Shown: positions 1 through 64,000 of the stretch, in pieces | How the letters are laid out: every line of letters begins with the position of its first letter | Numbering within the stretch: the stretch's first letter is position 1 | DNA from: Microcoleus sp. | Lineage (GTDB): Bacteria; Cyanobacteriota; Cyanobacteriia; Cyanobacteriales; Microcoleaceae | Direction: 5' to 3' | Assembly: GCA_042408215.1 (NCBI GenBank) | Contig: JAYFMW010000030.1 | Coordinates: forward strand, 512,001-576,000 | DNA length: 64,000 nt | Notes under the pieces: model-generated | Told to the model about the DNA's origin: nothing | The model's database searches: none | Seen by the model: the letters and a program-made list of their open reading frames with translations, nothing else | Program-made: the position numbers and the translations under genes

Positions 1-839
1 CGAAGCAGTTCGATCGCACTTTCGGCGCAAAGGTAGTGATATTTTGTACGAGTTTCGGATTCTCGCTCCAGCAGAACGATCCGCCGCAGCGGCTTTGATC
101 CTCGCCCACAATTTGGATTTTGACGACGCTCGTGATGTCGCTAAAGCCATGAAGGAGTTTTCCCGCTTCGGGAGTCTCCCCCAAGGTTTCACAGACACTG
201 CTGGCGATGCTATGGCTTACCAGTGCTGGCAATTGGCCAGACAAAACAGTGACTTGCAAGAGCGATCGCGCTTAATTGCTCGCGGTTTAAAATTAGCTAG
301 CAGCCAAACCGCGCGACAGCAAGTCGAGCAGTTGCTCGTCGATTTTACCGTAGTTCCGAGGCGATTGGCGCCGCGCTTGCCCCTCTATCGGCTCGACTGC
401 TGAAGAACAATCGCCCCGCATTGTCCCCGTGGTGGGTAAATTGCCCCTGTCTACGACAGATTTGCAGGCAGTGCCTCTGCCGGAGGAAATCGCGCCCTTC
501 CGCATGGTAAAATTTTCCGGCGAGGGAGCTTGGGTGGCTCTGCCGGGGTGGCAGGTAATTTTGAATGCTGAAGATCCGATCGCGGTTTTGGAAATGAGCG
601 ATCGACTGCCGGTACCATTACAAGGCAAAGTTGAAGAAATTTTGATTATTGTCGATCGCTCCCAAAGGCAATGGGATGCTGAGAGTTATTTCTTTGCAGA
701 CAATGGCGGCAATTTAGAATTGTATTGGTTTGAAGAATCCCCGGAGCTTCAGATTTTAGGAAGAGTTGTTCTAGTAATGCGTCCGCAAAAGATTCTGGAT
801 GAAGACTATACCAAAGATGGATGGCAAATTGACGATTAG
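1..839 (+). CDS. raf1: RuBisCO accumulation factor Raf1, 5'-partial, split by a +1 frameshift at ~398
   Basis: Frame 2 reads EAVRSHFRRKGSDILYEFRIL...LQERSRLIARGL...PRLPLYRLD; removing one base at ~398 continues AEEQSPRIVPVVGKLP...AWVALPGWQV...GWQIDD (ORFs 44..403 and 429..839), matching cyanobacterial Raf1. Confidence 0.85.
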
Positions 840-950
840 TCAGTAGTCATTAGTCATTAGTCAGTAGTCATCAGTCAGTAGTCATTAGTCATCAGTCATT
901 AGTCATTAGTCATTAGTCAGTAGTCATTAGTCAGTAGTCATTAGTTGTTA
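837..950. repeat. Heptamer tandem repeat (TAGTCAT/TAGTCAG), STRR-type
   Basis: Visible tandem array. Confidence 0.9.
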
Positions 951-1104
951 GTTGTTATCATGTCTGGTGAATTATATCAAATCCGATGATATCTGAATTA
1001 TGAGAGTGCGAGCGTCCTCGCTCGCGCTGACATCATCCAAATATATTATTCCGATGCCACAGGAAATGACTACTGACTAATAACTAATGACCAATGACTA
1101 ATGA

Positions 1105-2094
1105 CTAATCAGGTAATTTCGGTTCTTGAGTTGGCGGAACAGACTGCTGTTTCTTAAACCTCTTAAAACCATAAACCCCAGCCCCCAATATCAAAAAATA
1201 AGGACTGTAAGCCAACAACCAAATACCGAAATCAAACAAACCTAAAGTTAATTCTCCTACAGAATGAGTAGCTTTACCCCAAGTTTCCTGCATCCGCAAA
1301 CCGAGAGCAGGTTCAGGAGTTTGTTGAGATGATACTGCTGCTTCTAAAGTTAGGCTAATAGTAGAATAAGCCACTTGATTTCGCAAACTTTTTAACTGAG
1401 CATCAATCCGTTCTATAGACTCCCGAATATTACTCAATTCTTGAGCAGCTTTCAGCACGTCGCCTACAGAGCCCGATCGCTCCATAATTTTTAACACCAT
1501 TTCCTCCGATTTACGAAGGTTCCGCAATCTAGCTTCACTGTCCACTAATTGCGTAGTAACATCCTCCGCAGTCAGAGCACGATTCTGTACAGTTCCCAGT
1601 TTTGCTAAACTATCTAAAGTAGTTTCTAAGCGTTCTTGAGGCACGCGAATCTCCACAGTTGCGGTTTGCCGGATACTCGGATCTGGCGGCTTTTCATTTT
1701 GAAAAGCCAAAATATCGCCTTGCTGTTTTTCGACAATATTGGTAACAGATTTAGTGCTGGAATCAATAGATTTGACAACTAAACTCAGTGCGGCTTTTTT
1801 AATCAATTGGGGACGAGTTACCGGAGTTTCTGAAGAGGCTTGTTTTGGTGCAGCAGCCATTTTTGAGTCTGCGGCTTCTCCTCTTATTGATCCGGGCGCG
1901 GGTGCGGGAGAGGCTTGTGGAGCCGATCCCGCAACCCGGTTTTCAAGGCTGTTGGGTGGAGCTCCGCAACTTGGTAAAGCGGTAGAGGATAAAGTTAAAA
2001 ATGCCACCATAGCAAAGGGAGTTGTGCTTTTCTTTGCTAGGTTCAGGTTTCGCTTAACTTGTGGCAGGGAATTGGTGGTGAGGTAAATTTTCAT
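1105..2094 (-). CDS. DUF4349 domain lipoprotein-like protein
   Basis: Signal/lipobox-like LPSC, QLIKKAALSL...AEDVTTQLVDSEARL...QVAYSTI, C-terminal TM helix. Confidence 0.8.
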   Translation of the reverse strand: MKIYLTTNSLPQVKRNLNLAKKSTTPFAMVAFLTLSSTALPSCGAPPNSLENRVAGSAPQASPAPAPGSIRGEAADSKMAAAPKQASSETPVTRPQLIKKAALSLVVKSIDSSTKSVTNIVEKQQGDILAFQNEKPPDPSIRQTATVEIRVPQERLETTLDSLAKLGTVQNRALTAEDVTTQLVDSEARLRNLRKSEEMVLKIMERSGSVGDVLKAAQELSNIRESIERIDAQLKSLRNQVAYSTISLTLEAAVSSQQTPEPALGLRMQETWGKATHSVGELTLGLFDFGIWLLAYSPYFLILGAGVYGFKRFKKQQSVPPTQEPKLPD

Positions 2095-2254
2095 AAAAAA
2101 AGTTCGGTGGTGGTTTGTCCTCTAAAAACGTTTGGGTATTAAATGTTATACTGGTTTGGATTTAAGCTGGAGTGGATAGTGTTAGTTTAGCTGATCCTAA
2201 AATGGAAACGGTGAAAAATATTTTTCTCATCTAAAATTTAAAATCTCAAATCCC

Positions 2255-4711
2255 ATGACAGACGAATTTGATCCTAATTTTACTCCCTCGATCGCCGATA
2301 TCGATCGCCCGGATGTTACTTCCTCCGCGTCTGACTCCGCCGTGGTGCGGGAACAAGCTCTCCGTAAACTGCGCGACAGCTTGCGTGAGGGGCAGCAGCA
2401 GATGGCCGATTGGGAAGGCGGCCCCCTTGCTGTTTCGGCGGTTCCAGGGTCCGGGAAGTCTACAGGAATGGCTGCTGCTGCGGCAATTGCGATCGCCCGC
2501 TATCGACTTCACAGCCGTCGCCAGTTAGTAGTTGTGACTTTTACGCGATCGGCTGCTGCTAATATTAAAGTTAAAATTCGCGAAAATCTCCGAGAATTAT
2601 CTTTACCACAAGGTGGTTTTGTCGTACACACTTTGCACGGTTTGGCTTTGAATATAGCGATGCGGCATCCCGATTTATCCGGTTTGAATTTAGAAAATTT
2701 CACTTTAGTTACTCCGACTCAAAATCACCGATTAATTCGCACTTGTGTAGAACTTTGGATAGCTGAAAATCCCCGCAGATATCAAATTTTGTTGGAAGGG
2801 CAACAATTTGATGGCGAAGAAGCAGAGAGGCTGCGGCGACAGTCTGTTTTACGCACCGAGGTTTTGCCACAGTTAGCTAATACTGTAATTCACGAAGCGA
2901 AATCTTCTGGTTTTTTTCCAGAAGATTTGTTAGAAATTAGCGATAAATCCCCTGGAGATAGTTATGAAATTTTAGCTGTAGCGGGCGGTTTATATCAAAA
3001 ATATCAAGCTTTGTTGCGGAGTCGGGAATTCATTGATTATGACGAAATGATTTTAGCAGCTTTGCGGGTGTTGGACAATCCGAAGGCGAGGGCGAACGAG
3101 CAAAAACAAGTATTTGCTGTTTTTGAAGACGAAGCGCAAGATTCTACACCTTTGCAGACGAAGCTTTTGGAAAAATTAGCTCAAGATCCAACAAATCCTA
3201 ACTTACCTGCTAATTTTATCAGAGTTGGCGACCCAAATCAAGCGATTAATTCTACATTTACCCCGGCAGATCCGATTTATTTTAGGGAGTTTTGCTCACA
3301 GTGCGAATTGGACAATAAGTTAGCAACAATGGATAGTGCAGGTCGCAGCACCCAGGTGATTATTGATGCAGCTAACTTTATTTTAGCCTGGGTAAATAAA
3401 TCTGAATTGGCGGGAACAGAACAGCCTTTTCGCGACCAAAAAATTAAGGCAGTTAGCAGCGAAGACCCGCAGTTAGATGCGAATCCTGCACCCCTTGGAC
3501 GCGGATTAGAATTGCATACTCCCCGCGACACTTACCACACAATTGAGTTAATTGGCAAGCGGGTAATAGAGTTAGTTGAGCAATTTTTACCCGCTGGTTT
3601 TGAATGGGGAATACATGATAAAAAACTCGAATTAGGCGGGGAAGTAAGCGATGTGGCAAACCAGGCAAAATTGCCATTAGAACATCTGAAATCAATGGCT
3701 GTTTTGGTACGGGAAAATAAACAGGGTAAGTTTATTAAAGAGGTGCTAGAAAATCCTAAAAAACACGGTTTGAGCGTAGATTTAAGCAAATATGGGATTA
3801 AAATTGAGGATATCGGAGAACGCGATCGGCATTCTCAAGTACCTTGGGAAATCTTAACATTGCTGCAATTTCTCGATCGCCCCCACTCACCAGACTACCT
3901 GAAAGCAGCATTAAAGATTTTGAGCGATCGCCAACTGATACCCAAACAAGACTACAATGCTTTTGCCACTAGCCCAGAGCAATTTCTGTACCCAGGCCCC
4001 CTCGATCCAAAGCAGTCAGATCCTGTTCGCAAATGTCGCTATTTTTGCTGCGGTTTGTTACAAGCACGCCTAGAACTTCCACCCTATCAAATTATATCAT
4101 TTCTCGCCCTAGCACTGCAATACGACCAAACAGAATTAGCCACAGCAGAGAAATTAGCAGAACGAGTAGCAATCCAAACAGTCGGGAACAATTCAATGAG
4201 CAATATTTTGGGTGTGATCGGCGAAATTGTCAGTTCCGAAAGATTTGAACCAGTGGAAGCAGAAGAGAAAATAGAAGAACGCTACACCAGCAAAGGTCAA
4301 CTAACAATTATTACGATGCACAAAGCAAAAGGATTGGATTGGGATTGCGTTTTTATCCCATTTTTGCACGAACAAACAATCCCCGGAAGTTTGCGAGTTT
4401 TGCCACAATCTAAATTTTTAGGAGACTTTACTTTAGCAGAAGTAGCGAGAGCACAAATTCGCGCTAGTTTGCACAAAAAAGATGCTTTCCAAAATCTGGG
4501 TAAAGCCTGGGAACAAGCAGGATATTTGAAAACAGCAGAAGAGTTTAGATTGCTATATGTGGCGATGACACGAGCCAAAAGCTTGCTGTGGATGTCGGCG
4601 GAGAAAAAAGGGCCTTTTACTTGGAATAAACCAGATAAATTGCAGGAACTCAAACCTTGTCCGGTGATGCCTGTTTTGAAACAACACTTTCCCGGTAATG
4701 TGATATTTTAA
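2255..4711 (+). CDS. UvrD/REP-family ATP-dependent DNA helicase
   Basis: Walker A AVPGSGKST, TFTRSAA, DEAQD, VGDPNQAI, TMHKAKGLDWD, LLYVAMTRAK. Confidence 0.9.
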   Translation: MTDEFDPNFTPSIADIDRPDVTSSASDSAVVREQALRKLRDSLREGQQQMADWEGGPLAVSAVPGSGKSTGMAAAAAIAIARYRLHSRRQLVVVTFTRSAAANIKVKIRENLRELSLPQGGFVVHTLHGLALNIAMRHPDLSGLNLENFTLVTPTQNHRLIRTCVELWIAENPRRYQILLEGQQFDGEEAERLRRQSVLRTEVLPQLANTVIHEAKSSGFFPEDLLEISDKSPGDSYEILAVAGGLYQKYQALLRSREFIDYDEMILAALRVLDNPKARANEQKQVFAVFEDEAQDSTPLQTKLLEKLAQDPTNPNLPANFIRVGDPNQAINSTFTPADPIYFREFCSQCELDNKLATMDSAGRSTQVIIDAANFILAWVNKSELAGTEQPFRDQKIKAVSSEDPQLDANPAPLGRGLELHTPRDTYHTIELIGKRVIELVEQFLPAGFEWGIHDKKLELGGEVSDVANQAKLPLEHLKSMAVLVRENKQGKFIKEVLENPKKHGLSVDLSKYGIKIEDIGERDRHSQVPWEILTLLQFLDRPHSPDYLKAALKILSDRQLIPKQDYNAFATSPEQFLYPGPLDPKQSDPVRKCRYFCCGLLQARLELPPYQIISFLALALQYDQTELATAEKLAERVAIQTVGNNSMSNILGVIGEIVSSERFEPVEAEEKIEERYTSKGQLTIITMHKAKGLDWDCVFIPFLHEQTIPGSLRVLPQSKFLGDFTLAEVARAQIRASLHKKDAFQNLGKAWEQAGYLKTAEEFRLLYVAMTRAKSLLWMSAEKKGPFTWNKPDKLQELKPCPVMPVLKQHFPGNVIF

Positions 4712-4924
4712 GATAAATTTTTGGAACGCACCGCGAAGACGCGAAGGACGCGAAGTTTGAGAAAAGAAGCATTAGCAAAAAAACATATAGGGGCAGGTTT
4801 AGCCCGAAATCTTGGTATAATACCAACAAAATCTAGAAAAAACTTCTCCTTTCTTCCTTCGTGTGCTTCGCGCCTTCGCGGTTCGTTAAAAAAAATCTCA
4901 TTCACAAAGAAAATTAAGATTGCT

Positions 4925-5671
4925 ATGACCAACTCAGAAATTCGCACAAAAAACGTCACAATTCCCAACGGGGATTTGCAAATCGCCGCCTACCAAGCCC
5001 AACCCGCAGCAGCAGGGCTATTTCCCGCAGTCATCGTCATTCAAGAAATCTTTGGCGTCAACTCGCACATCCGCGAAGTTACCGAAAGAATAGCAAAAGA
5101 AGGATATGTGGCGATCGCCCCAGCAATTTACCAACGCCAAGCCCCCGGCTTTGAAACCGGCTACACCCCCCAAGACATCAAAATCGGCAAAAAATACAAA
5201 GAACAAACTACCGCATCCGAACTCCTGGGCGACATCCAAGCCACCATCGACTACCTCAAAACCTTGCCATTTGTCAAACAACCAGGCTTTGGCTGCATCG
5301 GCTTCTGCTTTGGAGGGCACGTCGCCTACCTCGCCGCCACCTTACCCGAAATCAAGGCTACAGCGTCCTTCTACGGCGCTGGTATCGCCACCCAAACCCC
5401 CGGTGTCGGTGCCCCCACCATCACCCGCACAGCACAGATTCAAGGCACTCTCTATGGCTTTTATGGGACTCAAGATGCCAGCATTCCCTTAGAACAAGTT
5501 GACCAAATTGCAGCCGAACTGCAAAAACATCATATTTCTCACCGAATTTTCCGCTACAATGCCGATCACGGTTTCTTCTGCGACCACCGCGGCAGTTATA
5601 ACGCTACCGCAGCAGCCGAGTCGTGGGAGCAAGTCAAGCACCTATTTCAACAGGAACTTCAACCAGCTTAG
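4925..5671 (+). CDS. Dienelactone hydrolase family protein
   Basis: QEIFGVN, nucleophile GFCFGG, D and HGF motifs; start moved to ATG 4925 because the upstream extension runs through repeat DNA. Confidence 0.9.
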   Translation: MTNSEIRTKNVTIPNGDLQIAAYQAQPAAAGLFPAVIVIQEIFGVNSHIREVTERIAKEGYVAIAPAIYQRQAPGFETGYTPQDIKIGKKYKEQTTASELLGDIQATIDYLKTLPFVKQPGFGCIGFCFGGHVAYLAATLPEIKATASFYGAGIATQTPGVGAPTITRTAQIQGTLYGFYGTQDASIPLEQVDQIAAELQKHHISHRIFRYNADHGFFCDHRGSYNATAAAESWEQVKHLFQQELQPA

Positions 5672-5951
5672 ACAGTCCTGGATACCATTCTCAAAAACCT
5701 GTAGGGGCGGGCGATGTCCTGAGCGTAGCCGAAGGGTTCACCAAAAGCCCTAAAGGGTGTAGACAGGTGAAATAAACCCGCCCCCACCCACAAAAAAGCC
5801 ATTTATTGATATTGGCCCCTGATGTGAGTTGAAATGCGTAAGTTCTGTTAGAGAGAGGAAGATGGGAAGATGGGGAAAGTGGGAGATGGGGAGAGTGGGA
5901 AAATTTTTCTACAGACAACTGACAACTGACAATTAATAACTGACAACTGAC

Positions 5952-6851
5952 ATGAATTCCAAATCTACAGGTTCTCAAAGCGCAAAAGCATCCTTTTCAA
6001 TGGACGATTTTGCTAAAGCCCTCGAACAGCACAATTACGAGTTTCAGAAGGGACAAATAGTGCGTGGGAAGGTGTTCGAACACGACTCAAATGGTGCGTA
6101 TGTTGATATCGGCGGCAAGTCTTCGGCGTTTTTACCCATCGAAGAGGCTGCTTTGAGAACGATCGCGGATTTGTCGGAAGTCGTTCCTTTGGAAGAGGAA
6201 CGGGACTTTTTAATTATCCGCGAACAAGATGCTGATGGCCAAGTTACTCTGTCTCTGCGACAGCTACAAATTCAGGAAGCCTGGGAACAGCTAATCGAAT
6301 TGCAGGAAAGCGGTAAAGTCCTTCAGGTGCGGGTTTCGGGCGCAAATAAGGGCGGGGTGACGGTCGATGTACAGGGAATGCGCGGCTTTATTCCCCGATC
6401 GCACTTAATCGATCGCGACAACATAGAAGGGCTCATCGGTCAAGCTTTGACTGTGAGTTTCTTAGAAGTCGATCGAGAACGACAAAAACTGGTACTTTCC
6501 CAGCGGCTAGCAACTCAATCTTCTGCCTTCAGTCAGTTACAAATCGGCCAGTTGGTAGAAGGAAAAGTTAGCAGCATTAAGCCTTTTGGCGTGTTTATAG
6601 ACATGGAAGGAATTAGCGGTTTGCTGCACATCAAGCAAGTCAGCCAAAGATATATTGAAAACCTTTCTCAGCTATTTTCTCCCGGTCAAATTCTGAAAGC
6701 ACTGGTGATTGACCTCGATGAAAGTCGGGGCAGAATTTCCCTTTCTACCCGGATTTTGGAAAATTATCCAGGGGAAATGGTGGAAAAGATGGCAGAGGTG
6801 ATGGATACCGCAGAAGAGCGATCGGAACGTGCTAGAAAAAACCTTTCTTAA
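5952..6851 (+). CDS. S1 RNA-binding domain protein (30S S1 homologue B)
   Basis: Three S1 repeats (GAYVDIGGKSSAF, GMRGFIPRSH, PFGVFIDMEGISGLLHI). Confidence 0.85.
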   Translation: MNSKSTGSQSAKASFSMDDFAKALEQHNYEFQKGQIVRGKVFEHDSNGAYVDIGGKSSAFLPIEEAALRTIADLSEVVPLEEERDFLIIREQDADGQVTLSLRQLQIQEAWEQLIELQESGKVLQVRVSGANKGGVTVDVQGMRGFIPRSHLIDRDNIEGLIGQALTVSFLEVDRERQKLVLSQRLATQSSAFSQLQIGQLVEGKVSSIKPFGVFIDMEGISGLLHIKQVSQRYIENLSQLFSPGQILKALVIDLDESRGRISLSTRILENYPGEMVEKMAEVMDTAEERSERARKNLS

Positions 6852-7144
6852 GTCTTGAGAACCTCGTCCTCCTTACAGTCGGAGCTCCCCCTAAATCCCC
6901 CTTAAAAAGGGAGTAGGGTGTGAGTAGGGGGTGACGAGAGAATGCTCCGCTCCGGTTCCCCCCTTAAAAAGGGGGGCTAGGGGGGATCTGGGTATTCTGT
7001 TTTTTCAGGTGGGCTTACTGATTGTTGCCAATTTTTGCCAAATGTTATAGCAACCGCCCTGGTTATGAGGAGTTCTTAATTCCTGAAATCATTCCTTTTA
7101 GGGCATTTTAACCTCGACTTCTTCCTTCTTCCTTCGGCTATATA

Positions 7145-7271
7145 TAGCGGTTCTCAAGAAAGTGAGGTATGCCCTATGCCCTATGCCCTATGCCCTATGC
7201 CCTATGCCCTCCGCCCTATGCCCTATGCCCTATATCAAGCCTGCACCGCACTGTTACTGAGAAAGGCTATA
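7145..7271. repeat. Small element with imperfect inverted ends (TAGCGGTTCTCA...TGAGAAAGGCTA) enclosing an (ATGCCCT)n array
   Basis: Visible imperfect inverted ends and heptamer array. Confidence 0.6.
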
Positions 7272-7281
7272 TAACCCCATT

Positions 7282-9519
7282 TTATCGTGCTTTAACGCCA
7301 TTAGCTACTACTCCAAATACTCTAAGATCCGCTATATTTAATTGATCTAAGGCTTTGCTTACCATGTCCCGATCGGTTTTTTCTATCTTGACTATCAGCA
7401 CAGTACCATTAGTTTGAGAAGCTAGTAAGTGACCGTCAGCTACATCAATTAAAGGTGGCGTATCGTAAATTACTAAATCAAATAAGGCTAGGAATTGTTC
7501 CATTAAATAGTGCATCTTTCTGGAAGAAAGTAATTTAATTGGGTCTGGGGGACTGCTACCAGCAGTGAGGACAAAAAGATTTTCATCGTCGGGTAATCGC
7601 TGAATTGCCTCATTTAAACTTAAATCAGAAGTCAAAGTATTACTTAAACCTCTAATATTTGATACGCCAAGGTATGTGTGCAGTTGAGGAAATCGCATAT
7701 TGGCATCCACTAATAATACTCGTTTACCAACAGCAGCAGCAGTTTTAGCTAGATAAACTGCTACAGTAGACTTACCCTCACCTTTAACCGTCGAAGTGAT
7801 GGTTAAAGAACTTATAGGCTGTTCAGCACTTAATAATTGAATGTTGGTGTATAGGTAGTGAAAAGCCTCTATTAAAGGAAAATCTTTTTGATTTGACACT
7901 ATTATTCGTCTTGAAATTGCACTGCTATTAGTTGAGCTTATGCTAGTGAATTTAGGTGCTACACTGTCCCCTCTACGCGATTTAATCTTCATCCCTTTGG
8001 CGATCGGAATTACTCCCAAAATAGGGCGTTTAGTTGCATATTTAATTTCTTCTGGAGTATGGAAAACAGTATTTAAAACTTCTACTAGGAAACCTATAGC
8101 AATACCTAGTAAACTGCTAATAACGATCGCGATCGTTAGCTGGCGCCGGGTGGGTTTTGTTGTTACAGGATTGGGAGCACCATTTTCGTCTGTGACTAAC
8201 TGTGGTTTAGATATAATTTGCCAAGAGCCATCAATTTGACCAGCATCTAGTTGTAAAGTTTTTTGTTTGTCTATGAACAGTTTGAGAGTATCTTTAGCTA
8301 CTTCTAGTTTTAATTGTATGTCATCATAGCGACGTTGAGCTTGGGGCATTTGAGTAATTTTTGCTTGTAGTAAATTTTGGCTATTAGTTACCACTCGCTC
8401 GCGAACTTTCAACTGTTCTAGTTGTGATTTCATCTGCCTGAGGACAGACTCAGCTTCTCTTTGCATTAAATCGCGCAAACTTTTCTGCTTTTCCCGCAAA
8501 GATTGAATGGGAAGGCTATTTTCATAAAATTGAGTAGAGCTTAAAGCTAATTGCGACTCTATTTCATTTACTTTTCCCATTAAACTTTCATAAGACTTGG
8601 GGCTAATATCAACAATCCAACGATTATCACCCCTTAACGATCTTTGTTTGTAGCTTTCATATTGGTGCATACTTTCTGCTAGTTGTGCTTGCACTTCTAG
8701 GCGACGATTAGTTAAACTATCTAGCTGATCTGATAGGCTGCGGCTGCGTAGTTCTGGTTGATTAAAGTTATACTTAGTTCTTAAGGTTTGTAATTCTTGT
8801 TGCAAGTTATCTACGTTCTGCTGGAGTGGCGGCATTTGTTTATCGATAAAGTCAATACTTTTTTTGCTAACTCTTAACCGCTCTTGGCGCATATATTCTA
8901 GGTAATATTTTGCCGTTTCTTCCAGCACATATTTGATCCGCTTGGGGTCTCGATCGCGGTAAGTAATATCTAAGAGTTTAGTACCCCCCTGCTTCCCATC
9001 TCGCAAGAAAGTAACACGTTGGATAGTCAAGCGGTTGTTCAGATTTTTATACTCAAAGTTTGGATATTTTTCTTGCAATTTATTAACTAATGGTATTAGC
9101 ACTTCTGGGCTTTTTAAAACCCGCGCTAAACTTTGATAATCCACCGAGGAACCTTCTTCCGCTGAGGATTTAATTTTGTTCAAGTCTGTGATGCCTAAAC
9201 TGTTATTTTGAGCTTGGACAAAGAGCTTTGATAGCCGATCGTCAGCCGTAATGGGTTCTGCTAAAACTGTAAATTTTCCTTCGTACTCAGTAATAGATTT
9301 TTTGGCAGCCCTGAGAATCAAACTACCGCTCAAAGTAGCTATGCTTGCAGCTACTATGGCCATCACCAGAAGGCGACGTTTGACCACAGCTACTACCCAT
9401 GTCAGATCCAGAACTTGGTCATCTCCTTCTGGGGTACTAGCTGCGTAGTTAGGGGATGTGGCGGACAGATATTGACCATTAAGGTCATCCTTGAGGGGAG
9501 AAAACAGCTTTTTATCCAT
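7282..9519 (-). CDS. wzc: Wzc/GumC-like polysaccharide co-polymerase with BY-kinase domain
   Basis: Two TM helices flanking a coiled coil; ITSTVKGEGKST, LLVDANMRFP, IYDTPP; no C-terminal Tyr cluster. Confidence 0.85.
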   Translation of the reverse strand: MDKKLFSPLKDDLNGQYLSATSPNYAASTPEGDDQVLDLTWVVAVVKRRLLVMAIVAASIATLSGSLILRAAKKSITEYEGKFTVLAEPITADDRLSKLFVQAQNNSLGITDLNKIKSSAEEGSSVDYQSLARVLKSPEVLIPLVNKLQEKYPNFEYKNLNNRLTIQRVTFLRDGKQGGTKLLDITYRDRDPKRIKYVLEETAKYYLEYMRQERLRVSKKSIDFIDKQMPPLQQNVDNLQQELQTLRTKYNFNQPELRSRSLSDQLDSLTNRRLEVQAQLAESMHQYESYKQRSLRGDNRWIVDISPKSYESLMGKVNEIESQLALSSTQFYENSLPIQSLREKQKSLRDLMQREAESVLRQMKSQLEQLKVRERVVTNSQNLLQAKITQMPQAQRRYDDIQLKLEVAKDTLKLFIDKQKTLQLDAGQIDGSWQIISKPQLVTDENGAPNPVTTKPTRRQLTIAIVISSLLGIAIGFLVEVLNTVFHTPEEIKYATKRPILGVIPIAKGMKIKSRRGDSVAPKFTSISSTNSSAISRRIIVSNQKDFPLIEAFHYLYTNIQLLSAEQPISSLTITSTVKGEGKSTVAVYLAKTAAAVGKRVLLVDANMRFPQLHTYLGVSNIRGLSNTLTSDLSLNEAIQRLPDDENLFVLTAGSSPPDPIKLLSSRKMHYLMEQFLALFDLVIYDTPPLIDVADGHLLASQTNGTVLIVKIEKTDRDMVSKALDQLNIADLRVFGVVANGVKAR

Positions 9520-9540
9520 AGGGCAAATTTTATTTAATTC

Positions 9541-11007
9541 CTAATTTCCTAATAGTTTGAGCAGCTCTATGAATCTGATAGGAACAAGAATTGCACCAAT
9601 GATGTTATTAGCTGGTGTGAGAGCAGTGTTAATGTTGTCTGTCCACACAGCTTTCCCCGAACGCGCCACTACAATTATGTCATTATCTTGAATCAGTGGG
9701 TTAATTTGAGCATTGATCCCTTGATTCAAATTAATTGGTACTTGAGAACGGGATATAGTGCCATTCGGATTCAGCCGGATCAGTTCCACTAAGCTAGAGT
9801 TAGCCCGATTTGATTTGAAACCACCAGCACTCATAATCGCTTGATTTAAGGTAGTATTGGGAGGTAGTTTGATCGCCCCCGGAGCATTAACTTCTCCTAC
9901 AACACTCACTTGCACAGTCGGCGGAGCAAAGCTAGCAGTAGCTAGAACAGAAACTTCTGCTGGGTCGATCGCCGTCGCTGTCGGGACAAAGATGATATCC
10001 CCTTCTTGCAGTATAGTATCTTGAGAAGTATCTTGTTCTTGCAAATATTGCCAAAGGTTGAGAGTGATGATTTGTTGTTTGCCACTTCTAGTATAACGTT
10101 GGAGTTGGATTTGGCGAATATCGGCGATTTGGGTGATGCCACCTGCTAGTTGTAGAGCACGGATGATCGTAGTTTGTCCGCTGGTTCTTTGACCATTTTG
10201 GGTATCACCACCGATCGCTACATACCTACCGGGGCGCTTCACCTCTCCGAATACTGAGACAGTACGGGGTTGATCTGGTGCTAGAGAAAAGGTAGATTCA
10301 CTAAGTTGATTTATTTCTGCTAAGTTAATTTTTTCTTGAGGGGGAACCAATATTTGATCGCCATCTCGCAACGTTATGTCTTGGGCTGTTTGACCAGTTT
10401 GTAAATAATCCCACAGGTTATAAGTGATAGTCACCTCTTGGTTAGCATTGAGGCGACGTCGGATAATTACTCGGCGGATATCAGCGCTAGCTCGAATACC
10501 CCCAGCTTTTTCTAAGGCTTGAGGAAGGGTAGGAAACTGAACTGATGGTTTAGTTCCGCCTCCATTAGCGAGGGGTAATAAGTAGGAGCCGGGGCGACTT
10601 ATTTCACCAGATAACCAAATATTGAGGGGGCGGGCAGCTTGTAAGCTGATGGTAACTAATGGTCTTTTGATGATGCGGCCATAAGCTTTGGTGATCGCTT
10701 GGGCGGCCTGTTCTAAAGTTAATCCTTGGAGGGAAACGCTACCAATAATGGGGATTTGAATAGATCCACCAGCGGGAATTTGATAATCGCCGCTAAACTG
10801 GGGCAGATCGTAGATATCAATTCGAATGTTGTCTCCACCACCTAGATAGTACGCAGTATTAATGCTGATTGTGGGGGAACGGGACTGAGCGAGGTTGGTT
10901 TGAGGGTAGGAGAGAGCGAGTACGAGCACCAGCAGTGGCTGGCGTAAAGCAGGAAGGGTTAGCCATTTCATAGGTAGTAACAAATTTGATGATAGAAGTA
11001 AAGCCAT
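9541..11007 (-). CDS. wza: Wza/KpsD-like polysaccharide export protein with SLBB repeats (alternative start 10971)
   Basis: YYLGGGDNIRIDIY poly_export motif; three GEV/GEI..PG SLBB units. Confidence 0.85.
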   Translation of the reverse strand: MALLLSSNLLLPMKWLTLPALRQPLLVLVLALSYPQTNLAQSRSPTISINTAYYLGGGDNIRIDIYDLPQFSGDYQIPAGGSIQIPIIGSVSLQGLTLEQAAQAITKAYGRIIKRPLVTISLQAARPLNIWLSGEISRPGSYLLPLANGGGTKPSVQFPTLPQALEKAGGIRASADIRRVIIRRRLNANQEVTITYNLWDYLQTGQTAQDITLRDGDQILVPPQEKINLAEINQLSESTFSLAPDQPRTVSVFGEVKRPGRYVAIGGDTQNGQRTSGQTTIIRALQLAGGITQIADIRQIQLQRYTRSGKQQIITLNLWQYLQEQDTSQDTILQEGDIIFVPTATAIDPAEVSVLATASFAPPTVQVSVVGEVNAPGAIKLPPNTTLNQAIMSAGGFKSNRANSSLVELIRLNPNGTISRSQVPINLNQGINAQINPLIQDNDIIVVARSGKAVWTDNINTALTPANNIIGAILVPIRFIELLKLLGN

Positions 11008-12361
11008 GAAAGATATTTTAAAGGTGCCGATGTTTGCGTTGATGCTTTTGTGTTTTGCCGCGATCGCCTTTGTGACTATTTATATTTTAGTCGCCCGCCA
11101 TCGCAAATTTGCAGCCACCTTAGAAAAAATTTTTGTGGGGATACTTTTTTTTACCATCACTGGTGGTTCGGGGATCACGGCCATGCCCTTTACCAAACTC
11201 CATCCTAACATTTTCTACAACTTAGAAACTACACCCCCAACGATTATTGGTCAAATAGCCATTTATGGTGGCATGATCTTAATGTTATTTCCCCGCTTAA
11301 GTAAAACTACCAAAAACTTTGTTTATGTACTCATTAAATGGATCTCAGGAGACCCTTGTTTATGTTTGTTTTTGTTGCTGATGACTTGCTCTGGGTTGTG
11401 GTCACAAACTCCTGAAATGACTTGCCGGGCTATTTTTGCTATTTGGGGAGTAACACTGGTTTCTATTTATGTAGGAAAACAGTATACTTGGTTGGAAATT
11501 TATGGATTATTGAGATGGCTAACTGTTTTATTAGCTTTGTGGGGAGTGGTAAAAACAAATGCAGGTTCAGACGGTTGTTGGTCGGGAGTTTTAGGTCATA
11601 AAAACCCTTTTTCTTTTCAAATGGCTAATACGGCTTCTTTATGGATTTTATATGCTTTTAAGGAGCGTAAATATCGATATTTATCATTATTTATCACTTT
11701 AATAGCTTTAGTAGGATTGCAAAAAGGTTGTAGTGGAGCTAGTCGGATTTTGACGGTGATATTAATCAGTTTTTGGGTTTATTTAGGAGTTTTAAAAAGA
11801 TTACCTGTAAAATGGGCTTTTGTCTACTTTATCTTATTTTTGGTGGGCAGTATAGGTATGGGTATTTTGGTGTTAAATAATTTAGAGGCTATTGTTGTGG
11901 ATGGTTTGGGAAAAGATATGACTTTAACGGGTCGGACAGACTTTTGGCCTTTAATTATTGATCGAATTAATCAAAATAGTCCCATATTTGGTTATGGAGT
12001 GGTAGGATTTTGGCAGTCTTGGCGGGGCTTGGAAAACCCAGCTTACGGAATTATGGTAGCTAAATCCGGTTTTGTGCCACCCCACTCCCACAATGGTTTT
12101 ATTGATCTTCTTTGCCAACTGGGTTGGGGCGGCTTGTTGTTGTTTGTTGTGTCCTTTTTGAATAATATATTTAGAGGTGTAAAGTACATGACTCAAGAAA
12201 GTTTTCCAGAGTCTGCTTTGCCTTTGTATCTATTAACATTTATGCTCATGACTAATTTGACTGAGGGTGGATTATTTGGGGTTGGTACTTATTGGTGCTG
12301 GTATGTAGTTTTATCGGTAAAATTGAGCTTAGATACGACAGCGAAGAATAATCAACATTGA
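11006..12361 (+). CDS. O-antigen ligase/Wzy (ExoQ-like) polymerase family membrane protein
   Basis: Many TM helices; GVLGHKN, GKDMTLTGRTDFW, PPHSHNGFID motifs. Confidence 0.85.
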   Translation: MKDILKVPMFALMLLCFAAIAFVTIYILVARHRKFAATLEKIFVGILFFTITGGSGITAMPFTKLHPNIFYNLETTPPTIIGQIAIYGGMILMLFPRLSKTTKNFVYVLIKWISGDPCLCLFLLLMTCSGLWSQTPEMTCRAIFAIWGVTLVSIYVGKQYTWLEIYGLLRWLTVLLALWGVVKTNAGSDGCWSGVLGHKNPFSFQMANTASLWILYAFKERKYRYLSLFITLIALVGLQKGCSGASRILTVILISFWVYLGVLKRLPVKWAFVYFILFLVGSIGMGILVLNNLEAIVVDGLGKDMTLTGRTDFWPLIIDRINQNSPIFGYGVVGFWQSWRGLENPAYGIMVAKSGFVPPHSHNGFIDLLCQLGWGGLLLFVVSFLNNIFRGVKYMTQESFPESALPLYLLTFMLMTNLTEGGLFGVGTYWCWYVVLSVKLSLDTTAKNNQH

Positions 12362-12412
12362 TGATGTCAGCATTTGGTCAGGCGTATTAGGGAATCTTTA
12401 AACAGCATACGC

Positions 12413-12445
12413 AGAGCCCCGACTTCTTTAAGAAGTCGGGGCTCT
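12413..12445. terminator. GC-rich hairpin between convergent genes (REP-like, probable bidirectional terminator)
   Basis: AGAGCCCCGACTTCT-TTA-AGAAGTCGGGGCTCT; related copy at ~58440-58471. Confidence 0.6.
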
Positions 12446-12480
12446 AACAGCGATCGCGTTTTAAGTTGAATTAAGTGGGC

Positions 12481-14646
12481 TTACATAACATGACTCGAAC
12501 TTGTTTCACTCTCAACCTTTGCTTCCACCGGCCAAGGATTTTCAACTAAGAGAGTTGTTTTTGGCTGATAAACTGCCAAATCAAACCAGAAAGTCGTACC
12601 AACATTAACCTCACTAACTAAATTAATTTTAGTGTGGTGTTTATCAATAATGTTTCTGACAATAGAAAGACCTAAACCCGTTCCTTCTAAAGTATGAACT
12701 CGGTTTTCTACCCGGAAAAAACGCTCGAAAATTGCCTGTTGGTCTTCGGGATCTATGCCAATCCCAGTATCAGAAATTTCGATCCGCACCAGAGGCGAAT
12801 GTTGAGCAGCAGGTGACTGGTTGTATTTCCCGGAACCAGAGTCTTTGTGCTGCGTCGTTTCCGACTCTAGCACGTAAGCTCGAATAGATATCTGACCCCC
12901 GGATTCAGTAAATTTCAAGGCATTTCCGACCAAATTTGCCAACACTTGCAACAACAAATCATAATGACCTAAAACCGATGGCAAGTCCGGGTCAACCTCT
13001 TGATTCAGTTCAATCCCTTTATCCCTAGCATTCAACTGATAAGTCCGCAGGGTTTGTTCCACAGCTTGATGGAGGTCAACAGCGTCCAATTGATAAATTC
13101 GACAGGATTCCAGCCGTGACAAATCTAACACATCGTTAACTAAACGGGTGAGTCGATCGGTTTCTCGATTGGCAATTTCCAGGAATTCCCTGCGCTCGCT
13201 TTCTTGAAGGTCTTCTCCGTATTCGTAGAGAGTTTCAATAAAAGATTTGATATTAAACAAAGGCGTTCTCAATTCGTGAGAAATATTGCTGATAAAATTG
13301 CTTTTAGCTTCATTTAGTTCTACTTCGCGAGTGATGTCCTGCACAGTCATCGCAATGCCTTTAAGACTCTCGCGGTATTGCGATGCATCTGGATGTTTTG
13401 AGGTTTGTTCATAGAAAGTGCATTCCACAACCTCCGGCCGTTCGGAGTCGTTACAGGTATTTTCCTCGTCGCGGATGCAGCTTTTGCACAGCGATTCTGC
13501 TCCGGGCGCTTTATGGAGAATTACAGTAGTTAAAACAATCCGAATTGTGCGGTTTACAGGTTCCCTCATGGAGATCCGAAATTCGCCGCCTTCCCGATCG
13601 CCCGCCGCTATTTCCTGCAATGGTCTGGTCAAATCCTGCTGCACTTCCGGGGGCAAAATGTGCAGGAGATTAACTCCGATCGCATTTTTGCCTTCCCATC
13701 CAAAAATCCGTCTACCCGTCGGATTAACTAAAATCACCTGCAAATTCGCGTCTAATAAAAGCGCCCCATCAGCAATCGTTGAAACCAAAGTTTCTAACTT
13801 AGCTTTTTCCGCTGTTAGTTCTTCAATATTTTGTTCTTCATAACTTTCCAGTTTCTGAGCCATCTCATTGAAACTACCAATCAACTCGCCCAATTCTCCA
13901 CCCAAAGGCAAGTCTACTCGCTGCTTAAAATTTCCAGTGGCAATGTTTTTGACTCCCAAAACTAATTGTTTAATTGGTTGAGTAATTGTCAGCGCATTAA
14001 ATACAGCTCCCAAAATTACCATGACCCAAATTGTGACAAATACGGCTAAAGTGACATCTCTAGTCAAATTTGAAGAGATGACAGCAGCCGGATTGGGATT
14101 AATCCCGATCGCCAAAACTCCCAAATATTTGTCTTCATGAATTAAGGGAACAAATACATCAGTGACTTCTCCGTCAGGAGTCAAGTGCTGCCGCACCAAA
14201 GGCAAAGAAGTTAAATTTCTCGCCTCAATATCGGCGAGAAAATTATCAGGGAGTTTAATCTGACGGCGCAGAGTCAAGGAAGTTTGCACCTCCGATTCCG
14301 AAAAAGGTATCCCCAGGAAAATATCCCCCGCTTCGTCGGCGTAGAGCATATAGCGGACGCTAGAGGTGCTGCTATAAAATTGACGGGAAAAGCGAGCCAC
14401 TTCTGAGCGATCGTTTTTCGCAATCAGCGGAGCCACATTAGCCGATAACAGCAGACCCAGGTCACGACCGTAGCGGGTATCATTAAGTCTGGCGTCTTGT
14501 TGGATAGTATTGACGGCCCAGAAGGTCAGACCGCTCATAATTAACGAGACTACGAGGGTAGCACCGGCCATCAGGCGAGTCTGGAGGGTAAACTCCGACC
14601 ACCAGCGGGCAATGATTTCTCCGATTTTGTTTAGTATGGCCAACAT
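12481..14646 (-). CDS. nblS: Multi-stress sensor histidine kinase Hik33/NblS/DspA
   Basis: WWSEFTLQTRLM N-terminus; TM-HAMP-PAS-HisKA (SHELRTPLFNIKS)-HATPase (RVENRVHTLEGTGLGL); adjacent to purD. Confidence 0.93.
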   Translation of the reverse strand: MLAILNKIGEIIARWWSEFTLQTRLMAGATLVVSLIMSGLTFWAVNTIQQDARLNDTRYGRDLGLLLSANVAPLIAKNDRSEVARFSRQFYSSTSSVRYMLYADEAGDIFLGIPFSESEVQTSLTLRRQIKLPDNFLADIEARNLTSLPLVRQHLTPDGEVTDVFVPLIHEDKYLGVLAIGINPNPAAVISSNLTRDVTLAVFVTIWVMVILGAVFNALTITQPIKQLVLGVKNIATGNFKQRVDLPLGGELGELIGSFNEMAQKLESYEEQNIEELTAEKAKLETLVSTIADGALLLDANLQVILVNPTGRRIFGWEGKNAIGVNLLHILPPEVQQDLTRPLQEIAAGDREGGEFRISMREPVNRTIRIVLTTVILHKAPGAESLCKSCIRDEENTCNDSERPEVVECTFYEQTSKHPDASQYRESLKGIAMTVQDITREVELNEAKSNFISNISHELRTPLFNIKSFIETLYEYGEDLQESERREFLEIANRETDRLTRLVNDVLDLSRLESCRIYQLDAVDLHQAVEQTLRTYQLNARDKGIELNQEVDPDLPSVLGHYDLLLQVLANLVGNALKFTESGGQISIRAYVLESETTQHKDSGSGKYNQSPAAQHSPLVRIEISDTGIGIDPEDQQAIFERFFRVENRVHTLEGTGLGLSIVRNIIDKHHTKINLVSEVNVGTTFWFDLAVYQPKTTLLVENPWPVEAKVESETSSSHVM

Positions 14647-14809
14647 TTCACCAGTTAAAATTTAAAAGCAGAATTAATTAAGTTAGCTTTTCCTCAGATT
14701 TTGTACAGTGAATGAGTGCACTGCCGCCACCGCAAAGATGCCAGATTTATTGTGACACTTCTACTTTGAGATTGGTTTGCTTTTGGATGGCGGGCGCGGA
14801 TAGTAATTC

Positions 14810-16093
14810 CTAATTTTTGTCTGCCAAAGCTCGGCGGCCGATGTCGCGGCGACAGTAGACCCCTTCAAATTCAATACAATCTACAGCCTCGTAGGCTTTA
14901 GCAATAGCTTGTTCCAAAGTTTCTCCCGCAGCGGTGACGCCCAAAACCCGGCCGCCGTCCGTCACTAACTGCTGCTGCTTCAACTGGGTGCCGGCATGAA
15001 AGACTTGCGCTCCTTTGGCTTCGGCTTCCTCGATGCCTGTAATAGTTTTGCCTTTTTGGTAATTTCCAGGATAACCGCCAGAGGCCAAAACTACGCAAAC
15101 TCCGGCCCCGGACTTCCAGCGAATGTTGGAAAAATCTCCCAAACGCTGCTTACAGCAGGCTAGCAGTAAATCTTCGAGGGGGGTTTCCAGCAGGGACAAA
15201 ACAGCCTGGGTTTCGGGATCTCCGAAGCGGCAGTTGAATTCTAAGACTTTGGGTTCTCCTTCGGCTGTAATCATTAAACCTGCGTAGAGTACGCCCCGGT
15301 AGTCGATTTTGCGTTTTTGCAAAGCTGCGAGGGTGGGTTCGAGAATTTCTGTTTGAATCCTTTCCATCAGCTCTGGGGTGACAATGGGTGCTGGTGCGTA
15401 GGCTCCCATGCCACCCGTGTTGGCTCCTTTGTCGCCTTCGCCGATGGCTTTGTGGTCTTGGGCTGGCAGCAGGGGTTCTACTGTGATGCCGTCGGTGAGG
15501 GCGAGAATCGAGACTTCTTGACCTGTTATATATTCTTCGACTACGACTCGGATGTTGTCGGTGCCGAATTCGCCACGAAAAATGGTGTTGATGGCGGTGT
15601 GAGCCATTTTGACGGTGGTGGCAACGGTGACTCCTTTGCCTGATGCGAGTCCGTCTGCTTTGATGACTATTGGGGAGCCTTGTTCCACAACGTATGCTTT
15701 GGCTGCTTCTGCGTTTGTAAATACGGCTGCTTTGGGCGTTGGGATGCCTGCTTCGAGCATCAATTCTTTGGCCCAGGATTTGCTCGACTCAATTTGGGCT
15801 CCGGCTTTGGTGGGGCCGAAAATCATCAGTTTTTTCTTTTGGAAGTAGTCAACGATGCCTAGTGATAGGGGCAATTCGGGGCCGACGATGACAAGTCCGA
15901 TGTTGTTGACCATCACAAAGCGTTCCATGCCTTCGAAGTCGTCGATGTTGAGTGGCAAATTTTGGCAGCCTTTGGTGGTAGCTGTGCCGCCGTTGCCTGG
16001 TACGCAGAAGACTTGTTTAATCCGCGTTGATTCTAGCAGTTTTTTTGCGATCGCGTGTTCGCGACCTCCGTTCCCCACAACCAAAACTTTCAC
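14810..16093 (-). CDS. purD: Phosphoribosylamine-glycine ligase
   Basis: GNGGREHA, KADGLASGKGV, QDHK, NTGGMGAY, EFNCRFGDPETQ. Confidence 0.97.
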   Translation of the reverse strand: MKVLVVGNGGREHAIAKKLLESTRIKQVFCVPGNGGTATTKGCQNLPLNIDDFEGMERFVMVNNIGLVIVGPELPLSLGIVDYFQKKKLMIFGPTKAGAQIESSKSWAKELMLEAGIPTPKAAVFTNAEAAKAYVVEQGSPIVIKADGLASGKGVTVATTVKMAHTAINTIFRGEFGTDNIRVVVEEYITGQEVSILALTDGITVEPLLPAQDHKAIGEGDKGANTGGMGAYAPAPIVTPELMERIQTEILEPTLAALQKRKIDYRGVLYAGLMITAEGEPKVLEFNCRFGDPETQAVLSLLETPLEDLLLACCKQRLGDFSNIRWKSGAGVCVVLASGGYPGNYQKGKTITGIEEAEAKGAQVFHAGTQLKQQQLVTDGGRVLGVTAAGETLEQAIAKAYEAVDCIEFEGVYCRRDIGRRALADKN

Positions 16094-16287
16094 AGTATCC
16101 TCACCTATAATTTTTTTGCCTGAATGGCCACTTTGCAGTGTTTGTACTTATCTATCTGTTTTTTGCACTGCTGTCAATTATGCCATGCTTGGCGCTAGGG
16201 AATGGCTAGATGTGGCACTTGTCTCGACGGGCGGGGCTTTGCTGCTGTTTGGCAATGGCTCAGCTTGTCCCATGATTAGATGTTTTT

Positions 16288-17653
16288 TTGACACTCCCGG
16301 GCGTGAACGCGCGGGGATTCTTGGTTCAACCAGTCAACTTGCCCGTTGATGTCACCACCAGCGAGTAGAGGTCGGTCTGTCCCCAAGCGTTAATTCCGGT
16401 GTGCCCCACCGTATTTAAATTAATTCCAGCACGGGCTTTCAATCCGAGAGCCAAAATATTCAAAGCTGCATTACGATCGCGATCTAAAACTGCACCGCAA
16501 CTGCAAACATGAGTCCTAACTGAAAGCGATTTCTTAACTAGATTCCCACAACTTGAACAATCTTGGGAAGTGTACTGAGGAGCAACAGCAATTACCGTTT
16601 TACCGTACACTTTCCCAAAATATTGCAACCACTGGGCAAATTGTGACCATGCTGCATCGCTAATAGATTTAGCAAGTTTATGGTTTTTAACCATATTTCT
16701 CACTTGAAGATTTTCGGAGGCTACGAAATCGCTAGATTTCACTACGCACAACGCCGTCTTGATGGCAAATTCTTTGCGTTGCCTACTGACTTTTAGGTGT
16801 TTCCTTCCTAACTTATTGATGGCTTTCTTGCGATTACTGGAACCTTTCTTTTTCCGAGAAACTCGTTTCTGCAATCGCTTTAAAGCTCTTTCACTTTTAC
16901 GCAAATGCCGAGGATTCGGAACTGTTTCTCCGCTACTATCGGTAGAGAAATGGTTTAAACCTACATCTATTCCAATAGCAATACCAGTAGGAATAGATGC
17001 CTCTGTCCGTTCCACGTTAATACAGAACTGAGCGTAGTAACCGTCGGCACGACGAATTACTCTGATTCGCTTGATTTCCTTGGGTGCATAGAAATGCAAA
17101 TCTCGACTACCGAGTAATCTGAAGGTTCCAGCAGCAAAACCATCCGTGAAAGTCAGGCATCTTTTGTCGGTGGAAAGTGCCCATCCTGATGTTTTGTATT
17201 CTACCGAACGGGTATGCTTTTTGAATTGTGGATCTCCTTTTTTCCCTGGCTTCTTAGCTTGGCAATTAGCGAAGAAACGTTGGATAGCAAAAATTGTCCG
17301 TTGGGCCATCGCCTGACGCGCCATTGAGTTAAGTTTACCTGCCCATTCAAACTCTGAGGCCATGATGGCGCATTGTTTGTAGAGAGCGGACAATTTAACT
17401 CCGGAATTGTCGAGCCAAGATCTGAGAGCTTTGTTTCGGACAAACTGAGCTGTGCGGATCATTTCGTCTACGATCCGGTATTGCTGTGGCTTGTTTTTTA
17501 ACTTAAACTCTAGTACAATCATGGAATAATTCTATCACGTTTACGAGCAGGTGTTGCTATAAATCGACTATTTCAAGAATCTTTACACTCGAATTAAAGC
17601 CGTCCTATAAGGACGGGGCTTTAGCCCTGCGCTTCGCTCCGCCCAGTTTTTTG
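16288..17653 (-). mobile_element. IS200/IS605-family (IS1341-type, TnpB-only) element
   Basis: Minus strand: TTAC|CAAAAAACTGGG left end with AAAGCCCCGTCCTTATAGGACGGCTTT hairpin; right end GAATCCCCGCGCGTTCACGCCCGGGAGTGTCAA. Confidence 0.8.
16326..17522 (-). CDS. tnpB: RNA-guided endonuclease TnpB
   Basis: RuvC GIDVG / ENL / DRDRNAA, Zn finger CSSC...CSC. Confidence 0.92.
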   Translation of the reverse strand: MIVLEFKLKNKPQQYRIVDEMIRTAQFVRNKALRSWLDNSGVKLSALYKQCAIMASEFEWAGKLNSMARQAMAQRTIFAIQRFFANCQAKKPGKKGDPQFKKHTRSVEYKTSGWALSTDKRCLTFTDGFAAGTFRLLGSRDLHFYAPKEIKRIRVIRRADGYYAQFCINVERTEASIPTGIAIGIDVGLNHFSTDSSGETVPNPRHLRKSERALKRLQKRVSRKKKGSSNRKKAINKLGRKHLKVSRQRKEFAIKTALCVVKSSDFVASENLQVRNMVKNHKLAKSISDAAWSQFAQWLQYFGKVYGKTVIAVAPQYTSQDCSSCGNLVKKSLSVRTHVCSCGAVLDRDRNAALNILALGLKARAGINLNTVGHTGINAWGQTDLYSLVVTSTGKLTG

Positions 17654-18122
17654 GTAAGAATCGTATGGATAGGGGCAACCACGGGGCCAAGATCCCCTAC
17701 AAAACGCTATATGTAGATGCTGTGCTTCCAGGACTGAATTAGAGGCTTTCGCAGCTCCAGGATTCTGCGGTTATTCCTTAAATCAATACTTTTATTTAAC
17801 TTGTTGCTGGTTGATTAATTCTGTAATTACTCTCACAGTCCTGGACGCATTTCAACTTACATCTTGCACCCAGATCCATCGCAGACTCTCGCGCGGGGTA
17901 GGGGCGGGTTTATTTAACCTGTCTGCATTCTTTAAAGCTCAAGAGTGAACCCGCCCCTTGTATCTTAAAAGAGGTAGATTGCGATTTACTGTTGGGTGGG
18001 GGCGGGTTTATTGCGATTTTTGGTACTTGTTATATATTGTTGGTGAACCCGCCCCTACAGGATATTCATTGCGGTACTTTTTGCTATAAAATAGTCTGGT
18101 TAACCTAATTAAAATTACTCAG

Positions 18123-19295
18123 ATGAAATCAAGTCAAACCGCTGCTAATCCGTCTTCCAAAATTCAGCGGGTGGGTGTTGTCGGCGGCGGTCAACTAGCT
18201 TGGATGATGGGGGCTGCTGCTAGTAGGCTGGGTATTGAATTGGTGGTGCAAACTCCCCATGCTACTGACCCGGCAACTGTGATTGCTGCCGATCCTGTTT
18301 TGGCGGCAGTTGATGATGTTAATGCTACTGCTGAATTGGCCGATCGCTGCGATGTTATTACTTTTGAAAATGAGTTTGTTGATTTGGATGGTTTGCGAAC
18401 ACTAGAAAAGCAAGGTGTTTTATTTCAGCCGAGTTTGTCGTCGCTTTATCCTTTGTTGGATAAGTACGTCCAGCGCTGTTATTTGCGAGATTTGGGTTTG
18501 CCAACTCCGAGGTTTTGGGAATGGGATTGTGGCCAGGATTTGCCGATTGACTTTCCGTTTGTTGTCAAGGTGCGCCGCCACGGTTATGACGGTCAAGGTA
18601 CTTTTATTGTGAAAGATTCGGCGAGTTTTGAGTCAATTTGTGTTAAGCTTAAAGGTCTGGCTTTGTTGGTGGAAGAATTTGTGCCTTTCGATCGCGAGTT
18701 GGCTGCGATCGTGGCTCGATCGGCAAATGGTGAAATTGCAATTTATCCGATCGTCGAAACTCAGCAAGAAAATCAGGTTTGTCGCCTGGTGATTGCGCCG
18801 GCCCAGATTAGTTTAGAGGTGAAAGCTGAAGCTGAGGCGATCGCCCGCACTCTCCTGAATAGCTTACAAGCTGTCGGCGTATTCGGCATTGAACTATTTT
18901 TAACCGCCGACAATCAACTATTGGTAAATGAAATTGCACCCCGCACCCACAATTCGGGACACTTTACCATAGATGCTTGCGAAACTTCACAATTTGAACA
19001 ACATTTGCGCGCAGTTTGTCAACTGCCTTTAGGCAATTGCGATCTAAATTCTGCTGGTGCTGTCATGGTAAATTTACTTGGCTATGAGTCGGCTGAGTCT
19101 GATTATTTAGACAAACGAAAACAACTGGCACAAATCGATGGTGCTTTTGTGCATTGGTATGGTAAGAAAGCATCGCGTCCCGGCCGCAAACTGGGTCACG
19201 TTACTGTTTTGCTGGATGAGGAAGCGGTGGAAAATGGACGATCGCCAGCACAGGCGATCGCTCGAACCGTTGAATCTATCTGGCGTGCAACTTAA
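18123..19295 (+). CDS. purK: N5-carboxyaminoimidazole ribonucleotide synthase
   Basis: GGGQLAWMM, ITFENE, GYDGQG, NEIAPRTHNSGH, RPGRKLGHVT. Confidence 0.96.
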   Translation: MKSSQTAANPSSKIQRVGVVGGGQLAWMMGAAASRLGIELVVQTPHATDPATVIAADPVLAAVDDVNATAELADRCDVITFENEFVDLDGLRTLEKQGVLFQPSLSSLYPLLDKYVQRCYLRDLGLPTPRFWEWDCGQDLPIDFPFVVKVRRHGYDGQGTFIVKDSASFESICVKLKGLALLVEEFVPFDRELAAIVARSANGEIAIYPIVETQQENQVCRLVIAPAQISLEVKAEAEAIARTLLNSLQAVGVFGIELFLTADNQLLVNEIAPRTHNSGHFTIDACETSQFEQHLRAVCQLPLGNCDLNSAGAVMVNLLGYESAESDYLDKRKQLAQIDGAFVHWYGKKASRPGRKLGHVTVLLDEEAVENGRSPAQAIARTVESIWRAT

Positions 19296-19344
19296 ATTGC
19301 TCGAAGCTTGCCAAAATCTAGTTAGTTGCTGTATATTGAATAAA

Positions 19345-19532
19345 GGTTCCACTGCGACGTTGGTGACTGCCAATAATGTTTTTTTGATCTATAACTCTTA
19401 ACTCTAGGGAATCAAGATGTTTGGACAGCAGTAAACTGGGCTTGTACCCAGAAACTTTAAGTCCGAGCCAACGGTGCCCACCTGGTAAAATACCAGGTCA
19501 AAAGCTGAGGTAAGACGGCGTTGCGGGGAGCC
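19345..19532 (+). ncRNA. ssaA: 6S RNA (cyanobacterial SsaA)
   Basis: ~188 nt directly downstream of purK (known cyanobacterial synteny); 5' GGTTCCACTGCGACGTT pairs with 3' GGCGTTGCGGGGAGCC; -10-like TATATT at 19332-19337. Confidence 0.85.
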
Positions 19533-19590
19533 ATTAAAAAAATTGATTGAGATAGGCGCTGTGAAATATGGCTAGCCTATTTTTTTTGTT

Positions 19591-19900
19591 TAATAGGGCA
19601 TAGGGAATAGGGCATAGGGAATAGGGCATAGGGAATAGGGCATGGGGCATGGGGCATGGGGCATGGGGCATGGGGAATAGGGCATGGGGCATGGGGAATA
19701 GGGCATGGGGAATAGGGCATTGGGAATAGGGCATTGGGAATAGGGCATTGGGAATGCATAAACTCAACTAACAAATAACAAATAACAAATAACAAATAAC
19801 AAATAACAAATAACAAAGATGGGAATAATGGGAATTGGGAATTGGGAATTGGGAATTGGGAATTGGGAATTGGGAATTGGGAATTGGGAATTGGGAATTG
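19591..19900. repeat. Stacked heptamer STRR arrays (GGGCATG/GGGAATA, AACAAAT, TGGGAAT)
   Basis: Visible tandem arrays; they generate the spurious MPHAP/YLLFVIC/PIPNSQF ORFs. Confidence 0.92.
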
Positions 19901-20125
19901 GTGATTTCATAATTGCTTGTTGCTTGTTGCTTCTTGCTTGTTGCTTCTTGCTTTGCACCACAGAGGGACAGACGATCGTACAATAGGATCTCCCCACGCG
20001 GGCGATCGCCCATCCTGTATATTGCCCCAAATAAATGCAGTGCCGCCCCCAACCCGCAAAGCCCGCTTGCAGAAAGCACCAAAAATGTGATATGTTTGGA
20101 TATTGTGTCCAAATAACACCAATCC

Positions 20126-20323
20126 ATGCCAAAACTCAAAACTCGCAAAGCAGCCGCAAAGCGCTTTAGAGCGACCGGCACCGGTAAAATTGTGCGCCGC
20201 AAAGCTTACAAAAGCCACTTGCTCTCTCACAAAAGTTCAGCCCGCAAAAGCCGCTTATCTAAATTGGTCGTCATTGATGAGACCAACGACGCTAACGTGC
20301 GGTTAATGCTTCCATACTTGTAA
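20126..20323 (+). CDS. rpmI: 50S ribosomal protein L35
   Basis: [14 protein letters not shown]...LMLPYL. Confidence 0.97.
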
Positions 20324-20342
20324 AGTTTAACGGAAATTAAAG

Positions 20343-20699
20343 ATGACACGGGTAAAACGCGGTAACGTCGCTAGAGGACGCCGCAAAAAAATTCTCAAAT
20401 TAGCCAAGGGATTCCGAGGCGCACAGTCCAAACAGTTCCGCACAGCTAACCAGCGGGTGATGCAGGCTTTGCGTAACGGTTATCGCGATCGCAAAAAACG
20501 CAAACGCGATTTCCGCCGCCTGTGGATTGCTCGGATTAATGCCGCATCGCGCCAGCACGGCACGAGTTACAGCCAACTCATCGGCAACATGAAGAAAGCC
20601 AATATCGAAATCAACCGCAAAATGCTGGCACAAATGGCAATCATTGACCCGGCAACATTTGGTAAAGTCGTGGAAATGGCCAATCGAGCCAAAGCGTGA
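20343..20699 (+). CDS. rplT: 50S ribosomal protein L20
   Basis: [11 protein letters not shown]...[14 protein letters not shown]. Confidence 0.97.
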
Positions 20700-21110
20700 A
20701 AACTTGAGCAGTTTTCAGAAGTCAGAAATTTGTAGGGGTAATCTCTGGTGAAAACCCCCTACTTTAGGCGATGTTGCATAAGTCTTAAATGATCCCGCTA
20801 TCTGCCAGAGAAGGAAGACTGTTCTGATTAATCTAGAAGCAGGATACCAACTTTCCTTCTTGGTTCTTACTTCTGGCTTCTGGCTGTTTCAAAATTGGCT
20901 CCTGGGCAATTGCGATCGCCATTTTCCCGCTTTTCCCGCTTTTTGTAAAATTTCACAGGCTCGCCCGATCGCGATTCCTAACGAATTAAAATAAAGAAAA
21001 GCTTCCACATATAGCAAACCCGATCGGTTCCACCGGACGTTATTAATTGCTGAAATCATTGCGGGAAATTGCCCGATCGCATCGACTTCTTGCTTCTTGC
21101 TTCTTGCTTC

Positions 21111-21311
21111 TTCCTGACATCCGTTACATCCGTTACATCCGTTACATCCGTTACAGAATCCGTTGCCGAACTGCCTTCTTCCTGACATCCGTTACATCCG
21201 TTACATCCGTTACATCCGTTACAGAATCCGTTGCCGAACTGCCTTCTTCCTGACCGGCGTTACATCCGTTACATCCGTTACAGAATCCGTTGCCGAACTT
21301 GCTTCTTCCTT
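21111..21311. repeat. Higher-order tandem repeat: 68-bp unit with (ACATCCGTT)x4, three copies
   Basis: CCTGAC at 21113, 21181 and 21249; third copy shortened. Confidence 0.9.
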
Positions 21312-21338
21312 CGGCTATACCTACCTAATTTAAAAAAC

Positions 21339-21869
21339 ATGGATAGCAATTTGCTCATTATTTACTTATCAGTCTTGCTAGCCATCCTCGGCAGTAGTGC
21401 CTGGTTTATTGTGCGCCAGATCCTCAAAACTCGCAAGCGGGAAATGTCCCTAGAACGCTTAGAAAATAAGCTCACTCAAGAGCAAGGAAAAGCACAGGAA
21501 TACTACGAATTGGGCAGTATTTATTTAGACAAAAATCTCTACTCCCAGGCGATCCTACTCTTTCAAAAAGCCCTAAAAGCCCCAGACTTGGAAGGCGAAG
21601 AAAATATAGCGATCATTTACAACGCCCTCGGTTTTGCACACTTCGGCCAAGAACAGTACGACATAGCCATCCGCCAATACAAAGAAGCCCTCAAATTGCA
21701 GCCACAATACGTTACATCTCTCAACAATCTGGGGCACTCCTACGAGCGGAAAAAATTAACAGCTCAAGCCTTAGAAATGTACGAAACAGCCCTCATCTAC
21801 GAACCAGACAATGATACGGCCAAACGGCGAGTAGAGTCACTCCGCAAGCGGTTAGTGATATCTAATTGA
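21339..21869 (+). CDS. ycf37: TPR protein Ycf37/Pyg7 (PSI assembly)
   Basis: N-terminal TM helix plus three TPRs (YYELGSIYL, IYNALGF, NNLGHSYE); follows rplT; start moved to ATG 21339. Confidence 0.85.
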   Translation: MDSNLLIIYLSVLLAILGSSAWFIVRQILKTRKREMSLERLENKLTQEQGKAQEYYELGSIYLDKNLYSQAILLFQKALKAPDLEGEENIAIIYNALGFAHFGQEQYDIAIRQYKEALKLQPQYVTSLNNLGHSYERKKLTAQALEMYETALIYEPDNDTAKRRVESLRKRLVISN

Positions 21870-21980
21870 AGGCAGACTTCTTTGATCGCTGCAAAAATAC
21901 AGACCCCGCCAACCTGGTTTCATTCAGAAACCGGGTTTTTTTGTTCCCGTATTCAAAGATCCTAAACAATCAAACAGCTT

Positions 21981-22147
21981 ATACCAATTTAATGGGTCGT
22001 TGCATATATCTCGATCCCCCTCGCATCCCCCTTAATAAGGGAGTAGGGTGTGAGTAGGGGGTGACGAAAGAGCAGAATCTTGTTCCCCCCTTATTAAGGG
22101 GGGTTAGGGGGGATCAGATTCTACGGGGCCTCATAAAAAACTGGTAT
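21981..22147. repeat. MITE-like dispersed repeat (ATACCAATTT... ends, internal CCCCCTTATTAAGGGGG palindromes)
   Basis: Related copies at 42089-42570 and 61198-61362; partial copy ~6880-6990. Confidence 0.75.
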
Positions 22148-22276
22148 TAGTTTTTAATAACAGGAATTCCGCAACGGGCGATCGCACTTTTGCCCGCGCG
22201 CGTTGAAACTGCTGTCAAAATAAAAGCAGTACCTGCAACATCGGTCAGTCCTAAACAATTAAAGGAGGAGAACGTA

Positions 22277-22654
22277 GTGACATCAATTCTCGTTGTCGAA
22301 GATTCGTGGTTGACTCGCAGGGTAATCTGCAAAATCCTGCGAGCAGAAGGATACGAGACTTGGGAAGCGTCTTGCGGGCCAGAAGCTTTAGAAATGCTCA
22401 GCACTCAGACCCCAAACTGTATGCTGTTAGATCTGCTGATGCCGGAGATGGAAGGTCGGGAAGTCCTGCAAGCCATGGGAGAGAAGGGGTTTAAAATACC
22501 AGTGATCGTAATTACCGCAGACATCCAATCCACCACCCGCTCCGAGTGCATGGAACTCGGAGCCCTAGCAGTCATTCACAAAATGCCCAACTCAGACGAA
22601 CTAATCGGCTGGATCAAAAAAGCCCTCAGTGCTAGCGAGGAGAGCGCCCCATGA
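22277..22654 (+). CDS. Single-domain response regulator (CheY-like)
   Basis: ILVVEDS, LLDLLMP, ITAD, HKM; GTG start after AGGAGGAG RBS. Confidence 0.9.
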   Translation: MTSILVVEDSWLTRRVICKILRAEGYETWEASCGPEALEMLSTQTPNCMLLDLLMPEMEGREVLQAMGEKGFKIPVIVITADIQSTTRSECMELGALAVIHKMPNSDELIGWIKKALSASEESAP

Positions 22655-23259
22655 AATTGACCGCTCGACAGCTCGATGCTTTGCAGGAACTCGTCAACAT
22701 CGGTATCGGTCAAGCAGCAGGGATCTTGAACGATATGATCGACTCCCCCATTCGCTTGCAAATCCCCTACCTCCAAATCTTGTCTCCCACGGATGTGCAA
22801 GAAGAGTTAGAGATCCACCTCGACGGCGAGCAAATCGCCGCCGTCCAGCTCAAATTCACAGGTTCCTTTGGAGGCATTGCTCAGCTAGTCTTTCCCACCA
22901 ATAGCGCAGCGATGCTGGTGACGATGCTGACTGGGGAAGAAATCGGCTCTCACGACCTGGATTCAGTCAAAATTGGTACGCTGAGTGAAGTGGGAAATAT
23001 TGTAATCAACGGGGTTATGGGTGCTATCAGCAATGTACTTCAGCAGCGCTTGAACTACTCAATTCCCAGTTATACCGAAGGGACGATCGCTACCTTGCTG
23101 ACATCAGGTGGCTTATCTACTGATACAGTCGTTTTATTAGCCCAGACTCGTTTCATTATTGAAAGGCTTCACATTGAAGGAGATATCATCCTCATTTTCA
23201 ATGTCAATTCCTTTGACACCTTGTTGACTGCGATCGATCAACTTGCCGGGGGTCTATGA
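22651..23259 (+). CDS. cheC: CheC-family phosphatase
   Basis: Two E-x2-N motifs (DALQELVNIG, TLSEVGNIV); ATGA overlaps on both sides. Confidence 0.85.
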   Translation: MKLTARQLDALQELVNIGIGQAAGILNDMIDSPIRLQIPYLQILSPTDVQEELEIHLDGEQIAAVQLKFTGSFGGIAQLVFPTNSAAMLVTMLTGEEIGSHDLDSVKIGTLSEVGNIVINGVMGAISNVLQQRLNYSIPSYTEGTIATLLTSGGLSTDTVVLLAQTRFIIERLHIEGDIILIFNVNSFDTLLTAIDQLAGGL

Positions 23260-25469
23260 GCCAAGAAAGCAAAACTATTGAGGACAAGTTTGGGGTGCTC
23301 GACAGCGTACCAGTCGGCGCTTGCTTGCTGCGAGATGATTTTGTGGTGCTGTTTTGGAACACTTGTCTGGAAGACTGGACAAAAATTCCCCGCAGCCAAA
23401 TCTTGGGAACCAAGATCACAACCCATTTTCCTCACCTAAACCAGCTAAAGTACGCAAATCGCTTCCAGCAAATCTTTGCAGGAGGCCCGCCAACAATTTT
23501 TTCTTCTCAAATTCACAAATACCTGATTCCGGCAACTTGGCAAGACGGCCAGCAGCGCATCCAGCAAACTACTGTAACGGCAGTGCCTGCTGGGCAGGCG
23601 ATAGTTGCAGAACAGGAGATTAGAGACTTGGTTCGATCGACTCTGGAGTTGGAACCAGACGTTACTGTCGGAGTCGGAGAACCAACAACTGCTTTTTTGG
23701 ATTGGGAATCTCCACCCGTAGGGGCATCGGCATTGCCGTGCCCGCCTCCAACTTGCCCGGTGACTAATTCCCAATCGTTCTACGCGCTGCTGGTGATTCA
23801 GGACGTGACCGACCTCACGCAACGCATCCAAGCTTACCGCACCATGCGGGATCAGGCTTTGGAAGAAGTGAAAGTGCGCCAGCGGGTAGAGGAAGAATTG
23901 CGATCGAGCCAGCATTTCATCCAGCAGATTGCTGACGCAGCGCCTTATTTGCTGTATATCTACGACTTGACCGAACAGCGCAACGTCTACGTCAACGGTC
24001 AAGCTTCTAAGTTACTGGGCTACACGCCACAGGAAATTCTACAGATGGAAACGGCTTTGTATTCCAGTTTGGTGTACCCAGAAGATTTGCCGAGGATGTC
24101 CGAGCACCTGGAACAATTTCCCTCGGCCCAGGACGGCTGCATTGTGGAGTTGGAGTATCGCCTCAAACATCGATCGGGCGAATGGCGCCACTTTCGCTGT
24201 CGCGACCAAGTTTTCGCCCGCACAACCGAGGGCTGGCCCAAACAAATTTTTGGTACTGCTCAAGATATCACAGAGTACAAGCGGGCAGAAGAGGCGCTGC
24301 GACAGCAGAAGGAACGGGAACAGTTGATGGCGACGATTACTCAGCACATCCGCCAGTCTTTGGATTTAGGCGAAGTGCTCAGCACGACAGTCAACGAAGT
24401 GCGCCAGTTTCTGCAAGCCGATCGGGTGATGATCGTCCGCTTTAACCCCTGTACAGGCAGCCTCTGCGCGGCGCCGGCAACGGGGGCGGTGACAGTGGAA
24501 TCTGTAGCTCCTAACTGCCGGCCGATGCTGGGGGAAACGCTGGAAAATTTCTGTTTTGACGAGTTCTATTTGGAAGCTTACCAACATCGGGCGATCCGAC
24601 CGATCGCAGATATCTGCGCCGCCGATTTACCACAATATCAAATTGATTTGCTCGCACAATTTGATGTCAAAGCTTATTTAGTAGTGCCGCTGGTACAGGG
24701 GGAGGATTTGTGGGGGCTGCTGATGGCTCACCAGTGCAGCCCCAGACAGTGGAGCCAGTTGGAGGTCGAGTTGCTGTCTTCTTTGGCCGCCCAGTTGGCG
24801 ATCGCCATCAAGCAAGCAGAACTTTACCAGCAGTTGCAGGCGGCCAATCTCAAATTAGAGCGCTTGGCCACTTCGGACGAACTCACGCAGCTAGCAAACC
24901 GACGCCGGTTCGACCAATATCTGGAAACAGAGTGGCGCCGACTGTTGCGGGAACAAACACCCCTGTCCCTAATTCTTTGCGATATTGATTATTTTAAGAG
25001 TTATAACGATACCTACGGGCATCCAGGTGGAGACGAATGTTTGCGACAAGTCGCCCGGGCGATCGGCGATGCAGTCCATCGCCCCGCCGATTTGGTGGCT
25101 CGCTACGGAGGCGAAGAATTTGCCGTTATTTTGCCGAATACTAAGATTCAAGGGGCTGTGCAAGTAGCCGAACGCATACGATTCAAAATCGCAGCTTTGC
25201 AGCTTCCTCACGCAGGTTCTCAGGTCAGTCAGTACGTCACCCTCAGTTTGGGCGTAGCGAGTGTGGTTCCTGGATCTGAATCGGGAGCCGAAATTCTGAT
25301 TGCCGCCTCTGACCAAGCCCTATACCAAGCAAAAAGACTTGGGCGCGATCGCATCCAACTGTACCAGCCAGACCCTGCTTCTGGCAAGCCGAACGGAACA
25401 ACAACTCCCATACTCCCTGTAGATTTTTCCCTACCCAATAATAATTTTCCCTCTCCCACAAGCGCTTGA
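23256..25469 (+). CDS. PAS-PAS-GAF-GGDEF diguanylate cyclase
   Basis: Active site YGGEEF with RPAD I-site; DIDYFKSYND; CBCR-like GAF (LWGLLMAHQC). Confidence 0.92.
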   Translation: MSQESKTIEDKFGVLDSVPVGACLLRDDFVVLFWNTCLEDWTKIPRSQILGTKITTHFPHLNQLKYANRFQQIFAGGPPTIFSSQIHKYLIPATWQDGQQRIQQTTVTAVPAGQAIVAEQEIRDLVRSTLELEPDVTVGVGEPTTAFLDWESPPVGASALPCPPPTCPVTNSQSFYALLVIQDVTDLTQRIQAYRTMRDQALEEVKVRQRVEEELRSSQHFIQQIADAAPYLLYIYDLTEQRNVYVNGQASKLLGYTPQEILQMETALYSSLVYPEDLPRMSEHLEQFPSAQDGCIVELEYRLKHRSGEWRHFRCRDQVFARTTEGWPKQIFGTAQDITEYKRAEEALRQQKEREQLMATITQHIRQSLDLGEVLSTTVNEVRQFLQADRVMIVRFNPCTGSLCAAPATGAVTVESVAPNCRPMLGETLENFCFDEFYLEAYQHRAIRPIADICAADLPQYQIDLLAQFDVKAYLVVPLVQGEDLWGLLMAHQCSPRQWSQLEVELLSSLAAQLAIAIKQAELYQQLQAANLKLERLATSDELTQLANRRRFDQYLETEWRRLLREQTPLSLILCDIDYFKSYNDTYGHPGGDECLRQVARAIGDAVHRPADLVARYGGEEFAVILPNTKIQGAVQVAERIRFKIAALQLPHAGSQVSQYVTLSLGVASVVPGSESGAEILIAASDQALYQAKRLGRDRIQLYQPDPASGKPNGTTTPILPVDFSLPNNNFPSPTSA

Positions 25470-25496
25470 CTTTTTCGAGTATTTGTGCATCAGGAG

Positions 25497-25626
25497 TTAG
25501 ATCGCATCCGGTTGAACCGGAATGATTGTTGACGGTTGACAGTTAACAGTTAACAGTTAACAGTTAACAGTTAACAGTTAACAGTTAACTCAAATTTACT
25601 ATTCCGATGAAGAGAGGATTTGATAT
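25497..25626. repeat. Dispersed repeat with internal (CAGTTAA)n array
   Basis: Homologous to 45862-46076 and to the copy interrupted by the IS607 element (51662-53650). Confidence 0.75.
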
Positions 25627-25716
25627 TAGATCGCATCCGATTGAACCGGAATGATTAAACCGCAGAGGACACAGAGGACACAGAGGAAGAGAACAGAGAG
25701 CTCCATGATTCCGATG

Positions 25717-26358
25717 TCAACGGAATTGCTCTGATTCCTTCGCGGACTCAAGACGGGAGTAATTCTTAACTTGAAGTTCTAAAATCTCCCGCGGAAGGCG
25801 GGATTGAATGTTAATGTTTTGAATCGTACTCAGCTCACCGTTAATATTTCTTAACAGTTTTAATTGACCTTTTGCTTGCAATTTTAATTCAAAACTTTGG
25901 GTGTCTACGGTCGTTTTATAAATGCTTTCTAGCACGTTAATCTGATTAATTATGTGAACCGTTGTGATTTCTTGGCTTTGATAGCTAGTAGAGGCAGTAA
26001 TGTTATACTCTTGCAGCAAGTCTTCGGAGTTAGTTAAGATAATCCCAAAGATGAGAGAGGCGAATTTTTCAACATTTTCTAAATTAGTGTCGTAGATCTC
26101 AATAAAAAACTCTTGCTCAAATTCCCGCATTACAGTTATTTCTTGGCGGTTTTCCTCTGGGTACTGCTTGAGAGATTTTAAGTTTCTCATGCTTTGATCT
26201 AGGGTAAACTTACCTAAATAAACACTAATTTGGGGAAATGGTTCTGAAGGAGATTCCCTTAACTGTTTAGTGGTAAAATGTTGGTCTGACTGAGGAATGT
26301 CTGCACTCAGTTCGGTTTTCAGCAGGTTGGCGATCGCCGTCAGTAGCTTATAAATCAT
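25717..26358 (-). CDS. Putative tail terminator/cap (DUF4255/Pvc16-N-like), last gene of the tail operon
   Basis: Position in the operon; N-terminal helix then P-x-ISVYL strand pattern; weak similarity only. Confidence 0.45.
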   Translation of the reverse strand: MIYKLLTAIANLLKTELSADIPQSDQHFTTKQLRESPSEPFPQISVYLGKFTLDQSMRNLKSLKQYPEENRQEITVMREFEQEFFIEIYDTNLENVEKFASLIFGIILTNSEDLLQEYNITASTSYQSQEITTVHIINQINVLESIYKTTVDTQSFELKLQAKGQLKLLRNINGELSTIQNINIQSRLPREILELQVKNYSRLESAKESEQFR

Positions 26359-26370
26359 AATCAATCAAAA

Positions 26371-26628
26371 TTAGCTTTGACTACTTTGGGGAGAGACTTC
26401 TCTAGCGGGGGTTTCAGAATCGAGAGCATAAGTATTTTCCGAGGGAGTGTGGATTGTATTGCTGTCAGCTTTGACCAGTTCTTCTTCCAACACTTGAATT
26501 GCACCAGCCATGCGAAGTAAAGTATCTCTCACATTGGCTTGTTTTGCCTCTAAATCCGCTAGGACTTTTTTACCCGATTCGTATTCGGCTTTGAGTTCTT
26601 GCAGACGTTGTTGGAGTTGTTGTTTCAT
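26371..26628 (-). CDS. Small coiled-coil protein of the tail operon
   Basis: LQQRLQELKAEY...TLLRMAGAIQVLEEEL heptad pattern. Confidence 0.7.
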   Translation of the reverse strand: MKQQLQQRLQELKAEYESGKKVLADLEAKQANVRDTLLRMAGAIQVLEEELVKADSNTIHTPSENTYALDSETPAREVSPQSSQS

Positions 26629-26715
26629 CACAGTTTTACATCAATTACCTACATCATATCGTTTCCGGTTGCATCGGAATGATAGCAACTCTGGACACTC
26701 CAAAAGCCCTTCTTC

Positions 26716-26955
26716 GTGTCAACTTAACGTCAAACCCAGTCAGAGAGTGTTGTTTGACGATTGGGTCCAGATCCCCCGCATTCTTGCCCCCTACTCAACC
26801 CCTACTCACACCCTACTCCCTTAAGAAGGGAAGTAGGGGAGTAGGGGGTGTGGGACAAGATTCCGATCAAAGTCCCCCTTCTTAAGGGGGATTTAGGGGG
26901 ATCTAGACTCGAATAAAAACCTGATTTATCAAGGGTTTTAGGCTTAAGTTGACAC
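26716..26955. mobile_element. MITE with TIR GTGTCAACTTAA...TTAAGTTGACAC
   Basis: Perfect 12-bp TIR; second copy at 36363-36569. Confidence 0.75.
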
Positions 26956-27049
26956 CTATGGGCAGTGCCGTTTCCCTACTCCAAAATAATCGTAGCACTC
27001 GCAGAGGGCTCCCAGCCATCGTCTTCGCTCGGATGTAACCATCGCCCGA

Positions 27050-27181
27050 TTAATGGTATCGGTCAATCCTGGACGTTTCTAGCCGGACGATTTCCTGCAT
27101 GGCTGCATTCCAGTCTGCCGATCGAACTGGATCGCCTGTTTTTTTGACTTCGGGTGTGAATTTAGTGCCGTTGTTGGTCAT
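27050..27181 (-). pseudogene. Truncated second tail-fibre gene (43 aa, N-terminal anchor only)
   Basis: MTNNGTKFTPEVKKTGDPVRSADWNAAMQEIVRLETSRIDRYH* aligns with the N-terminus of 27233..28156 (MTTNNGKFAPQHKKPGDLILSDEWNAGMQETVRLESAKVNR). Confidence 0.8.
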
Positions 27182-27232
27182 TGTTGGATTTTCCCAAAAT
27201 TGTTAATTATTTAACTTATTGTTGGTCATTAT

Positions 27233-28156
27233 TTATAGCTTCATAATGAAAGCAAGGGCATAATATGGAGGTCTGTTTTCGTGTGCTTGATTACCACCTA
27301 CAGTAGTAGTATCGAAGTCCCAGAGGGGAGAATCGTTATTATTTGCTGGGAAATTCCCACCCCCATCGATAGATGTGACAATGTGTGAATATCTGTGACT
27401 GTGGGCGGGCATTTGTGCAACGGTAAGAGTTACAGTAGCAGCACCACCTGTAGATGCTACTGCATAACTATTACCAGCACCTACAATAAATCTATCTCTC
27501 AAATCTGGTGTGCCATTTTGACCATTACAAAGCGCCCATCCTGTAGGAATTTGCTCGACAGGCCCGGACCACATCACAATTATTCCTTTGACAATCGCAC
27601 CGTCACCAATAAAAGCTGGCGCGACGATCGCATTATTCACAACCAAGTTCTTTGTAGAATGTCTTGAACTGATTGTGCCAAAAACAGTAATCAGATCTCT
27701 ATCTTCATTACCGAGTTCGACATTGCCCTCCATCTTTTGGATATCTTTCGATATCACCTCTCCGTCCACGGTAAGTTTGCCATATACCCGCACATCTTTG
27801 GCTTTAAAATCTTGATTTTCACTCCCTTGAACAGCCCTATCTACATAAGCTTTAACAGCTTTTTGAGTCGGAACAATAGTATCTCTATTATTGCTGAGAC
27901 TCTCATCATTAGAAAACTGATTGACAGCCACTCCATCGGCCAACTTTAAAGCACCTTTAACTTCTAATTGCACGCTAGTAACTGCTAATGCCGATTCGAT
28001 CGTCAGAGGGCCCTGTAAAGAATCCCCGCCCTTTCGGTTAACTTTCGCACTCTCTAAGCGGACTGTTTCCTGCATTCCCGCATTCCATTCATCAGACAAA
28101 ATTAAATCGCCTGGTTTTTTATGTTGGGGAGCAAATTTGCCGTTATTGGTAGTCAT
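27233..28156 (-). CDS. Tail fibre protein with collar-like C-terminal domain
   Basis: GIIVMWSG...IPTGWALCNGQNGTPDLRDRFIVGAG...HSH...HENRPPYYALAFIMK. Confidence 0.85.
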   Translation of the reverse strand: MTTNNGKFAPQHKKPGDLILSDEWNAGMQETVRLESAKVNRKGGDSLQGPLTIESALAVTSVQLEVKGALKLADGVAVNQFSNDESLSNNRDTIVPTQKAVKAYVDRAVQGSENQDFKAKDVRVYGKLTVDGEVISKDIQKMEGNVELGNEDRDLITVFGTISSRHSTKNLVVNNAIVAPAFIGDGAIVKGIIVMWSGPVEQIPTGWALCNGQNGTPDLRDRFIVGAGNSYAVASTGGAATVTLTVAQMPAHSHRYSHIVTSIDGGGNFPANNNDSPLWDFDTTTVGGNQAHENRPPYYALAFIMKL

Positions 28157-28191
28157 TATTTTTACCTATCCTGAATTTTTGAATCGCCAAT

Positions 28192-28707
28192 TTAAAAAAT
28201 GATTTCCCAAACTAAAGTCAGCTTGAAATCAGCCGTTTTAGTAATGTTGGGAAATACGACTCGATTGTACATAATTCCCCCTTGGGCGCTATTAAATAGT
28301 CCGGCTTCAGTCAAAGCTAGCGGTTGATTGGGGGGTTCGGCAAAGTCTAAGTCAACGCACAATCTCACCTTGCGATTTTTTTGTCTGACGGTTCCGCTTT
28401 CAACTTTAATCGGGATTTCATCGGCATCGCTTAAATCTCTGGCAAGATCCAGGGGTTTGACTTCTTTGCGAAATACTTCTTTTTGCAATGCGGTATCTTC
28501 AACTGGATTCACCGGATTACTCCCAGTACCGATCGCCAGATAACGGATCGGCTCGATTTTTTGATTTAAAAACATTTTCGCAACTAAATCTCGTCCGCTA
28601 TAGACGATGAAATTATTGGCTTTAACTTCATCGACAAGTTCACCTGCGGGATTAAATTGTTGGATAATCAATCGTCCTTTCATGTCCATTGCATCAGCCA
28701 TTTTCAT
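28192..28707 (-). CDS. Baseplate/fibre-attachment protein
   Basis: NFIVYSGRDL, LAIGTG, ALQKEVFRK, LTEAGLFN, LTLVWEIIF resemble tail-fibre N-terminal/adaptor proteins. Confidence 0.65.
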   Translation of the reverse strand: MKMADAMDMKGRLIIQQFNPAGELVDEVKANNFIVYSGRDLVAKMFLNQKIEPIRYLAIGTGSNPVNPVEDTALQKEVFRKEVKPLDLARDLSDADEIPIKVESGTVRQKNRKVRLCVDLDFAEPPNQPLALTEAGLFNSAQGGIMYNRVVFPNITKTADFKLTLVWEIIF

Positions 28708-28731
28708 AGTTTTAGTTTCCTCAATTGGTAG

Positions 28732-30768
28732 TTATTCAAAGCCGTTACCTGAGTCGAAATCGGTATAATCAAATACACCGGAGATTAAGAAATTATCGGT
28801 CATTTCATGGTAATTTTCGTCAGGGGCGGGTGGTGGGATAGAGGGAAAGCGATCGCCATAGTCAAATATAGCATAATCAAACACTCCAGTAGTTAATAAT
28901 TTCTCACTCATTTCGTGTCTAATGCCGTCGGGATAGGGAACTTTTAAGCCCAGAAGATTAAATTTTTCTTCGGCTATGTGAGTTTCCATAAAAGGCGATC
29001 GCACGACGGTTAACCTGATTTGTAAATCCTGGGTTTCTCGGAAAACTTTTTCATAATTAATCAGGGCCAAAACACCGGCACCTTTCACACGATCGATGAT
29101 ATTAGCAATTTGGTGTCGCGGATGGTCTGACGCTTCACCAAACTTATCAGAATATCCGGGAATATCCCAAGGAATTGTCACCTCAAACATCCCAGGATTA
29201 AGTTTGTAAATTCGCATCTCTAAATGGATGGCGACTTCAGCAAAACCTAGGGTACTGGAATCAAACTTTTGCCGATCGAATAAGCCGACAGGATAATCCC
29301 CGATAATTTGGGCTTCAAAGCGCCACCGAGAGTTACTGATTGGTAGTAATGGCGTGTTTTCTTGAGTGTGAAAAGGTTGTCCATTGACTAAGACGGTATT
29401 CCCTCGAAATAATAACTTATCACCGGATTTTATCCTGCCTTGGTAGCAGATAAAATTTCCCGTATCGAGATGAACTATTCGGGGATTATACAACCCTTCC
29501 ACAGGTAAAGTTGGTGGAACTTCTAAGAAAATTTCAATTTCCGATGGTTGGGGGTTGAGGCTGGCGGCGACAAACTCTTCAAACAACCTTAAAGGATAGT
29601 GATAGGCGATTATACCGAAGGAAGTATTCGGAGGACGTATCCAGGTTTTTTCCGGGTCAAATTCTTCGATCCGAATTTGCTTTTTGGCCGCTAAAGCAGC
29701 CTCTGAATCGCCTAAAATTCCCAAGTTAGCTGCGACTAAATCGAGAATCCCTTGACGAGTGGCTGCACCTTGCCGCAAAATCGCGATAATCCCTTTCAGT
29801 CTTTCCCGATAAGGGGCATAACTTTTTTCTAGTTCCCTGGGATAAGTGGCTTCTAACAGCAGGCGATTTTGTTTGATGCGATTGGTAGTATCTAGGGGAT
29901 CATTTTCGGGTTTGTAGGATTCTAAAAAGCGATTTAGTTCGGCAATTAAGGCTTGTTCAACTTCACCTTTTGATGGAATGTTGCTAGACTCAATATATTC
30001 GGGATAGGCTGCTTCTAATAGGAGTCGGTGCAGTCGCAGGCGATCGTCGTGATTAGTGGGCGCTGCTATGAGTTGTTTAACGCTTTCCAGCAGTAGTTGA
30101 CTCTGGAAATATGCCTTATTTTTGGCATAAAAATAGGGTTGGGTGAGTTGCTGGTTGAGTAGTGTTAAGAGTATTTCTTGTAGGGGTTGGGGTACGGATT
30201 CGCTACCGTCATATAGGCTTAAAAGTTGTTGGCTTTCAGAATTTAGTTGAGAGTGGAGATACTTACTGACAGGATGTTGGGCGACGAGAATTGAAATTGC
30301 TAATTGGGGTAGATTTTTAAAGGAATTTTGGTGAAAATTTGGCTGAGTTACTTGGTAGCGATCGAGTATTTGGTTAGTTTCGAGAGTCAGATTTTTGCGT
30401 AACTCCTGGGATACTATGTCGGTATTTGTTTGCAGTTTCGCGACGAAGCTATCAACATTTTTGATGGAACCGATGCTAAAGCGATCGCTAACCTGAATCA
30501 GTTGAGATGTACCACCCAAGGCTTCTAAATAGATGGTAAGTAATTTATCTAAATCGCCTTTTTGCTGACCAATAAAACCTTGAGAACCTTCATTAGTAGC
30601 GGTATCTACATGATGGGCGTGCATCACATCCAATAAGTCAGTTTCTGCTTGTTCGATGATGTAGCCAAAAACATCGATAAATTGATATAGCACACTTTCG
30701 ACATTTTGGGTGTCGTAAAAGTGGGGTAAGCGACTGGCGATGTTGAGGGTTTTACCGAGTTTTTCCAT
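28732..30768 (-). CDS. Baseplate wedge protein (gpI/gp7-like) with inserted helical repeats and C-terminal FD-rich repeats
   Basis: RLPHFY, PYRERLKGII...GAATRQGI, IDRVKGAGV, GVFDY repeats; follows baseplate J. Confidence 0.7.
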   Translation of the reverse strand: MEKLGKTLNIASRLPHFYDTQNVESVLYQFIDVFGYIIEQAETDLLDVMHAHHVDTATNEGSQGFIGQQKGDLDKLLTIYLEALGGTSQLIQVSDRFSIGSIKNVDSFVAKLQTNTDIVSQELRKNLTLETNQILDRYQVTQPNFHQNSFKNLPQLAISILVAQHPVSKYLHSQLNSESQQLLSLYDGSESVPQPLQEILLTLLNQQLTQPYFYAKNKAYFQSQLLLESVKQLIAAPTNHDDRLRLHRLLLEAAYPEYIESSNIPSKGEVEQALIAELNRFLESYKPENDPLDTTNRIKQNRLLLEATYPRELEKSYAPYRERLKGIIAILRQGAATRQGILDLVAANLGILGDSEAALAAKKQIRIEEFDPEKTWIRPPNTSFGIIAYHYPLRLFEEFVAASLNPQPSEIEIFLEVPPTLPVEGLYNPRIVHLDTGNFICYQGRIKSGDKLLFRGNTVLVNGQPFHTQENTPLLPISNSRWRFEAQIIGDYPVGLFDRQKFDSSTLGFAEVAIHLEMRIYKLNPGMFEVTIPWDIPGYSDKFGEASDHPRHQIANIIDRVKGAGVLALINYEKVFRETQDLQIRLTVVRSPFMETHIAEEKFNLLGLKVPYPDGIRHEMSEKLLTTGVFDYAIFDYGDRFPSIPPPAPDENYHEMTDNFLISGVFDYTDFDSGNGFE

Positions 30769-30773
30769 GACAA

Positions 30774-33284
30774 TTAACCTCCGGTAATTTCCACGATAAT
30801 TTGTAGGTTATCCCCGCTGAGATTGAGGGGTTCTAGTTGGGCGCGTTCGATAATCCGCATCGGGATATCCTGCTGGGTAAAAATGCTTTCCCGCGCCGTA
30901 AGTTCTAAAGTATCTAGGGTATAATCTGCCCCCCGCAGAAAAATTCGGGTAACATCAATGAGTTGTGCTTTGTTGTCACCGTCAGGAATCAAGGTTTGCA
31001 AGGTGGCTAGGGAAAGATTGTTAGCCCGATCGCGAATTAATGATAGCAAGTTAGTTCGCAATTGCTCGTAGTCGAGATTTTCGCCCAGATTCAAACTCGG
31101 CAACTGTTGGGTAAAACTGGGGGTAAACAGACTGGTTAAAGTCTCTTTCATGGCGGTTTTTAGCTGTTCTGGATTGATATTTTCCGGTGGTAATCCGGTG
31201 GTATTCAGTCTCAGTTTTAACTTGCTAATGGCGATCGGCACTACCTGGACATCACTATCGATCGCAAAATCAGTGGCCAACTGGGTTTTTTCAAATGGTT
31301 CCACCCGAATTTCTTTTTTCTGAACATCTAGGCGATCGCGAGCATTTTCTAAATCTAATACCTGAAAATCTCCTAATTTCCAATTGACATCAAGCACCGA
31401 TTCAACGTCAAGTGCCCGATTGACAAATTTTTCAATTTCGATATTTTCTTCCGGCTTTAGCTGTTCCAGATAATCGCTCAATTCTTGTCTGACTTTGGTT
31501 AATACTGTCTGTTTTTCCAAAGCAGTGATGGTAAGCGGCAATATCAGTTTAATCGCACCACTAATTCTCAGGAAATTAGAGAATATAAAAGTTTTTCCTA
31601 GCTTGCCTTTTTCAACAAAACTCACCTCTACTGTTTGGTCATCAAAACTCATTTTGGGATTCCATAAATGGGGATTCATCCACACTTCGACTTCGGCATT
31701 TAGTTGAGCTTTAATCGCACTGACACTAATACTTTCACCCACTAATAGACGCTGGAAATAGGTTTGCAGTGTTTCGAGGAAAGTATTGTGAGTTTCCTGG
31801 GTTAAACTTGTGGCTTTTACTTGCACATCTACAGTTAAAGATTTAATTTCCGAAGCAACGCGGATGGATTTAACAGTGAATTTTTCCAGAATATCTGCTT
31901 CCAATCGCTTCACAGTCTTCACAGTGGAAGCATAGGAATCGACTTCTGGTTTTTTCCCTACTTGGCGCGTCGTTTTCAGAGCAAAATCTAATAAATCGCT
32001 GACGTTTTGACAGTCTAAAATTTTGCGAGTAAGTTGGGATATCAACAGCGGTTGTCCCATTTTCTGAGTTTTGAGGTGGGCGGCGATCGCCTTTTCTACC
32101 TGTTCCTCAATTTGTATCCTTTCCGCAGCAGATATCCGCAAATTTGAATTTAATTCAATGCGGAAAACACCATCAATTTCAATGGCATTCGCTGGCTTTA
32201 AAATCGCATAAATTCCCGCAGCCCTTACCCGTTCAATCTCCTGTTTGATTTGGCTAACTTTATTGGTATCTTCAAAGTCTATCCCATCGACGAATACTTC
32301 AATAACACCAAACTCCCGCAACTCGATCGGTTCACTATTACTGAGATTAAAACTAAGATCCTTGCGTAATGGTTCCCACTGCGTAGTATAACTTTGGTTT
32401 AATTCTCCGGCTTTTCCCGGTATCGATGCTTGAACACTCACTTCTACCGTTTCACCGGTAAAATTGATGCTTTCCGTTGTGATAAATTGTTTTCTAGTAG
32501 TGGTTTCCAGAACAATAGTTAATTCTGTCCCTCTGGGAATGTGAAGGGGCAATTTTTCCGCTGATACTGGCGTACTAGACAGACTGACTTTTCCTTTCGC
32601 ATTATGAAAGTTTTCTCTAACCTTAACTTCCCTAACTCCCGGTAAACTCAACAGGGCATTTTCAATCGATGTTGTATTGGCATTACTAGCAGCAATCAAA
32701 GCTTTTTTAGCCCGTTCCCGCAGTTGTTCGTCTGTCTCCCGCAGCTTACCAGTAAAGACAATTGCTTCGGGATTATCAACTGTTTTTACCCCCGGTATCG
32801 GCTGGGGCATGATTTTTACAGTTCCGGCTTTTGTAACTTCTGTTTCTCCTGGCTGTATGGCTTGTACCCGCACTTTGATCGATGTTTCCGTGGGGGGAAT
32901 AATTTGCGCTTCAATGGTTTTGTAAGCTTTTTTCGGTGATTCTTCCTTATCTTCTGTGGTGACTAATGTTCCGATGGGAATCGTGATATTTTCATCCAGT
33001 CCCAAATCGCGATCGAAAGTAACTATTCCGGTAGCATAATCTGGTTCGCCGCGTTTAATCCCTAAAATCGCGACTACTTTATCTAGATCCACTTCGGCGG
33101 CGGTATCCACATAAGCAGATAGGTAAACCCGCTGCATTTCTTCGTACAAAATCGCCATTTCATAAGCGAAGGATTCGTACAGGGTGCGAACCACACTTCC
33201 GGTTTGAAAGTCGCTGACGGTGGAGACGGTGCGATCGCGCATCGCCTCAAATATTTGGGTAAAATTCTTCTGTTCAAAAACCAT
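30774..33284 (-). CDS. Baseplate J/gp47-like protein, extended (836 aa)
   Basis: DFQTGSVVRTLYESFA, AYVDTA...LDKVVAILGIKR, ETDEQLRERA, RAAGI. Confidence 0.88.
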   Translation of the reverse strand: MVFEQKNFTQIFEAMRDRTVSTVSDFQTGSVVRTLYESFAYEMAILYEEMQRVYLSAYVDTAAEVDLDKVVAILGIKRGEPDYATGIVTFDRDLGLDENITIPIGTLVTTEDKEESPKKAYKTIEAQIIPPTETSIKVRVQAIQPGETEVTKAGTVKIMPQPIPGVKTVDNPEAIVFTGKLRETDEQLRERAKKALIAASNANTTSIENALLSLPGVREVKVRENFHNAKGKVSLSSTPVSAEKLPLHIPRGTELTIVLETTTRKQFITTESINFTGETVEVSVQASIPGKAGELNQSYTTQWEPLRKDLSFNLSNSEPIELREFGVIEVFVDGIDFEDTNKVSQIKQEIERVRAAGIYAILKPANAIEIDGVFRIELNSNLRISAAERIQIEEQVEKAIAAHLKTQKMGQPLLISQLTRKILDCQNVSDLLDFALKTTRQVGKKPEVDSYASTVKTVKRLEADILEKFTVKSIRVASEIKSLTVDVQVKATSLTQETHNTFLETLQTYFQRLLVGESISVSAIKAQLNAEVEVWMNPHLWNPKMSFDDQTVEVSFVEKGKLGKTFIFSNFLRISGAIKLILPLTITALEKQTVLTKVRQELSDYLEQLKPEENIEIEKFVNRALDVESVLDVNWKLGDFQVLDLENARDRLDVQKKEIRVEPFEKTQLATDFAIDSDVQVVPIAISKLKLRLNTTGLPPENINPEQLKTAMKETLTSLFTPSFTQQLPSLNLGENLDYEQLRTNLLSLIRDRANNLSLATLQTLIPDGDNKAQLIDVTRIFLRGADYTLDTLELTARESIFTQQDIPMRIIERAQLEPLNLSGDNLQIIVEITGG

Positions 33285-33295
33285 AATCAAACTTC

Positions 33296-33760
33296 TTAAT
33301 TTCCAACTATCGATATATTCAGAGTCAGCGGTGTATCTAAATCTACCACTTTTACGATGATTTTAGCTTTTAAAGTGTTAGGGTCTTTCAAGCGAGATGG
33401 CGGTTCAAAAACAATATCAATTATCTCATCTATTCTGCTTTCTTGATGCAAACATTCCCGGATATAAATATTGGCTAAACCTTGGGTTTTTATGTTGTTT
33501 AGTTCGCCCACCAACAGATATAAGCGCGAACCATAATCGGGATGTCCTAAACTAGCTAGTTCTCCTTTGCGGGTATAAAGTCGATTTAAAATCGCTTGAC
33601 TTAAATTATCTATTTTTGTTACCGTTGCTAAGTCGCGATTCTCGGCTTCTAAATCTACGTTGTTCCAATCGGCAATTCTGAGCAATTGACGATTCTGCGA
33701 TTCTAAATCTCTGGAGTAGAGAGTTAGTTTTAAATCGAACTTTTGTAAATCATCATCCAT
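33296..33760 (-). CDS. GPW/gp25 baseplate wedge protein
   Basis: NLSQAILNRLYTRKGEL..LGHPDYGSRLYLLVGE. Confidence 0.88.
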   Translation of the reverse strand: MDDDLQKFDLKLTLYSRDLESQNRQLLRIADWNNVDLEAENRDLATVTKIDNLSQAILNRLYTRKGELASLGHPDYGSRLYLLVGELNNIKTQGLANIYIRECLHQESRIDEIIDIVFEPPSRLKDPNTLKAKIIVKVVDLDTPLTLNISIVGN

Positions 33761-33766
33761 AATTTA

Positions 33767-34291
33767 TCACGATTTTTTGATTTGTTCAATCGTTGCTTGA
33801 GAAAACGTTACATCGGCTTGACTCAAGTCAACTTTTCCGGTGATTTTGACATTCCCAGCGATCGCTAAATTACCAGAAATTTGAATGGGTTTCTCATTCT
33901 GACTAGATAACTGAATGTCACCATCGGCAATTTTGATAATAGTACCACCAAAGCTAACTGTAATCGATCGCTCTGTCACCTCGATCGCTCTTTTGCCATC
34001 ATGCTCAACAGCAAAATTACCTTGAGCCACAATCCGATTCTTAGTCACAAAAGAAATGCCATCTTTTTGGTCTAAGCAAATCTTAGCATGACCGGATTTT
34101 TCGGGTTCTGGACAAGTTTCATCAGTCCCCTGACAAAAACCCTTAGCATGGGGTTTTTCTACCCGACTCGGCATATCGTTGGGACAGATAAAAATCTCTA
34201 AATATAACGGATCGGCATTGGGCTTTTCCTGAATCGTTTGACTCCCTGTATCATAAATATAATCGCTATTAGCACCTTTAATTCTGACCAT
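33767..34291 (-). CDS. Spike-associated hypothetical protein (Cys/His-rich N-terminus, beta-repeat C-terminus)
   Basis: ICPNDMP..EKPH..FC.GTD..CP...GHA..C, then I.I.G repeats; start moved to ATG 34291 because the upstream part is repeat DNA. Confidence 0.6.
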   Translation of the reverse strand: MVRIKGANSDYIYDTGSQTIQEKPNADPLYLEIFICPNDMPSRVEKPHAKGFCQGTDETCPEPEKSGHAKICLDQKDGISFVTKNRIVAQGNFAVEHDGKRAIEVTERSITVSFGGTIIKIADGDIQLSSQNEKPIQISGNLAIAGNVKITGKVDLSQADVTFSQATIEQIKKS

Positions 34292-34444
34292 CTTCTTAAT
34301 ATTTGGGGTGGAAAGTTGACTGAACAAACGAGCATAGGATAAAGGCAAAAAAACCCGGTTTCTTAGAAAAATAGTGGCTCTCCACCAGAGATATCCAGGC
34401 AGAAACCGGGTTTTTGGCCCCGCCTGCGTCCAGGAATGGAGCAA

Positions 34445-35296
34445 TTAACCGACTTGAGTATTTCTAGCTTTGGCTTGAATAGAATTAATCTTTTCAGTTG
34501 GGACCATCACCGGACAAGGCGCACCTAAATTCCCCATGTGAGTGTGCATACTGAGAATAATATCATCACCATCGCCCACTGCATTAGCTAATAATCGGCC
34601 GCCAACTTGGATCGAACCCGTCGCAGCATCACCAATTTTAATGCTACCCATACTTTTGACACTGACATTGTTACTAGCAGCGTCAATAGTAATGCCCCCA
34701 GCTTCGATTTTAATTTTGCAAGTACCATTATCAATGGTAATGTTGCCACCACTCAAAACTACTTTACATTGTTCATTTTTGAGCGTAGCATCTCCCCCCT
34801 CTAAAGTTAAATGACATTTCTCATTCGTCAGATCAATTTTATCATCATTAACCGTAATTACGTGCTTTTCATTTTTGCTAGTGACGGTAATTGATCCCTC
34901 TTTATCAATTTTTAAACTGCCCCCTTTTTCTCGATCGTGTTGCAGCAAAAATTCCTTTTCTTTATTGACTGGAGGTTGGTCTTCATCATTATACAACCGC
35001 CCAATAATTATCGGAGCATTAATATCGCCTCCAATAAAAGTCACCAAGACTAAATCTCCCACATTGGGAATATTCGCCAGTCCAATATGGGGCGTAACAG
35101 TTGGCACTTTCCGCAATTCAAAATCTTTGCCATCGGGCTGCTTTTTATTCTTCAATCTTACGGAACATTGGTAGTTATCTTTATCGCTATCCGAAGCATG
35201 GGGAAATATTGCCGTCACGATGCCAAGTTCGGTAGTATAAATTTTTTGTGCTTCTTGCTGGGCAACTTTTTGCATTACCCCAATAATTGAATCCAT
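34445..35296 (-). CDS. Baseplate spike protein (gpV/gp5-like OB-fold plus beta-helix)
   Basis: ELGIVT, IPNVGDLVLVTFIGGDINAPIIIGRLY, beta repeats, apical HTH (SMHTH); TAATG overlap with the hub gene. Confidence 0.88.
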   Translation of the reverse strand: MDSIIGVMQKVAQQEAQKIYTTELGIVTAIFPHASDSDKDNYQCSVRLKNKKQPDGKDFELRKVPTVTPHIGLANIPNVGDLVLVTFIGGDINAPIIIGRLYNDEDQPPVNKEKEFLLQHDREKGGSLKIDKEGSITVTSKNEKHVITVNDDKIDLTNEKCHLTLEGGDATLKNEQCKVVLSGGNITIDNGTCKIKIEAGGITIDAASNNVSVKSMGSIKIGDAATGSIQVGGRLLANAVGDGDDIILSMHTHMGNLGAPCPVMVPTEKINSIQAKARNTQVG

Positions 35297-36265
35297 TATT
35301 TTTCCTCCCAATCAATCGTGGTTAAAAAACCCTGATGGCGGTTCAGGATATGCTTAATTCCAGTCACTTTAAAACTGCCATTTTGCTTGCTAATGGGCAT
35401 TTTTGTGATTTGGATACCATCGCCTAATTTGACATTGGCTGCACCCATCGCCACGATCTGTCCCCGTTGCTTTTGTTTCAGATGACTTAGCACCCCCCGT
35501 GCAATACTTTGAGCAACAGCTTGGCTGCGTGCGGTGGGATCGGCCAGTCGCAGAACGTTTCCACCCGCATCCCGCCGTGGCTTTCACTTCGTTTTTAGTC
35601 AACCAAGAATAAGCCTGTTCTCCTTGTCCTTGACTGGCTGGACTTTCTCCATAAATTTCTACTTTTTCGATGCCTTTTTGCGGTTGTTTTGAGCAGTATT
35701 TGAGCAAATCTTGACCGTAAGTAAAAGTATGAGTTACAGCAGGAGTGTACTGGGAAAAAATTGCCCGATCGCGATCGTTAGCATAAACATCAAAACCGCA
35801 TTGTCGAGCTAAGTTATACAAGCAATCGGCCGCATTTTGGCGATCGCCCACCGTATAAACCGAAAATTTAATCCCATTCTCAACTTTACCAATAGTCAAC
35901 TTCGCTTGTCTGAGAATATCTTTAACAATATCCCCCCCATGAGATTTTTCATAAACCCGATTCAATCGCAGCAAAGTTAAATCAGTAAAAGCACTAGCCG
36001 CCTCAATCTGAACGCGATCGATTTCCCAATCTACACAAGTCACTCTACCTGTAAATACTAAGGTAGTTTGTTTCTCGTAACCGATTTCTATAGATACCGG
36101 ATCTTTGGGAGAAACCTCCACATTTTTCGGGATACCTAACACAATCCGACAAGTGTTGACGGGAATATGCAAAGAAGCTTGCGATCGCAAATCGAGTAAC
36201 AGCGTTCCATCATTCGCCGTGTAGGTAGTTCTGCCGAGTTGGATTTTGTAACTAATCTTTAACAT
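35296..36265 (-). CDS. Baseplate hub (gpD/gp27/gp44-like), split by a +1 frameshift at ~35568
   Basis: VFTGRV, LARQCGFDVY; removing one base joins KATAG to GGNVLRLADPTARSQ...VKLGDGIQI...NGSFKVTGIKH...GFLTTI (ORF 35296..35493). Confidence 0.8.
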
Positions 36266-36362
36266 CAAAATCACCCCTATACTGGTAAAGCATTTACAGC
36301 AGATTGCAGGTTTATGAAGTACATCCCAGAGCGAGCGATCCCCGTAGGGAAACGGCAATGCT

Positions 36363-36569
36363 CATTGGTGTAAACTTAACGTCAAACCCTGTCAGAAACG
36401 GCTGTTTGACTATTAAGCCTAGATCCCCCCTAGCCCCCCTTAAGAAGGGGGGGACAAGAGTCCGATCAAAGTCACCCCCTACTCCCCTTCTTAAGGGGGA
36501 TTTAGGGGGATCTAGACTCAGGTAAAAGCGATATTTATCAAGGGTTTCAGGCTTAAGTTGACACTAATG
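36363..36569. mobile_element. MITE (same family as 26716-26955) nested in a REP-like palindrome
   Basis: CATTGGTGTAAACTTAA...TTAAGTTGACACTAATG; the region is flanked by a ~40-bp direct duplication. Confidence 0.75.
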
Positions 36570-36610
36570 GGCGAAAGCCTTTGTCCCTACTTTAACATCA
36601 AAATCACCCC

Positions 36611-39600
36611 CTATACTGGTAAAGCATTTAACAGGCGATCGAAAGCTTCCTCCACATCTTCTAACCCAATATTTAGTTCACTTTTTAGCTGTTCCAGCCT
36701 CGCCCTTAAGTCTTTAAACAACTTATTAATTGCCTCCCGTAGGGCTTCAGTTTTCTTGACAACTTTCTGATACTGACCGTCGAGACTACTGGCGACAGCA
36801 CCCAGAAGATCGTGGAACAATTGAATAATTTTAGCGTGCAATTTATCCAATTCATCGACAATTTTTTGCGGATAAATTTCTGCTAATTGCTGCTGGATAT
36901 AGGGAAAAATTGACTCAATATTCATCACCAATTCCCCGGCATAATTCGATTCTATCAACACCCGGTTGAAGTGAACAATATTATTTCGATAGTCACCTTG
37001 AGATAACTTTTGCGCTTCAGGAGACAGTTGTATTCCCTGTAATTGGTCTGGTTTATAGAGGTTTTCATCCAACAGTAAGCGATTCAAATCCCGAATTACT
37101 GCTAGTTTTGTGCCGGGGGAGTTGACAGCAAGCAAAGACTGAGTATTCGCAGTCAATTGAGATTTGATATAAACAGTCAGACTGTCTTGAGATTCCCGCA
37201 GTTTTTCCAGAAACTTATCAAAATTGATAAAATCGCTGTCTTCAAAACTATTAATAATTCGGTGCGGGCTGAGGAATTTTACAGTCTCCCAAACATTGTT
37301 ATAGGTTCCTTGCAATGCCGTCACTACTTCGCTAACTAGACTATTAATTACAGCTTTCACTGCATTAATAGCATCGCGTATTTGAGCGCCTAAATTCGTG
37401 GCAATATTGCTCAAAATATCCGCTAATCTTCCTGGTGCTTCTGATAATTTTTGAATCACCAGTTTGATATCACCAAGCACGGAACGAGGTTGTGCTAGTA
37501 AATTATCTAGGGAATTGAGCAGGTTTTGGATCGGATTAATCAGTTGTCGATCCAATTCCTCTGGTAAGAATTGTTTGAAACTGGTAAGCATCTGCTCGGT
37601 ATTAAAGTTTTGAATCACTTCAATACTGTTGGGTAGATTTGGTTTGAGTCGATCGCCATCTGTTGTCAGCAATTGCTCCACTCGTTCATAAACCGACTGC
37701 GGATTGGTGGTGTTGATGCCATCATAAAGTCTTTGTAGGCGATCGCGCAAATCTTGATAATCCACCGCCAATTCTGCTTGGGGACTAAATTGAGCCAAAG
37801 TCAATTGCTTTGCTTCCCACAACACCTGCACTTCAACCATCACCGGAGCATATTCGCTGACAGCCGCTTGCAAACTGCTCAAATCAAAACCAACATTCGG
37901 GTTTTTCTGAATTTTCACATAATCTGTAATTGCCTGTTTCAATCCTCCTACAGATACCGTTAACTGCTCTGTACCGATCGCATTAACTCGCTCAACCACG
38001 CGATCGCGCAGAGATTCAATTTGCTGAATTTTGTCAGCAAAACTGTAGCTCAAAATATTTTCTAACGTCAGCCAAAAATCCGATTGCACCACATCTGCCA
38101 AACCCACACTCGCCATCAACTTATCAACTTGATTCAATCCCTCATTCACTTTTGCTACTAAAGCTTCTACCGGAATCTCATCCAAATTTTTAGTCACAAT
38201 TGCCAACTGCTCCTTCAGAAAATCAGTCATCCTATCTGGAGACAAAGATTCAATAATTTGCACCAGTTTTTGATAAAGCTCATCTAACTTATCAACTAAC
38301 TGCTGAGGATCGATCGCATCCAGCTTCCCAAGCATTTCATCATAAAAATCCTTAACTGGTTTCAGCAAAATCGAAGGTTTGTACTCATCAATTTTCGCTA
38401 CCACCGTATCTAGAGAAGGTTTGACAACTTTTTCAATTAAACTTCCCGGTTGAAAAGATTGAATTTTTGCATCAATTTTATCAACTTCTCCCTGAATCAA
38501 TCCTACCAAGTCTTCTATCGGCTCCAGAATTTCTGCAAAAGCCAAGTTCAATTCTGGATTGACAATCCCCGGTACATCCACCTCTTTAATAATTGTCGTC
38601 CCCACTTTCAGAGCCACTTTAGTTGGGGTAATAAGCTTAGCGGCATCAATCCCGCGCAACTTAGTTTCTAGATCGCCCGTTTTATCAACTACCGCCTTAA
38701 ATGCAGGTTTAAGTGATACTTTTCCTAAGTTATCAGTAATCAATTTAATCCCACTTTCTGCCTCTTTGAGACTGTGTTCTACCAGGGGATTATCTAAGAC
38801 TTGCGTAACTCGATCGAGTAATTGATTGATTTTATCCTCTAAAGCTTGCCTGTTAAGATTAGTTTCAATTTTGGTGTTTAATCCCCCGATACTGCTTCTT
38901 ACTTCCTCCGTTGTTTTGTGAATTTCCACCGAAATTTTATTAATATTATTGACCACAAATGTTGAGGCTTCGTTGCAACTCCGCTTTAGAGGTTTAACCA
39001 ACTCCATTGATTCCGCGCAAATTTTGTCAATGAAATCTTTAATTTCCCGGATTGCATCAGACAGAAAACTTTTGATTTGACTTAAAACGTCCTTACCTTT
39101 GTCGATCGCCTGAGCAATGGCTGTAGTCGCTTGTCTGGCCAATTCCTCCGCCTTGCTAATAGCAGTATCAATCAGTTGAGGGATTTTTTGGGTAAACTGT
39201 CGCAGTTTAGCCGTAATCTCTGCAACTTTTCGATCGATCGTGTCGATATAAACTTGAAGCTGATTAAATAGCGGCACTAAGGAAAGCGTATTTTCATCGC
39301 TGGCGGCTACTTGCGAAAGTTGAACTAAAGCAGTATTGAAACTCTCGATAGTAAAATTATTTAAATTAGCGATCGCCCTTTTAATTCTCGCTTCATTTTC
39401 CTCAATATTTCGAGAAAGTTTCCTAGTTTTTTGACGCAACTCTGCCATCGATAATTTGTCGAGTTTGTTGGGATTTTCTAACTGGTTCAGAATAGCTTGA
39501 TATTCACCAAAATATTCGCGACGCTGATGAATATTCGTTTCAATACTCTGAATCGCCTGGGAAGGAAGTTGTTGGCTTAAGGATAAAACTTGAGCTGTAA

Positions 39601-40174
39601 AAAGGCTGGTTAAACTAGCCGAACCCAGTTGGCTGAGTAATTCATCAGGATTAGATAGTTGATCGAGTAATTTCTGAAACACCTTTAACAAAGCATTAAA
39701 TGTCCGCACTGGCAACATTTGGGCCTTACTCAGGAATTCGTTAAACTCACTAAATATCGAGTTAGCAACAGGTGGCAAATCGCCAAGGCTGATACTGAAG
39801 CTCAAATCTTGAGTCAAACTGACAATTGTTGATTTAACTTCACCCACCAAATCTATATTTTTAAAACTATCAGCACTAGGAATTGGAATAGCTGCGGATA
39901 AACTTGCCAAATTCAGCGTAGTGAGTTGATGGAATTTAGTAGTTACTTCTGCTTTCAGTTCATTGGCTGACAAAGGAACTGATGAAATTGTCTTTTCTAT
40001 ATTGCTTAAATCTAATTTTGGCAGATTTATGCCCTTTTTGAATTCATCAAAATCTGGCAGTTGCGGTGTTACTTGGCCCAGAATAGTTTCCGGGTGACTA
40101 AGTTGATTTGTGAAATCAGCAAAGGTCGCTTCAGGGTTAATGTAATTTAAATCTTCTAAGAGAGAAAGTGCCAT
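36611..40174 (-). CDS. Long amphipathic alpha-helical protein (tape-measure candidate or cargo), 1187 aa
   Basis: Predicted helical L/I/V-rich periodicity, recurring ..P..L motifs, no catalytic motif recognised; lies within the tail operon. Confidence 0.55.
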   Translation of the reverse strand: MALSLLEDLNYINPEATFADFTNQLSHPETILGQVTPQLPDFDEFKKGINLPKLDLSNIEKTISSVPLSANELKAEVTTKFHQLTTLNLASLSAAIPIPSADSFKNIDLVGEVKSTIVSLTQDLSFSISLGDLPPVANSIFSEFNEFLSKAQMLPVRTFNALLKVFQKLLDQLSNPDELLSQLGSASLTSLFTAQVLSLSQQLPSQAIQSIETNIHQRREYFGEYQAILNQLENPNKLDKLSMAELRQKTRKLSRNIEENEARIKRAIANLNNFTIESFNTALVQLSQVAASDENTLSLVPLFNQLQVYIDTIDRKVAEITAKLRQFTQKIPQLIDTAISKAEELARQATTAIAQAIDKGKDVLSQIKSFLSDAIREIKDFIDKICAESMELVKPLKRSCNEASTFVVNNINKISVEIHKTTEEVRSSIGGLNTKIETNLNRQALEDKINQLLDRVTQVLDNPLVEHSLKEAESGIKLITDNLGKVSLKPAFKAVVDKTGDLETKLRGIDAAKLITPTKVALKVGTTIIKEVDVPGIVNPELNLAFAEILEPIEDLVGLIQGEVDKIDAKIQSFQPGSLIEKVVKPSLDTVVAKIDEYKPSILLKPVKDFYDEMLGKLDAIDPQQLVDKLDELYQKLVQIIESLSPDRMTDFLKEQLAIVTKNLDEIPVEALVAKVNEGLNQVDKLMASVGLADVVQSDFWLTLENILSYSFADKIQQIESLRDRVVERVNAIGTEQLTVSVGGLKQAITDYVKIQKNPNVGFDLSSLQAAVSEYAPVMVEVQVLWEAKQLTLAQFSPQAELAVDYQDLRDRLQRLYDGINTTNPQSVYERVEQLLTTDGDRLKPNLPNSIEVIQNFNTEQMLTSFKQFLPEELDRQLINPIQNLLNSLDNLLAQPRSVLGDIKLVIQKLSEAPGRLADILSNIATNLGAQIRDAINAVKAVINSLVSEVVTALQGTYNNVWETVKFLSPHRIINSFEDSDFINFDKFLEKLRESQDSLTVYIKSQLTANTQSLLAVNSPGTKLAVIRDLNRLLLDENLYKPDQLQGIQLSPEAQKLSQGDYRNNIVHFNRVLIESNYAGELVMNIESIFPYIQQQLAEIYPQKIVDELDKLHAKIIQLFHDLLGAVASSLDGQYQKVVKKTEALREAINKLFKDLRARLEQLKSELNIGLEDVEEAFDRLLNALPV

Positions 40175-40298
40175 AAATTTAATTCCCAAGGTAAAGATAA
40201 AATGTTTTTTTTTGAGCAGATTTCCAGATTTTCGGGGAACAATTGAAATCTAACAGGTGGCTGGTATTTACTCCTAGGTCTACTTGAATATTTCAGCA

Positions 40299-40883
40299 CT
40301 AAATTTTAAAAAGTGCTTTCAATCCAGCAGTCGCTTGGTCAAAGTTTTTAGTGGCTTCTTTCACAGGTTCTAAACCTGTTTTCAAAGGTGCGATCGGGTT
40401 AGTAATTTCTGGCAAATTCCCCATTTGCAAAGCATCAGTCAGACTCACAACATCCATCAGTTTAGCAGCATCAAGCTTAATTTTTTGATCTAGATTAGAA
40501 ACTCCTGGGGATGCAATGGGTTTGGGAGGTTCAACATACTCTTGAACAATCAGTCGATAGCTAAATTCATCGGGCGATCGCGCAAGTTGCCACACTTCCA
40601 TTTTTTCTAATACAACTTGGCTAAAATAGGCTTGACCGACTATTTCCGCCACAAAGTCAACGGCTTTTCGCTGTTTGTGGATTTTTCGCAGAAAATCTAA
40701 ATCATCCCCTGCTTTTTGTCCGTAAAAAATTCCGCTAATTTCCAATTGTACCGAATCCCTTCCCAAATCTTGCACCAGATTTCCCAATTTACCAGGAATC
40801 CGATGAGTCACCCAATCCGCTTGTTCTAGGGTGACAATTTTATGCACTTTATTGAGTTCAACTTTTCCTAATTTGATGGCCAT
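40299..40883 (-). CDS. Tube initiator (Mu gpN DNA-circularization N-terminal / gpU-like)
   Basis: HRIPG..GNLVQDLGR...LEISGIFYG...FSYRLIVQEY. Confidence 0.72.
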   Translation of the reverse strand: MAIKLGKVELNKVHKIVTLEQADWVTHRIPGKLGNLVQDLGRDSVQLEISGIFYGQKAGDDLDFLRKIHKQRKAVDFVAEIVGQAYFSQVVLEKMEVWQLARSPDEFSYRLIVQEYVEPPKPIASPGVSNLDQKIKLDAAKLMDVVSLTDALQMGNLPEITNPIAPLKTGLEPVKEATKNFDQATAGLKALFKI

Positions 40884-40885
40884 AA

Positions 40886-42052
40886 TTACTCCCCATAAAA
40901 TCGGCGATATTCTCGATTTATTTCTTGGGCGATCGCCTCTAAAATTGTCTCCATCTCTAGTTCGGGATGGCGATCGCTATGCAAAGATGCTTCTACCATA
41001 GCGTACCTATTTCTACTATCATCAGCTATTTTCGTCCTATTTTCCACCTCACTCTCCTGTGGTTCCAGCCATCCACCCTTGGCTGCTACAAATTCTTCGG
41101 AAATATCCGAAACATAACTCATTTTTTCCGATGTTTCCATCTGATAATCGGCTAATTCACTTTCGGAAAACAGGAGATTTTCTGAAGAATCATGTTTGAG
41201 GAAATCCGCCTCAATTATATGTTCTTGATTGGGCTGCGATACCAAAAAAGCCGACAAATCTTTTAAGCCTTTCATTCCCAGTGAATTTTGGGCAAAATCC
41301 CTCTGAATGTGCTCTGTTTGTTCTGTCGCCTTATCCAATTTTGGTAGATTGACATTCTGGGCAAATTGTGTTTTTATTTCCCTTGGTTCATCCACTACAG
41401 ACAAAACTTCTGAAGTTGGGTCTGAATCAGATTTATAGAAGGCTAATTCCTGAGATAAAACTCGATCGCCTCCCTCAGCATCAGATTCATCAAAACCTAA
41501 ATCCCTAGGATTAATCCTTGTATCTACCAGGGGAATTTCTGCCACAGAATCTGAATAATTCCCCAGCGCAGGATGATTTTTTTGCCCTTCTCCCGGCGCC
41601 ACAACTCTCTGGGATATCGCTTGAGGTTTTGACGAAGTATCCCCCAGAGATAAAGATGGCGATCGCCTTTTTGCATAACTAGATTGGCTATTAGCAGTAG
41701 GGATTGGTCGATCGGGATTAACCAAAGACTCGTATCTTCTCCAAGTTTCTAAGTAAGGATGAATTTTTGGGCGATCGTCCGATGTAGTTTCCTCCCCTAG
41801 ATTGATATTATTTAAACTTCCCAAATCAGGCGGAATAAACCCTGTAGTCAGCAATTTTTCCCAAACTTTAGATTCATTGATGACTACCTCGAATCGCTCA
41901 GTTTCCTGATACAAAAGCGCGATTTCCGCCCAATCTTCGCTACTCAAAAGATTGTCAGTCAACCATCCACTCGTATAGTTACACAATAAAGCTTGAAATT
42001 CATTGCTCAGATTGATGCCAAGATCTTTTAAACTTTCATCACCCATCTTCAC
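40886..42052 (-). CDS. Acidic low-complexity tail-operon protein with conserved-looking C-terminal helix
   Basis: GTG start after GAGGAG RBS (alternative ATG 42046); ends ETILEAIAQEINREYRRFYGE; directly downstream of the chaperone genes. Confidence 0.6.
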   Translation of the reverse strand: MKMGDESLKDLGINLSNEFQALLCNYTSGWLTDNLLSSEDWAEIALLYQETERFEVVINESKVWEKLLTTGFIPPDLGSLNNINLGEETTSDDRPKIHPYLETWRRYESLVNPDRPIPTANSQSSYAKRRSPSLSLGDTSSKPQAISQRVVAPGEGQKNHPALGNYSDSVAEIPLVDTRINPRDLGFDESDAEGGDRVLSQELAFYKSDSDPTSEVLSVVDEPREIKTQFAQNVNLPKLDKATEQTEHIQRDFAQNSLGMKGLKDLSAFLVSQPNQEHIIEADFLKHDSSENLLFSESELADYQMETSEKMSYVSDISEEFVAAKGGWLEPQESEVENRTKIADDSRNRYAMVEASLHSDRHPELEMETILEAIAQEINREYRRFYGE

Positions 42053-42088
42053 TTTGTCGCTCCTCTGTACTTCACTAAAACAGGACTT

Positions 42089-42660
42089 ATACCAATTTAA
42101 TGGGTCGTTGCACATATCTCGATCCCCCTAAATCCCCCCCTCCCCTAGGGCGTGACTTTCAGACTACGCCTTAAGATCTTAGATCCCCCTACATCCCCCT
42201 TAAAAAGGGGGACTTCCAGACTCTTTCCCCCCCCTTATTAAGGGGGGCTGGGGCCGATCTTAATGGGTCGTTGCACATATCTCGATCGCCCTAGCTCCCC
42301 CCCAAGGGGGGAAGGGGGACTTTGAGAAGAATCTTGTCCCACACCCCCTACTCCCCTACTCCCCTTATTAAGGGGGGTTATACCAATTTAATGGGTCGTT
42401 GCACATATCTCGATCCCCCTAAATCCCCCTTAACAAGGGGGACTTTGAGAAGAATCTTGTCCCCCCCTTATTAAGGGGGGTTAGGGGGGATCGAAATTCT
42501 ATGCAGCCTCATAAAAAACAGGTATTAGGGGGGATCGAAATTCTATGCAGCCTCATAAAAAACAGGACTTACGCACGCGGAGCCAAAAACCCGGTTTCTA
42601 CATCAATATCTCTCGGCTCAAGCCACGATTTTCAAAGAAACCGGGTTTTTTTGGCCTTAG
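42089..42660. repeat. Composite stack of MITE/REP-like repeats inside the tail operon
   Basis: Three copies of AATGGGTCGTTGCACATATCTCGATC plus an AAACCCGGTTT/AAACCGGGTTT palindrome. Confidence 0.8.
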
Positions 42661-42698
42661 TCCTATAAAAAAAGCCATCCCCACATCGCCACATCCCC

Positions 42699-43180
42699 TC
42701 ATTTTTCCGAGCGATTTTCCTCATCTAACAGTTGTAGATACATTGACACCTGCGCCATTGTCATCGATCCCACTTGTTGAGGAGTCCAACCAAAAGCACG
42801 CGCTAATCGAAAGCTAGCTAACACCAGTGGCGAATTACTTAACTCGAAATCATTTTTTTTTCCGTCAATCCGCTAATTTGCCGAATCTCACCGATCAGAA
42901 AGTTAACTAATCCTAGATTCATGCTTTTAACTTGTTCCAAGGAGAGACTAGGTTGTACTAGGGATTCTTTAATCATCAACAAAGGAATCAGGGCGGGATC
43001 GCTTTTCGCTGCTTTCATAATCAGCCCAAAAGCCCCAATCGTCAGCGGGCGCAATTGCACCACTAATTCCCGCTCTTTATTAGTGCTACTTGTGCTATGT
43101 TCCAATACCTCTGGGGGAATCGCGACATCAAAAATAATTTCTGAACCACCTAGCAGTTCTTCCGGCGTTAAAAATTGCAT
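42699..43180 (-). CDS. Tail assembly chaperone gpGT-like fusion via predicted -1 programmed frameshift (160 aa)
   Basis: A9 slippery run at 42853-42861; -1 frame gives NDFELSNSPLVLASFRLARAFGWTPQQVGSMTMAQVSMYLQLLDEENRSEK*. Confidence 0.8.
42839..43180 (-). CDS. Tail assembly chaperone gpG-like (113 aa)
   Basis: Follows the tube gene; VQLRPLT..., ends ISGLTEKK typical of frameshifting chaperones. Confidence 0.8.
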   Translation of the reverse strand: MQFLTPEELLGGSEIIFDVAIPPEVLEHSTSSTNKERELVVQLRPLTIGAFGLIMKAAKSDPALIPLLMIKESLVQPSLSLEQVKSMNLGLVNFLIGEIRQISGLTEKKMISS

Positions 43181-43384
43181 TTGAGGGTGAGGATTTAGGA
43201 AAAGTTTAAGTCAGGAATTACGCAGAAAAAGTCAAGGGTTCCGGTTTTTTTTACCGAGGTGATAGTTGTCACTAGATTAGTCCTGGACGCATGGGGACTC
43301 AGAAACCGGGTTTTTTACGAAAATATGCGATCGAGCCAGCACCCAAGGTAAAAAACCTGGTTTCTGTTGTTGATAGGTAAACTA

Positions 43385-43891
43385 TCAACCTGTCTCCTCA
43401 GAACTAATGCGTAAAGCTTTAAACGTCACTCCTTCCATCACAAAATCATCTTCAGGTAAAGTAAAACTCCAGCTTTCAAACTTGACCCCAAAGACTGTCA
43501 GTGTACTGCTGTTATCTGGTAAAGCTGGATTTTTCAGCGAGATGACAATATTAAAAGAAGGCTGAGGAATTGCGCCGGTAGGAGGAGGACTCGTCGCCCC
43601 ATCACCTAGGAGTAAGTGTAACAGGGCTCCATTGATGTGCGCGCGATCGATAAAACCCGAAACGCTAATATTACCCGGACGTAATTCTGTAGCAAAGCGT
43701 TTTCCTAATTCGTGATAGGGTCGTAATTCGTTTTCTACCTTAACCTGGACATTTTGTAAACGTCCCACTACGCTAGATAATTCGTACTTCCCGATCAAAG
43801 CTTCTGCTAATTTCCCCTCAACAGATTCTTGATTATCGACAGCTAAAACCAGCGAAGCATCCGAGCCGCGAAAAACATTGACATTAGGCAT
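43385..43891 (-). CDS. Tail tube protein
   Basis: Directly after the sheath; PYHELGKR...PGNISVSGFIDR, VKFESWSF..PEDDFVMEGVTFKA. Confidence 0.8.
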   Translation of the reverse strand: MPNVNVFRGSDASLVLAVDNQESVEGKLAEALIGKYELSSVVGRLQNVQVKVENELRPYHELGKRFATELRPGNISVSGFIDRAHINGALLHLLLGDGATSPPPTGAIPQPSFNIVISLKNPALPDNSSTLTVFGVKFESWSFTLPEDDFVMEGVTFKALRISSEETG

Positions 43892-43958
43892 AATTTTCTC
43901 TTCTATTCAGGGCAAAAATTCTTGAAATTCCCGTTTTTGCGATCGATGTATCCTTGAT

Positions 43959-45026
43959 TTATCCTAGATACATTGTCACTTGAATAAAATCAATACTGAA
44001 CGTCGGTTGCAGAATCATTTTCACGGCAACTTCCCCAGCAATTTCTTGTCGGCGGGTAGCCGAAACTTCCAGTTGATAACTTACCAGAGATTCGCTGTCT
44101 ACCATACTGGTAAGAAACGCATCCAAGGTGGCTTTCATTGCTCCTCGCACGCGATCGTTATTCAGCTTGCCAATATAAGGATCGCAAGAGGAGCGCACTC
44201 CATAAATTGCATAGTCAACAATGCGGCGCGTGGTGATTTGATTCCAAGGACTATCGGCTGTGGTGATGCCTTTGACGATTCGATATCCACTGCGGGCTTC
44301 TACCGTCAAGACTTTTTTTTGCACCAGTTCTTTTAGCTGAGCATTGTTAAACTCAGTGGTGATCCCTTCAATACTCAGAGTTTTATTAGTGGGGCTAGCT
44401 TGCACGTTCAAAGAAGCAATTAAGCCAGCTATAGCAGCGGCTAAATAACCCCCAGGAAGTTTGTGTTGCTTGCCTTTAGCCGTTAACAAAATTCCGGGTG
44501 CTGTAAATATCAGCCGACCTCGATCGTCGCTGAGATTGTGGCCGCTAATTTGCTCTAAATCGTCTTTACCGTTTTTAAACCCACTACCAATAATTCCAAT
44601 TCTTTCGCGTTTAATTTCGGCCGTAGTGTTCAAATGTCCTTTGAGGGCATCTACCATCCCAGCTTGGTTAGCATCTTGCCCCGCTAGGACAACTATATTG
44701 ACAATTTTGTTTTCTAATAGTGCTAAACTTTCTTGATAAGCATCAGTGGTTGCTCCCGAAGTTCGCACTGCATAAACCGTCTGTCCGCCATTTTTATAAA
44801 TCAATTCCAAGGCGCGAACTAAAGTTAGTTCGTCTTGCTCTCCGCCTTGCCATTCATTGCTCTCACCAAAAATTTCTTTAGCTTCCGAAAGACTACTGAG
44901 TAATGTTACTTCATTCTCAGTACCCTGACTGGCAGTACCAACAATACCAATATTCCCTGTAGCAACTCCACTGGGCGCAATTAAGCCTTCGGGGCGCACT
45001 TCAACGTAAGTGCCAGGTAAAATCAT
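43959..45026 (-). CDS. Contractile tail sheath protein (original start probably ATG 45477, now cut off by an insertion)
   Basis: ILPGTYVEV, IGIVGTA, SPTNK, KGITT...ITTRRIVD...YIGKLN...QPTFSIDFI. Confidence 0.9.
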   Translation of the reverse strand: MILPGTYVEVRPEGLIAPSGVATGNIGIVGTASQGTENEVTLLSSLSEAKEIFGESNEWQGGEQDELTLVRALELIYKNGGQTVYAVRTSGATTDAYQESLALLENKIVNIVVLAGQDANQAGMVDALKGHLNTTAEIKRERIGIIGSGFKNGKDDLEQISGHNLSDDRGRLIFTAPGILLTAKGKQHKLPGGYLAAAIAGLIASLNVQASPTNKTLSIEGITTEFNNAQLKELVQKKVLTVEARSGYRIVKGITTADSPWNQITTRRIVDYAIYGVRSSCDPYIGKLNNDRVRGAMKATLDAFLTSMVDSESLVSYQLEVSATRRQEIAGEVAVKMILQPTFSIDFIQVTMYLG

Positions 45027-45465
45027 AAAAACCTCACGGGAGCTTGGAAACCCAGTGGCTTGAGCCTAGGGAGGAAAAGCGATACGGGATGCTTTAGCGT
45101 CCCATGAATATTTTCAAAATCCATAGCTATCAAAAAATGGGTTGAAACCCGTCTTTCTAAGACGGTTTTATATTTCCCCTTTCGGGGTAGAGGGGTATGG
45201 TTGCCCCTCTAGGAAGATATGGTTGTCTCCATTTTTCCCTTTCGGGTAAAGTTCGCTTCGCCAATGTTTTAAGAGCTTTTTAAACCTGCAACACTGTTTC
45301 AGTGACCTTAAAACTGTTTAATTGCAGATGACAGAGCGGAAAACTAGCGTCGCATTCAAGGAGTGTCTTGACTCAAAAAACGTAGTCAGCTAAGACTTAG
45401 GCTGGTCAGAATGGCTTGTTTGATTACTCTTGCAAGCCCCGTCCCTTAAGGGCGGGGTTCCTGAC
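45027..45465 (-). mobile_element. Non-autonomous IscB-type IS200/IS605 element (omegaRNA/HEARO, no ORF), copy 1
   Basis: Plus-strand junctions TCAT|AAAAACC...CCTGAC|TGT; subterminal hairpins; homologous to 58809-59195. Confidence 0.82.
45235..45465 (-). ncRNA. HEARO/IscB omegaRNA scaffold, copy 1
   Basis: GTCAGGAACCCC...GGGGCTTG...TGACCAGCCTAAG...CTACGTT...GACAC...GCTAGT...GCTCTGTC...TTAAACAG...AAGGTCACTG..ACAGTG...ATTGGCGAAG. Confidence 0.78.
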
Positions 45466-45861
45466 TGTTTGAGCCATAAAATATCTTTTGTATTTCTCAG
45501 AACTATTTATCTCACATGAATGTTATTTTGAATAAAAAATGTAATAAAACTTATTATTGTTCAAGTTGGGTGATGGTTTCAAACTGAATCTAAGAACTAA
45601 GCTACCGAAGATGATGTGATCTCAAATCCGGTAGCATCGGAATTAATATTACTCACAGCCAGGACACGGCAGTGCCGTGTCCCTACAATTAATCACGGTA
45701 GTCCAAGGACACTGCCGTGTCCTCTCTCTATATCATTCCGGTGCAACCGGAATTGATGTGAGTCATTGAGATTTTTTAGTAAAACTTAAAAAAGTCAAAA
45801 GTAAGAAAGCTTTCAGTAAAAACAAGGTTTTTTAGTCTCAACTTTTAACTTTTGACTGGTT

Positions 45862-46076
45862 ATATCAATTCCGGTTGCACTCTTGGAGATGATTGTTGAC
45901 GGTTGACGGTTGACGGTTGACGGTTGACAGTAGACAGTTAACAGTTAACAGTTAACAGTTAACAGTAGACAGTTAACAGTTAACAGTTAACAGTTAACAG
46001 TTAACAGTTAACAGTTAACAGTTAACAGTTAACAGTTAACTCAAATTTACTATTCCGATGCTAACGGATTTGATAT
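45862..46076. repeat. Dispersed repeat (ATATCAATTCCG...CGGATTTGATAT) with (GTTGACG)/(CAGTTAA)n arrays
   Basis: Inverted ends and heptamer arrays visible. Confidence 0.8.
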
Positions 46077-46111
46077 TACACATTGAGTATTCAACTCAAA
46101 ACTCAAAACTT

Positions 46112-47140
46112 CTAAGGTGCCGCCGCCGCCCTACGGTTGGCGACAACCAGATTTGCCTGATACTCTGCCGCCTTTTGCTGAGCCTTTTGATGGTTCGGGC
46201 TAGTTGGTGGCACGGATCTCATCAGCCCAACTGCTTTCTGCCACTGGCTTGCTACTGCGTTCCACTCAGTTTGGGACTGAGCCGTCTGGGCCAGAATTGC
46301 TGCACTCTGAGCTTGATTAACCGCTTCCCTCCAAGGGTCAGACTTGGGCGCGGTGGCTTTGGGTACGCCAGAGGCTGGCTTGGGTGTGGCAGATGCCGCT
46401 GGGCTTGCCGGCTTAGCAGCATTAGGAGTGGCGACCGGCGCTGTTGAGGCTGGCTGTGGAGTGGCGACCGATTCACCGGGAGAGGGTGTGGCAGCTTTAG
46501 ACGCGGGTGGTGAGGCTTTGGGCTTGGGCGAAGCTGCTTCCGGGGCGCTTGGTTCTGAGGTCGATCTGCTCACGAATGGTAAATTACCAGTAAAGAAGAG
46601 TCCTGCGATCGCCACAAGAGGCACTAAGATTCCCACAGGTATTACCCATTTGGGGAATTGCTGTTTCGGAGGCGGATTTTCCTCGTCTTCGTCGTCTTCG
46701 TCCTCGTCTTCGTCCTCGTCTTCGTCCTCGTCTCGATCGAACTCTTCCTCTTGATAATATTCTGAGCCTTCGGACTCGTCATCATCTAAACCGGAGGAGT
46801 CCTTAGGCCTTGAACCCTCGTCTGGATAAAGCATTGGCTCCGGCGCCGGCATCAGCTCTATTTCGTCCTCCCAGGCTGGCGAGCGATCGCCCGCCCGACG
46901 CCCGTAGACTTTTACCGTGTGAATGGATTCGACTCCCAACTTCGTCATCCCGTTACGGATGAAATCGACCAATGCCATTTGACTCGGTACTTTGCCTGAC
47001 TCCAGAGTTATGTGGAGGCAGCCGTTGTCCCGGGTCACTTCGGCGTTGATGCCTTTGGGTTGGAGTGTACCGTTGATGCTAGATGCGATCGCTTTTGGAT
47101 CGCCCTGCTTGAGAAGTTCCCGCAGATTCTGTTGTGTCAT
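46112..47140 (-). CDS. Hypothetical bitopic membrane protein (cyanobacterial N-terminal domain, D/E tract, TM, Pro/Ala linker, helical C-terminal domain)
   Basis: KQGDPKAIA..IN..LQPKGI; poly-ED tract; WVIPVGILVPLVAIAGLFF; AQTAQSQTEWNAVASQWQKA. Confidence 0.75.
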   Translation of the reverse strand: MTQQNLRELLKQGDPKAIASSINGTLQPKGINAEVTRDNGCLHITLESGKVPSQMALVDFIRNGMTKLGVESIHTVKVYGRRAGDRSPAWEDEIELMPAPEPMLYPDEGSRPKDSSGLDDDESEGSEYYQEEEFDRDEDEDEDEDEDEDDEDEENPPPKQQFPKWVIPVGILVPLVAIAGLFFTGNLPFVSRSTSEPSAPEAASPKPKASPPASKAATPSPGESVATPQPASTAPVATPNAAKPASPAASATPKPASGVPKATAPKSDPWREAVNQAQSAAILAQTAQSQTEWNAVASQWQKAVGLMRSVPPTSPNHQKAQQKAAEYQANLVVANRRAAAAP

Positions 47141-47481
47141 GGCTGGCGCTGCTATACAAAACTTGGCTAAACTTATCAAATCGCTTCACCATGCAACTAG
47201 AAGTAATTTCTAGAGAGGCTGCTTTCTGGTTTCACCAAGGGAGTCGATCCGCAACTGTTGTCCACAGGCGTAAATTTGGGCGGAGCATCACCCTATTTTA
47301 CATGGTCATATATTTTTTTTAAAGCTTTTAACCATTGTTCTAACCATTTTCAACCAAATTAACAAATCGTGGTATCCCGATCGACCTTTGTATAGGCTGG
47401 TTAGTTTTGAATCGATCGCAGATTACTTACCGATCGAATCTGTAGCCTTGCCCATCTAAAAAACAACACCGCCTTGTAGCA

Positions 47482-47510
47482 AACCTAGCAGAAAAATACC
47501 ACCCTGTCAA
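47482..47510 (-). promoter_or_regulatory. Putative sigma70-type promoter
   Basis: Minus strand TTGACA-17 nt-TAGGTT with extended TG; ~340 nt upstream of the 47140 start. Confidence 0.45.
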
Positions 47511-47680
47511 CACAAACGCCATCCATAACTATGAAAAACCAGAGTTCAGAAATAATCCAAGAATATTTGCCAAGACACACCGAGAAAAAATCCCAACTCA
47601 ACCCAACGACCCTAGATTTGACACACCACCCGCCCACCTAACAAAAATATAAGAGACCATGACCGGCGGAATCGTTCAAT

Positions 47681-48074
47681 TTGACACTCTCCGACCTAAA
47701 GGTACGGAGATTCTTAAGCAGTTTTGACACTCTTAAAGGCGCTGTCTTGACACCTCTAGACGTTCAAAACAACTACCTTTCGGTGTTGCAATTACGCTTA
47801 CTTTTGGTTTATGCTTTCCTTCGCAATGCCTCAACACTAAGCCAGTTCGGTACGCTCACCATCCTGCGTTGCTTGCAGTGCCAAGCGTCTTTCTCTGACG
47901 AAAACGCTGAGGGTGTCTTACTGCCCGGAATCTCACCGTTCTAGGAATGGTTCAGCACGTAGTTGATACACTTGTTAAGCACAATTCAAGTTTAACACAA
48001 AATACTGGCAGCTATCAGGCTGCAACTGCGTTTCATACCCTGCGGGAAAGACCGGGGTTGGCGCGTGACGCGCT
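47681..48074 (-). mobile_element. ORF-less TnpB-type IS200/IS605 derivative (omegaRNA-like MITE)
   Basis: Right end AAGAATCTCCGTACCTTTAGGTCGGAGAGTGTCAA resembles the two TnpB right ends in this window; left-end-like hairpin at ~48035-48060; left boundary approximate. Confidence 0.65.
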
Positions 48075-48083
48075 ATAGCGCCG

Positions 48084-49064
48084 TTAGCGAAACAAGCTAG
48101 AGAGTTCTATCACTTTGGTTTGCAGGGTTGATATTTCTTCTCGCCCCCGCTTTAAAGAGGCTTCTAATTCTAGCAGTAAAGGCAAAGTTTTTTGCAGTTG
48201 TTCTAAGCTGGCGCTCTTGACTTCTTGGCGAAAATAATATACTCGCTTGGGATTGCCGAGGTCTAGAGCTTGAGCAATTTTATCATCGCGATCGCCCGAT
48301 TCGATCGCCGCCTTCACCCACAGCCAAATCCGAAACTTACCCGTCAAGCCAGCCACAATCCTTAAACCAGGCTCGCTGTGGCTCGTTAAGCCAGCCAATA
48401 ACTCCAAAGCTAGGGGGGTATCTCCAGAGCGAATAGCATCGGCTAACTGGAAAGTATTCTGGGCGTGACAGTGCACCAAAGCTGCTACCTCCTCCGGGTT
48501 CAGAGGTTGGCTGCGATCGCCCGCAAACAGCAGCAATTTTTCGAGTTCGCTATATAGCCCACGGGTATCGCTGCCGACGGATTCGGCCAAAAGTTCGATC
48601 GCCGTCGCGGTCAATTTTACTCCAAGTTCGCCAGCGACTTGGCGCACCCGTTGGGCTAATTCTTTGTCATTCCAAGGCGGAATCGGAGAAAATTCCCGCA
48701 CTTCGGCGGCGGACTTTACGAGTAACTTGGTAGACTTGAGCCGACTGTCCGGTTTTTTGACCGATGTCAGCAGCAGCACGGTGGTGTCGGGGATAACTGG
48801 CAAAGTCCGTTCCAATTGGGCTAAAAGTTCTGGAGAACACTGCTGCGTTACAGTCGTATTTGCCAGCCAGACAAAACGGCTGCCAGTACCAAAGGGGGGC
48901 GTTAAGGCTCGATCGAGTCCTTCGACCACGGCGTCCGCTCGATCGGCAATAATTTTGTCATAGTTAAAACTAGCCCAGTTGGGGTCAAGGGCTGTTTGGC
49001 GCAAACTGGTAACAGCTTGGGCAAGAGCAAAGTCGTCTTCCCCCCAAAAAAGGTAAATTTGCAT
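48084..49064 (-). CDS. holA: DNA polymerase III delta subunit
   Basis: IYLFWGEDDF, WASFNY, LTPPFG, PDSRLKSTK, IPPW, NPKRVYY. Confidence 0.92.
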   Translation of the reverse strand: MQIYLFWGEDDFALAQAVTSLRQTALDPNWASFNYDKIIADRADAVVEGLDRALTPPFGTGSRFVWLANTTVTQQCSPELLAQLERTLPVIPDTTVLLLTSVKKPDSRLKSTKLLVKSAAEVREFSPIPPWNDKELAQRVRQVAGELGVKLTATAIELLAESVGSDTRGLYSELEKLLLFAGDRSQPLNPEEVAALVHCHAQNTFQLADAIRSGDTPLALELLAGLTSHSEPGLRIVAGLTGKFRIWLWVKAAIESGDRDDKIAQALDLGNPKRVYYFRQEVKSASLEQLQKTLPLLLELEASLKRGREEISTLQTKVIELSSLFR

Positions 49065-49099
49065 TTCTAGCACAAAGCGACCCAGTAATGGTGTATTAT

Positions 49100-50444
49100 C
49101 AGGAAATTGGGTTTAAAACCCCGTCCTTTTAGGACGGCTTTAATTGTAAACCTTTGTTACGATACCAGCCAATCTTGTGCTGAAATATCTAGCATAAGGC
49201 AGGAGGTAAGGCGATGCTAGTTTTTGAGTTCAAAGCTTACGGAAAATCCAGTCAGATTGCAGCAGTAAATGAAGCGATTCGTACAGCACAATTTGTCCGC
49301 AATAGCTGTTTACGCTATTGGATGGACAACCCAAAAATAGATAAGTACGATTTAAACAAATATTGTGCTGTGCTGGCCAAGAATTTCCCGTTTGCCGACG
49401 AACTTAACTCTCAAGCTAGACAAGCTAGCGCTGAACGAGCCTGGTCTGCTATCTCCCGATTTTACGAGAACTGCAAAAAGTCAATTCCAGGTAAAAAAGG
49501 ATATCCACAATTTCAGAAAGACTGTCGCTCAGTTGAGTATAAATCAACTGGATGGAAACTTGCGGATGACAGAAAATCAATCAAATTCACCGACAAAAAA
49601 GGGATTGGTAAACTCAAATTAAAGGGAACACGGGATTTGCATTTCTATCAAATCGCCCAAATCAAACGGGTAAGATTGGTAAAACGTGCAGACGGCGTGT
49701 ATGTCCAATTCTGTGTCGATGTCGATCGAAAGGAAAACACAGAGCCTTCTGGAAATACCATTGGATTAGACGTAGGATTGAAAGAATATTACACTGATTC
49801 CAACGGAGTGATGGTTGAAAATCCGAGATGCCTCCGAACAGGTGAAAAAGTTCTCAGACGTTCTCATCGTCGTGTATCTAGGAAGGTAAAAGGTTCAAAA
49901 AATAGAGGCAAAGCTAGACAGATTTTAGGAAAACGCCATCTCAAAATAAGTAGGCAACGCCAAGACCATGCTGTGAAATTAGCGCGGTGCGTAGTTCAGT
50001 CAAACGACTTGATAGCTTACGAAGATTTGAGAATTAAAAATCTGGTGAGAAATAATTGTCTGGCTAAGTCAATTAACGATGCTTCTTGGTATCATTTCCG
50101 TATCTGGATTGAATATTTCGGTCAAGTATTTGAAAGAGTTACGGTGGCGGTAAATCCGCAATACACTAGCCAAGAATGCTCTAGCTGCGGTGCAATTGTG
50201 AAGAAAACGCTATCCACTAGGACGCACGTTTGCAAGTGTGGATGCACTCTTGACAGGGATGAAAACGCAGCTAGAAATATCCTGAGTCGAGGATTGAGTA
50301 CGGTAGGGATACGGTCACTTTCGGACTAGATCCGAGCAACGCTTTGGGAGAATTGACCTCTACTCTGATTGGAGAAATCCTGTCCGCAGCACGTTAGCTC
50401 TACGAACAAAGAATCCCCACGCCTTGATAGCTGGGGAGTGTCAA
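49100..50444 (+). mobile_element. IS200/IS605-family (IS1341-type, TnpB-only) element
   Basis: TTAT|CAGGAAATTGGG left end with CCGTCCTTTTAGGACGG hairpin; right end GAATCCCCACGCC...GGGGAGTGTCAA. Confidence 0.8.
49214..50329 (+). CDS. tnpB: RNA-guided endonuclease TnpB
   Basis: GLDVGL, AYEDL, DRDENAA; CSSC...CKC; AGGAGG RBS. Confidence 0.92.
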   Translation: MLVFEFKAYGKSSQIAAVNEAIRTAQFVRNSCLRYWMDNPKIDKYDLNKYCAVLAKNFPFADELNSQARQASAERAWSAISRFYENCKKSIPGKKGYPQFQKDCRSVEYKSTGWKLADDRKSIKFTDKKGIGKLKLKGTRDLHFYQIAQIKRVRLVKRADGVYVQFCVDVDRKENTEPSGNTIGLDVGLKEYYTDSNGVMVENPRCLRTGEKVLRRSHRRVSRKVKGSKNRGKARQILGKRHLKISRQRQDHAVKLARCVVQSNDLIAYEDLRIKNLVRNNCLAKSINDASWYHFRIWIEYFGQVFERVTVAVNPQYTSQECSSCGAIVKKTLSTRTHVCKCGCTLDRDENAARNILSRGLSTVGIRSLSD

Positions 50445-50674
50445 ATAAAGTTTGTTACGAATAGTTAAAGATTCTATTCGATAATTTTTACATCTTGCAC
50501 TATTCTCAACTATCTAGAATTTGAAGTTAGGATTTGTGCGATCGTGACAACTTCTGTCACAGTCAACAGCACGCGCTCTCTCTAAACATAGATTTTTCGC
50601 GATCGGCGCCAGCCCTAACAATTTTCAAGTCGAGTAAGTGCCCAAAGCTATTAATTACCACGAGGAAATCGAGA

Positions 50675-51460
50675 TTGGACGATACATATCAAACATACGT
50701 GAATAGGGTAGCGCGCATGACGCTGCTGGACTCCTACAAGTCCCAGGTAGAACACATTCAGGAATCTACCAAGTTTAAACCAGACGAAGCCGGTGTCAGA
50801 GTTCCTGTACCTTTTCCCGGCTATTCGGTGATTACGCCACCTGCGGCGGAAGATGTAGAAAATGCTGCACTTTATACTAACTTGCAGTCCTGCCAACAAC
50901 GGCTGTTGCACGAACTTAGTCCCGGCTCGATCGTGGCGCTACCACCTGATAGCTTCCATTTAACAGTGGCAGATTTAATTTGGAACAGCGCTTATCGAGA
51001 TGTCACCGCTCAAAATCCTGAATTTGAGGAGCAACTGCGATCGCAGATAGCTGATTGTTTCGTGGCCTCAAAACCAGCCCTGGTAAGTGGCTCCGAGATT
51101 CGCTGGATAGTTCTGGGCTTCATTGTGATGACGAGAGCTGTGGGTGTCTGTTTGGCACCGACCGATGAAAACGCTTACAAGCAAATTCTGGAGTTGCGCC
51201 GATCGATCTATCAAAATCCCGATTTAATTGCCTTGGGAATTGAACAGCAATATCATTTGACGGCGCACATTACTCTGGGCTATTTTGGGGACATCGGGCC
51301 AAACCTAGAACGAGAGCGCTTATGCTCTCTGGTAAATGAGTTAAACGATCAATGGCTAGACACGCCCCAAGAACTTGTCGTGCACCGAGCCGAACTGCGG
51401 AAGTTTGACGATATGATGAGCTACTATCGGGAACCAGACTGGCCTGTTTTGGAGTTTTGA
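50675..51460 (+). CDS. DUF1868-like 2H phosphoesterase
   Basis: Two HxT motifs (FHLTVAD, AHITLGY); FPGYSVIT; TTG start. Confidence 0.8.
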   Translation: MDDTYQTYVNRVARMTLLDSYKSQVEHIQESTKFKPDEAGVRVPVPFPGYSVITPPAAEDVENAALYTNLQSCQQRLLHELSPGSIVALPPDSFHLTVADLIWNSAYRDVTAQNPEFEEQLRSQIADCFVASKPALVSGSEIRWIVLGFIVMTRAVGVCLAPTDENAYKQILELRRSIYQNPDLIALGIEQQYHLTAHITLGYFGDIGPNLERERLCSLVNELNDQWLDTPQELVVHRAELRKFDDMMSYYREPDWPVLEF

Positions 51461-51832
51461 GCCGATCGTCGAAGGTAAGTTTTGAGTTGGAAGTTTTGAG
51501 TTTTGAGTTGACAAATTCACTGAACGAAAAACGGACAACTCAAAACAACCCGCAAAGGCATCGCCAAACCAAAGATTTCTGAGAAGAAACCGGATTTTTG
51601 AGTGTAAGTCTTAGGGTGGCAGATTAAATGGTTTAATTATTTTGGCTTGGCAACAAAGTCCTATCAATTCCGGTTGCACCGTCAGGTGATTGTTGACTGT
51701 TGACTGTTGACTGTTGACTGTTGACTCGGGGTCAAAAAACTGAATGATGGTTGACTGTTTAACTAAATAAAATTTTTGCTGGACTTTTCCGGATATTAAG
51801 GTATACTGGGGGAGTCTGTAGAAAGAATAACC

Positions 51833-52450
51833 ATGTCCGACAAATATGTCACACCAGCAGATGCGGCTAGAACTTTGGGAGTCAACGAACGAACCCTTAG
51901 ACGTTGGGAAGAGGACGGTAAAATCCCAGCGTTCCGAACACCAGGGGGCAAAAGACGTTACGACATCTCAGGATTTACAACTAAGTCTTTCCGCTCTACG
52001 ATCATCTACGCCCGCGTCTCAAGCCCCAAGCAAAGAGACGACTTACAGCGTCAATGTGAATATTTACAATCTAAATACCCTACAGCAGAAGTTGTCTCAG
52101 AAGTTGGCGGAGGACTCAATTACAAGCGGAAAAAGTTTCTCACCCTATTGGAACGAGTTATGTCAGGAGATGTCGAACGCATTGTTATCGCATACAAAGA
52201 CCGACTCGCCAGATTTGGGTTTGATTTCTTCGCTTGGCTCTGTGTCCAAAACTCTTGCGAAATCGTGGTTCTCAACCAAGTTGAATTATCTCCCGAACGC
52301 GAAATGGTTGAAGACATCCTTGCCATCCTCCATTGCTTCTCATCCAGATTGTATGGACTTAGAAAGTACAAGTCTGAAATCATTAAAGATCCGGATTTAC
52401 CCAGAGCCGAAACTCCATCAAATTTGGCAAAAATGGTTAGCAGCAACTAA
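51833..52450 (+). CDS. tnpA: IS607 serine-recombinase transposase TnpA
   Basis: MerR-like HTH (TLRRWE, RTPGGKRRY), YARVSS, DRLARFGF, FSSRLYG. Confidence 0.93.
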   Translation: MSDKYVTPADAARTLGVNERTLRRWEEDGKIPAFRTPGGKRRYDISGFTTKSFRSTIIYARVSSPKQRDDLQRQCEYLQSKYPTAEVVSEVGGGLNYKRKKFLTLLERVMSGDVERIVIAYKDRLARFGFDFFAWLCVQNSCEIVVLNQVELSPEREMVEDILAILHCFSSRLYGLRKYKSEIIKDPDLPRAETPSNLAKMVSSN

Positions 52451-53600
52451 ATATTGTTACAACCAATCAATTGTACACTTAAGGAAGCACGGTAAAGTAT
52501 CTAAATATGATTTAAGGAAACTAATTCTCAATCATGCACAGGATTGGGTTAAAGAATGTCCATACAATCCTAAAGGTGAAGCAGTTTTAGATGCTTATGA
52601 TGCTTTTGTTGAAAGCAGTAAGCACGGAACCAAACAAGCCGAAGCAGGTAGATTTAGGAGTTGGCGGGATAGTAAACGAGCGCTCAAATTTCAACCAAAA
52701 AATTACTCCAATGGCACTTGGTATTGCCATGAAACCAAGGATTTAAAGTTTAAAGCTTCTGAGACACTACCAACTTTAGACATTGAATATCAGGCCAAAC
52801 AAAAGGACAAATCCTTTAAACCTCGTATTCGCCAACAATCCTGGAATGCCTCAACTCAGCTCGTGTATGACAAGAAACGTTGGTTTGCCATATTTCCTGT
52901 TGAGTTTGAAAGAACCTACTCAGACCAAGAAACAATGATAGCGTTAGATCCTGGAGTTAGGTCTTTCTTGACTGGATTTGATGGTAGCAAGTTCGTTGAC
53001 ATTGGCAATAATGACATATCCAAAATATATAGGTTGTGTCGTTTTATTGATGGATTGATTTCTCATAAATCCCTGTTAAAAGGACGGAAAAATAAACGAC
53101 AACGCCACAGGAAGCAGCGTCAGATTGATAGTTTGTTGCTCCGTGTTCGCCACCTAATAGATGAGTGTCATAAAAAAGTAGCTAAATGGCTAACTACTGA
53201 ATATAGATTAATCTTCCTCCCGACTTTTGAGACTTCCCAAATGGTAGCCAAGAGTGGGGTCAAGCCGAGAAAGATTAATTCTAAGACGGTTCGCCAAATG
53301 CTGAATTGGTCACATTATCGTTTCAAACAAGTATTAAAATTCCAAGCCTTTAAGCGTGGTGCAACCCTGTTAGATGTTACGGAAGAGTTTACCTCGAAAA
53401 CTTGCACGAAATGCGGTCATATCCACGTTAAATTAGGTGGCTCTAAAAAGTTTAAATGTCCCAAATGTGGACACGGACTGCCTAGAGACTGGAATGGCGC
53501 TTTGGGGATTTTCTTCAAAGCATTGCGAGATATTGCCGGACTGGATGCGATTGTATTCAGTACGCTAGGCCCGGAAAAATCCTCAAGTATCCGGGTTTGA
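51846..53600 (+). CDS. tnpB: IS607-associated TnpB (Fanzor2-like RuvC); true start uncertain (latest likely ATG 52353)
   Basis: KIRIYP, ALDPGVRSF, LPTFET, CTKC...CPKC, PRDWNGA. Confidence 0.88.
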   Translation: MSHQQMRLELWESTNEPLDVGKRTVKSQRSEHQGAKDVTTSQDLQLSLSALRSSTPASQAPSKETTYSVNVNIYNLNTLQQKLSQKLAEDSITSGKSFSPYWNELCQEMSNALLSHTKTDSPDLGLISSLGSVSKTLAKSWFSTKLNYLPNAKWLKTSLPSSIASHPDCMDLESTSLKSLKIRIYPEPKLHQIWQKWLAATKYCYNQSIVHLRKHGKVSKYDLRKLILNHAQDWVKECPYNPKGEAVLDAYDAFVESSKHGTKQAEAGRFRSWRDSKRALKFQPKNYSNGTWYCHETKDLKFKASETLPTLDIEYQAKQKDKSFKPRIRQQSWNASTQLVYDKKRWFAIFPVEFERTYSDQETMIALDPGVRSFLTGFDGSKFVDIGNNDISKIYRLCRFIDGLISHKSLLKGRKNKRQRHRKQRQIDSLLLRVRHLIDECHKKVAKWLTTEYRLIFLPTFETSQMVAKSGVKPRKINSKTVRQMLNWSHYRFKQVLKFQAFKRGATLLDVTEEFTSKTCTKCGHIHVKLGGSKKFKCPKCGHGLPRDWNGALGIFFKALRDIAGLDAIVFSTLGPEKSSSIRV

Positions 53601-53716
53601 AGTATCTGTTAACTCGATTTTACAATTTTTATGCTAACGGATTTGAGATCAAGTAAAAAAAATATGAGAAATCAGGAAAAATTAGTAATTCTGATTTTTT
53701 GCTTTGAGCTGAAAAA

Positions 53717-55030
53717 GTGACAGTACACGTAGTTGGTATAGGTTTAGATGGAGCTGCTGGGCTGAGTGAGTCGGCGCGGCTGGTTGTAGAAATGGCCGCT
53801 CTATTAGTAGGGAGCGATCGGCATTTGAGCTATTTTCCCACCGCACCAGCAGAGCGCTGGGTGTTGTCAGATTTGACCGAGGCAATTCTGGAAATTCGGC
53901 GCTGGTTGGCTCCTGGAACCGATTTAGAGCCTGCTGCGGAGACGGTAGAATCCTCCCCTGGGCCCTCGGCTCAACTAATTGTGATTTTGGTGGCCGGCGA
54001 TCCCCTGTTCTACGGCTGGGGAAAGTTACTAATTGCCCAATTGCCGCCAGAAAAATTGACTTTTCACCCCCATGTCAGTTGTGTACAGTTGGCTTTTAAT
54101 CGCTTGAGAATCCCTTGGCAAGATGCTCATTGTATAGGAGCTCAAGGACGCTATTTTGAGGAGCTGACGGCGAAGCTGAAGGCTGGTGCGGAGAAGATTG
54201 CGGTGCTGGCGGACGAAAATCATACTCCGGCTGCACTGGCAAAGTTGGTGAAAGCTCTAGATTTGCCGACACGCTACGAGTTTTGGGTTTGCGAAAATTT
54301 GGGAGGGGCTGATGAACGGGTAAGCCGATCGCCTCTGGAAGCTTTGCTGAGAGAGTCTTTTGCACCGCTGAGCGTGGTGGTGATGCTGCGCTCGTCGCCG
54401 ATCGCGGCGGTCCCTTTGGATTTGACGAAATTGCCTTTGTTGGGAATACCGGATGCAGCTTTTATCGGTTGCGGCGATCGCCCGGGTTTGACGGTAGAAC
54501 GGGAAGTGCGGGTGCTGGTGTTGGCCCAATTGGCTCTACAACCGGGACAGGTTGTTTGGGATGTGGGTGCTGGAAATGGTTCTGTGTCGATCGAAATTGC
54601 TCGCTTGTTTCCTGATTCTCAGGTGTACGCGATCGAAAAAACGGTTTCTGGTACTTGTGCGATCGAACTTAACTTTAGCCGCTTTGGGGTTAAAAATGGG
54701 ACCTCGATTCACGGTAGCGCCCCGGAAATCTTGCACCGTTTGCGCCCCCCGCACCGGATTTTTATTGGGGGTAGTGGTGGCGGGTTAACTAAAATTTTGG
54801 GTGTTTGCGCTTTGCGGCTGTTACCTGGGGGTTCGATGGTCCTGGCTTTGGCTACTTTGGAACATATTGGCACTGTTTTGAGTTGGATGGACGATCGGGT
54901 GCGCCGGGAACCGCACTGGAGTTACCGGATTGTGCAGGTGCAGTTGTCGCGTTCTATACCTGTGGGTAATTTGACTGGTTTTGAGGCGCTGCATCCGATC
55001 GCGATTGTGACGATCGATCGGTTAGATTAA
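53717..55030 (+). CDS. cbiET: Precorrin-6Y C5,15-methyltransferase (CbiE-CbiT fusion, CobL)
   Basis: VHVVGIGLDG, GDPLFYG, CENLG; WDVGAGNGSVSIE, IFIGGSGG. Confidence 0.9.
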   Translation: MTVHVVGIGLDGAAGLSESARLVVEMAALLVGSDRHLSYFPTAPAERWVLSDLTEAILEIRRWLAPGTDLEPAAETVESSPGPSAQLIVILVAGDPLFYGWGKLLIAQLPPEKLTFHPHVSCVQLAFNRLRIPWQDAHCIGAQGRYFEELTAKLKAGAEKIAVLADENHTPAALAKLVKALDLPTRYEFWVCENLGGADERVSRSPLEALLRESFAPLSVVVMLRSSPIAAVPLDLTKLPLLGIPDAAFIGCGDRPGLTVEREVRVLVLAQLALQPGQVVWDVGAGNGSVSIEIARLFPDSQVYAIEKTVSGTCAIELNFSRFGVKNGTSIHGSAPEILHRLRPPHRIFIGGSGGGLTKILGVCALRLLPGGSMVLALATLEHIGTVLSWMDDRVRREPHWSYRIVQVQLSRSIPVGNLTGFEALHPIAIVTIDRLD

Positions 55031-55216
55031 TGTCGGAATTTTTACTGCAATTTAATGCAGGTTGATGGCTGTTTTATCTGTGTTTTTTTGTGGTTTCTGT
55101 TCTCGCTTAGTTGAATCTATTCTTTTTTTTTACCGCAGAGGGCGCAGAGGGCGCAGAGGAAGTGAGGAAGTGAGGAAGTGAATGGGTCTTTTTTCAGGGG
55201 TTTTGGGTATTATGTT

Positions 55217-56086
55217 TTAATTTTTTATTGACAAAAGCACGGCTGCTGTTGCTAGCAATAACAGGATTCCGGCTGCACCTGCTAGGGGTTTTTCTGCTAT
55301 TCCTGTAATCCATTCGGGTACGCTGGAAGTAGGCTTAATTGCGCCTTCTGTGTCTAAGGTAGTTATACCCCAAATCCAAGCTGCGTGAATGCCGATCGCT
55401 AATCCTAAACTGCCATTGTCTGCTATGCGACCTAGTGTTAATACCATCCCCATTAGCCATAATCCTGGTAGTTGAGGTAGGGTTTCTTTTGTTTCCCAAA
55501 TTAGGTGGGCGATGGCGAAAATTAAACTGGCGATCGCTGCTGCTATTAGCACTGAGTAATCTTGCTGGAGTATTGTTTGGAAGCAGCCACGAAAGATTAA
55601 CTCTTCTGTGCCGCTAATCCACAGTGCTAATAACAGAGTCAGGATACTAGAATGGCTCAGGATTAAGCGCCAAGGATTAATGATTTTTTCGCCTGTTTCG
55701 GTGGATTTTTCGCCCCTTTGTATCTCAATCCAGCCGGCGGTTAATTGCAGACTGAATAAAATTACTAAGCTGATTATTCCGATTCCTAATCCCCGCAGTA
55801 ATGACATCACAACTGCGGGTTCCCAATACCAACCCCAGTCAGCAAAAGATGTATTTTCGATCCTGGTTGTTACCCATAAAATCAGGGGGACAATCAGGTA
55901 GAGGGAACCGAGTAAAGGTAGTTTTTTGTTTCCCAAGGGTTGGGGTGGATGCCATTTGAGGGCGATCGCTAGCGCAATCGCTACGGGAAGCCACAAACCA
56001 ACCCAAGTTGAGAAAAACCAGATTATTTTGACAATTGCTGGTATTGACGGCGACAGCAGTCGCAGGTTAGTTATGTTATTCCACAT
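55217..56086 (-). CDS. CPBP (CAAX/Abi) intramembrane metalloprotease
   Basis: EELIFRG, FAIAH, AIGIHAAW. Confidence 0.88.
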   Translation of the reverse strand: MWNNITNLRLLSPSIPAIVKIIWFFSTWVGLWLPVAIALAIALKWHPPQPLGNKKLPLLGSLYLIVPLILWVTTRIENTSFADWGWYWEPAVVMSLLRGLGIGIISLVILFSLQLTAGWIEIQRGEKSTETGEKIINPWRLILSHSSILTLLLALWISGTEELIFRGCFQTILQQDYSVLIAAAIASLIFAIAHLIWETKETLPQLPGLWLMGMVLTLGRIADNGSLGLAIGIHAAWIWGITTLDTEGAIKPTSSVPEWITGIAEKPLAGAAGILLLLATAAVLLSIKN

Positions 56087-56306
56087 TTAACGGGTGGCGA
56101 TCGCCTCGCAACTAGAACAGATTATGGGACGATCGATCGTCAGTCCGATCGATTTCAACAAAAGTAACAACAAAGTATAACGATTTTGTTGTTACTTTTG
56201 ATCTCATGTCGGCATTCCTTCTTTGATCTCCGACATGACATGATTTATTAATTTATGTTCTACCCTTCGGCTACGCGAGCGGGCACCGCTTTTGATCGAG
56301 CAAGCT

Positions 56307-56738
56307 TTAATCCTCGGAATTATCGGCCTCTGCTTCTTCCAGCGAGCCATTATTTTCGTCCAAAGTGCGATCGCTATCCACTTGAATCAAGTGAATGTGC
56401 TTGTAGCCCAGCTTGATGTCAAACTTGTCTCCAGGTATTAACCCCATCGATTCGGTGTAAGTCGTACCTATCACAATTTGACCGTTTTTGTGGACTATGG
56501 CTCGATAAGTTGCTTCTCTACCTCGACCATCTTTCCTGCCTTCTTGACTTAAGGGAATACCCTTGGCCGCCAAGACTGCGTTGTAAAAACTGGTGAGATT
56601 AACGCGGATCTGTTGATTTTTTGTAGTCGAGTAATAGCCACAGAGCTTTGCGGTTTCTCGCCGGCGCAAGTGTTCGAGTTCTTTTACTTTTTGAAGCAGG
56701 GCTTTTCCTGTCAGTGGAGTTGTTGCAGTTTCTGTCAT
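56307..56738 (-). CDS. Cyanobacterial AbrB-like transcription regulator (cyAbrB/CalA-like)
   Basis: PLTGKALLQKVKEL, CGYY, GRGREATYR..VHKNGQIVIG, IKLGYKHIHL; start ATG 56738. Confidence 0.9.
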   Translation of the reverse strand: MTETATTPLTGKALLQKVKELEHLRRRETAKLCGYYSTTKNQQIRVNLTSFYNAVLAAKGIPLSQEGRKDGRGREATYRAIVHKNGQIVIGTTYTESMGLIPGDKFDIKLGYKHIHLIQVDSDRTLDENNGSLEEAEADNSED

Positions 56739-56974
56739 CAAACTTTTTTGTAGAATTATAAATAATATATACTTAATGTCACCTGTTTTACTAAAAATAT
56801 TTAAGTAGGTCGCTCTAATTAAACGTAATCGGGTATCTGGCTGTTCTTTTAGATCGCTCGGCGATTGAAATCCCCTACTACACATAGGACGTTCGCTCCA
56901 GCGCCGACTGCATAAAAGACGGGTAAGAAAAGCGGATTTGGTATGACAACTGACTAATAACTAATAACTAATGG

Positions 56975-58015
56975 CTACCGATCGAGCTGACGCTGAATTT
57001 GCCTCAAAGATTGGTACATTTCTGGGAGGCGGCTGTAGATGGCTGCGGCTTTCAGAAATAGTTTGTGGGGAATTGCCGGCACACCAGTCACGATCGCACC
57101 TGCGGGCACGTCACTGTGAATTCCCGCTTTGGCTGTGGCGATCGCCCCGTCTCCGATTTTGGCTTGATTAGCAATTCCCACTTGACCAGCCAAAATCACA
57201 TTATTGCCAATTTTGACCCCGCCAGCCATGCCAACATGAGCAGCAAAAGCGCAATTTTTCCCCACTTGACAGCCGTGACCTACCTGTACTAAATTGTCAA
57301 TCTTGGTATTTTGACCGATGCGGGTTTCTCCAACAGCAGGCCTGTCAATGGTGCTGTTGCAGCCCACCTCAACGCTCTCTTCCAATACCGTGCATCCAGA
57401 CTGCTCCATTTTTACCCACCCGGAGGCTGTCGGCACGAACCCGAAACCTTCGCTCCCGATCGCCGCACCACTGTGAATCACGCAATTTGCCCCGATGCGA
57501 GTACGTTCGTGAATCACACAGTTAGCGTGTAAAACAGTGCCGGGGCCTATTTCCGCATCTGGGTAAATTACCACATTTGGGTGAATGCAAACATTGTTGC
57601 CAATTTTGACTCCGGCTTGAATAACGACGTGGGGGCCGATATAGACATTTTCACCAATTTGTGCTTCGGGGTGAATGGTGGCTGCGGGATGAATTTCTGC
57701 TGCTGGGCGAAAGGGTTGATAAAAAAGGGCGATCGTGTGAGCAAATAACAGTCGCGGATCGGCTGCGGCTATCCAAGCTATATTGCGATCGTCACATTCA
57801 GCCTGGAGGCTTTCATCTAAGGGCAGAATTAACGCCGAAGCATTTGTCGAGGCTGTATGAGAGGCAAATTTAGCACCTTCTATGTAACTGATTGTCCCCG
57901 ATGGGGCTTCATCAACTGGGGCGGGCCCAGTAATTTCTGGATCGGTAGCAACCGACGCTGTGAGGCTGCGACTGCTGGCTAAATTAAGTTTTTTTACTAT
58001 TTCGCTAAACTTCAT
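56975..58015 (-). CDS. lpxD: UDP-3-O-(3-hydroxymyristoyl)glucosamine N-acyltransferase
   Basis: Hexapeptide repeats, GSEGFGF, IDR, KIDNLVQVGH. Confidence 0.95.
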   Translation of the reverse strand: MKFSEIVKKLNLASSRSLTASVATDPEITGPAPVDEAPSGTISYIEGAKFASHTASTNASALILPLDESLQAECDDRNIAWIAAADPRLLFAHTIALFYQPFRPAAEIHPAATIHPEAQIGENVYIGPHVVIQAGVKIGNNVCIHPNVVIYPDAEIGPGTVLHANCVIHERTRIGANCVIHSGAAIGSEGFGFVPTASGWVKMEQSGCTVLEESVEVGCNSTIDRPAVGETRIGQNTKIDNLVQVGHGCQVGKNCAFAAHVGMAGGVKIGNNVILAGQVGIANQAKIGDGAIATAKAGIHSDVPAGAIVTGVPAIPHKLFLKAAAIYSRLPEMYQSLRQIQRQLDR

Positions 58016-58111
58016 CTATAAAAATTCGCTATTAACAGAGATTCACCACTGTTAAAATTACCAGGTTTGGAGCACTATCTGAGCAGTTGGCATTAAAAAA
58101 ACAGTCCCACC

Positions 58112-58414
58112 CGACGAAAGAAACCGGGTTTTTCTTTAATCTGCGATGCTCCAAGGAAGTATTTTCGTAAAAAACCCGGTTTCTAGGGCCCCGCGATGAA
58201 AGAAACCGGGTTTTTCTTTAATCTGCGATGCTCTAAGGAAGTATTTTCGTAAAAAACCCGGTTTCTAGGGCCCCGCGACGAAAGAAACCGGGTTTTTCTT
58301 TAATCTGCGATGCTCCAAGGAAGTATTTTCGTAAAAAACCCGGTTTCTAGTTTTTCTTTAGTCTGCGATGCTCCAAGGAAGTATTTTCGTAAAAAACCCG
58401 GTTTCTAGGGCCCC
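58112..58414. repeat. 82-bp tandem repeat (~3.7 copies) of an AGAAACCGGGTTTTT...AAAAACCCGGTTTCT palindrome
   Basis: Unit starts at 58116, 58198 and 58280; near-identical interiors. Confidence 0.9.
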
Positions 58415-58493
58415 ATGTGTAAGTGCTACACAATAACAAGAGCCCCGACAACTTCTGCGAAGTCGGGGCTCTAACAGGAATTATTTTTGGCAG

Positions 58494-58808
58494 TTATTGG
58501 ACTGAAACTGCATCGACGTCAACGGTGCTGGTTTTAGCTTCAGAAGGGCTGTCGGTGGCTTGGGATGTTGAATTTGTCTGAGTCTGGCGGGATTTAAAAT
58601 AGTCGATCGACATTTGGGAAATTTCGGAAATCAGCAGCACTGCGATCGCCACATCGTCAATTTGTCCGACAACGGGTAGGAAATCGGGCGCAATGTCGAT
58701 CGGGCTTACCAGATATGCTAGGGTTCCGAGAATAATCCACCAGCGGTATTTGGGGTTGCGGATCGTGTCACGGTACCAATTGTAAACAGATTGTATTGAA
58801 AAGTTCAT
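58494..58808 (-). CDS. YkvA/DUF1232 family small membrane protein
   Basis: YLVSPIDIAPDFLPVVGQIDD. Confidence 0.9.
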   Translation of the reverse strand: MNFSIQSVYNWYRDTIRNPKYRWWIILGTLAYLVSPIDIAPDFLPVVGQIDDVAIAVLLISEISQMSIDYFKSRQTQTNSTSQATDSPSEAKTSTVDVDAVSVQ

Positions 58809-59195
58809 AAAAAAAGCTCGGTAAGTGGGAAACTCAGAGTCTTCAGACCTGAGAGGGAAACTTTCGCGTGGGGTTTTAACCGCCGTCAGTATTGGATCTG
58901 ACCTTTCCCTTTCAGGATTGGAGGGGTATGGTTCCCCCTCCGGTGAGGTATGGTTGCTTCGCTCTCCCTTTCGGGGTTATGTTAGCTTCGCCAAAGTTAA
59001 CTAGGCTTGTGAGGCTAAATGCACTGTTCCAGTGACCTTAGAACTGTTTAACAAGTAGCGACAGAGCATGGAACTAGCTTCGCATCCCAGGGTGTCTTGA
59101 CCTAATTAACGTAGCCATTTAAGACTTAGGCTGGTCAATACAGCTTGCTTGATTGCTCTTACAAGCTCAGTCCCGGAGCGGGCTGGGTTACTGAC
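58809..59195 (-). mobile_element. Non-autonomous IscB-type IS200/IS605 element (omegaRNA/HEARO, no ORF), copy 2
   Basis: Plus-strand junctions TTCAT|AAAAAAAGC...ACTGAC|GGC; homologous to 45027-45465. Confidence 0.82.
58967..59195 (-). ncRNA. HEARO/IscB omegaRNA scaffold, copy 2
   Basis: Same conserved blocks as copy 1, with compensatory stem changes. Confidence 0.78.
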
Positions 59196-59915
59196 GGCGT
59201 TGTCCTCTACTTATATTCTCAATCTTGACAGATTGTCGATCGAAACGCTTGTGGAGATATCCCCCCTAGGGTTGGTTAGAGAATTCTACCTGGGAGTATT
59301 GGGAATTGGGATTGGGAGGATTGGGCAAGCTGTGTCAGTCGTCAGTTGGGCATACTTGGGCTCTTGGGCCTTGGGCCTTGGCAGCCTTCGGTTGACTCTT
59401 GGGATTAAATCCTCTGCTTCATCGGAATGGTCGTAAACTGAGGACACGGCACTGCCGTGTCCCTGACAACTGGCGTAGTGACACGGCACTGCCGAGACCT
59501 CGGACATACCGATGCAACCGGACACGATATGAGCGGTTGAAACCGCCCACTCCCTTGTATTTTCAGATTTTCAAACGGTTCGTACAGTGAACCGTTTTTT
59601 AGTATAAAATAACACTTAGATTTTTCAATGTTTTGAACAGAGCCGATCGCCTGAATTACTGACATTTCGATCGCTCAAACTCAGTCAAAAAAAACATTTA
59701 TTGATGCTCAATATTGTCTGAAACCATTGTATTGATTGACTCTCAGCATAATGTAACTTCTCACTCTGGGTATCAGTCATCCAATTTTCAGCATTACTGA
59801 CAACCCCGATATCGACATCAACTATCTAAGTACACATTTGCCAATTTAGTATAATAAAATACCCGTAAGTCAAAAAACGGATAGACCATGAATTTAATCC
59901 CAAAAACCCTCCCAC

Positions 59916-61028
59916 TCACGAAGCTTGAAACGTCCATCTTTGGTCGCCGATCGCAATTTCGCAGCCGGAAGTTAGCCAGAAAGGTTCGTTAGCGGCCAGT
60001 CTTTGTCCACCGACAAAAGTGCCGTTGGAACTGCCGCAATCTACAAGTTGATATCGCTGTTTTCCTTGTTCGTCATTGGCCCGGCGGATCTGAGCGTGGT
60101 GGCGGGAACTTTGCGGATCTTGTAACACTAATGTATTAGTCGGTTCCCGTCCGATTGTAAAGGGATTTGCTGTGAGGGCGATCGCCTGTCCAGAAAGTTT
60201 GTATACTAAATATGCGGTTGTTTGGCGATCGCTACTTGCTAATACCGTCGGTGCAAGTTGGGGGGGATTTCTCGCAGGTGGGAGACTGTTTTGAGCGAGT
60301 TGTTCTGTGAGTTGTCTTAAATCGCGATCGAATCCTGCTGTATCAGAAGCTGGCAGATTTGCAGGAGATTGAGCTGCTATTAAGTTTAACTGTTGTACGG
60401 GAGCTTGAGGCAGAATTGGCCGCCCTGCTTCGGCTATTCTCATTTGTAGGGCGGCGGAGTTTTCGGCTTCTTGTCTGGCGCTCATTCCTTCAACTTGGCG
60501 AATAACTCCGTTAGTTTCGGGAAAGCTGACATCGCCAATTCGCACATCTTCTAAGTTAAATCCTAATGTGTAGAAGTCTTGGACGCGATCGAGCAAGTTT
60601 TGGCGCAGCAACAGCCGTCCTTGACTGATAAGCTGGTTGAGGGGAATTTGCCCGATCGCAACTCCCATGCAATCTTTAACTGCACTTGCTAAAGCAGCGA
60701 TCGGATCGGACAATTCTAATGCTACTCTTTTCGGATCTATAACTTGATAAATAACTGTCAGTGTAGCATCAATTAAAAACCGATCTTTAGACAAAAAATC
60801 GCCCTGAGAGTGTACGTCTAAGTTGCGGAGTTTGGTGTCTACGAGAACAATTTGACACTGTTCGAGCAAGGGAAGGGCAAAGGTGAAATGCCGCCCCGCT
60901 TTCAGGGTACGCACGACGCGGCCGTTTTTGACCAGCAAACCCGCGTAACCGGCCCCGATAAAGTCCATGCTTAAGCCGGCCCAGCGTTCGGGTGTGACGG
61001 TTTGAATCAGGGGAGAAGCGTTGTTCAT
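59916..61028 (-). CDS. SPFH (band 7)-FHA domain protein
   Basis: N-terminal SPFH (LKAGRHF, LSKDRF, YQVIDP); C-terminal FHA (IGRE, SSRHHA, DCGSSNGTFV). Confidence 0.85.
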   Translation of the reverse strand: MNNASPLIQTVTPERWAGLSMDFIGAGYAGLLVKNGRVVRTLKAGRHFTFALPLLEQCQIVLVDTKLRNLDVHSQGDFLSKDRFLIDATLTVIYQVIDPKRVALELSDPIAALASAVKDCMGVAIGQIPLNQLISQGRLLLRQNLLDRVQDFYTLGFNLEDVRIGDVSFPETNGVIRQVEGMSARQEAENSAALQMRIAEAGRPILPQAPVQQLNLIAAQSPANLPASDTAGFDRDLRQLTEQLAQNSLPPARNPPQLAPTVLASSDRQTTAYLVYKLSGQAIALTANPFTIGREPTNTLVLQDPQSSRHHAQIRRANDEQGKQRYQLVDCGSSNGTFVGGQRLAANEPFWLTSGCEIAIGDQRWTFQAS

Positions 61029-61197
61029 GGGAGGGAGTTCGAGGGAGGGGAGATTCTATTTTGAGAATAGCAAATTGCTGGGGGGCGCGATCGGGCGGTG
61101 TGCCGGTTCCGCAACTTCTATTCTATACTTCTGGAGTGCTAGGGATTCCGCCCGGACTGGATCTAGTTTGCATCTAGTTTGCATCTAGTTTGCACTG

Positions 61198-61362
61198 ATA
61201 CCAATTTAATGGGTCGTTGCACATATTTCGATCCGCCTAAATCCCCCTTAAGAAGGGAGTAGGGTGTGAGTAGGGGTTGACTTTGATCGGAATCTTGTCC
61301 CCCCCTTATTAAGGGGGGTTAGGGGGGATCAGATTCTATGCAACGACCTATAAAATTGGTAT
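61198..61362. repeat. MITE-like repeat with TIR ATACCAATTT/AAATTGGTAT
   Basis: Same family as 21981-22147. Confidence 0.75.
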
Positions 61363-61436
61363 GAGGGCGATCGAAATGCCGTTCGTAGGGTAATTTATTT
61401 GCTATACTTAAGGTATCATCCTAGTTTGTAAGCCAG

Positions 61437-61925
61437 ATGAACACGAGCGCGATCGCCCTTTCAGATGAGCGCCTCCTGAAGTTACAAAAAATCGCCAACG
61501 ACCTGAATCTATCAATAGAAGAGTTGGTATTAATAGGCATAGAAAACTTACTCGCACAGTCAGAAGTTTCTGCACCAAATCCCGCTCAAAATATCCTCAA
61601 CAAAAGTGCGGAAATTTCCGCAGAGGTAGTTGACAGATTTTATGCACTAGCCTCGGATTGGGAAAAAGAGGTTGCTGGACTTTCTTCAACTGCCCAAATG
61701 TCTCAGCATCCGGCGTATCTGGAAATTATTAATATGGGCCGTAAAATCGTGCCGCTGTTGCTATCGGAACTGAAAAGAAATCCCCTTTACTGGTTATCGG
61801 CGTTGAGTGCAATTACGGGCGAAAATCCCATTAAGCCCGAACAAAGGGGAAGGGTAAAACAGATGGCATCAGCTTGGATAGATTGGGGGAGAAATCAAGG
61901 CTACGCGATTGAATATAATGTATAG
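61437..61925 (+). CDS. Hypothetical protein (possible DNA-binding N-terminus plus helical domain; antitoxin/immunity-like)
   Basis: HPAYLEIINMG..IVPLLL.EL...W..AL.AITGENP motif; overlaps the next ORF. Confidence 0.65.
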   Translation: MNTSAIALSDERLLKLQKIANDLNLSIEELVLIGIENLLAQSEVSAPNPAQNILNKSAEISAEVVDRFYALASDWEKEVAGLSSTAQMSQHPAYLEIINMGRKIVPLLLSELKRNPLYWLSALSAITGENPIKPEQRGRVKQMASAWIDWGRNQGYAIEYNV

Positions 61926-62190
61926 AAGACCAGAATTTGAATTTAAGTGGCCCAATTTGTCTCGCACGGATTATCAAGTTACCAGTCTCAAATCTCAAGA
62001 ATATAACTGCTTTGCATGGGCTGCTGAGGAAGACGATCGTTGGTGGAAACCGATACCTGGAGAGCAATTTTATTGGCCTGATGGTGTGCCACAAGAGGAG
62101 ACTCTAGAAGCGTATATTCAGGCTTATGAGACGCTTTGGCATTGCTTTAGTATTACCGGGCTACCGCATCTACAGCACTTACCAAGGTAG
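61918..62190 (+). pseudogene. Truncated YNCxAWA-motif protein (DUF7689-like)
   Basis: YQVTS..SQEYNCFAWAA..RWW.P..YWP then loss of similarity after AYETL; the expected C-terminal half was not found in any frame. Confidence 0.55.
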
Positions 62191-62255
62191 CTATGACCCT
62201 TGATAAGCATAAGCTTGACGGCATCACTCAAATTACTGCAAAAATTTTGCATTGT

Positions 62256-62465
62256 TCAGAGTAAATCTTCTTCAGATAGCTGGGCTATTTTCATTAAGGC
62301 TCTCAAGGTTCCAACTTTCAAATCTTGATTGCGGTGAACAGGAATTGACAAAATTTGCTCTAATTCTGGGTTTTCATAGATATGATGACTGCCAGTAATT
62401 CTTTTCAAAACCCAACCTTTCTGCTCTACTATTTTGCAAAGTTGTTTGCCAGAAATAGATTTCAT
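62256..62465 (-). CDS. hicA: HicA-family toxin
   Basis: GWVLKRITGSHHIY...IPVH..DLKVGTL. Confidence 0.9.
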   Translation of the reverse strand: MKSISGKQLCKIVEQKGWVLKRITGSHHIYENPELEQILSIPVHRNQDLKVGTLRALMKIAQLSEEDLL

Positions 62466-62665
62466 ACAGCAATCTCCACAATTTTATCTGTGGAGGCAAC
62501 TGCTTCACGACTATTAGCAACTTCGAGCCAGCCGACCATAGCATCTTTTAAATTAATCATCACTTCTTCGATAGTGTCTCCTTCAGTAATGCACCCCGGC
62601 AGTGCGGGAACTTCTGCCCAATAGCCACCTTCTTCTGCTGGATGAATGATTGCTCTAATTTTCAT
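62462..62665 (-). CDS. hicB: HicB-family antitoxin (short, no DNA-binding domain)
   Basis: EEGGYWAEVPALPGCITEGDT; ATGA overlap with hicA. Confidence 0.9.
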   Translation of the reverse strand: MKIRAIIHPAEEGGYWAEVPALPGCITEGDTIEEVMINLKDAMVGWLEVANSREAVASTDKIVEIAV

Positions 62666-62735
62666 ACATTTATTCAGTTATTTGTTAAGCCTATCATAGC
62701 AAATATCAATCAATTATAGTTAGTATCTAGTAGAA

Positions 62736-63074
62736 TCATTGCAACACTTCCCAATCTTCCAACGAAACCGCAGGTTCAAACGGTTCATCATAATCAATAA
62801 CTGTACCGCGCAAAGGATATAGAAAAGTATTTTTCATGGTTTCATTTACCAAATTTAGATAGCTAATGAATTCTCGATATCCATCCAATTCTGTTTGTTC
62901 TTCGGAAGTTAGATTTGATGCTTGTTGTTGAGCTGTTAAAGTTTTAATTCGTTCCTGGGTTTGAATGGAAGCGCTGAATATTAAGAGTCCGTTGACTAAT
63001 TCAATGTGGACAGAACCTTCGCTGGGTAAACTGTTGGGTAAGTGAGGCAGTTTGAGGGGTAAATTAGCAATCAT
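62736..63074 (-). CDS. Hypothetical antitoxin-like protein (apparent chimera)
   Basis: N-terminal EG.V.IEL..G..IF.AS...QERI..L...LT.EE..ELD.Y joined to a YPLRG...YDEPFEPA...DWEVL tail. Confidence 0.55.
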   Translation of the reverse strand: MIANLPLKLPHLPNSLPSEGSVHIELVNGLLIFSASIQTQERIKTLTAQQQASNLTSEEQTELDGYREFISYLNLVNETMKNTFLYPLRGTVIDYDEPFEPAVSLEDWEVLQ

Positions 63075-63214
63075 GGCATTAATTGACTGTATTTAATGTT
63101 GATTTTTCAATTATACCGATCGCAGTGAAAATTAGGTTATGTTAAACTACAACTAGCCTGCCGGCGTTTTAGCGTAAGTTATAATCAAGATCGATGTGTC
63201 CGGTTAATCTCCCA

Positions 63215-63508
63215 ATGACTACACAATCTGCTTCGCGTTATGTCGCACGTCACCCTGAAATCTTGCAAGGGGAACCAATTATCGCAGGAACGAGAACTTC
63301 TGTTCGTGCGATCGTGGAATTGTGGCGTTTAGGTATTACTCCTGAAGAAATCCCGATGCACTTACCTCATCTGAAATTAGCTCAAATTTTTGACGCACTG
63401 AGCTTTTATTTGGATAACCAAGAAGAAATAAATACTTATATTGAGCGCAATCGAATTCCTGAAGAATTGATTCATCCTGCTGTGAAAGCTGCCATGAAAA
63501 AACTGTGA
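63215..63508 (+). CDS. DUF433 domain protein (antitoxin-like)
   Basis: PEILQGEPIIAGTRTSVRAIV...G.TPEEI...L.LAQIFDALSFY. Confidence 0.88.
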   Translation: MTTQSASRYVARHPEILQGEPIIAGTRTSVRAIVELWRLGITPEEIPMHLPHLKLAQIFDALSFYLDNQEEINTYIERNRIPEELIHPAVKAAMKKL

Positions 63509-63570
63509 AACTATTTGCAACTACCTTACAATAAAAATTGAAACTAATTAGGGGGTGAGCAAGAGTTATA

Positions 63571-63916
63571 ATGAAACTACCCAATGGTGATCGGGCTGAA
63601 GTTTCTCTGCAAAAGCTAGTCGGCTACTGCTTAAATCCAGAGCAATAAGAGCGGAAAACACAAAGCCAGAGTCTTTGCATCGGTTTTGGGAATCACGGCT
63701 AATAATGCAGAAGTTTTGCAAGAGCTTATTCAAAAAGCAGCCATTGAAGGTGAAGTTGTCCAAGAAAATACTACTGATTTTGGGCAACAGTTTAAAGTTG
63801 ATTGGACTATACCCGATACAGCGGGGATTGAGCTTCGGACAATCTGGGAAATTACTCGGACTAATTCTAACCCTCGTTTGATTTCAGCTTTTTTAAACCA
63901 TGATAAAAAACTTTAG
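63571..63916 (+). CDS. DUF6883-like protein split by a +1 frameshift at ~63644
   Basis: MKLPNGDRAEVSLQKLVGYCLNPE then CAATAA; deleting one A gives HKSGKHKARVFASVLGIT...LRTIWEI...PRLISAF. Confidence 0.75.
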
Positions 63917-64000
63917 ACTTTTGGATTCTGTGGCGATTCTCAATCCGGTTTCAAATACGCGATTAACGCTAGTGGAACCGGAATACGAATCTGTTTCTAG
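63900..64000 (+). CDS. DUF4926-like protein, 3'-partial
   Basis: MIKNFRLLDSVAILNPVSNTRLTLVEPEYESVS; usual partner downstream of DUF6883. Confidence 0.6.
   Translation, partial: MIKNFRLLDSVAILNPVSNTRLTLVEPEYESVS

What the first reader, a model, noticed from the sequence alone, without database searches (positions are those of the whole stretch)
25717..45477. Resident headless contractile-tail system of non-canonical (non-Afp/PVC) type
Seen: ~17 co-oriented genes in phage-tail order (sheath, tube, frameshifting chaperone, acidic protein, tube initiator, 1187-aa helical protein, hub, spike, spike-associated protein, gp25, baseplate J, gpI-like, adaptor, fibre, fibre remnant, coiled coil, putative terminator). 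They sit between host genes with no capsid, portal, terminase, integrase or lysis genes, and contain at least 15 HIP1 sites plus host-type repeats. Established: Afp/PVC/MAC-type eCIS usually encode an AAA+ ATPase (Afp15) and a PAAR tip; R-type tailocins usually carry lysis genes. None of these is seen here, and the sheath is unusually short (355 aa). Inference: a long-domesticated, distinct CIS lineage in a filamentous cyanobacterium, with unknown target, cargo and release route.
Basis: partly seen in the sequence, partly recalled or inferred. Interest (0 to 1): 0.85.

Follow-up and report, generated by a model that had tools for sequence, protein, structure and literature searches.

The report
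Headless contractile phage-tail gene cluster
A 20-kb block of 16 genes in a filamentous cyanobacterium builds a phage-like contractile tail without any head, and it belongs to a very conserved, apparently unstudied family of such tail-only clusters found in many bacterial phyla.

Summary
Window 25,717-45,026 (minus strand) carries 16 co-oriented tail genes: sheath, tube, chaperone with a -1 frameshift, a variable acidic protein, tube initiator, tape measure, hub, spike, spike-associated protein, gp25, baseplate J, a 678-aa wedge partner, adaptor, fibre, coiled coil and terminator. Host genes flank it. Two congeners have an empty site. Seven head or packaging families gave no match in the 99.98%-complete genome.

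It is not a local oddity. The same 16-gene unit, always starting at the sheath, sits in unrelated host contexts in Cyanobacteriota, Chloroflexota, Bacteroidota, Spirochaetota and other phyla. Sheaths are 50-98% identical and tubes 51-99%. Deposited phages reach only about 30% for the sheath and give no match for the tube. Genes are under purifying selection, and the frameshift site is conserved in 37 of 51 loci.

By gene content it is R-tailocin-like, not Afp/PVC-like. It lacks lysis genes and has no identifiable parent phage. Relatives carry PAAR in the slot after the spike.

Verdict: real, a new variant of a known kind. Target and release route are unknown.

The parts
43959..45026 (-). Tail sheath, 355 aa. 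This is the minimal form, without the insert domain.
   Evidence: PF04984, PF17482 and PF22671 above cut-off. phrog_279 E 3.8e-40. It is the only sheath gene in the genome. The family alignment shows an insert of 100-200 aa in relatives after about residue 95.
43385..43891 (-). Tail tube, 168 aa
   Evidence: Position after the sheath. Weak Phage_tube_2 match, 20 bits, below cut-off. 51-99% identical in related loci. No match in 50,697 phage records. No PDB match above noise at E<=1.
42699..43180 (-). Tail assembly chaperone, 113 aa (42,839-43,180), plus a -1 frameshift extension (42,699-42,872). The slippery A9 run is at 42,853-42,861.
   Evidence: Overlapping ORFs and sequence. The same arrangement is in L015. 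A slippery heptamer plus an extension ending GWTPQQV..MTMAQVS.YLQLL is present in 37 of 51 loci.
40886..42046 (-). Variable acidic 'slot' protein of about 386 aa. The ORF as called runs to 42,115 through repeat sequence.
   Evidence: pI 4.56, computed on the 409-aa ORF as called. Conserved N-terminal part of about 80 aa and C-terminal REYRRFYG motif, with a variable low-complexity middle, in 12 loci of several phyla. No Pfam, PHROG or NCBIfam family. Atlas gave nothing.
40299..40883 (-). Tube initiator / baseplate-tube junction protein, 194 aa (Mu gpN N-domain type)
   Evidence: PF07157 DNA_circ_N, 26.2 bits against a cut-off of 21. Conserved in position. Listed as one ORF of about 1,350 aa that also covers the tape-measure position in two Bacteroidota loci.
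36611..40189 (-). Tape measure protein, 1,192 aa
   Evidence: PHROG tape-measure families, best E 4.2e-14. Length is 1,059-1,253 aa in the loci where it is a separate whole ORF.
35296..36358 (-). Baseplate hub (gpD/gp27-like), broken by a one-base insertion at about 35,568-35,570. The N-part ORF is 35,390-36,358 and the probable true start is about 36,265. The intact C-terminal 90 codons are readable in another frame, 35,296-35,568.
   Evidence: phrog_196 E 1.8e-9. The protein alignment diverges after about residue 263. The DNA alignment shows one extra base against L015 and G022. The base is left out in the one contig of run X1 that covers the place, depth 30.1 of 30.1. Translations.
34445..35311 (-). 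Central spike, 288 aa: OB domain, beta-helix and a C-terminal HTH..GAPCP end
   Evidence: PF04717, 28.2 bits. TIGR01644 phage_P2_V and VgrG models below cut-off. The Herpetosiphon homologue lacks the last about 50 residues.
33767..34291 (-). Spike-associated protein, 174 aa (ORF as called 225 aa), in the slot that holds PAAR in relatives
   Evidence: Invariant C36, C53, C60 and H68 in 10 sequences. AF2 model pLDDT 83.5. Only weak fold matches, mostly to beta-helical parts of spike and VgrG proteins, Foldseek best E 3.4e-3 and VIA Z<=5.7. No BLAST similarity to the PAAR protein of L041.
33296..33760 (-). gp25-like sheath initiator, 154 aa
   Evidence: phrog_975 E 1.7e-16. PF10934 31 bits and PF04965 17.8 bits, both below cut-off.
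30774..33290 (-). Baseplate J (gp6-like) wedge protein, 838 aa
   Evidence: PF04865, 85.1 bits. phrog_6 E 6e-53. The listed phage matches are 26-32% identical over at most 35% of its length.
28732..30768 (-). 678-aa baseplate wedge partner. 'gpI-like' rests on position only.
   Evidence: No Pfam, PHROG or NCBIfam family. Conserved after J in 5 distant loci. PDB profile search gave noise only. Atlas lead to Tail_P2_I at 0.80 only.
28192..28707 (-). 171-aa adaptor / fibre-attachment protein
   Evidence: phrog_5417 E 8.8e-21 and a weak match to a tail-fibre PHROG over its own N-terminal part. Conserved before the fibre genes in 5 distant loci.
27233..28156 (-). Tail fibre, 307 aa
   Evidence: phrog_8469 E 6e-31. 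Collar and Gp10_C matches below cut-off. Only 54% identical to the G022 orthologue, dS 1.57. Fibres in relatives carry other tip domains.
27050..27202 (-). Remnant of the N-terminus of a second fibre gene, 50 codons
   Evidence: The open frame reads like the fibre's first 45 residues and is followed by a repeat insertion.
26371..26631 (-). 86-aa protein, helix-prone by composition (coiled coil not predicted with any tool), conserved before the terminator
   Evidence: Sequence. 53-70% identical in Herpetosiphon, Nostoc, Bacteroidales and Leptospirales loci. No family.
25717..26364 (-). Tail terminator (cap), about 190-213 aa
   Evidence: AF2 model pLDDT 75. Foldseek PDB gave 40 matches at E<=1e-3, led by tail terminators: T5 p142 1.6e-6, lambda gpU, T4 gp15, pyocin R2 collar and PVC cap. 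1 of 10 homologues has a weak Pvc16_N match, E 0.062.
42080..42666 (.). MITE-like host repeats in an intergenic gap. Further copies lie at 26,713-26,963 and 36,365-36,572.
   Evidence: Repeat families D2-D6. Absent at this place in G022; the gap is about 460 nt shorter in L015. Contig depth there is about 100 times that of the genes.
25514..25623 (.). Left flanking (GTTAACA)n repeat with a shared 3' tail. Its partner lies at 45,888-46,074.
   Evidence: Family D1, 96% identical over 82 nt. It belongs to a dispersed repeat with many copies in congeners. It is not in the empty-site gap of G006, read in full. The gap of G318 was compared by BLAST only and gave no match there.

Best explanation
The cluster is one member of a widespread, self-contained family of head-less contractile tail particles. 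It is a phage-tail-like contractile injection device of the R-tailocin kind.

Inferred working model:
1. The hub, spike and spike-associated protein, with gp25, J, the 678-aa partner, the adaptor and the fibres, form a baseplate.
2. The tape measure is held by the chaperone and its frameshift product. It sets a tube of roughly 180 nm, from 1,192 aa at about 1.5 Å per residue, a rule recalled from phage work.
3. The tube initiator starts tube polymerisation, and the sheath polymerises on gp25.
4. The terminator, encoded last, caps the particle.
5. Fibre binding to a target cell triggers sheath contraction, which drives the tube and spike through the envelope.

Shown here: the parts list, the absence of a head module, and conservation of the unit. 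Inferred: particle formation, firing, an extracellular target and killing. Release would need cell lysis or death by means not encoded in the cluster. In this particular assembly the hub gene carries a one-base insertion, so this copy may be non-functional.
For: - Complete tail parts list.
- Conserved -1 frameshift, 37 of 51 loci.
- The same 16-gene order in Moorena, Nostoc, Herpetosiphon, Bacteroidales and Leptospirales.
- No gene family recurs upstream of the sheath. The largest family among 566 upstream ORFs occurs in 5 loci.
- Neighbours are ordinary host genes that differ between genera.
- Empty site in G318 and G006 between the same two host genes.
- Six head or packaging families absent from a 99.98%-complete genome.
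- dN/dS is 0.08-0.62 for the 14 genes comparable with G022, against 0.12 and 0.36 for two host genes.
- Fibres are the most variable part and carry different tip domains in relatives.
- Contigs from two metatranscriptome runs of different studies cover parts of the cluster, longest over sheath and tube.
Against: - No holin, endolysin or regulator lies in or next to the unit, here or in the 5 distant loci read through. Characterised R-tailocins usually have them, which I recall rather than tested.
- No parent phage lineage was found.
- The hub frameshift may mean this copy makes nothing.
- The RNA-library contigs may be DNA carry-over, and contigs cannot show transcript levels.
- No particle, target or activity has been seen.
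Confidence: 0.6

Rival explanations
1. In this genome the cluster is a freshly inactivated copy. The one-base insertion in the hub gene is real, the hub lacks its conserved C-terminal 90 residues, and no particle is assembled. The family may still be functional elsewhere.
For: One extra base against L015 and G022. The base is absent in the one X1 contig that covers the place. The conserved C-terminus is readable only in another frame. That C-terminus includes residues invariant in the 5 homologues aligned.
Against: Everything downstream of the insertion is identical to L015 in the stretch aligned. That fits a very recent change or an assembly error equally well. I laid no run that I could identify as the window's own sample. 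The other 13 genes comparable with G022 are intact.
Confidence: 0.3
2. It is an effector-delivering injection system in the manner of eCIS or T6SS. The particle carries protein cargo, such as the variable slot protein or tip-bound toxins, into bacterial or eukaryotic cells, and does not kill by puncture alone.
For: PAAR genes follow the spike in 3 of 3 distant loci scanned, 33-48 bits against a cut-off of 27. An RHS-repeat protein is inserted between tape measure and hub in one KSB1 locus. The slot protein has conserved ends and a variable, low-complexity middle. The terminator is encoded at the operon's end, as I recall for Afp16/Pvc16.
Against: No toxin domain was found in the window's cluster or flanks. 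There is no AAA+ loading ATPase. No PAAR is in this genome. Here the spike has its own C-terminal end domain. The slot protein has no known fold or family.
Confidence: 0.15
3. It is a cytoplasmic contractile system that fires inside its own producer and mediates stress-induced death of cells in a filament. This is as described for the Streptomyces CIS and proposed for the Anabaena thylakoid-anchored CIS.
For: No lysis or export genes. Many hosts, by record title, are filamentous or multicellular: Microcoleus, Moorena, Nostoc, Herpetosiphon, Flexifilum, Saprospiraceae, Thiomargarita. A caspase-domain gene follows the terminator in one Bacteroidales locus. The abstracts for the Streptomyces systems appeared in a search listing.
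Against: Fibre genes with swapped receptor-binding-type domains, such as H-type lectin, Peptidase_G2/S74 and FGE-sulfatase fold, and very fast fibre divergence, point to outside targets. The family also occurs in unicellular or colonial Microcystis and in soil Acidobacteriota and Gemmatimonadota. No membrane-anchor gene is conserved. The host list was not tested against a null.
Confidence: 0.12
4. It is a decaying prophage remnant without function, and its head genes have been lost by chance.
For: Tail-only content. MITE insertions in three intergenic gaps and a fibre-gene remnant. A frameshifted hub. Patchy presence in the genus, 2 of 36 other species.
Against: The same tail-only unit, with the same first and last gene, recurs in at least nine phyla. 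Purifying selection. Conserved programmed frameshift. No integrase or att site. The repeats spare the coding regions.
Confidence: 0.05

Closest known systems
R-type tailocins (R-pyocin of Pseudomonas aeruginosa, diffocin, carotovoricin and others)
   Same: Single sheath, tube, chaperone pair made by a -1 frameshift, tape measure, separate hub and spike, gp25/J/I-type wedge, fibres and a terminator of the gpU/collar fold. No head genes and no AAA+ ATPase. The pyocin R2 sheath matches the family profile (E 3.2e-6), and the pyocin R2 collar matches the terminator model (E 3e-4).
   Different: No lysis cassette or regulator. No identifiable parent phage: the best deposited phage sheath is 29.5% identical and the tube has no match. 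The family crosses at least nine phyla with sheaths at least 50% identical. The terminator is encoded last. The tube initiator precedes the tape measure. There are extra conserved genes: the slot protein, the 86-aa protein and the spike-associated protein. Relatives have PAAR.
Afp/PVC/MAC-type extracellular contractile injection systems, including AlgoCIS, the Anabaena thylakoid-anchored CIS and the Streptomyces CIS
   Same: Chromosomal, head-less and horizontally spread. The cap gene sits at the end of the operon. The PVC cap is among the fold matches of the terminator (E 5.8e-4). Relatives have PAAR.
   Different: One sheath gene, not two or three. The tube is not a PF06841 tube. No AAA+ ATPase. 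A frameshifting chaperone is present. Hub and spike are not fused into a VgrG. eCIS-linked NCBIfam models are far below cut-off, TIGR02243 26 against 155.8 bits. [quoted passage not shown] Herpetosiphon aurantiacus DSM 785, a carrier, is in the genome list of the 2019 eCIS survey. Its name appears in none of the other four supplement files held, and one file was cut when stored.
Tail modules of Mu-like, P2-like and PBSX-like myoviruses
   Same: Gene order sheath, tube, chaperone, then hub, spike, gp25, J, I and fibre. DNA_circ_N domain of Mu gpN. P2 gpV-type spike model, below cut-off.
   Different: No head, neck or packaging genes here or upstream in related loci. Sequence identity to deposited phages is at most about 32%. 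In IMG/VR only 3 of 22 confirmed loci reach 52% or more. All three are contigs of 14-24 kb with the sheath near one end, and the other 19 are at most 34%.
Haloarchaeal contractile injection system (PDB 9ezm, Halogeometricum borinquense)
   Same: It is the best solved-structure match of the sheath profile, E 8.5e-11. The paper was identified by a search listing and its abstract.
   Different: A distant match only. That system is described as a cell-bound type six secretion system. No other component was compared.

Membership tests
R-type tailocin (phage tail-like bacteriocin) | Contractile sheath, tube and baseplate genes of myovirus type | tested here: met
R-type tailocin (phage tail-like bacteriocin) | No capsid, portal or terminase genes with the tail genes | tested here: met
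   None in the window. Six families absent genome-wide. PF06074 is uninformative because its control was silent.
R-type tailocin (phage tail-like bacteriocin) | Dedicated lysis cassette (holin or endolysin) and regulator in the cluster. This feature is recalled from pyocin and carotovoricin work. | tested here: not met
   No such family in the 16 proteins or flanks, nor next to 5 distant loci.
R-type tailocin (phage tail-like bacteriocin) | Released particles that kill related strains | not testable with these tools
   Needs EM and killing assays.
Afp/PVC-type eCIS | T4 gp19-type tube proteins (PF06841), usually several paralogues | tested here: not met
   One tube gene, with only a weak PF18906 match.
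Afp/PVC-type eCIS | AAA+ ATPase (Afp15/Pvc15) in the cluster | tested here: not met
   No AAA domain in the 16 proteins or adjacent genes. A genome-wide search was not attempted, because AAA+ is not specific.
Afp/PVC-type eCIS | PAAR tip protein | tested here: not met
   No PF05488 in the cluster or the genome. It is present in the same slot in L041, L066 and L079.
Afp/PVC-type eCIS | Pvc16/Afp16-type cap encoded at the operon's end | tested here: inconclusive
   The terminator fold matches many phage terminators and also the PVC cap. Pvc16_N matches at E 0.062 in 1 of 10 homologues.
Integrated (defective) prophage | Integrase, att repeats, or residual replication, head or lysis genes | tested here: not met
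   No such family. The flanking direct repeat is a dispersed host repeat.
Cross-phylum 16-gene tail-only family (defined here) | Same gene order from sheath to terminator, sheath at least 50% identical, host genes on both sides | tested here: met
   The window sits in a 16-row clade (15 cyanobacterial loci plus the window) with SH-aLRT 96.

The most novel reading that the evidence does not exclude
The family is an old, autonomous lineage of contractile injection machines that stands between phage tails and the Afp/PVC/T6SS world. It has phage-style assembly (frameshifting chaperone, tape measure, split hub and spike). It also has CIS-style autonomy (cap gene in the operon, PAAR or other tip modules, occasional Rhs cargo, no parent phage). 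It spreads across phyla and recombines within genera. Its conserved but unknown parts, namely the slot protein with fixed ends and a variable middle, the 86-aa protein and the Cys3-His spike-associated protein, would be a new cargo or trigger module. Its role in mat-forming filamentous bacteria would be strain-level warfare or controlled cell death.
Probability: 0.25. Interest if true: 0.8.

Novelty: new variant of a known kind. Interest (0 to 1): 0.62.

Why it matters
Surveys of contractile injection systems select for Afp-like parts and set aside clusters that look like phages or R-type bacteriocins (passages). Work on tailocins has centred on a few Proteobacteria and Firmicutes. A tail-only family could therefore have gone unnoticed, even with near-invariant sheath and tube, present in bloom- and mat-forming cyanobacteria (Microcoleus, Microcystis, Moorena, Nostoc), Chloroflexota, Bacteroidota and others.

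If the particles are made, they could shape strain competition in toxic cyanobacterial mats. They would also offer a compact, naturally retargetable puncturing device whose fibre tips are already swapped in nature.

My library searches found no paper on a cyanobacterial R-type tailocin or on this family. Subscription journals and bioRxiv supplements were not searchable.

Tried and rejected
- Rhapidosome idea. I recalled that rod-shaped 'rhapidosomes' were reported in Saprospira and other gliding bacteria, which overlap this family's hosts. A 2024 preprint, read as passages, assigns them to a subtype-iv T6SS, so I dropped the idea.
- Spike-associated protein as a PAAR homologue. There is no BLAST similarity, and the fold searches were not significant. 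It stays 'unknown, in the PAAR slot'.
- Slot protein. Atlas features gave nothing, best 0.82.
- 678-aa protein, adaptor and tube. Profile searches of the PDB gave noise only. Atlas gave a 0.80 lead to Tail_P2_I for the 678-aa protein.
- Promoter and terminator scans were not above the shuffled expectation, 47 found against 39.3 ± 5.7 and 17 against 20.0 ± 4.7.
- Flanking (GTTAACA)n repeats as att sites. They are a dispersed host repeat. The repeat is not in the empty-site gap of G006, which I read in full. The G318 gap gave no BLAST match to it but I did not read it.
- Gain versus loss in the genus could not be settled.
- Earlier findings of this scan: two look-ups returned nothing.
- RNA runs X14 and X15 leave large parts of the cluster uncovered. 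This is not evidence of silence.
- I did not run complex prediction, because no binding claim is made.

Full report
**What is there.** Between 25,717 and 45,026 the minus strand carries 16 consecutive ORFs.

Pfam and PHROG scans name most of them:
- Sheath, 43,959-45,026: PF04984, PF17482 and PF22671 above cut-off; phrog_279 E 3.8e-40.
- Tube initiator with the N-domain of Mu gpN, 40,299-40,883: PF07157, 26.2 bits against a cut-off of 21.
- Tape measure, 1,192 aa, 36,611-40,189: phrog_305 E 4e-14.
- Hub, 35,390-36,358: phrog_196 E 1.8e-9.
- P2-V/VgrG-type spike, 34,445-35,311: PF04717, 28.2 bits.
- gp25-like protein: phrog_975 E 1.7e-16.
- Baseplate J: PF04865, 85 bits; phrog_6 E 6e-53.
- Adaptor: phrog_5417 E 9e-21.
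- Fibre: phrog_8469 E 6e-31.

The 113-aa ORF after the tube is a tail chaperone. Its last codons hold an A9 run at 42,853-42,861. That gives the slippery heptamer A AAA AAA, and the -1 frame stays open for 57 codons, 42,699-42,872.

The last gene, 25,717-26,364, had no family. An AlphaFold model from 10 homologues (pLDDT 75) gave 40 Foldseek matches in the PDB at E<=1e-3. They are led by tail terminators: T5 p142 at 1.6e-6, lambda gpU, T4 gp15, the pyocin R2 collar and the PVC cap.

**No head.** The flanks are host genes: response regulator, CheX-like and GGDEF genes on one side, and a 355-aa ORF and holA on the other.
- In two congeners, G318 and G006, the GGDEF gene and the 355-aa ORF lie 0.65-1.2 kb apart, with unrelated DNA between them. 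The 20.3-kb block from about 25,500 to 45,770 is thus a clean presence/absence polymorphism.
- The genome is 99.98% complete and has one sheath gene.
- It has no match to HK97 capsid, Phage_portal, Terminase_6N, TerL_ATPase, Terminase_3 or SPP1_portal. A Mu-portal search also found nothing, but its control was silent too.
- No PAAR is in the genome.

**The cluster is a member of a large family.**
- A search of 5.8 billion proteins returned 2,493 sheaths at E<=1e-5 among the 8,000 candidates scored. The best 120 were 53-100% identical. Where the sources give a name, they come from cyanobacteria, Herpetosiphon, Longimicrobium and Bacteroidota.
- In one genome per GTDB species, 199 pattern-matched stretches encode relatives. 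The 80 kept have titles from Cyanobacteriota, Bacteroidota, Chloroflexota, Pseudomonadota, Gemmatimonadota, Acidobacteriota, Myxococcota, Fibrobacterota, Spirochaetota and KSB1.
- The core of the sheath is nearly invariant. Length differences come from an insert of 0, about 100 or about 200 aa after residue 95. The 355-aa protein here is the insert-free form.
- The tube is 51-99% identical across these loci.
- Reading on through five distant genomes showed the same order to the end: gp25, J, the 678-aa partner, adaptor, fibre(s), the 86-aa protein, terminator. The five were Herpetosiphon aurantiacus, Moorena, Nostoc, a Bacteroidales MAG and a Leptospirales MAG.
- A variable ORF of 330-720 aa always sits between the chaperone and the tube initiator. 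It has a conserved N-terminal part of about 80 aa, a low-complexity middle and a C-terminal REYRRFYG motif.
- Upstream of the sheath nothing is conserved. Among 566 upstream ORFs, the largest family occurs in 5 loci, at varying places and strands. The neighbours scanned are metabolic, transport or regulatory host genes.

**Distance from viruses.**
- The best sheath match in 50,697 deposited phage records is 29.5% identical.
- The listed matches to baseplate J are 26-32% identical over at most 35% of the protein.
- The tube has no match at all.
- In IMG/VR, 3 of 22 confirmed loci are at least 52% identical. All three are contigs of 14-24 kb with the sheath near an end. The other 19 are at most 34%.
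- A tube profile run over 1.84 billion representatives found only 253 clusters at E<=1e-3 and 35 at E<=1e-30. The family is compact and does not grade into phage tubes.
- The sheath profile matches three PDB sequences at E<=1e-3: a haloarchaeal CIS sheath (8.5e-11), the phi812-type sheath and the pyocin R2 sheath (paper for 9ezm by listing and abstract).

**Signs of function.**
- Against the syntenic copy in G022, all 14 comparable genes are open, with dN/dS 0.08-0.62. Most lie at 0.1-0.3, and the slot protein is highest. Two host genes give 0.12 and 0.36.
- Against Kamptonema the values are 0.07-0.49.
- A slippery heptamer followed by a net -1 extension of at least 25 codons is present in 37 of 51 loci. 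Of these, 35 use A AAA AAA, one AAAAAAG and one TTTGGGG. In nine rows of the listing, mostly members of the most distant clade, the chaperone ORF is longer and no slippery heptamer was found.
- Contigs of two metatranscriptome runs from different studies match parts of the cluster at 93-99% identity. The longest lie over tube and sheath: 43,384-44,761, 43,120-44,480 and 44,555-45,050. This is only a hint, because DNA can be present in RNA libraries.

**A defect in this copy.** The hub protein departs from all 5 aligned homologues after about residue 263.
- The DNA has one extra base at about 35,568-35,570 relative to L015 (sheath 98% identical) and G022.
- The one contig of run X1 that covers the place lacks the base, depth 30.1 of 30.1. 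X2 does not cover the site.
- The conserved C-terminal 90 residues are intact in the other frame.
- This is either a very recent inactivation or an assembly error.
- MITE-like repeats at 26,713-26,963, 36,365-36,572 and 42,080-42,666 lie between genes. They inflate three ORF starts but break no coding region.
- A 50-codon remnant of a second fibre gene lies at 27,050-27,202.

**History in the genus.** Only 2 of 36 other species of the genus have the sheath: 2 of 24, and 0 of 12 further ones.
- By purD identity the carriers G009 (93%) and G022 (89%) are not the window's closest kin. G005 and G008 are at 96% but are incomplete genomes, and most of the genus sits near 89-90%.
- Within the cluster, dS against G022 is 0.17-0.23 for sheath to slot, 0.3-0.77 for the rest and 1.57 for the fibre. 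Two host genes give 0.44-0.49. This mosaic fits recombination between species better than quiet vertical descent.
- HIP1 density is 0.84 per kb against 0.70 genome-wide, and G+C is 41.9% against 45.1%. These do not prove long residence, since a cyanobacterial donor would bring HIP1 too.
- In a quick sheath tree of 65 rows the window falls in a 16-row clade, 15 cyanobacterial loci plus the window itself (SH-aLRT 96). Cyanobacteriota as a whole need at least 4 changes on starred branches. Some cross-phylum near-identities look like binning errors.

**Classification.** By content it sits with R-type tailocins. It has one sheath, a frameshifting chaperone, a tape measure, a split hub and spike, fibres and no ATPase.

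It fails the Afp/PVC features I could test: tube family, ATPase, PAAR here, and eCIS NCBIfam models.

It differs from characterised tailocins in five ways:
- It has no lysis or regulatory genes.
- It has no parent phage.
- It has a cross-phylum range.
- Its terminator is encoded last and its tube initiator comes before the tape measure.
- It has extra conserved genes of unknown role.

Relatives show CIS-like tip modules:
- A PAAR gene follows a shorter spike in Herpetosiphon and two other loci, 33-48 bits.
- One KSB1 locus has an RHS-repeat gene between tape measure and hub.
- In the cyanobacterial clade the spike has its own C-terminal HTH..GAPCP end.
- There the PAAR slot holds a 174-aa protein with invariant Cys36, Cys53, Cys60 and His68. 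Its model (pLDDT 83.5) has only weak resemblance to the beta-helical parts of spike and VgrG proteins.

**Literature.** Searches for tailocins or contractile injection systems with cyanobacteria, Microcoleus, Herpetosiphon or Microcystis found no description of this family.
- A 2023 review, read as passages, lists only the thylakoid-anchored CIS for cyanobacteria.
- In the 2019 eCIS survey's supplements, Herpetosiphon aurantiacus DSM 785 appears in the list of genomes scanned and in none of the other four files held. One of the five files was cut when stored.

**Verdict.** This is a real head-less contractile tail cluster from a distinct, widespread and apparently uncharacterised lineage. It most likely makes a tailocin-like puncturing particle aimed by variable fibres. 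Release route, target and the roles of three conserved unknown proteins are open. The copy in this assembly may be disabled by a single-base insertion in the hub gene.

Noticed in passing
window 16326-17522 (-), 49214-50329 (+), 51846-53600 (+): Three TnpB-like genes with the Cas12f1-like TNB domain; the first two also carry OrfB_IS605. One lies 140 bp from holA, near the cluster's upstream flank.
   Followed up: no
window 25514-25623 and 45888-46074: Tandem heptamer repeats (GTTAACA)n with a shared 3' tail bracket the 20-kb cluster as a direct repeat, 96% identical over 82 nt. They belong to a dispersed repeat family with many copies in congeners. They could have served recombination, but this was not shown.
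   Followed up: partly
L079 and L083 (one Bacteroidales MAG contig): Two complete clusters of this family lie in tandem, with sheath genes about 22 kb apart in the same orientation.
   Followed up: partly
L090:17008-19326 (KSB1 MAG) and L104:8925-9734 (Bacteroidales MAG): An RHS-repeat protein is inserted between tape measure and hub in one relative. A caspase-domain protein directly follows the terminator in another. Both are possible accessory or cargo genes.
   Followed up: no
L047 vs L050; L058 within the Microcystis clade: Near-identical sheaths occur in MAGs labelled as different phyla: Oscillatoriales against Gammaproteobacteria, and Crocinitomicaceae among Microcystis. These are most likely binning errors, so counts of phyla should be read with care.
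   Followed up: no
L064:13684-17736 and L035:13119-17165: In two Bacteroidota loci one ORF of about 1,350 aa matches the tube initiator and also covers the position of the tape measure, and it is followed by an extra gene of 763-937 aa.
   Followed up: no
window 46112-47179 (-): A 355-aa acidic host ORF next to the cluster has no Pfam family, only a weak GltJ-like NCBIfam hit at E 0.0027. It is present at the empty site in congeners, so it is not part of the cluster.
   Followed up: partly

Follow-up and report, generated by a model that had tools for sequence, protein, structure and literature searches.

An ORF-less IscB-type transposon carrying an omegaRNA scaffold in the 5′ end of a cyanobacterial tail-sheath gene, and related copies at start codons

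Described relatives of the element

The closest described systems are the ISGst IscB elements of Geobacillus stearothermophilus and their protein-less, PATE-like derivatives (Meers et al., bioRxiv 10.1101/2023.03.14.532601). In the available text of that preprint, the guides of IscB are encoded 5′ of the scaffold, beyond the boundary of the transposon, and both guide transcription from outside the element and cleavage of the donor joint are described. The cyanobacterial element reported here resembles these systems in having an omegaRNA scaffold at one transposon end with the guide in the outside flank, and in its scarless insertion beside a 4-nt TAM. In both families most copies lack tnpA, the protein-less derivatives retain an omegaRNA and would depend on a nuclease supplied in trans, and insertions are biased toward transcribed sites in the sense orientation. 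Compared with the ISGst/PATE account, as far as the available text goes, the cyanobacterial family differs in its TAM, which is ATGA, and in occupying start codons of host genes far above expectation; the sheath copy lies on an internal Met within coding sequence, and the family is known from sequence alone.

Another group of OMEGA-type transposons that limits the cost of landing in or near genes while keeping its guide RNA is the IStrons, in which IS605/IS607-type TnpB elements are joined to group I introns (Zedaveinyte et al., bioRxiv 10.1101/2023.11.20.567912). IStrons, according to the accessible part of that source, splice themselves out of the mRNA, whereas in the present case no part is taken out, and the gene survives through a start codon that the target motif provides or preserves. 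A related OMEGA effector is the omega nickase DtIsrB, for which the accessible portion of the article gives an NTGA/TTGA TAM 3′ of the protospacer and cleavage of ATGA substrates (Hirano et al., 2022, PMC9581776). Unlike IscB, IsrB lacks an HNH domain, and DtIsrB is from another organism; for the IscBs in the present genome, the TAM is predicted from insertion sites only.

The scaffold corresponds to the HEARO motif (Rfam RF02033), with a full-length model match and many copies in the genome of an oscillatorian cyanobacterium. Some HEARO copies are followed by an HNH-endonuclease (IscB) ORF, unlike the sheath copy, which is ORF-less. Weinberg and co-workers reportedly noted in 2009 that HEARO elements integrate beside ATGA or GTGA; in that case the target motif was already known, and the quantitative start-codon pattern and the in-gene case were not. 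Altae-Tran and colleagues are said to have described, in 2021, stand-alone omegaRNA loci acting in trans, and the copies without an adjacent iscB resemble these, IscB being encoded elsewhere in the genome.

Identity and borders of the sheath copy

The window, meaning the whole stretch of 64,000 nt that was analysed, contains the element at the 5′ end of the sheath gene of a contractile tail-like cluster (Table 1). Rfam cmscan scores the HEARO match at 153.2 bits (E 2.6e-32), the gathering score being 83, and a genome-wide HEARO search returned the identical position. The preliminary description had proposed an ORF-less HEARO/omegaRNA element and named a covariance match beforehand as the test, which bears the proposal out. 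Its figure of ~440 nt of structured omegaRNA holds for ~220-240 nt; the remaining ~219 nt are a transposon-end segment and a terminal module of ~104 nt. A search for ORFs of at least 40 aa found none within 45027-45465, and the element is not followed by an IscB (RRXRR + HNH) ORF of its own. It is a non-autonomous, protein-less, PATE-like transposon of the IscB branch of IS200/IS605 that has retained its omegaRNA. In a comparison of 17 ORF-less copies, 30 of the 62 predicted pairs are retained in one or more sequences despite changes on both sides. Selection on the ORF-less copies need not be the cause of these compensatory changes, which may instead descend from master copies that had already diverged.

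Table 1. Coordinates of the features discussed (positions in the window)
Feature	Position	Strand	Description
Rest of the contractile tail-like cluster	27233..43891	-	Pfam, NCBIfam, PHROGs
Tail-sheath ORF as it stands	43959..45026	-	355 aa, without MAQT
ATGA, TAM of the element and former Met5 codon (+A)	45023..45026	-	host sequence in empty alleles
ORF-less IscB-type (ISC / IS200-IS605 family) element	45027..45465	-	439 nt, without target-site duplication
"Type-A" terminal module	45027..45130	-	~104 nt; hairpin, 24-nt tail, GAGG, TTTTT
Post-scaffold segment	45131..45245	-	small hairpins, "type-C"-like terminus (...GGGTTTCAACCCATTTTTTG); from alignment
HEARO / IscB omegaRNA scaffold	45246..45465	-	Rfam RF02033, full model 1-211 of 211
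Ancestral start and codons 2-4 (45477-45466), now head of a uORF	45424..45477	-	translation MAQTVRNPALKGRGLQE, then stop
Predicted guide segment	45466..45481	-	TTTTATGGCTCAAACA, 16 nt directly 5′ of the scaffold; read from sequence
Promoter-like site	45553..45582	-	TTGAAA-18-AATAAT, 10/12 matches; consensus scan only
Second ORF-less HEARO element in the window	58809..59195	-	387 nt, type-B end

The borders are set exactly by the empty alleles of two same-genus relatives (G009 and G022) and by a metagenomic joint of 45026 to 45466. On the minus strand, the host sequence ...tattttATGGCTCAAACA (45477-45466) is followed by the element, which starts at 45465 with GTCAGGAACCCC and ends ...cccgtGAGGttttt at 45027; the sheath ORF then starts at 45026 with ATGATTTTACCTGGC. 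The empty allele predicted from the flanks, ...ATGGCTCAAACA joined to ATGATT..., is present in both relatives, which read ...ATGGCTCAAACAATGATTTTACC... with the translation MAQTMILPG and have sheaths 98% (G009) and 88% (G022) identical to that of the window. The joined CAAACA-ATGATT that had been foreseen for relatives without the element was thus found. The insertion is scarless, without target-site duplication, since the empty alleles are the two flanks joined. The metagenomic joint comes from one contig of DNA run X2 that omits exactly 439 nt; its shorter side has 30 letters placed at 90% likeness, and it may stem from a co-occurring relative.

The occupied allele could in principle be an assembly artefact, in which a repeat was collapsed into the sheath 5′ end. 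In favour of this, the repeat family of the element counts 70 copies, and its borders are points where short-read contigs break off; DNA contigs extend no more than 26-30 letters inside, the bridging rule being 31 letters. However, contigs of four independent runs (X11, X4, X2 and X14) enter the occupied junctions from the sheath or the promoter side with 0-3 differences, and the uncovered parts of the stretch in X11 and X14 are not evidence of absence. One 316-nt contig from the RNA library X14 (44939-45253) crosses the element/sheath junction with 88 nt of coding sequence and 227 nt of the sheath copy's own sequence. Since no other copy exceeds 80.5% identity to the sheath copy, this match is copy-specific, and a collapsed repeat is extremely improbable. 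The locus offers a clean natural case, with occupied and empty alleles known, of an OMEGA-type transposon within coding sequence whose reading frame is still open.

Behind the scaffold, the post-scaffold segment aligns with type-C copies, which stop at that point and are then followed by ATGA. In four composite copies the 4 bases after the type-C-like terminus are ATGA, ATGG or ATAG, the sheath copy being ATAG-like after a small indel. The type-A module has its GAGG at 45035-45032 and its TTTTT at 45031-45027, directly 5′ of the ATG at 45026-45024. A solo type-A module (G000:C12:73846-73943) is 90% identical and has ATGA next to its end, and the last ~33 nt of the module are similar to the tail that follows the iscB stop codon in copies with that gene. 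Read by eye, a hairpin lies at 45457-45437, 8 nt from the omegaRNA end, and an imperfect one at 45071-45051, 24 nt from the TAM end; in type-B copies a hairpin, CTCAGGTCT-AAAG-ACTCTGAG, is more distinct. Full-length identity to the nearest copies in the genome is 80.5%, 79% and 73%, so the sheath copy has no visible donor.

Start codon, leader and predicted guide

The sheath ORF matches Pfam Phage_sheath_1, Phage_sheath_1C and Gp18_domIII_N as well as the PHROGs tail sheath. The 120 sheath homologues examined usually start with M-x3-4-[IV]LPGTY; close homologues (359-364 aa) begin MAQTMILPGTY, and distant ones MPEIVLPGTY or MAEVILPGTY, most of them without Met at the Met5 position. Because the homologues keep this N-terminus, the ancestral start is the upstream ATG, and the insertion falls within coding sequence, after codon 4. 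"Inserted at codon 5", as originally put, is therefore right. An alternative reading takes ATGATT as the original start and regards ATGGCT, in frame by chance, as part of the 5′ UTR. It agrees with how the family usually docks, but was rejected since distant homologues conserve three to four residues before [IV]LPGTY and lack Met at position 5.

The element is probably a selfish, non-autonomous one that is tolerated because its target motif contains a start codon, and not a regulator of the tail cluster. It integrated without duplication immediately 5′ of ATGA, here sheath codon 5 (Met) plus one base, and thereby cut the first four codons off the gene. The frame remains open from the former Met5, with the conserved ILPGTY... 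core retained, because the target motif itself carries ATG; the ATGA at 45026-45023 now supplies the first codon of the open sheath frame. The 3′ end of the element would in turn act as the translation-initiation leader. GAGG-TTTTT does stand directly before the second ATG (45035-45027), as had been noted, and the proposed new RBS supplied by the element would fit the sequence. GAGG is restricted to four type-A copies, and most docked copies end ...GAGCTTTTTT or ...TTTTTCTG with no clear Shine-Dalgarno. The last 259 nt of the leader and the first codons fold with z = -3.05, but this fold is not informative about initiation, the minimum-energy and centroid structures disagreeing around the start codon. 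In the minimum-energy fold of the 3′ half GAGG is paired with codons 2-4, and this pairing could hinder initiation.

Conversely, the insertion may have been damaging. The sheath would then be uncoupled from its native initiation region, the tail cluster would be silenced or strongly down-regulated and decaying, and the open Met5 frame would be explained simply by the young age of the insertion. At the native start there now begins the 17-codon uORF already described from the sequence, which runs into the first omegaRNA stem and ends ~400 nt before the new ATG, and the leader has been lengthened by 439 nt of structured RNA. The cluster is accessory, with the sheath gene found in only two of the 60 other genomes searched (G009 and G022); the region upstream of the sheath has gained at least one further repeat insertion relative to G022, and the insertion itself is strain-level recent or polymorphic. 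Against such damage, all cluster ORFs examined are intact and the X14 RNA contig crosses the junction.

The cluster encodes a tube, a 1192-aa tape-measure-like protein, a baseplate hub, a spike (gpV-like), gp25-like and J-like wedge proteins and a tail-fibre-like protein. No capsid genes were seen among the ORFs scanned, no AAA+ ATPase match was obtained for the 15 proteins scanned, and an NCBIfam search of the cluster gave no useful names. The term CIS in the preliminary description holds broadly, for a capsid-less contractile tail cluster, but membership in the Afp/PVC-type eCIS is not established, given the missing ATPase match and nearest solved sheaths that are phage sheaths (E 6e-6). "Contractile tail-like cluster" is the safe name. 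For the tail cluster itself, the element would be of biological importance only if it altered expression.

Upstream of the ancestral start, in surroundings conserved in G009 and G022, lies the promoter-like site of Table 1, a candidate source of a transcript carrying guide, omegaRNA and sheath mRNA. A sequence scan found no terminator-like site on the minus strand inside the element. The X14 contig, a single metatranscriptome contig that shows neither strand nor 5′ end and could be contaminating DNA, suggests that transcription from the sheath promoter would pass through the element. The HEARO part is covered several-hundred-fold, but this depth adds up related copies and other organisms and is unfit as a measure of expression. 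The resulting RNA would carry 16 nt of host flank ahead of the omegaRNA scaffold, the arrangement that IscB needs for a guide, and this flank is predicted to serve as guide if transcription enters from the host promoter. In a selfish cycle of this kind, TnpA would excise the element, IscB encoded elsewhere in the genome would cut the empty allele (16-mer + ATGA), and recombination would restore the element. The occupied locus has GTCA, not ATGA, after the 16-nt match and is for that reason not a target of its own guide.

Candidate proteins for this cycle are encoded in the same genome. Its iscB-bearing copies consist of an omegaRNA of ~237 nt, a 423-aa ORF and a tail of 81-87 nt; the ORF has RRXRR and HNH domains and matches solved IscB structures (E 1e-27 to 1e-39). 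IscBs of 423 aa are encoded on G000:C8 and G000:C3. Other HEARO copies carry IscB ORFs of 402-459 aa, ~20 nt past the model end. The iscB-bearing and ORF-less copies have the same type-B 3′ end, so the ORF-less forms are internal-deletion derivatives. The genome has 31 RRXRR matches, of which 18 lie in stop-free open frames of 400 aa or longer; matches to the Y1 transposase (PF01797) number 20. None of these 20 could be linked to the ends of the sheath-element family; one TnpA locus (L040) lies 2.2 kb from a type-B end and has no HEARO at E <= 0.01 and no iscB-sized ORF. The omegaRNA nearest to an intact iscB is ~77% identical to the sheath copy, and compatibility with the resident IscB is thus only assumed. 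The native guide/target pairs (16 nt + ATGA), together with the resident IscB and TnpA genes, are ready for trans-loading tests of protein-less omegaRNAs.

The same proteins could make the element a reversible switch, with scarless excision by TnpA restoring the MAQT allele (phase variation), or a regulatory leader whose binding or processing by IscB tunes expression. Excision of IS200/IS605 elements is scarless, according to the available text on ISGst (Meers et al., bioRxiv 10.1101/2023.03.14.532601), and both TnpA and IscB are encoded in the genome. In run X2, occupied and empty junction contigs occur together at depths of 6.7 and 6.9, with flank contigs at 11.7, contig depth being a poor measure. 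Support for a switch or regulatory role is limited to this co-occurrence of both alleles in one metagenome, and the alleles may belong to different co-occurring strains, considering the 30-letter side and its 90% likeness. Moreover, nothing links the sheath copy to the tail cluster, as it is one of 45 copies before unrelated genes, and GTCA excludes the occupied locus as its own target. Such a role is quite improbable.

Copies at start codons across the genome

The genome contains 70 HEARO matches. ATGA stands next to all 46 copies with a mappable 3′ end, the mapped ends having been adjusted by at most 2 nt for T-run length, which agrees with the ATGAT predicted earlier as TAM. ATGA likewise follows the ends of eight additional iscB copies, which belong to another subfamily, and in other cyanobacterial genomes the motif is found at 40/40 HEARO-linked type-B ends.

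For the position relative to genes, one tandem duplicate was removed, and the remaining 45 elements were compared with 40,000 sampled ATGA sites. An ATG opening at least 100 codons is abutted by 29 of the 45, compared with 15.3% of the sampled sites (binomial 1e-13), and the first in-frame start of an ORF of at least 100 aa by 21, compared with 3.3% (binomial 1e-19). When coding-internal sites were left out of the null, 19/45 were docked versus 8.8%. All ten docked ORFs tested have Pfam domains, several of them from residues 1-12, and the docked genes include those for a ChlB-like protein, PntA/AlaDH, a signal peptidase S26 (signal-peptidase I-like) and a SpeA-like decarboxylase. The habit is therefore genome-wide, with about half of the 45 copies on start codons and core-metabolism genes included. 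It extends the published idea that IscB elements need transcribed DNA to make guides, and it gives a testable reason for ATGA being favoured. The class of element is well described, and full-text literature searches returned no description of start-codon docking.

These copies also bear on whether the insertion has silenced the tail cluster. The like arrangement before ChlB-like, signal-peptidase I-like and PntA-like genes, which are unlikely to be dispensable, speaks against it. At seven sites, moreover, loci of other species show the element end followed by downstream sequence at least 89% identical, and these shared ends suggest long-term tolerance. Taken with the intact cluster ORFs, this makes silencing or decay of the cluster unlikely. 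The start-codon excess may itself come from retention and not from targeting.

A broader proposal, tentative and somewhat short of probable, is that one IscB-type omegaRNA transposon lineage of oscillatorian cyanobacteria has become specialised for "start-codon docking" and has come to form the 5′ leaders of dozens of host genes. Copies would settle exactly between 5′ UTR and ATG or, like the sheath copy, on an internal Met close to the N-terminus. Transcription of guide and scaffold from a host promoter would thus be guaranteed and the ORF left intact, the host gene taking the place that iscB has in the full-length element, and the element end would have to double as a translation-initiation region. 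If this is true, part of the proteome's leaders, and occasionally its N-termini, would be shaped by the guide RNA of a Cas9 ancestor.

One more example of a docked copy is the second element in the window, with an Rfam HEARO match of 144.3 bits at 58976-59195. It is docked directly on the ATG of a DUF1232 gene (58494-58808; Pfam DUF1232). Its flanks are contiguous in all five relatives searched, where the query positions left and right of the gap, 249 and 637, delimit exactly the element.

An ORF-less element inside the sheath gene

The preliminary description placed an ORF-less IscB-type HEARO/omegaRNA element near the start of the tail-sheath gene, and each item of that observation is recovered, at the coordinates given, from the sequence, Rfam, an ORF scan and translation. 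The sheath gene and the element both lie on the minus strand of the window. Inside the 439-nt element, the ORF scan (45027-45465) found no ORF of at least 40 aa and a terminator scan found no terminator-like site on the minus strand. The former sheath ATG now starts MAQTVRNPALKGRGLQE, which runs to a stop codon. A 316-nt RNA-library contig, strandless and possibly reflecting DNA carry-over, spans the junction of element and sheath ORF and gives a weak hint of read-through transcription.

Features of the sheath locus and of other elements at start codons (window coordinates; C-numbers are contigs of the source genome, G000)
Feature	Position	Strand	Details
Host flank 5' of the element, tattttATGGCTCAAACA	45477-45466	-	Read from sequence
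Element, 439 nt	45465 down to 45027	-	Begins GTCAGGAACCCC, ends cccgtGAGGttttt
Sheath ORF, 355 aa	43959-45026	-	Opens with ATGATTTTACCTGGC; Pfam tail-sheath domains
HEARO scaffold	45246-45465	-	Rfam model, first to last position; 153.2 bits, gathering score 83
Promoter-like site	45582-45553	-	Consensus match only
Second ORF-less HEARO element, 387 nt	58809-59195	-	144 bits; directly on ATG of DUF1232 gene
DUF1232 gene ORF	58494-58808	-	Pfam
Seven further docked elements	C29:75868, C9:14943, C30:230698, C12:36706, C17:185218, C8:83951, C17:48116		In G000

Among 60 other genomes searched, 36 of them of the same genus, the sheath gene is found in two, the relatives G009 (98% protein identity) and G022 (88%). 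Both read tattttATGGCTCAAACAATGATTTTACC, the window flanks joined, and translate to MAQTMILPG, the empty allele that had been predicted. When public sequencing runs were compared with 44800-45700, one contig of the DNA metagenome X2 joins 45026 to 45466, skipping exactly 439 nt, and another enters the occupied 5' junction (45438-45512) with 0 differences. Contig depth, a weak measure, is 6.9 and 6.7 for the contigs of the two alleles and 11.7 for flank contigs. Since the shorter side of the joint is only 30 letters and the run was aligned at 90% likeness, the two X2 alleles may come from co-occurring strains. Contigs of three further runs (X11, X4 and X14) likewise run from the flanks into the element and speak against an artefact of assembly; contigs from DNA extend only 26-30 letters into it, under the 31-letter bridging rule.

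ATGATT, suggested as the native sheath start by the start-codon habit of the element family, is rejected on the N-termini of homologues. Among the 120 relatives listed, the closest (359-364 aa) start MAQTMILPGTY and distant ones start MPEIVLPGTY, MAEVILPGTY, MTQTMVLPGTY and similar. The common N-terminus is Met, 3-4 variable residues and a conserved [IV]LPGTY, mostly without Met at the Met5 position; a few entries, which are gene-caller predictions, have longer N-termini or start at the internal Met. Because homologues keep 3-4 residues before [IV]LPGTY, we conclude that the upstream ATG was the ancestral start. The insertion point is, as first proposed, within the coding sequence, right behind codon 4; the present frame has lost only the variable MAQT and kept the conserved core.

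In the region that adjoins the promoter-like site on its upstream side, comparison with G022 reveals an extra palindrome-rich repeat of ~125 nt with GGACACGGCAGTGCCGTGTCC-type arms (about 45619-45743), which is a MITE-like insertion. The segment 45606-45765 has 151 BLAST matches in G000 and very high contig depth in public runs. A second segment (45862-46076) is possibly also extra relative to G022.

The HEARO/IscB family and its target motif

G000 (7.36 Mb; the window is C30:512001-576000) contains 70 HEARO matches, 64 of them over the Rfam cut-off, and in about 20 copies an ORF of 400-445 aa lies some 20 nt past the model end. The two such ORFs that were checked have both an RRXRR and an HNH domain, and their matches to solved IscB structures have E-values of 1e-27 to 1e-39. 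The genome has 31 RRXRR matches, 18 in stop-free open frames 400 aa or longer, and 20 Y1-transposase matches, none of which could be linked as the cognate TnpA to the ends of the sheath element's family. Full-length copies consist of an omegaRNA of ~237 nt, iscB and an 81-87-nt tail ending GAGTTTCCCACTTACCGAGCTTTTTT. A further 41 copies, 335-580 nt long, lack iscB but retain the omegaRNA together with one of three related 3' ends (types A, B and C). These are internal-deletion derivatives, PATE-like elements (protein-less, non-autonomous, IS200/IS605-type) that keep the guide-RNA gene. Across 17 ORF-less copies, pairing is kept through two-sided changes in 30 of 62 predicted base pairs; the fold, beyond sequence alone, has persisted in these copies, although diverged master copies could also explain the pattern. 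The sheath element belongs to a class already described: published work covers ORF-less omegaRNA elements, scarless TAM-side insertion, NTGA-type target-adjacent motifs (TAMs) and the dependence on transcription by the host (Meers et al.; PMC9581776).

The sheath copy is composite, with a unit bearing a type-C-like end (to about 45131) followed by a type-A module of ~104 nt. The whole ~440 nt had been taken as omegaRNA; the scaffold is present, but by the composite structure and the HEARO match it accounts for just about half the length of the element. The type-A module also stands alone at C12:73846-73943, followed by ATGA and an ORF, and in one sister composite copy it starts with ATGA. There are four composite copies in G000, at 73-80% identity to the sheath copy. 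A similarity search of G000 found no copy more than 80.5% identical to it, an absence consistent with movement by cut-and-paste or with recombination having brought the allele in. Type A, B and C end sequences occur at 153 distinct G000 loci, about twice the HEARO copy number, and many end modules are therefore solo, lacking an omegaRNA.

The 2009 HEARO paper reportedly mentions ATGA/GTGA integration. Here, ATGA lies directly 3' of all 46 copies whose 3' end could be mapped by similarity, in line with the ATGA-type TAM of the preliminary description; projected ends were first shifted by no more than 2 nt to allow for the length of T runs, and a chance match is expected in about 2% per copy. 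Eight more iscB copies of another subfamily likewise end before ATGA, and no consensus is seen in the 20 nt that flank the omegaRNA end of insertions. A 16-mer of the type-B end, scanned in one genome per species, occurs at 80 loci, and ATGA follows 7-10 nt past it in 40/40 loci with a same-strand upstream HEARO. The non-cyanobacterial loci are chance matches. On the 3' side of the presumed protospacer, the predicted TAM is therefore ATGA, comparable in kind to the NTGA/TTGA TAM reported for DtIsrB (PMC9581776).

Docking at start codons

Many elements are docked, that is, they lie directly before the start codon of an ORF. After one tandem pair with a common downstream ORF was reduced, an ATG opening at least 100 codons adjoins 29 of 45 elements, and in 21 of 45 it is also the first in-frame start when the flanks are read together. 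Among 40,000 sampled ATGA sites (50,012 in the genome), the corresponding shares are 15.3% and 3.3%, giving binomial tails of 1e-13 and 1e-19. A cruder null without sites inside long ORFs expects 8.8%, against 19/45 observed with a threshold of 120 codons (P = 2e-9). Each of the ten docked ORFs that were scanned contains a Pfam domain, which in several begins within residues 1-12; these genes encode a ChlB-like oxidoreductase subunit, PntA/alanine-dehydrogenase, signal peptidase S26, a SpeA-like decarboxylase, a radical-SAM enzyme and Usp. Outside G000, ORFs of 100 codons or more adjoin 26 of the 37 HEARO-linked ends that could be evaluated, at loci that are not independent events. At seven such loci the downstream sequence matches a G000 site with 89% identity or more, suggesting that the sites are orthologous and occupied in both.

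The second element of the window is missing, with exact borders, from 5/5 relatives searched. Its 5' flank ends AGTAGAGGACAACGCC, where GAGGA resembles a native ribosome-binding site; with the element between, this native-looking GAGGA is now 387 nt away from the DUF1232 start codon. GGAG-like strings end the 5' flanks of several elements, the pattern that insertion between a native Shine-Dalgarno and its ATG would leave.

The excess may have a simple cause: only at sense-strand sites between promoter and ORF would the guide be expressed and the gene left unharmed. The start codon would account for about half of such ATGA sites, a rough estimate that does not come from mapped UTRs. In the full-text literature searched, which did not include the two most relevant papers, neither start-codon docking nor an insertion within a gene rescued by the ATG of the TAM is described.

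In seven more docked elements, the downstream frame, extended across the insertion, has an upstream ATG, GTG or TTG 3-38 codons away; these might be further N-terminal truncations like that of the sheath, or chance 5'-UTR codons. At C6:210182-211487 of G000, a single 399-aa DUF4335 gene is preceded by two tandem HEARO units. A 225-aa ORF comes after the upstream unit, and then the second unit, which bears the shared type-B end.

A predicted guide RNA ahead of the tail cluster

According to Meers et al. (bioRxiv 10.1101/2023.03.14.532601), the guide of an IscB comes from sequence beyond the transposon boundary, on the 5' side of the scaffold, and omegaRNA production therefore depends on host-side transcription. 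The same work describes scarless TnpA excision, cutting of the donor joint by the nuclease with restoration of the element through recombination, and the need of protein-less PATEs with omegaRNAs for a nuclease in trans. At the sheath locus, the promoter-like site would give one transcript comprising the 16-nt flank TTTTATGGCTCAAACA, the scaffold, the remainder of the element and the sheath mRNA. The empty allele, in which ATGA follows this 16-mer, would be a proper target of the 16-nt guide; the occupied allele would not, because GTCA comes after the 16-mer instead. Sheath translation would begin at what was Met5, which lies five bases downstream of GAGG. The element had been credited with supplying a new ribosome-binding site; GAGG is indeed in place and may act in sheath initiation, but it occurs in all four type-A copies and is missing from types B and C, and is therefore no general trait of docked copies.

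The tail cluster encodes sheath, tube-like, 1192-aa tape-measure-like, hub, spike, gp25-like and J-like wedge, and fibre proteins. The label CIS holds in part: the cluster ORFs scanned include contractile-tail genes and no capsid genes, but they also include no hallmarks of Afp/PVC-type systems. The nearest solved sheaths are phage sheaths, with weak E-values. Attenuation, switching or silencing of the cluster by the element are less likely, rival readings; no functional link between the sheath copy and the cluster was found. Upstream of the sheath promoter, a 355-aa ORF (46112-47179, minus strand) with no Pfam family sits between holA (48084-49073) and the tail cluster; its G009 and G022 counterparts are proline/alanine-rich, with repeats such as ...SPAPKAA.... 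Elsewhere in the window, a 6S RNA (SsrS) lies at 19346-19533 on the plus strand (Rfam 95.7 bits, cut-off 46.4).
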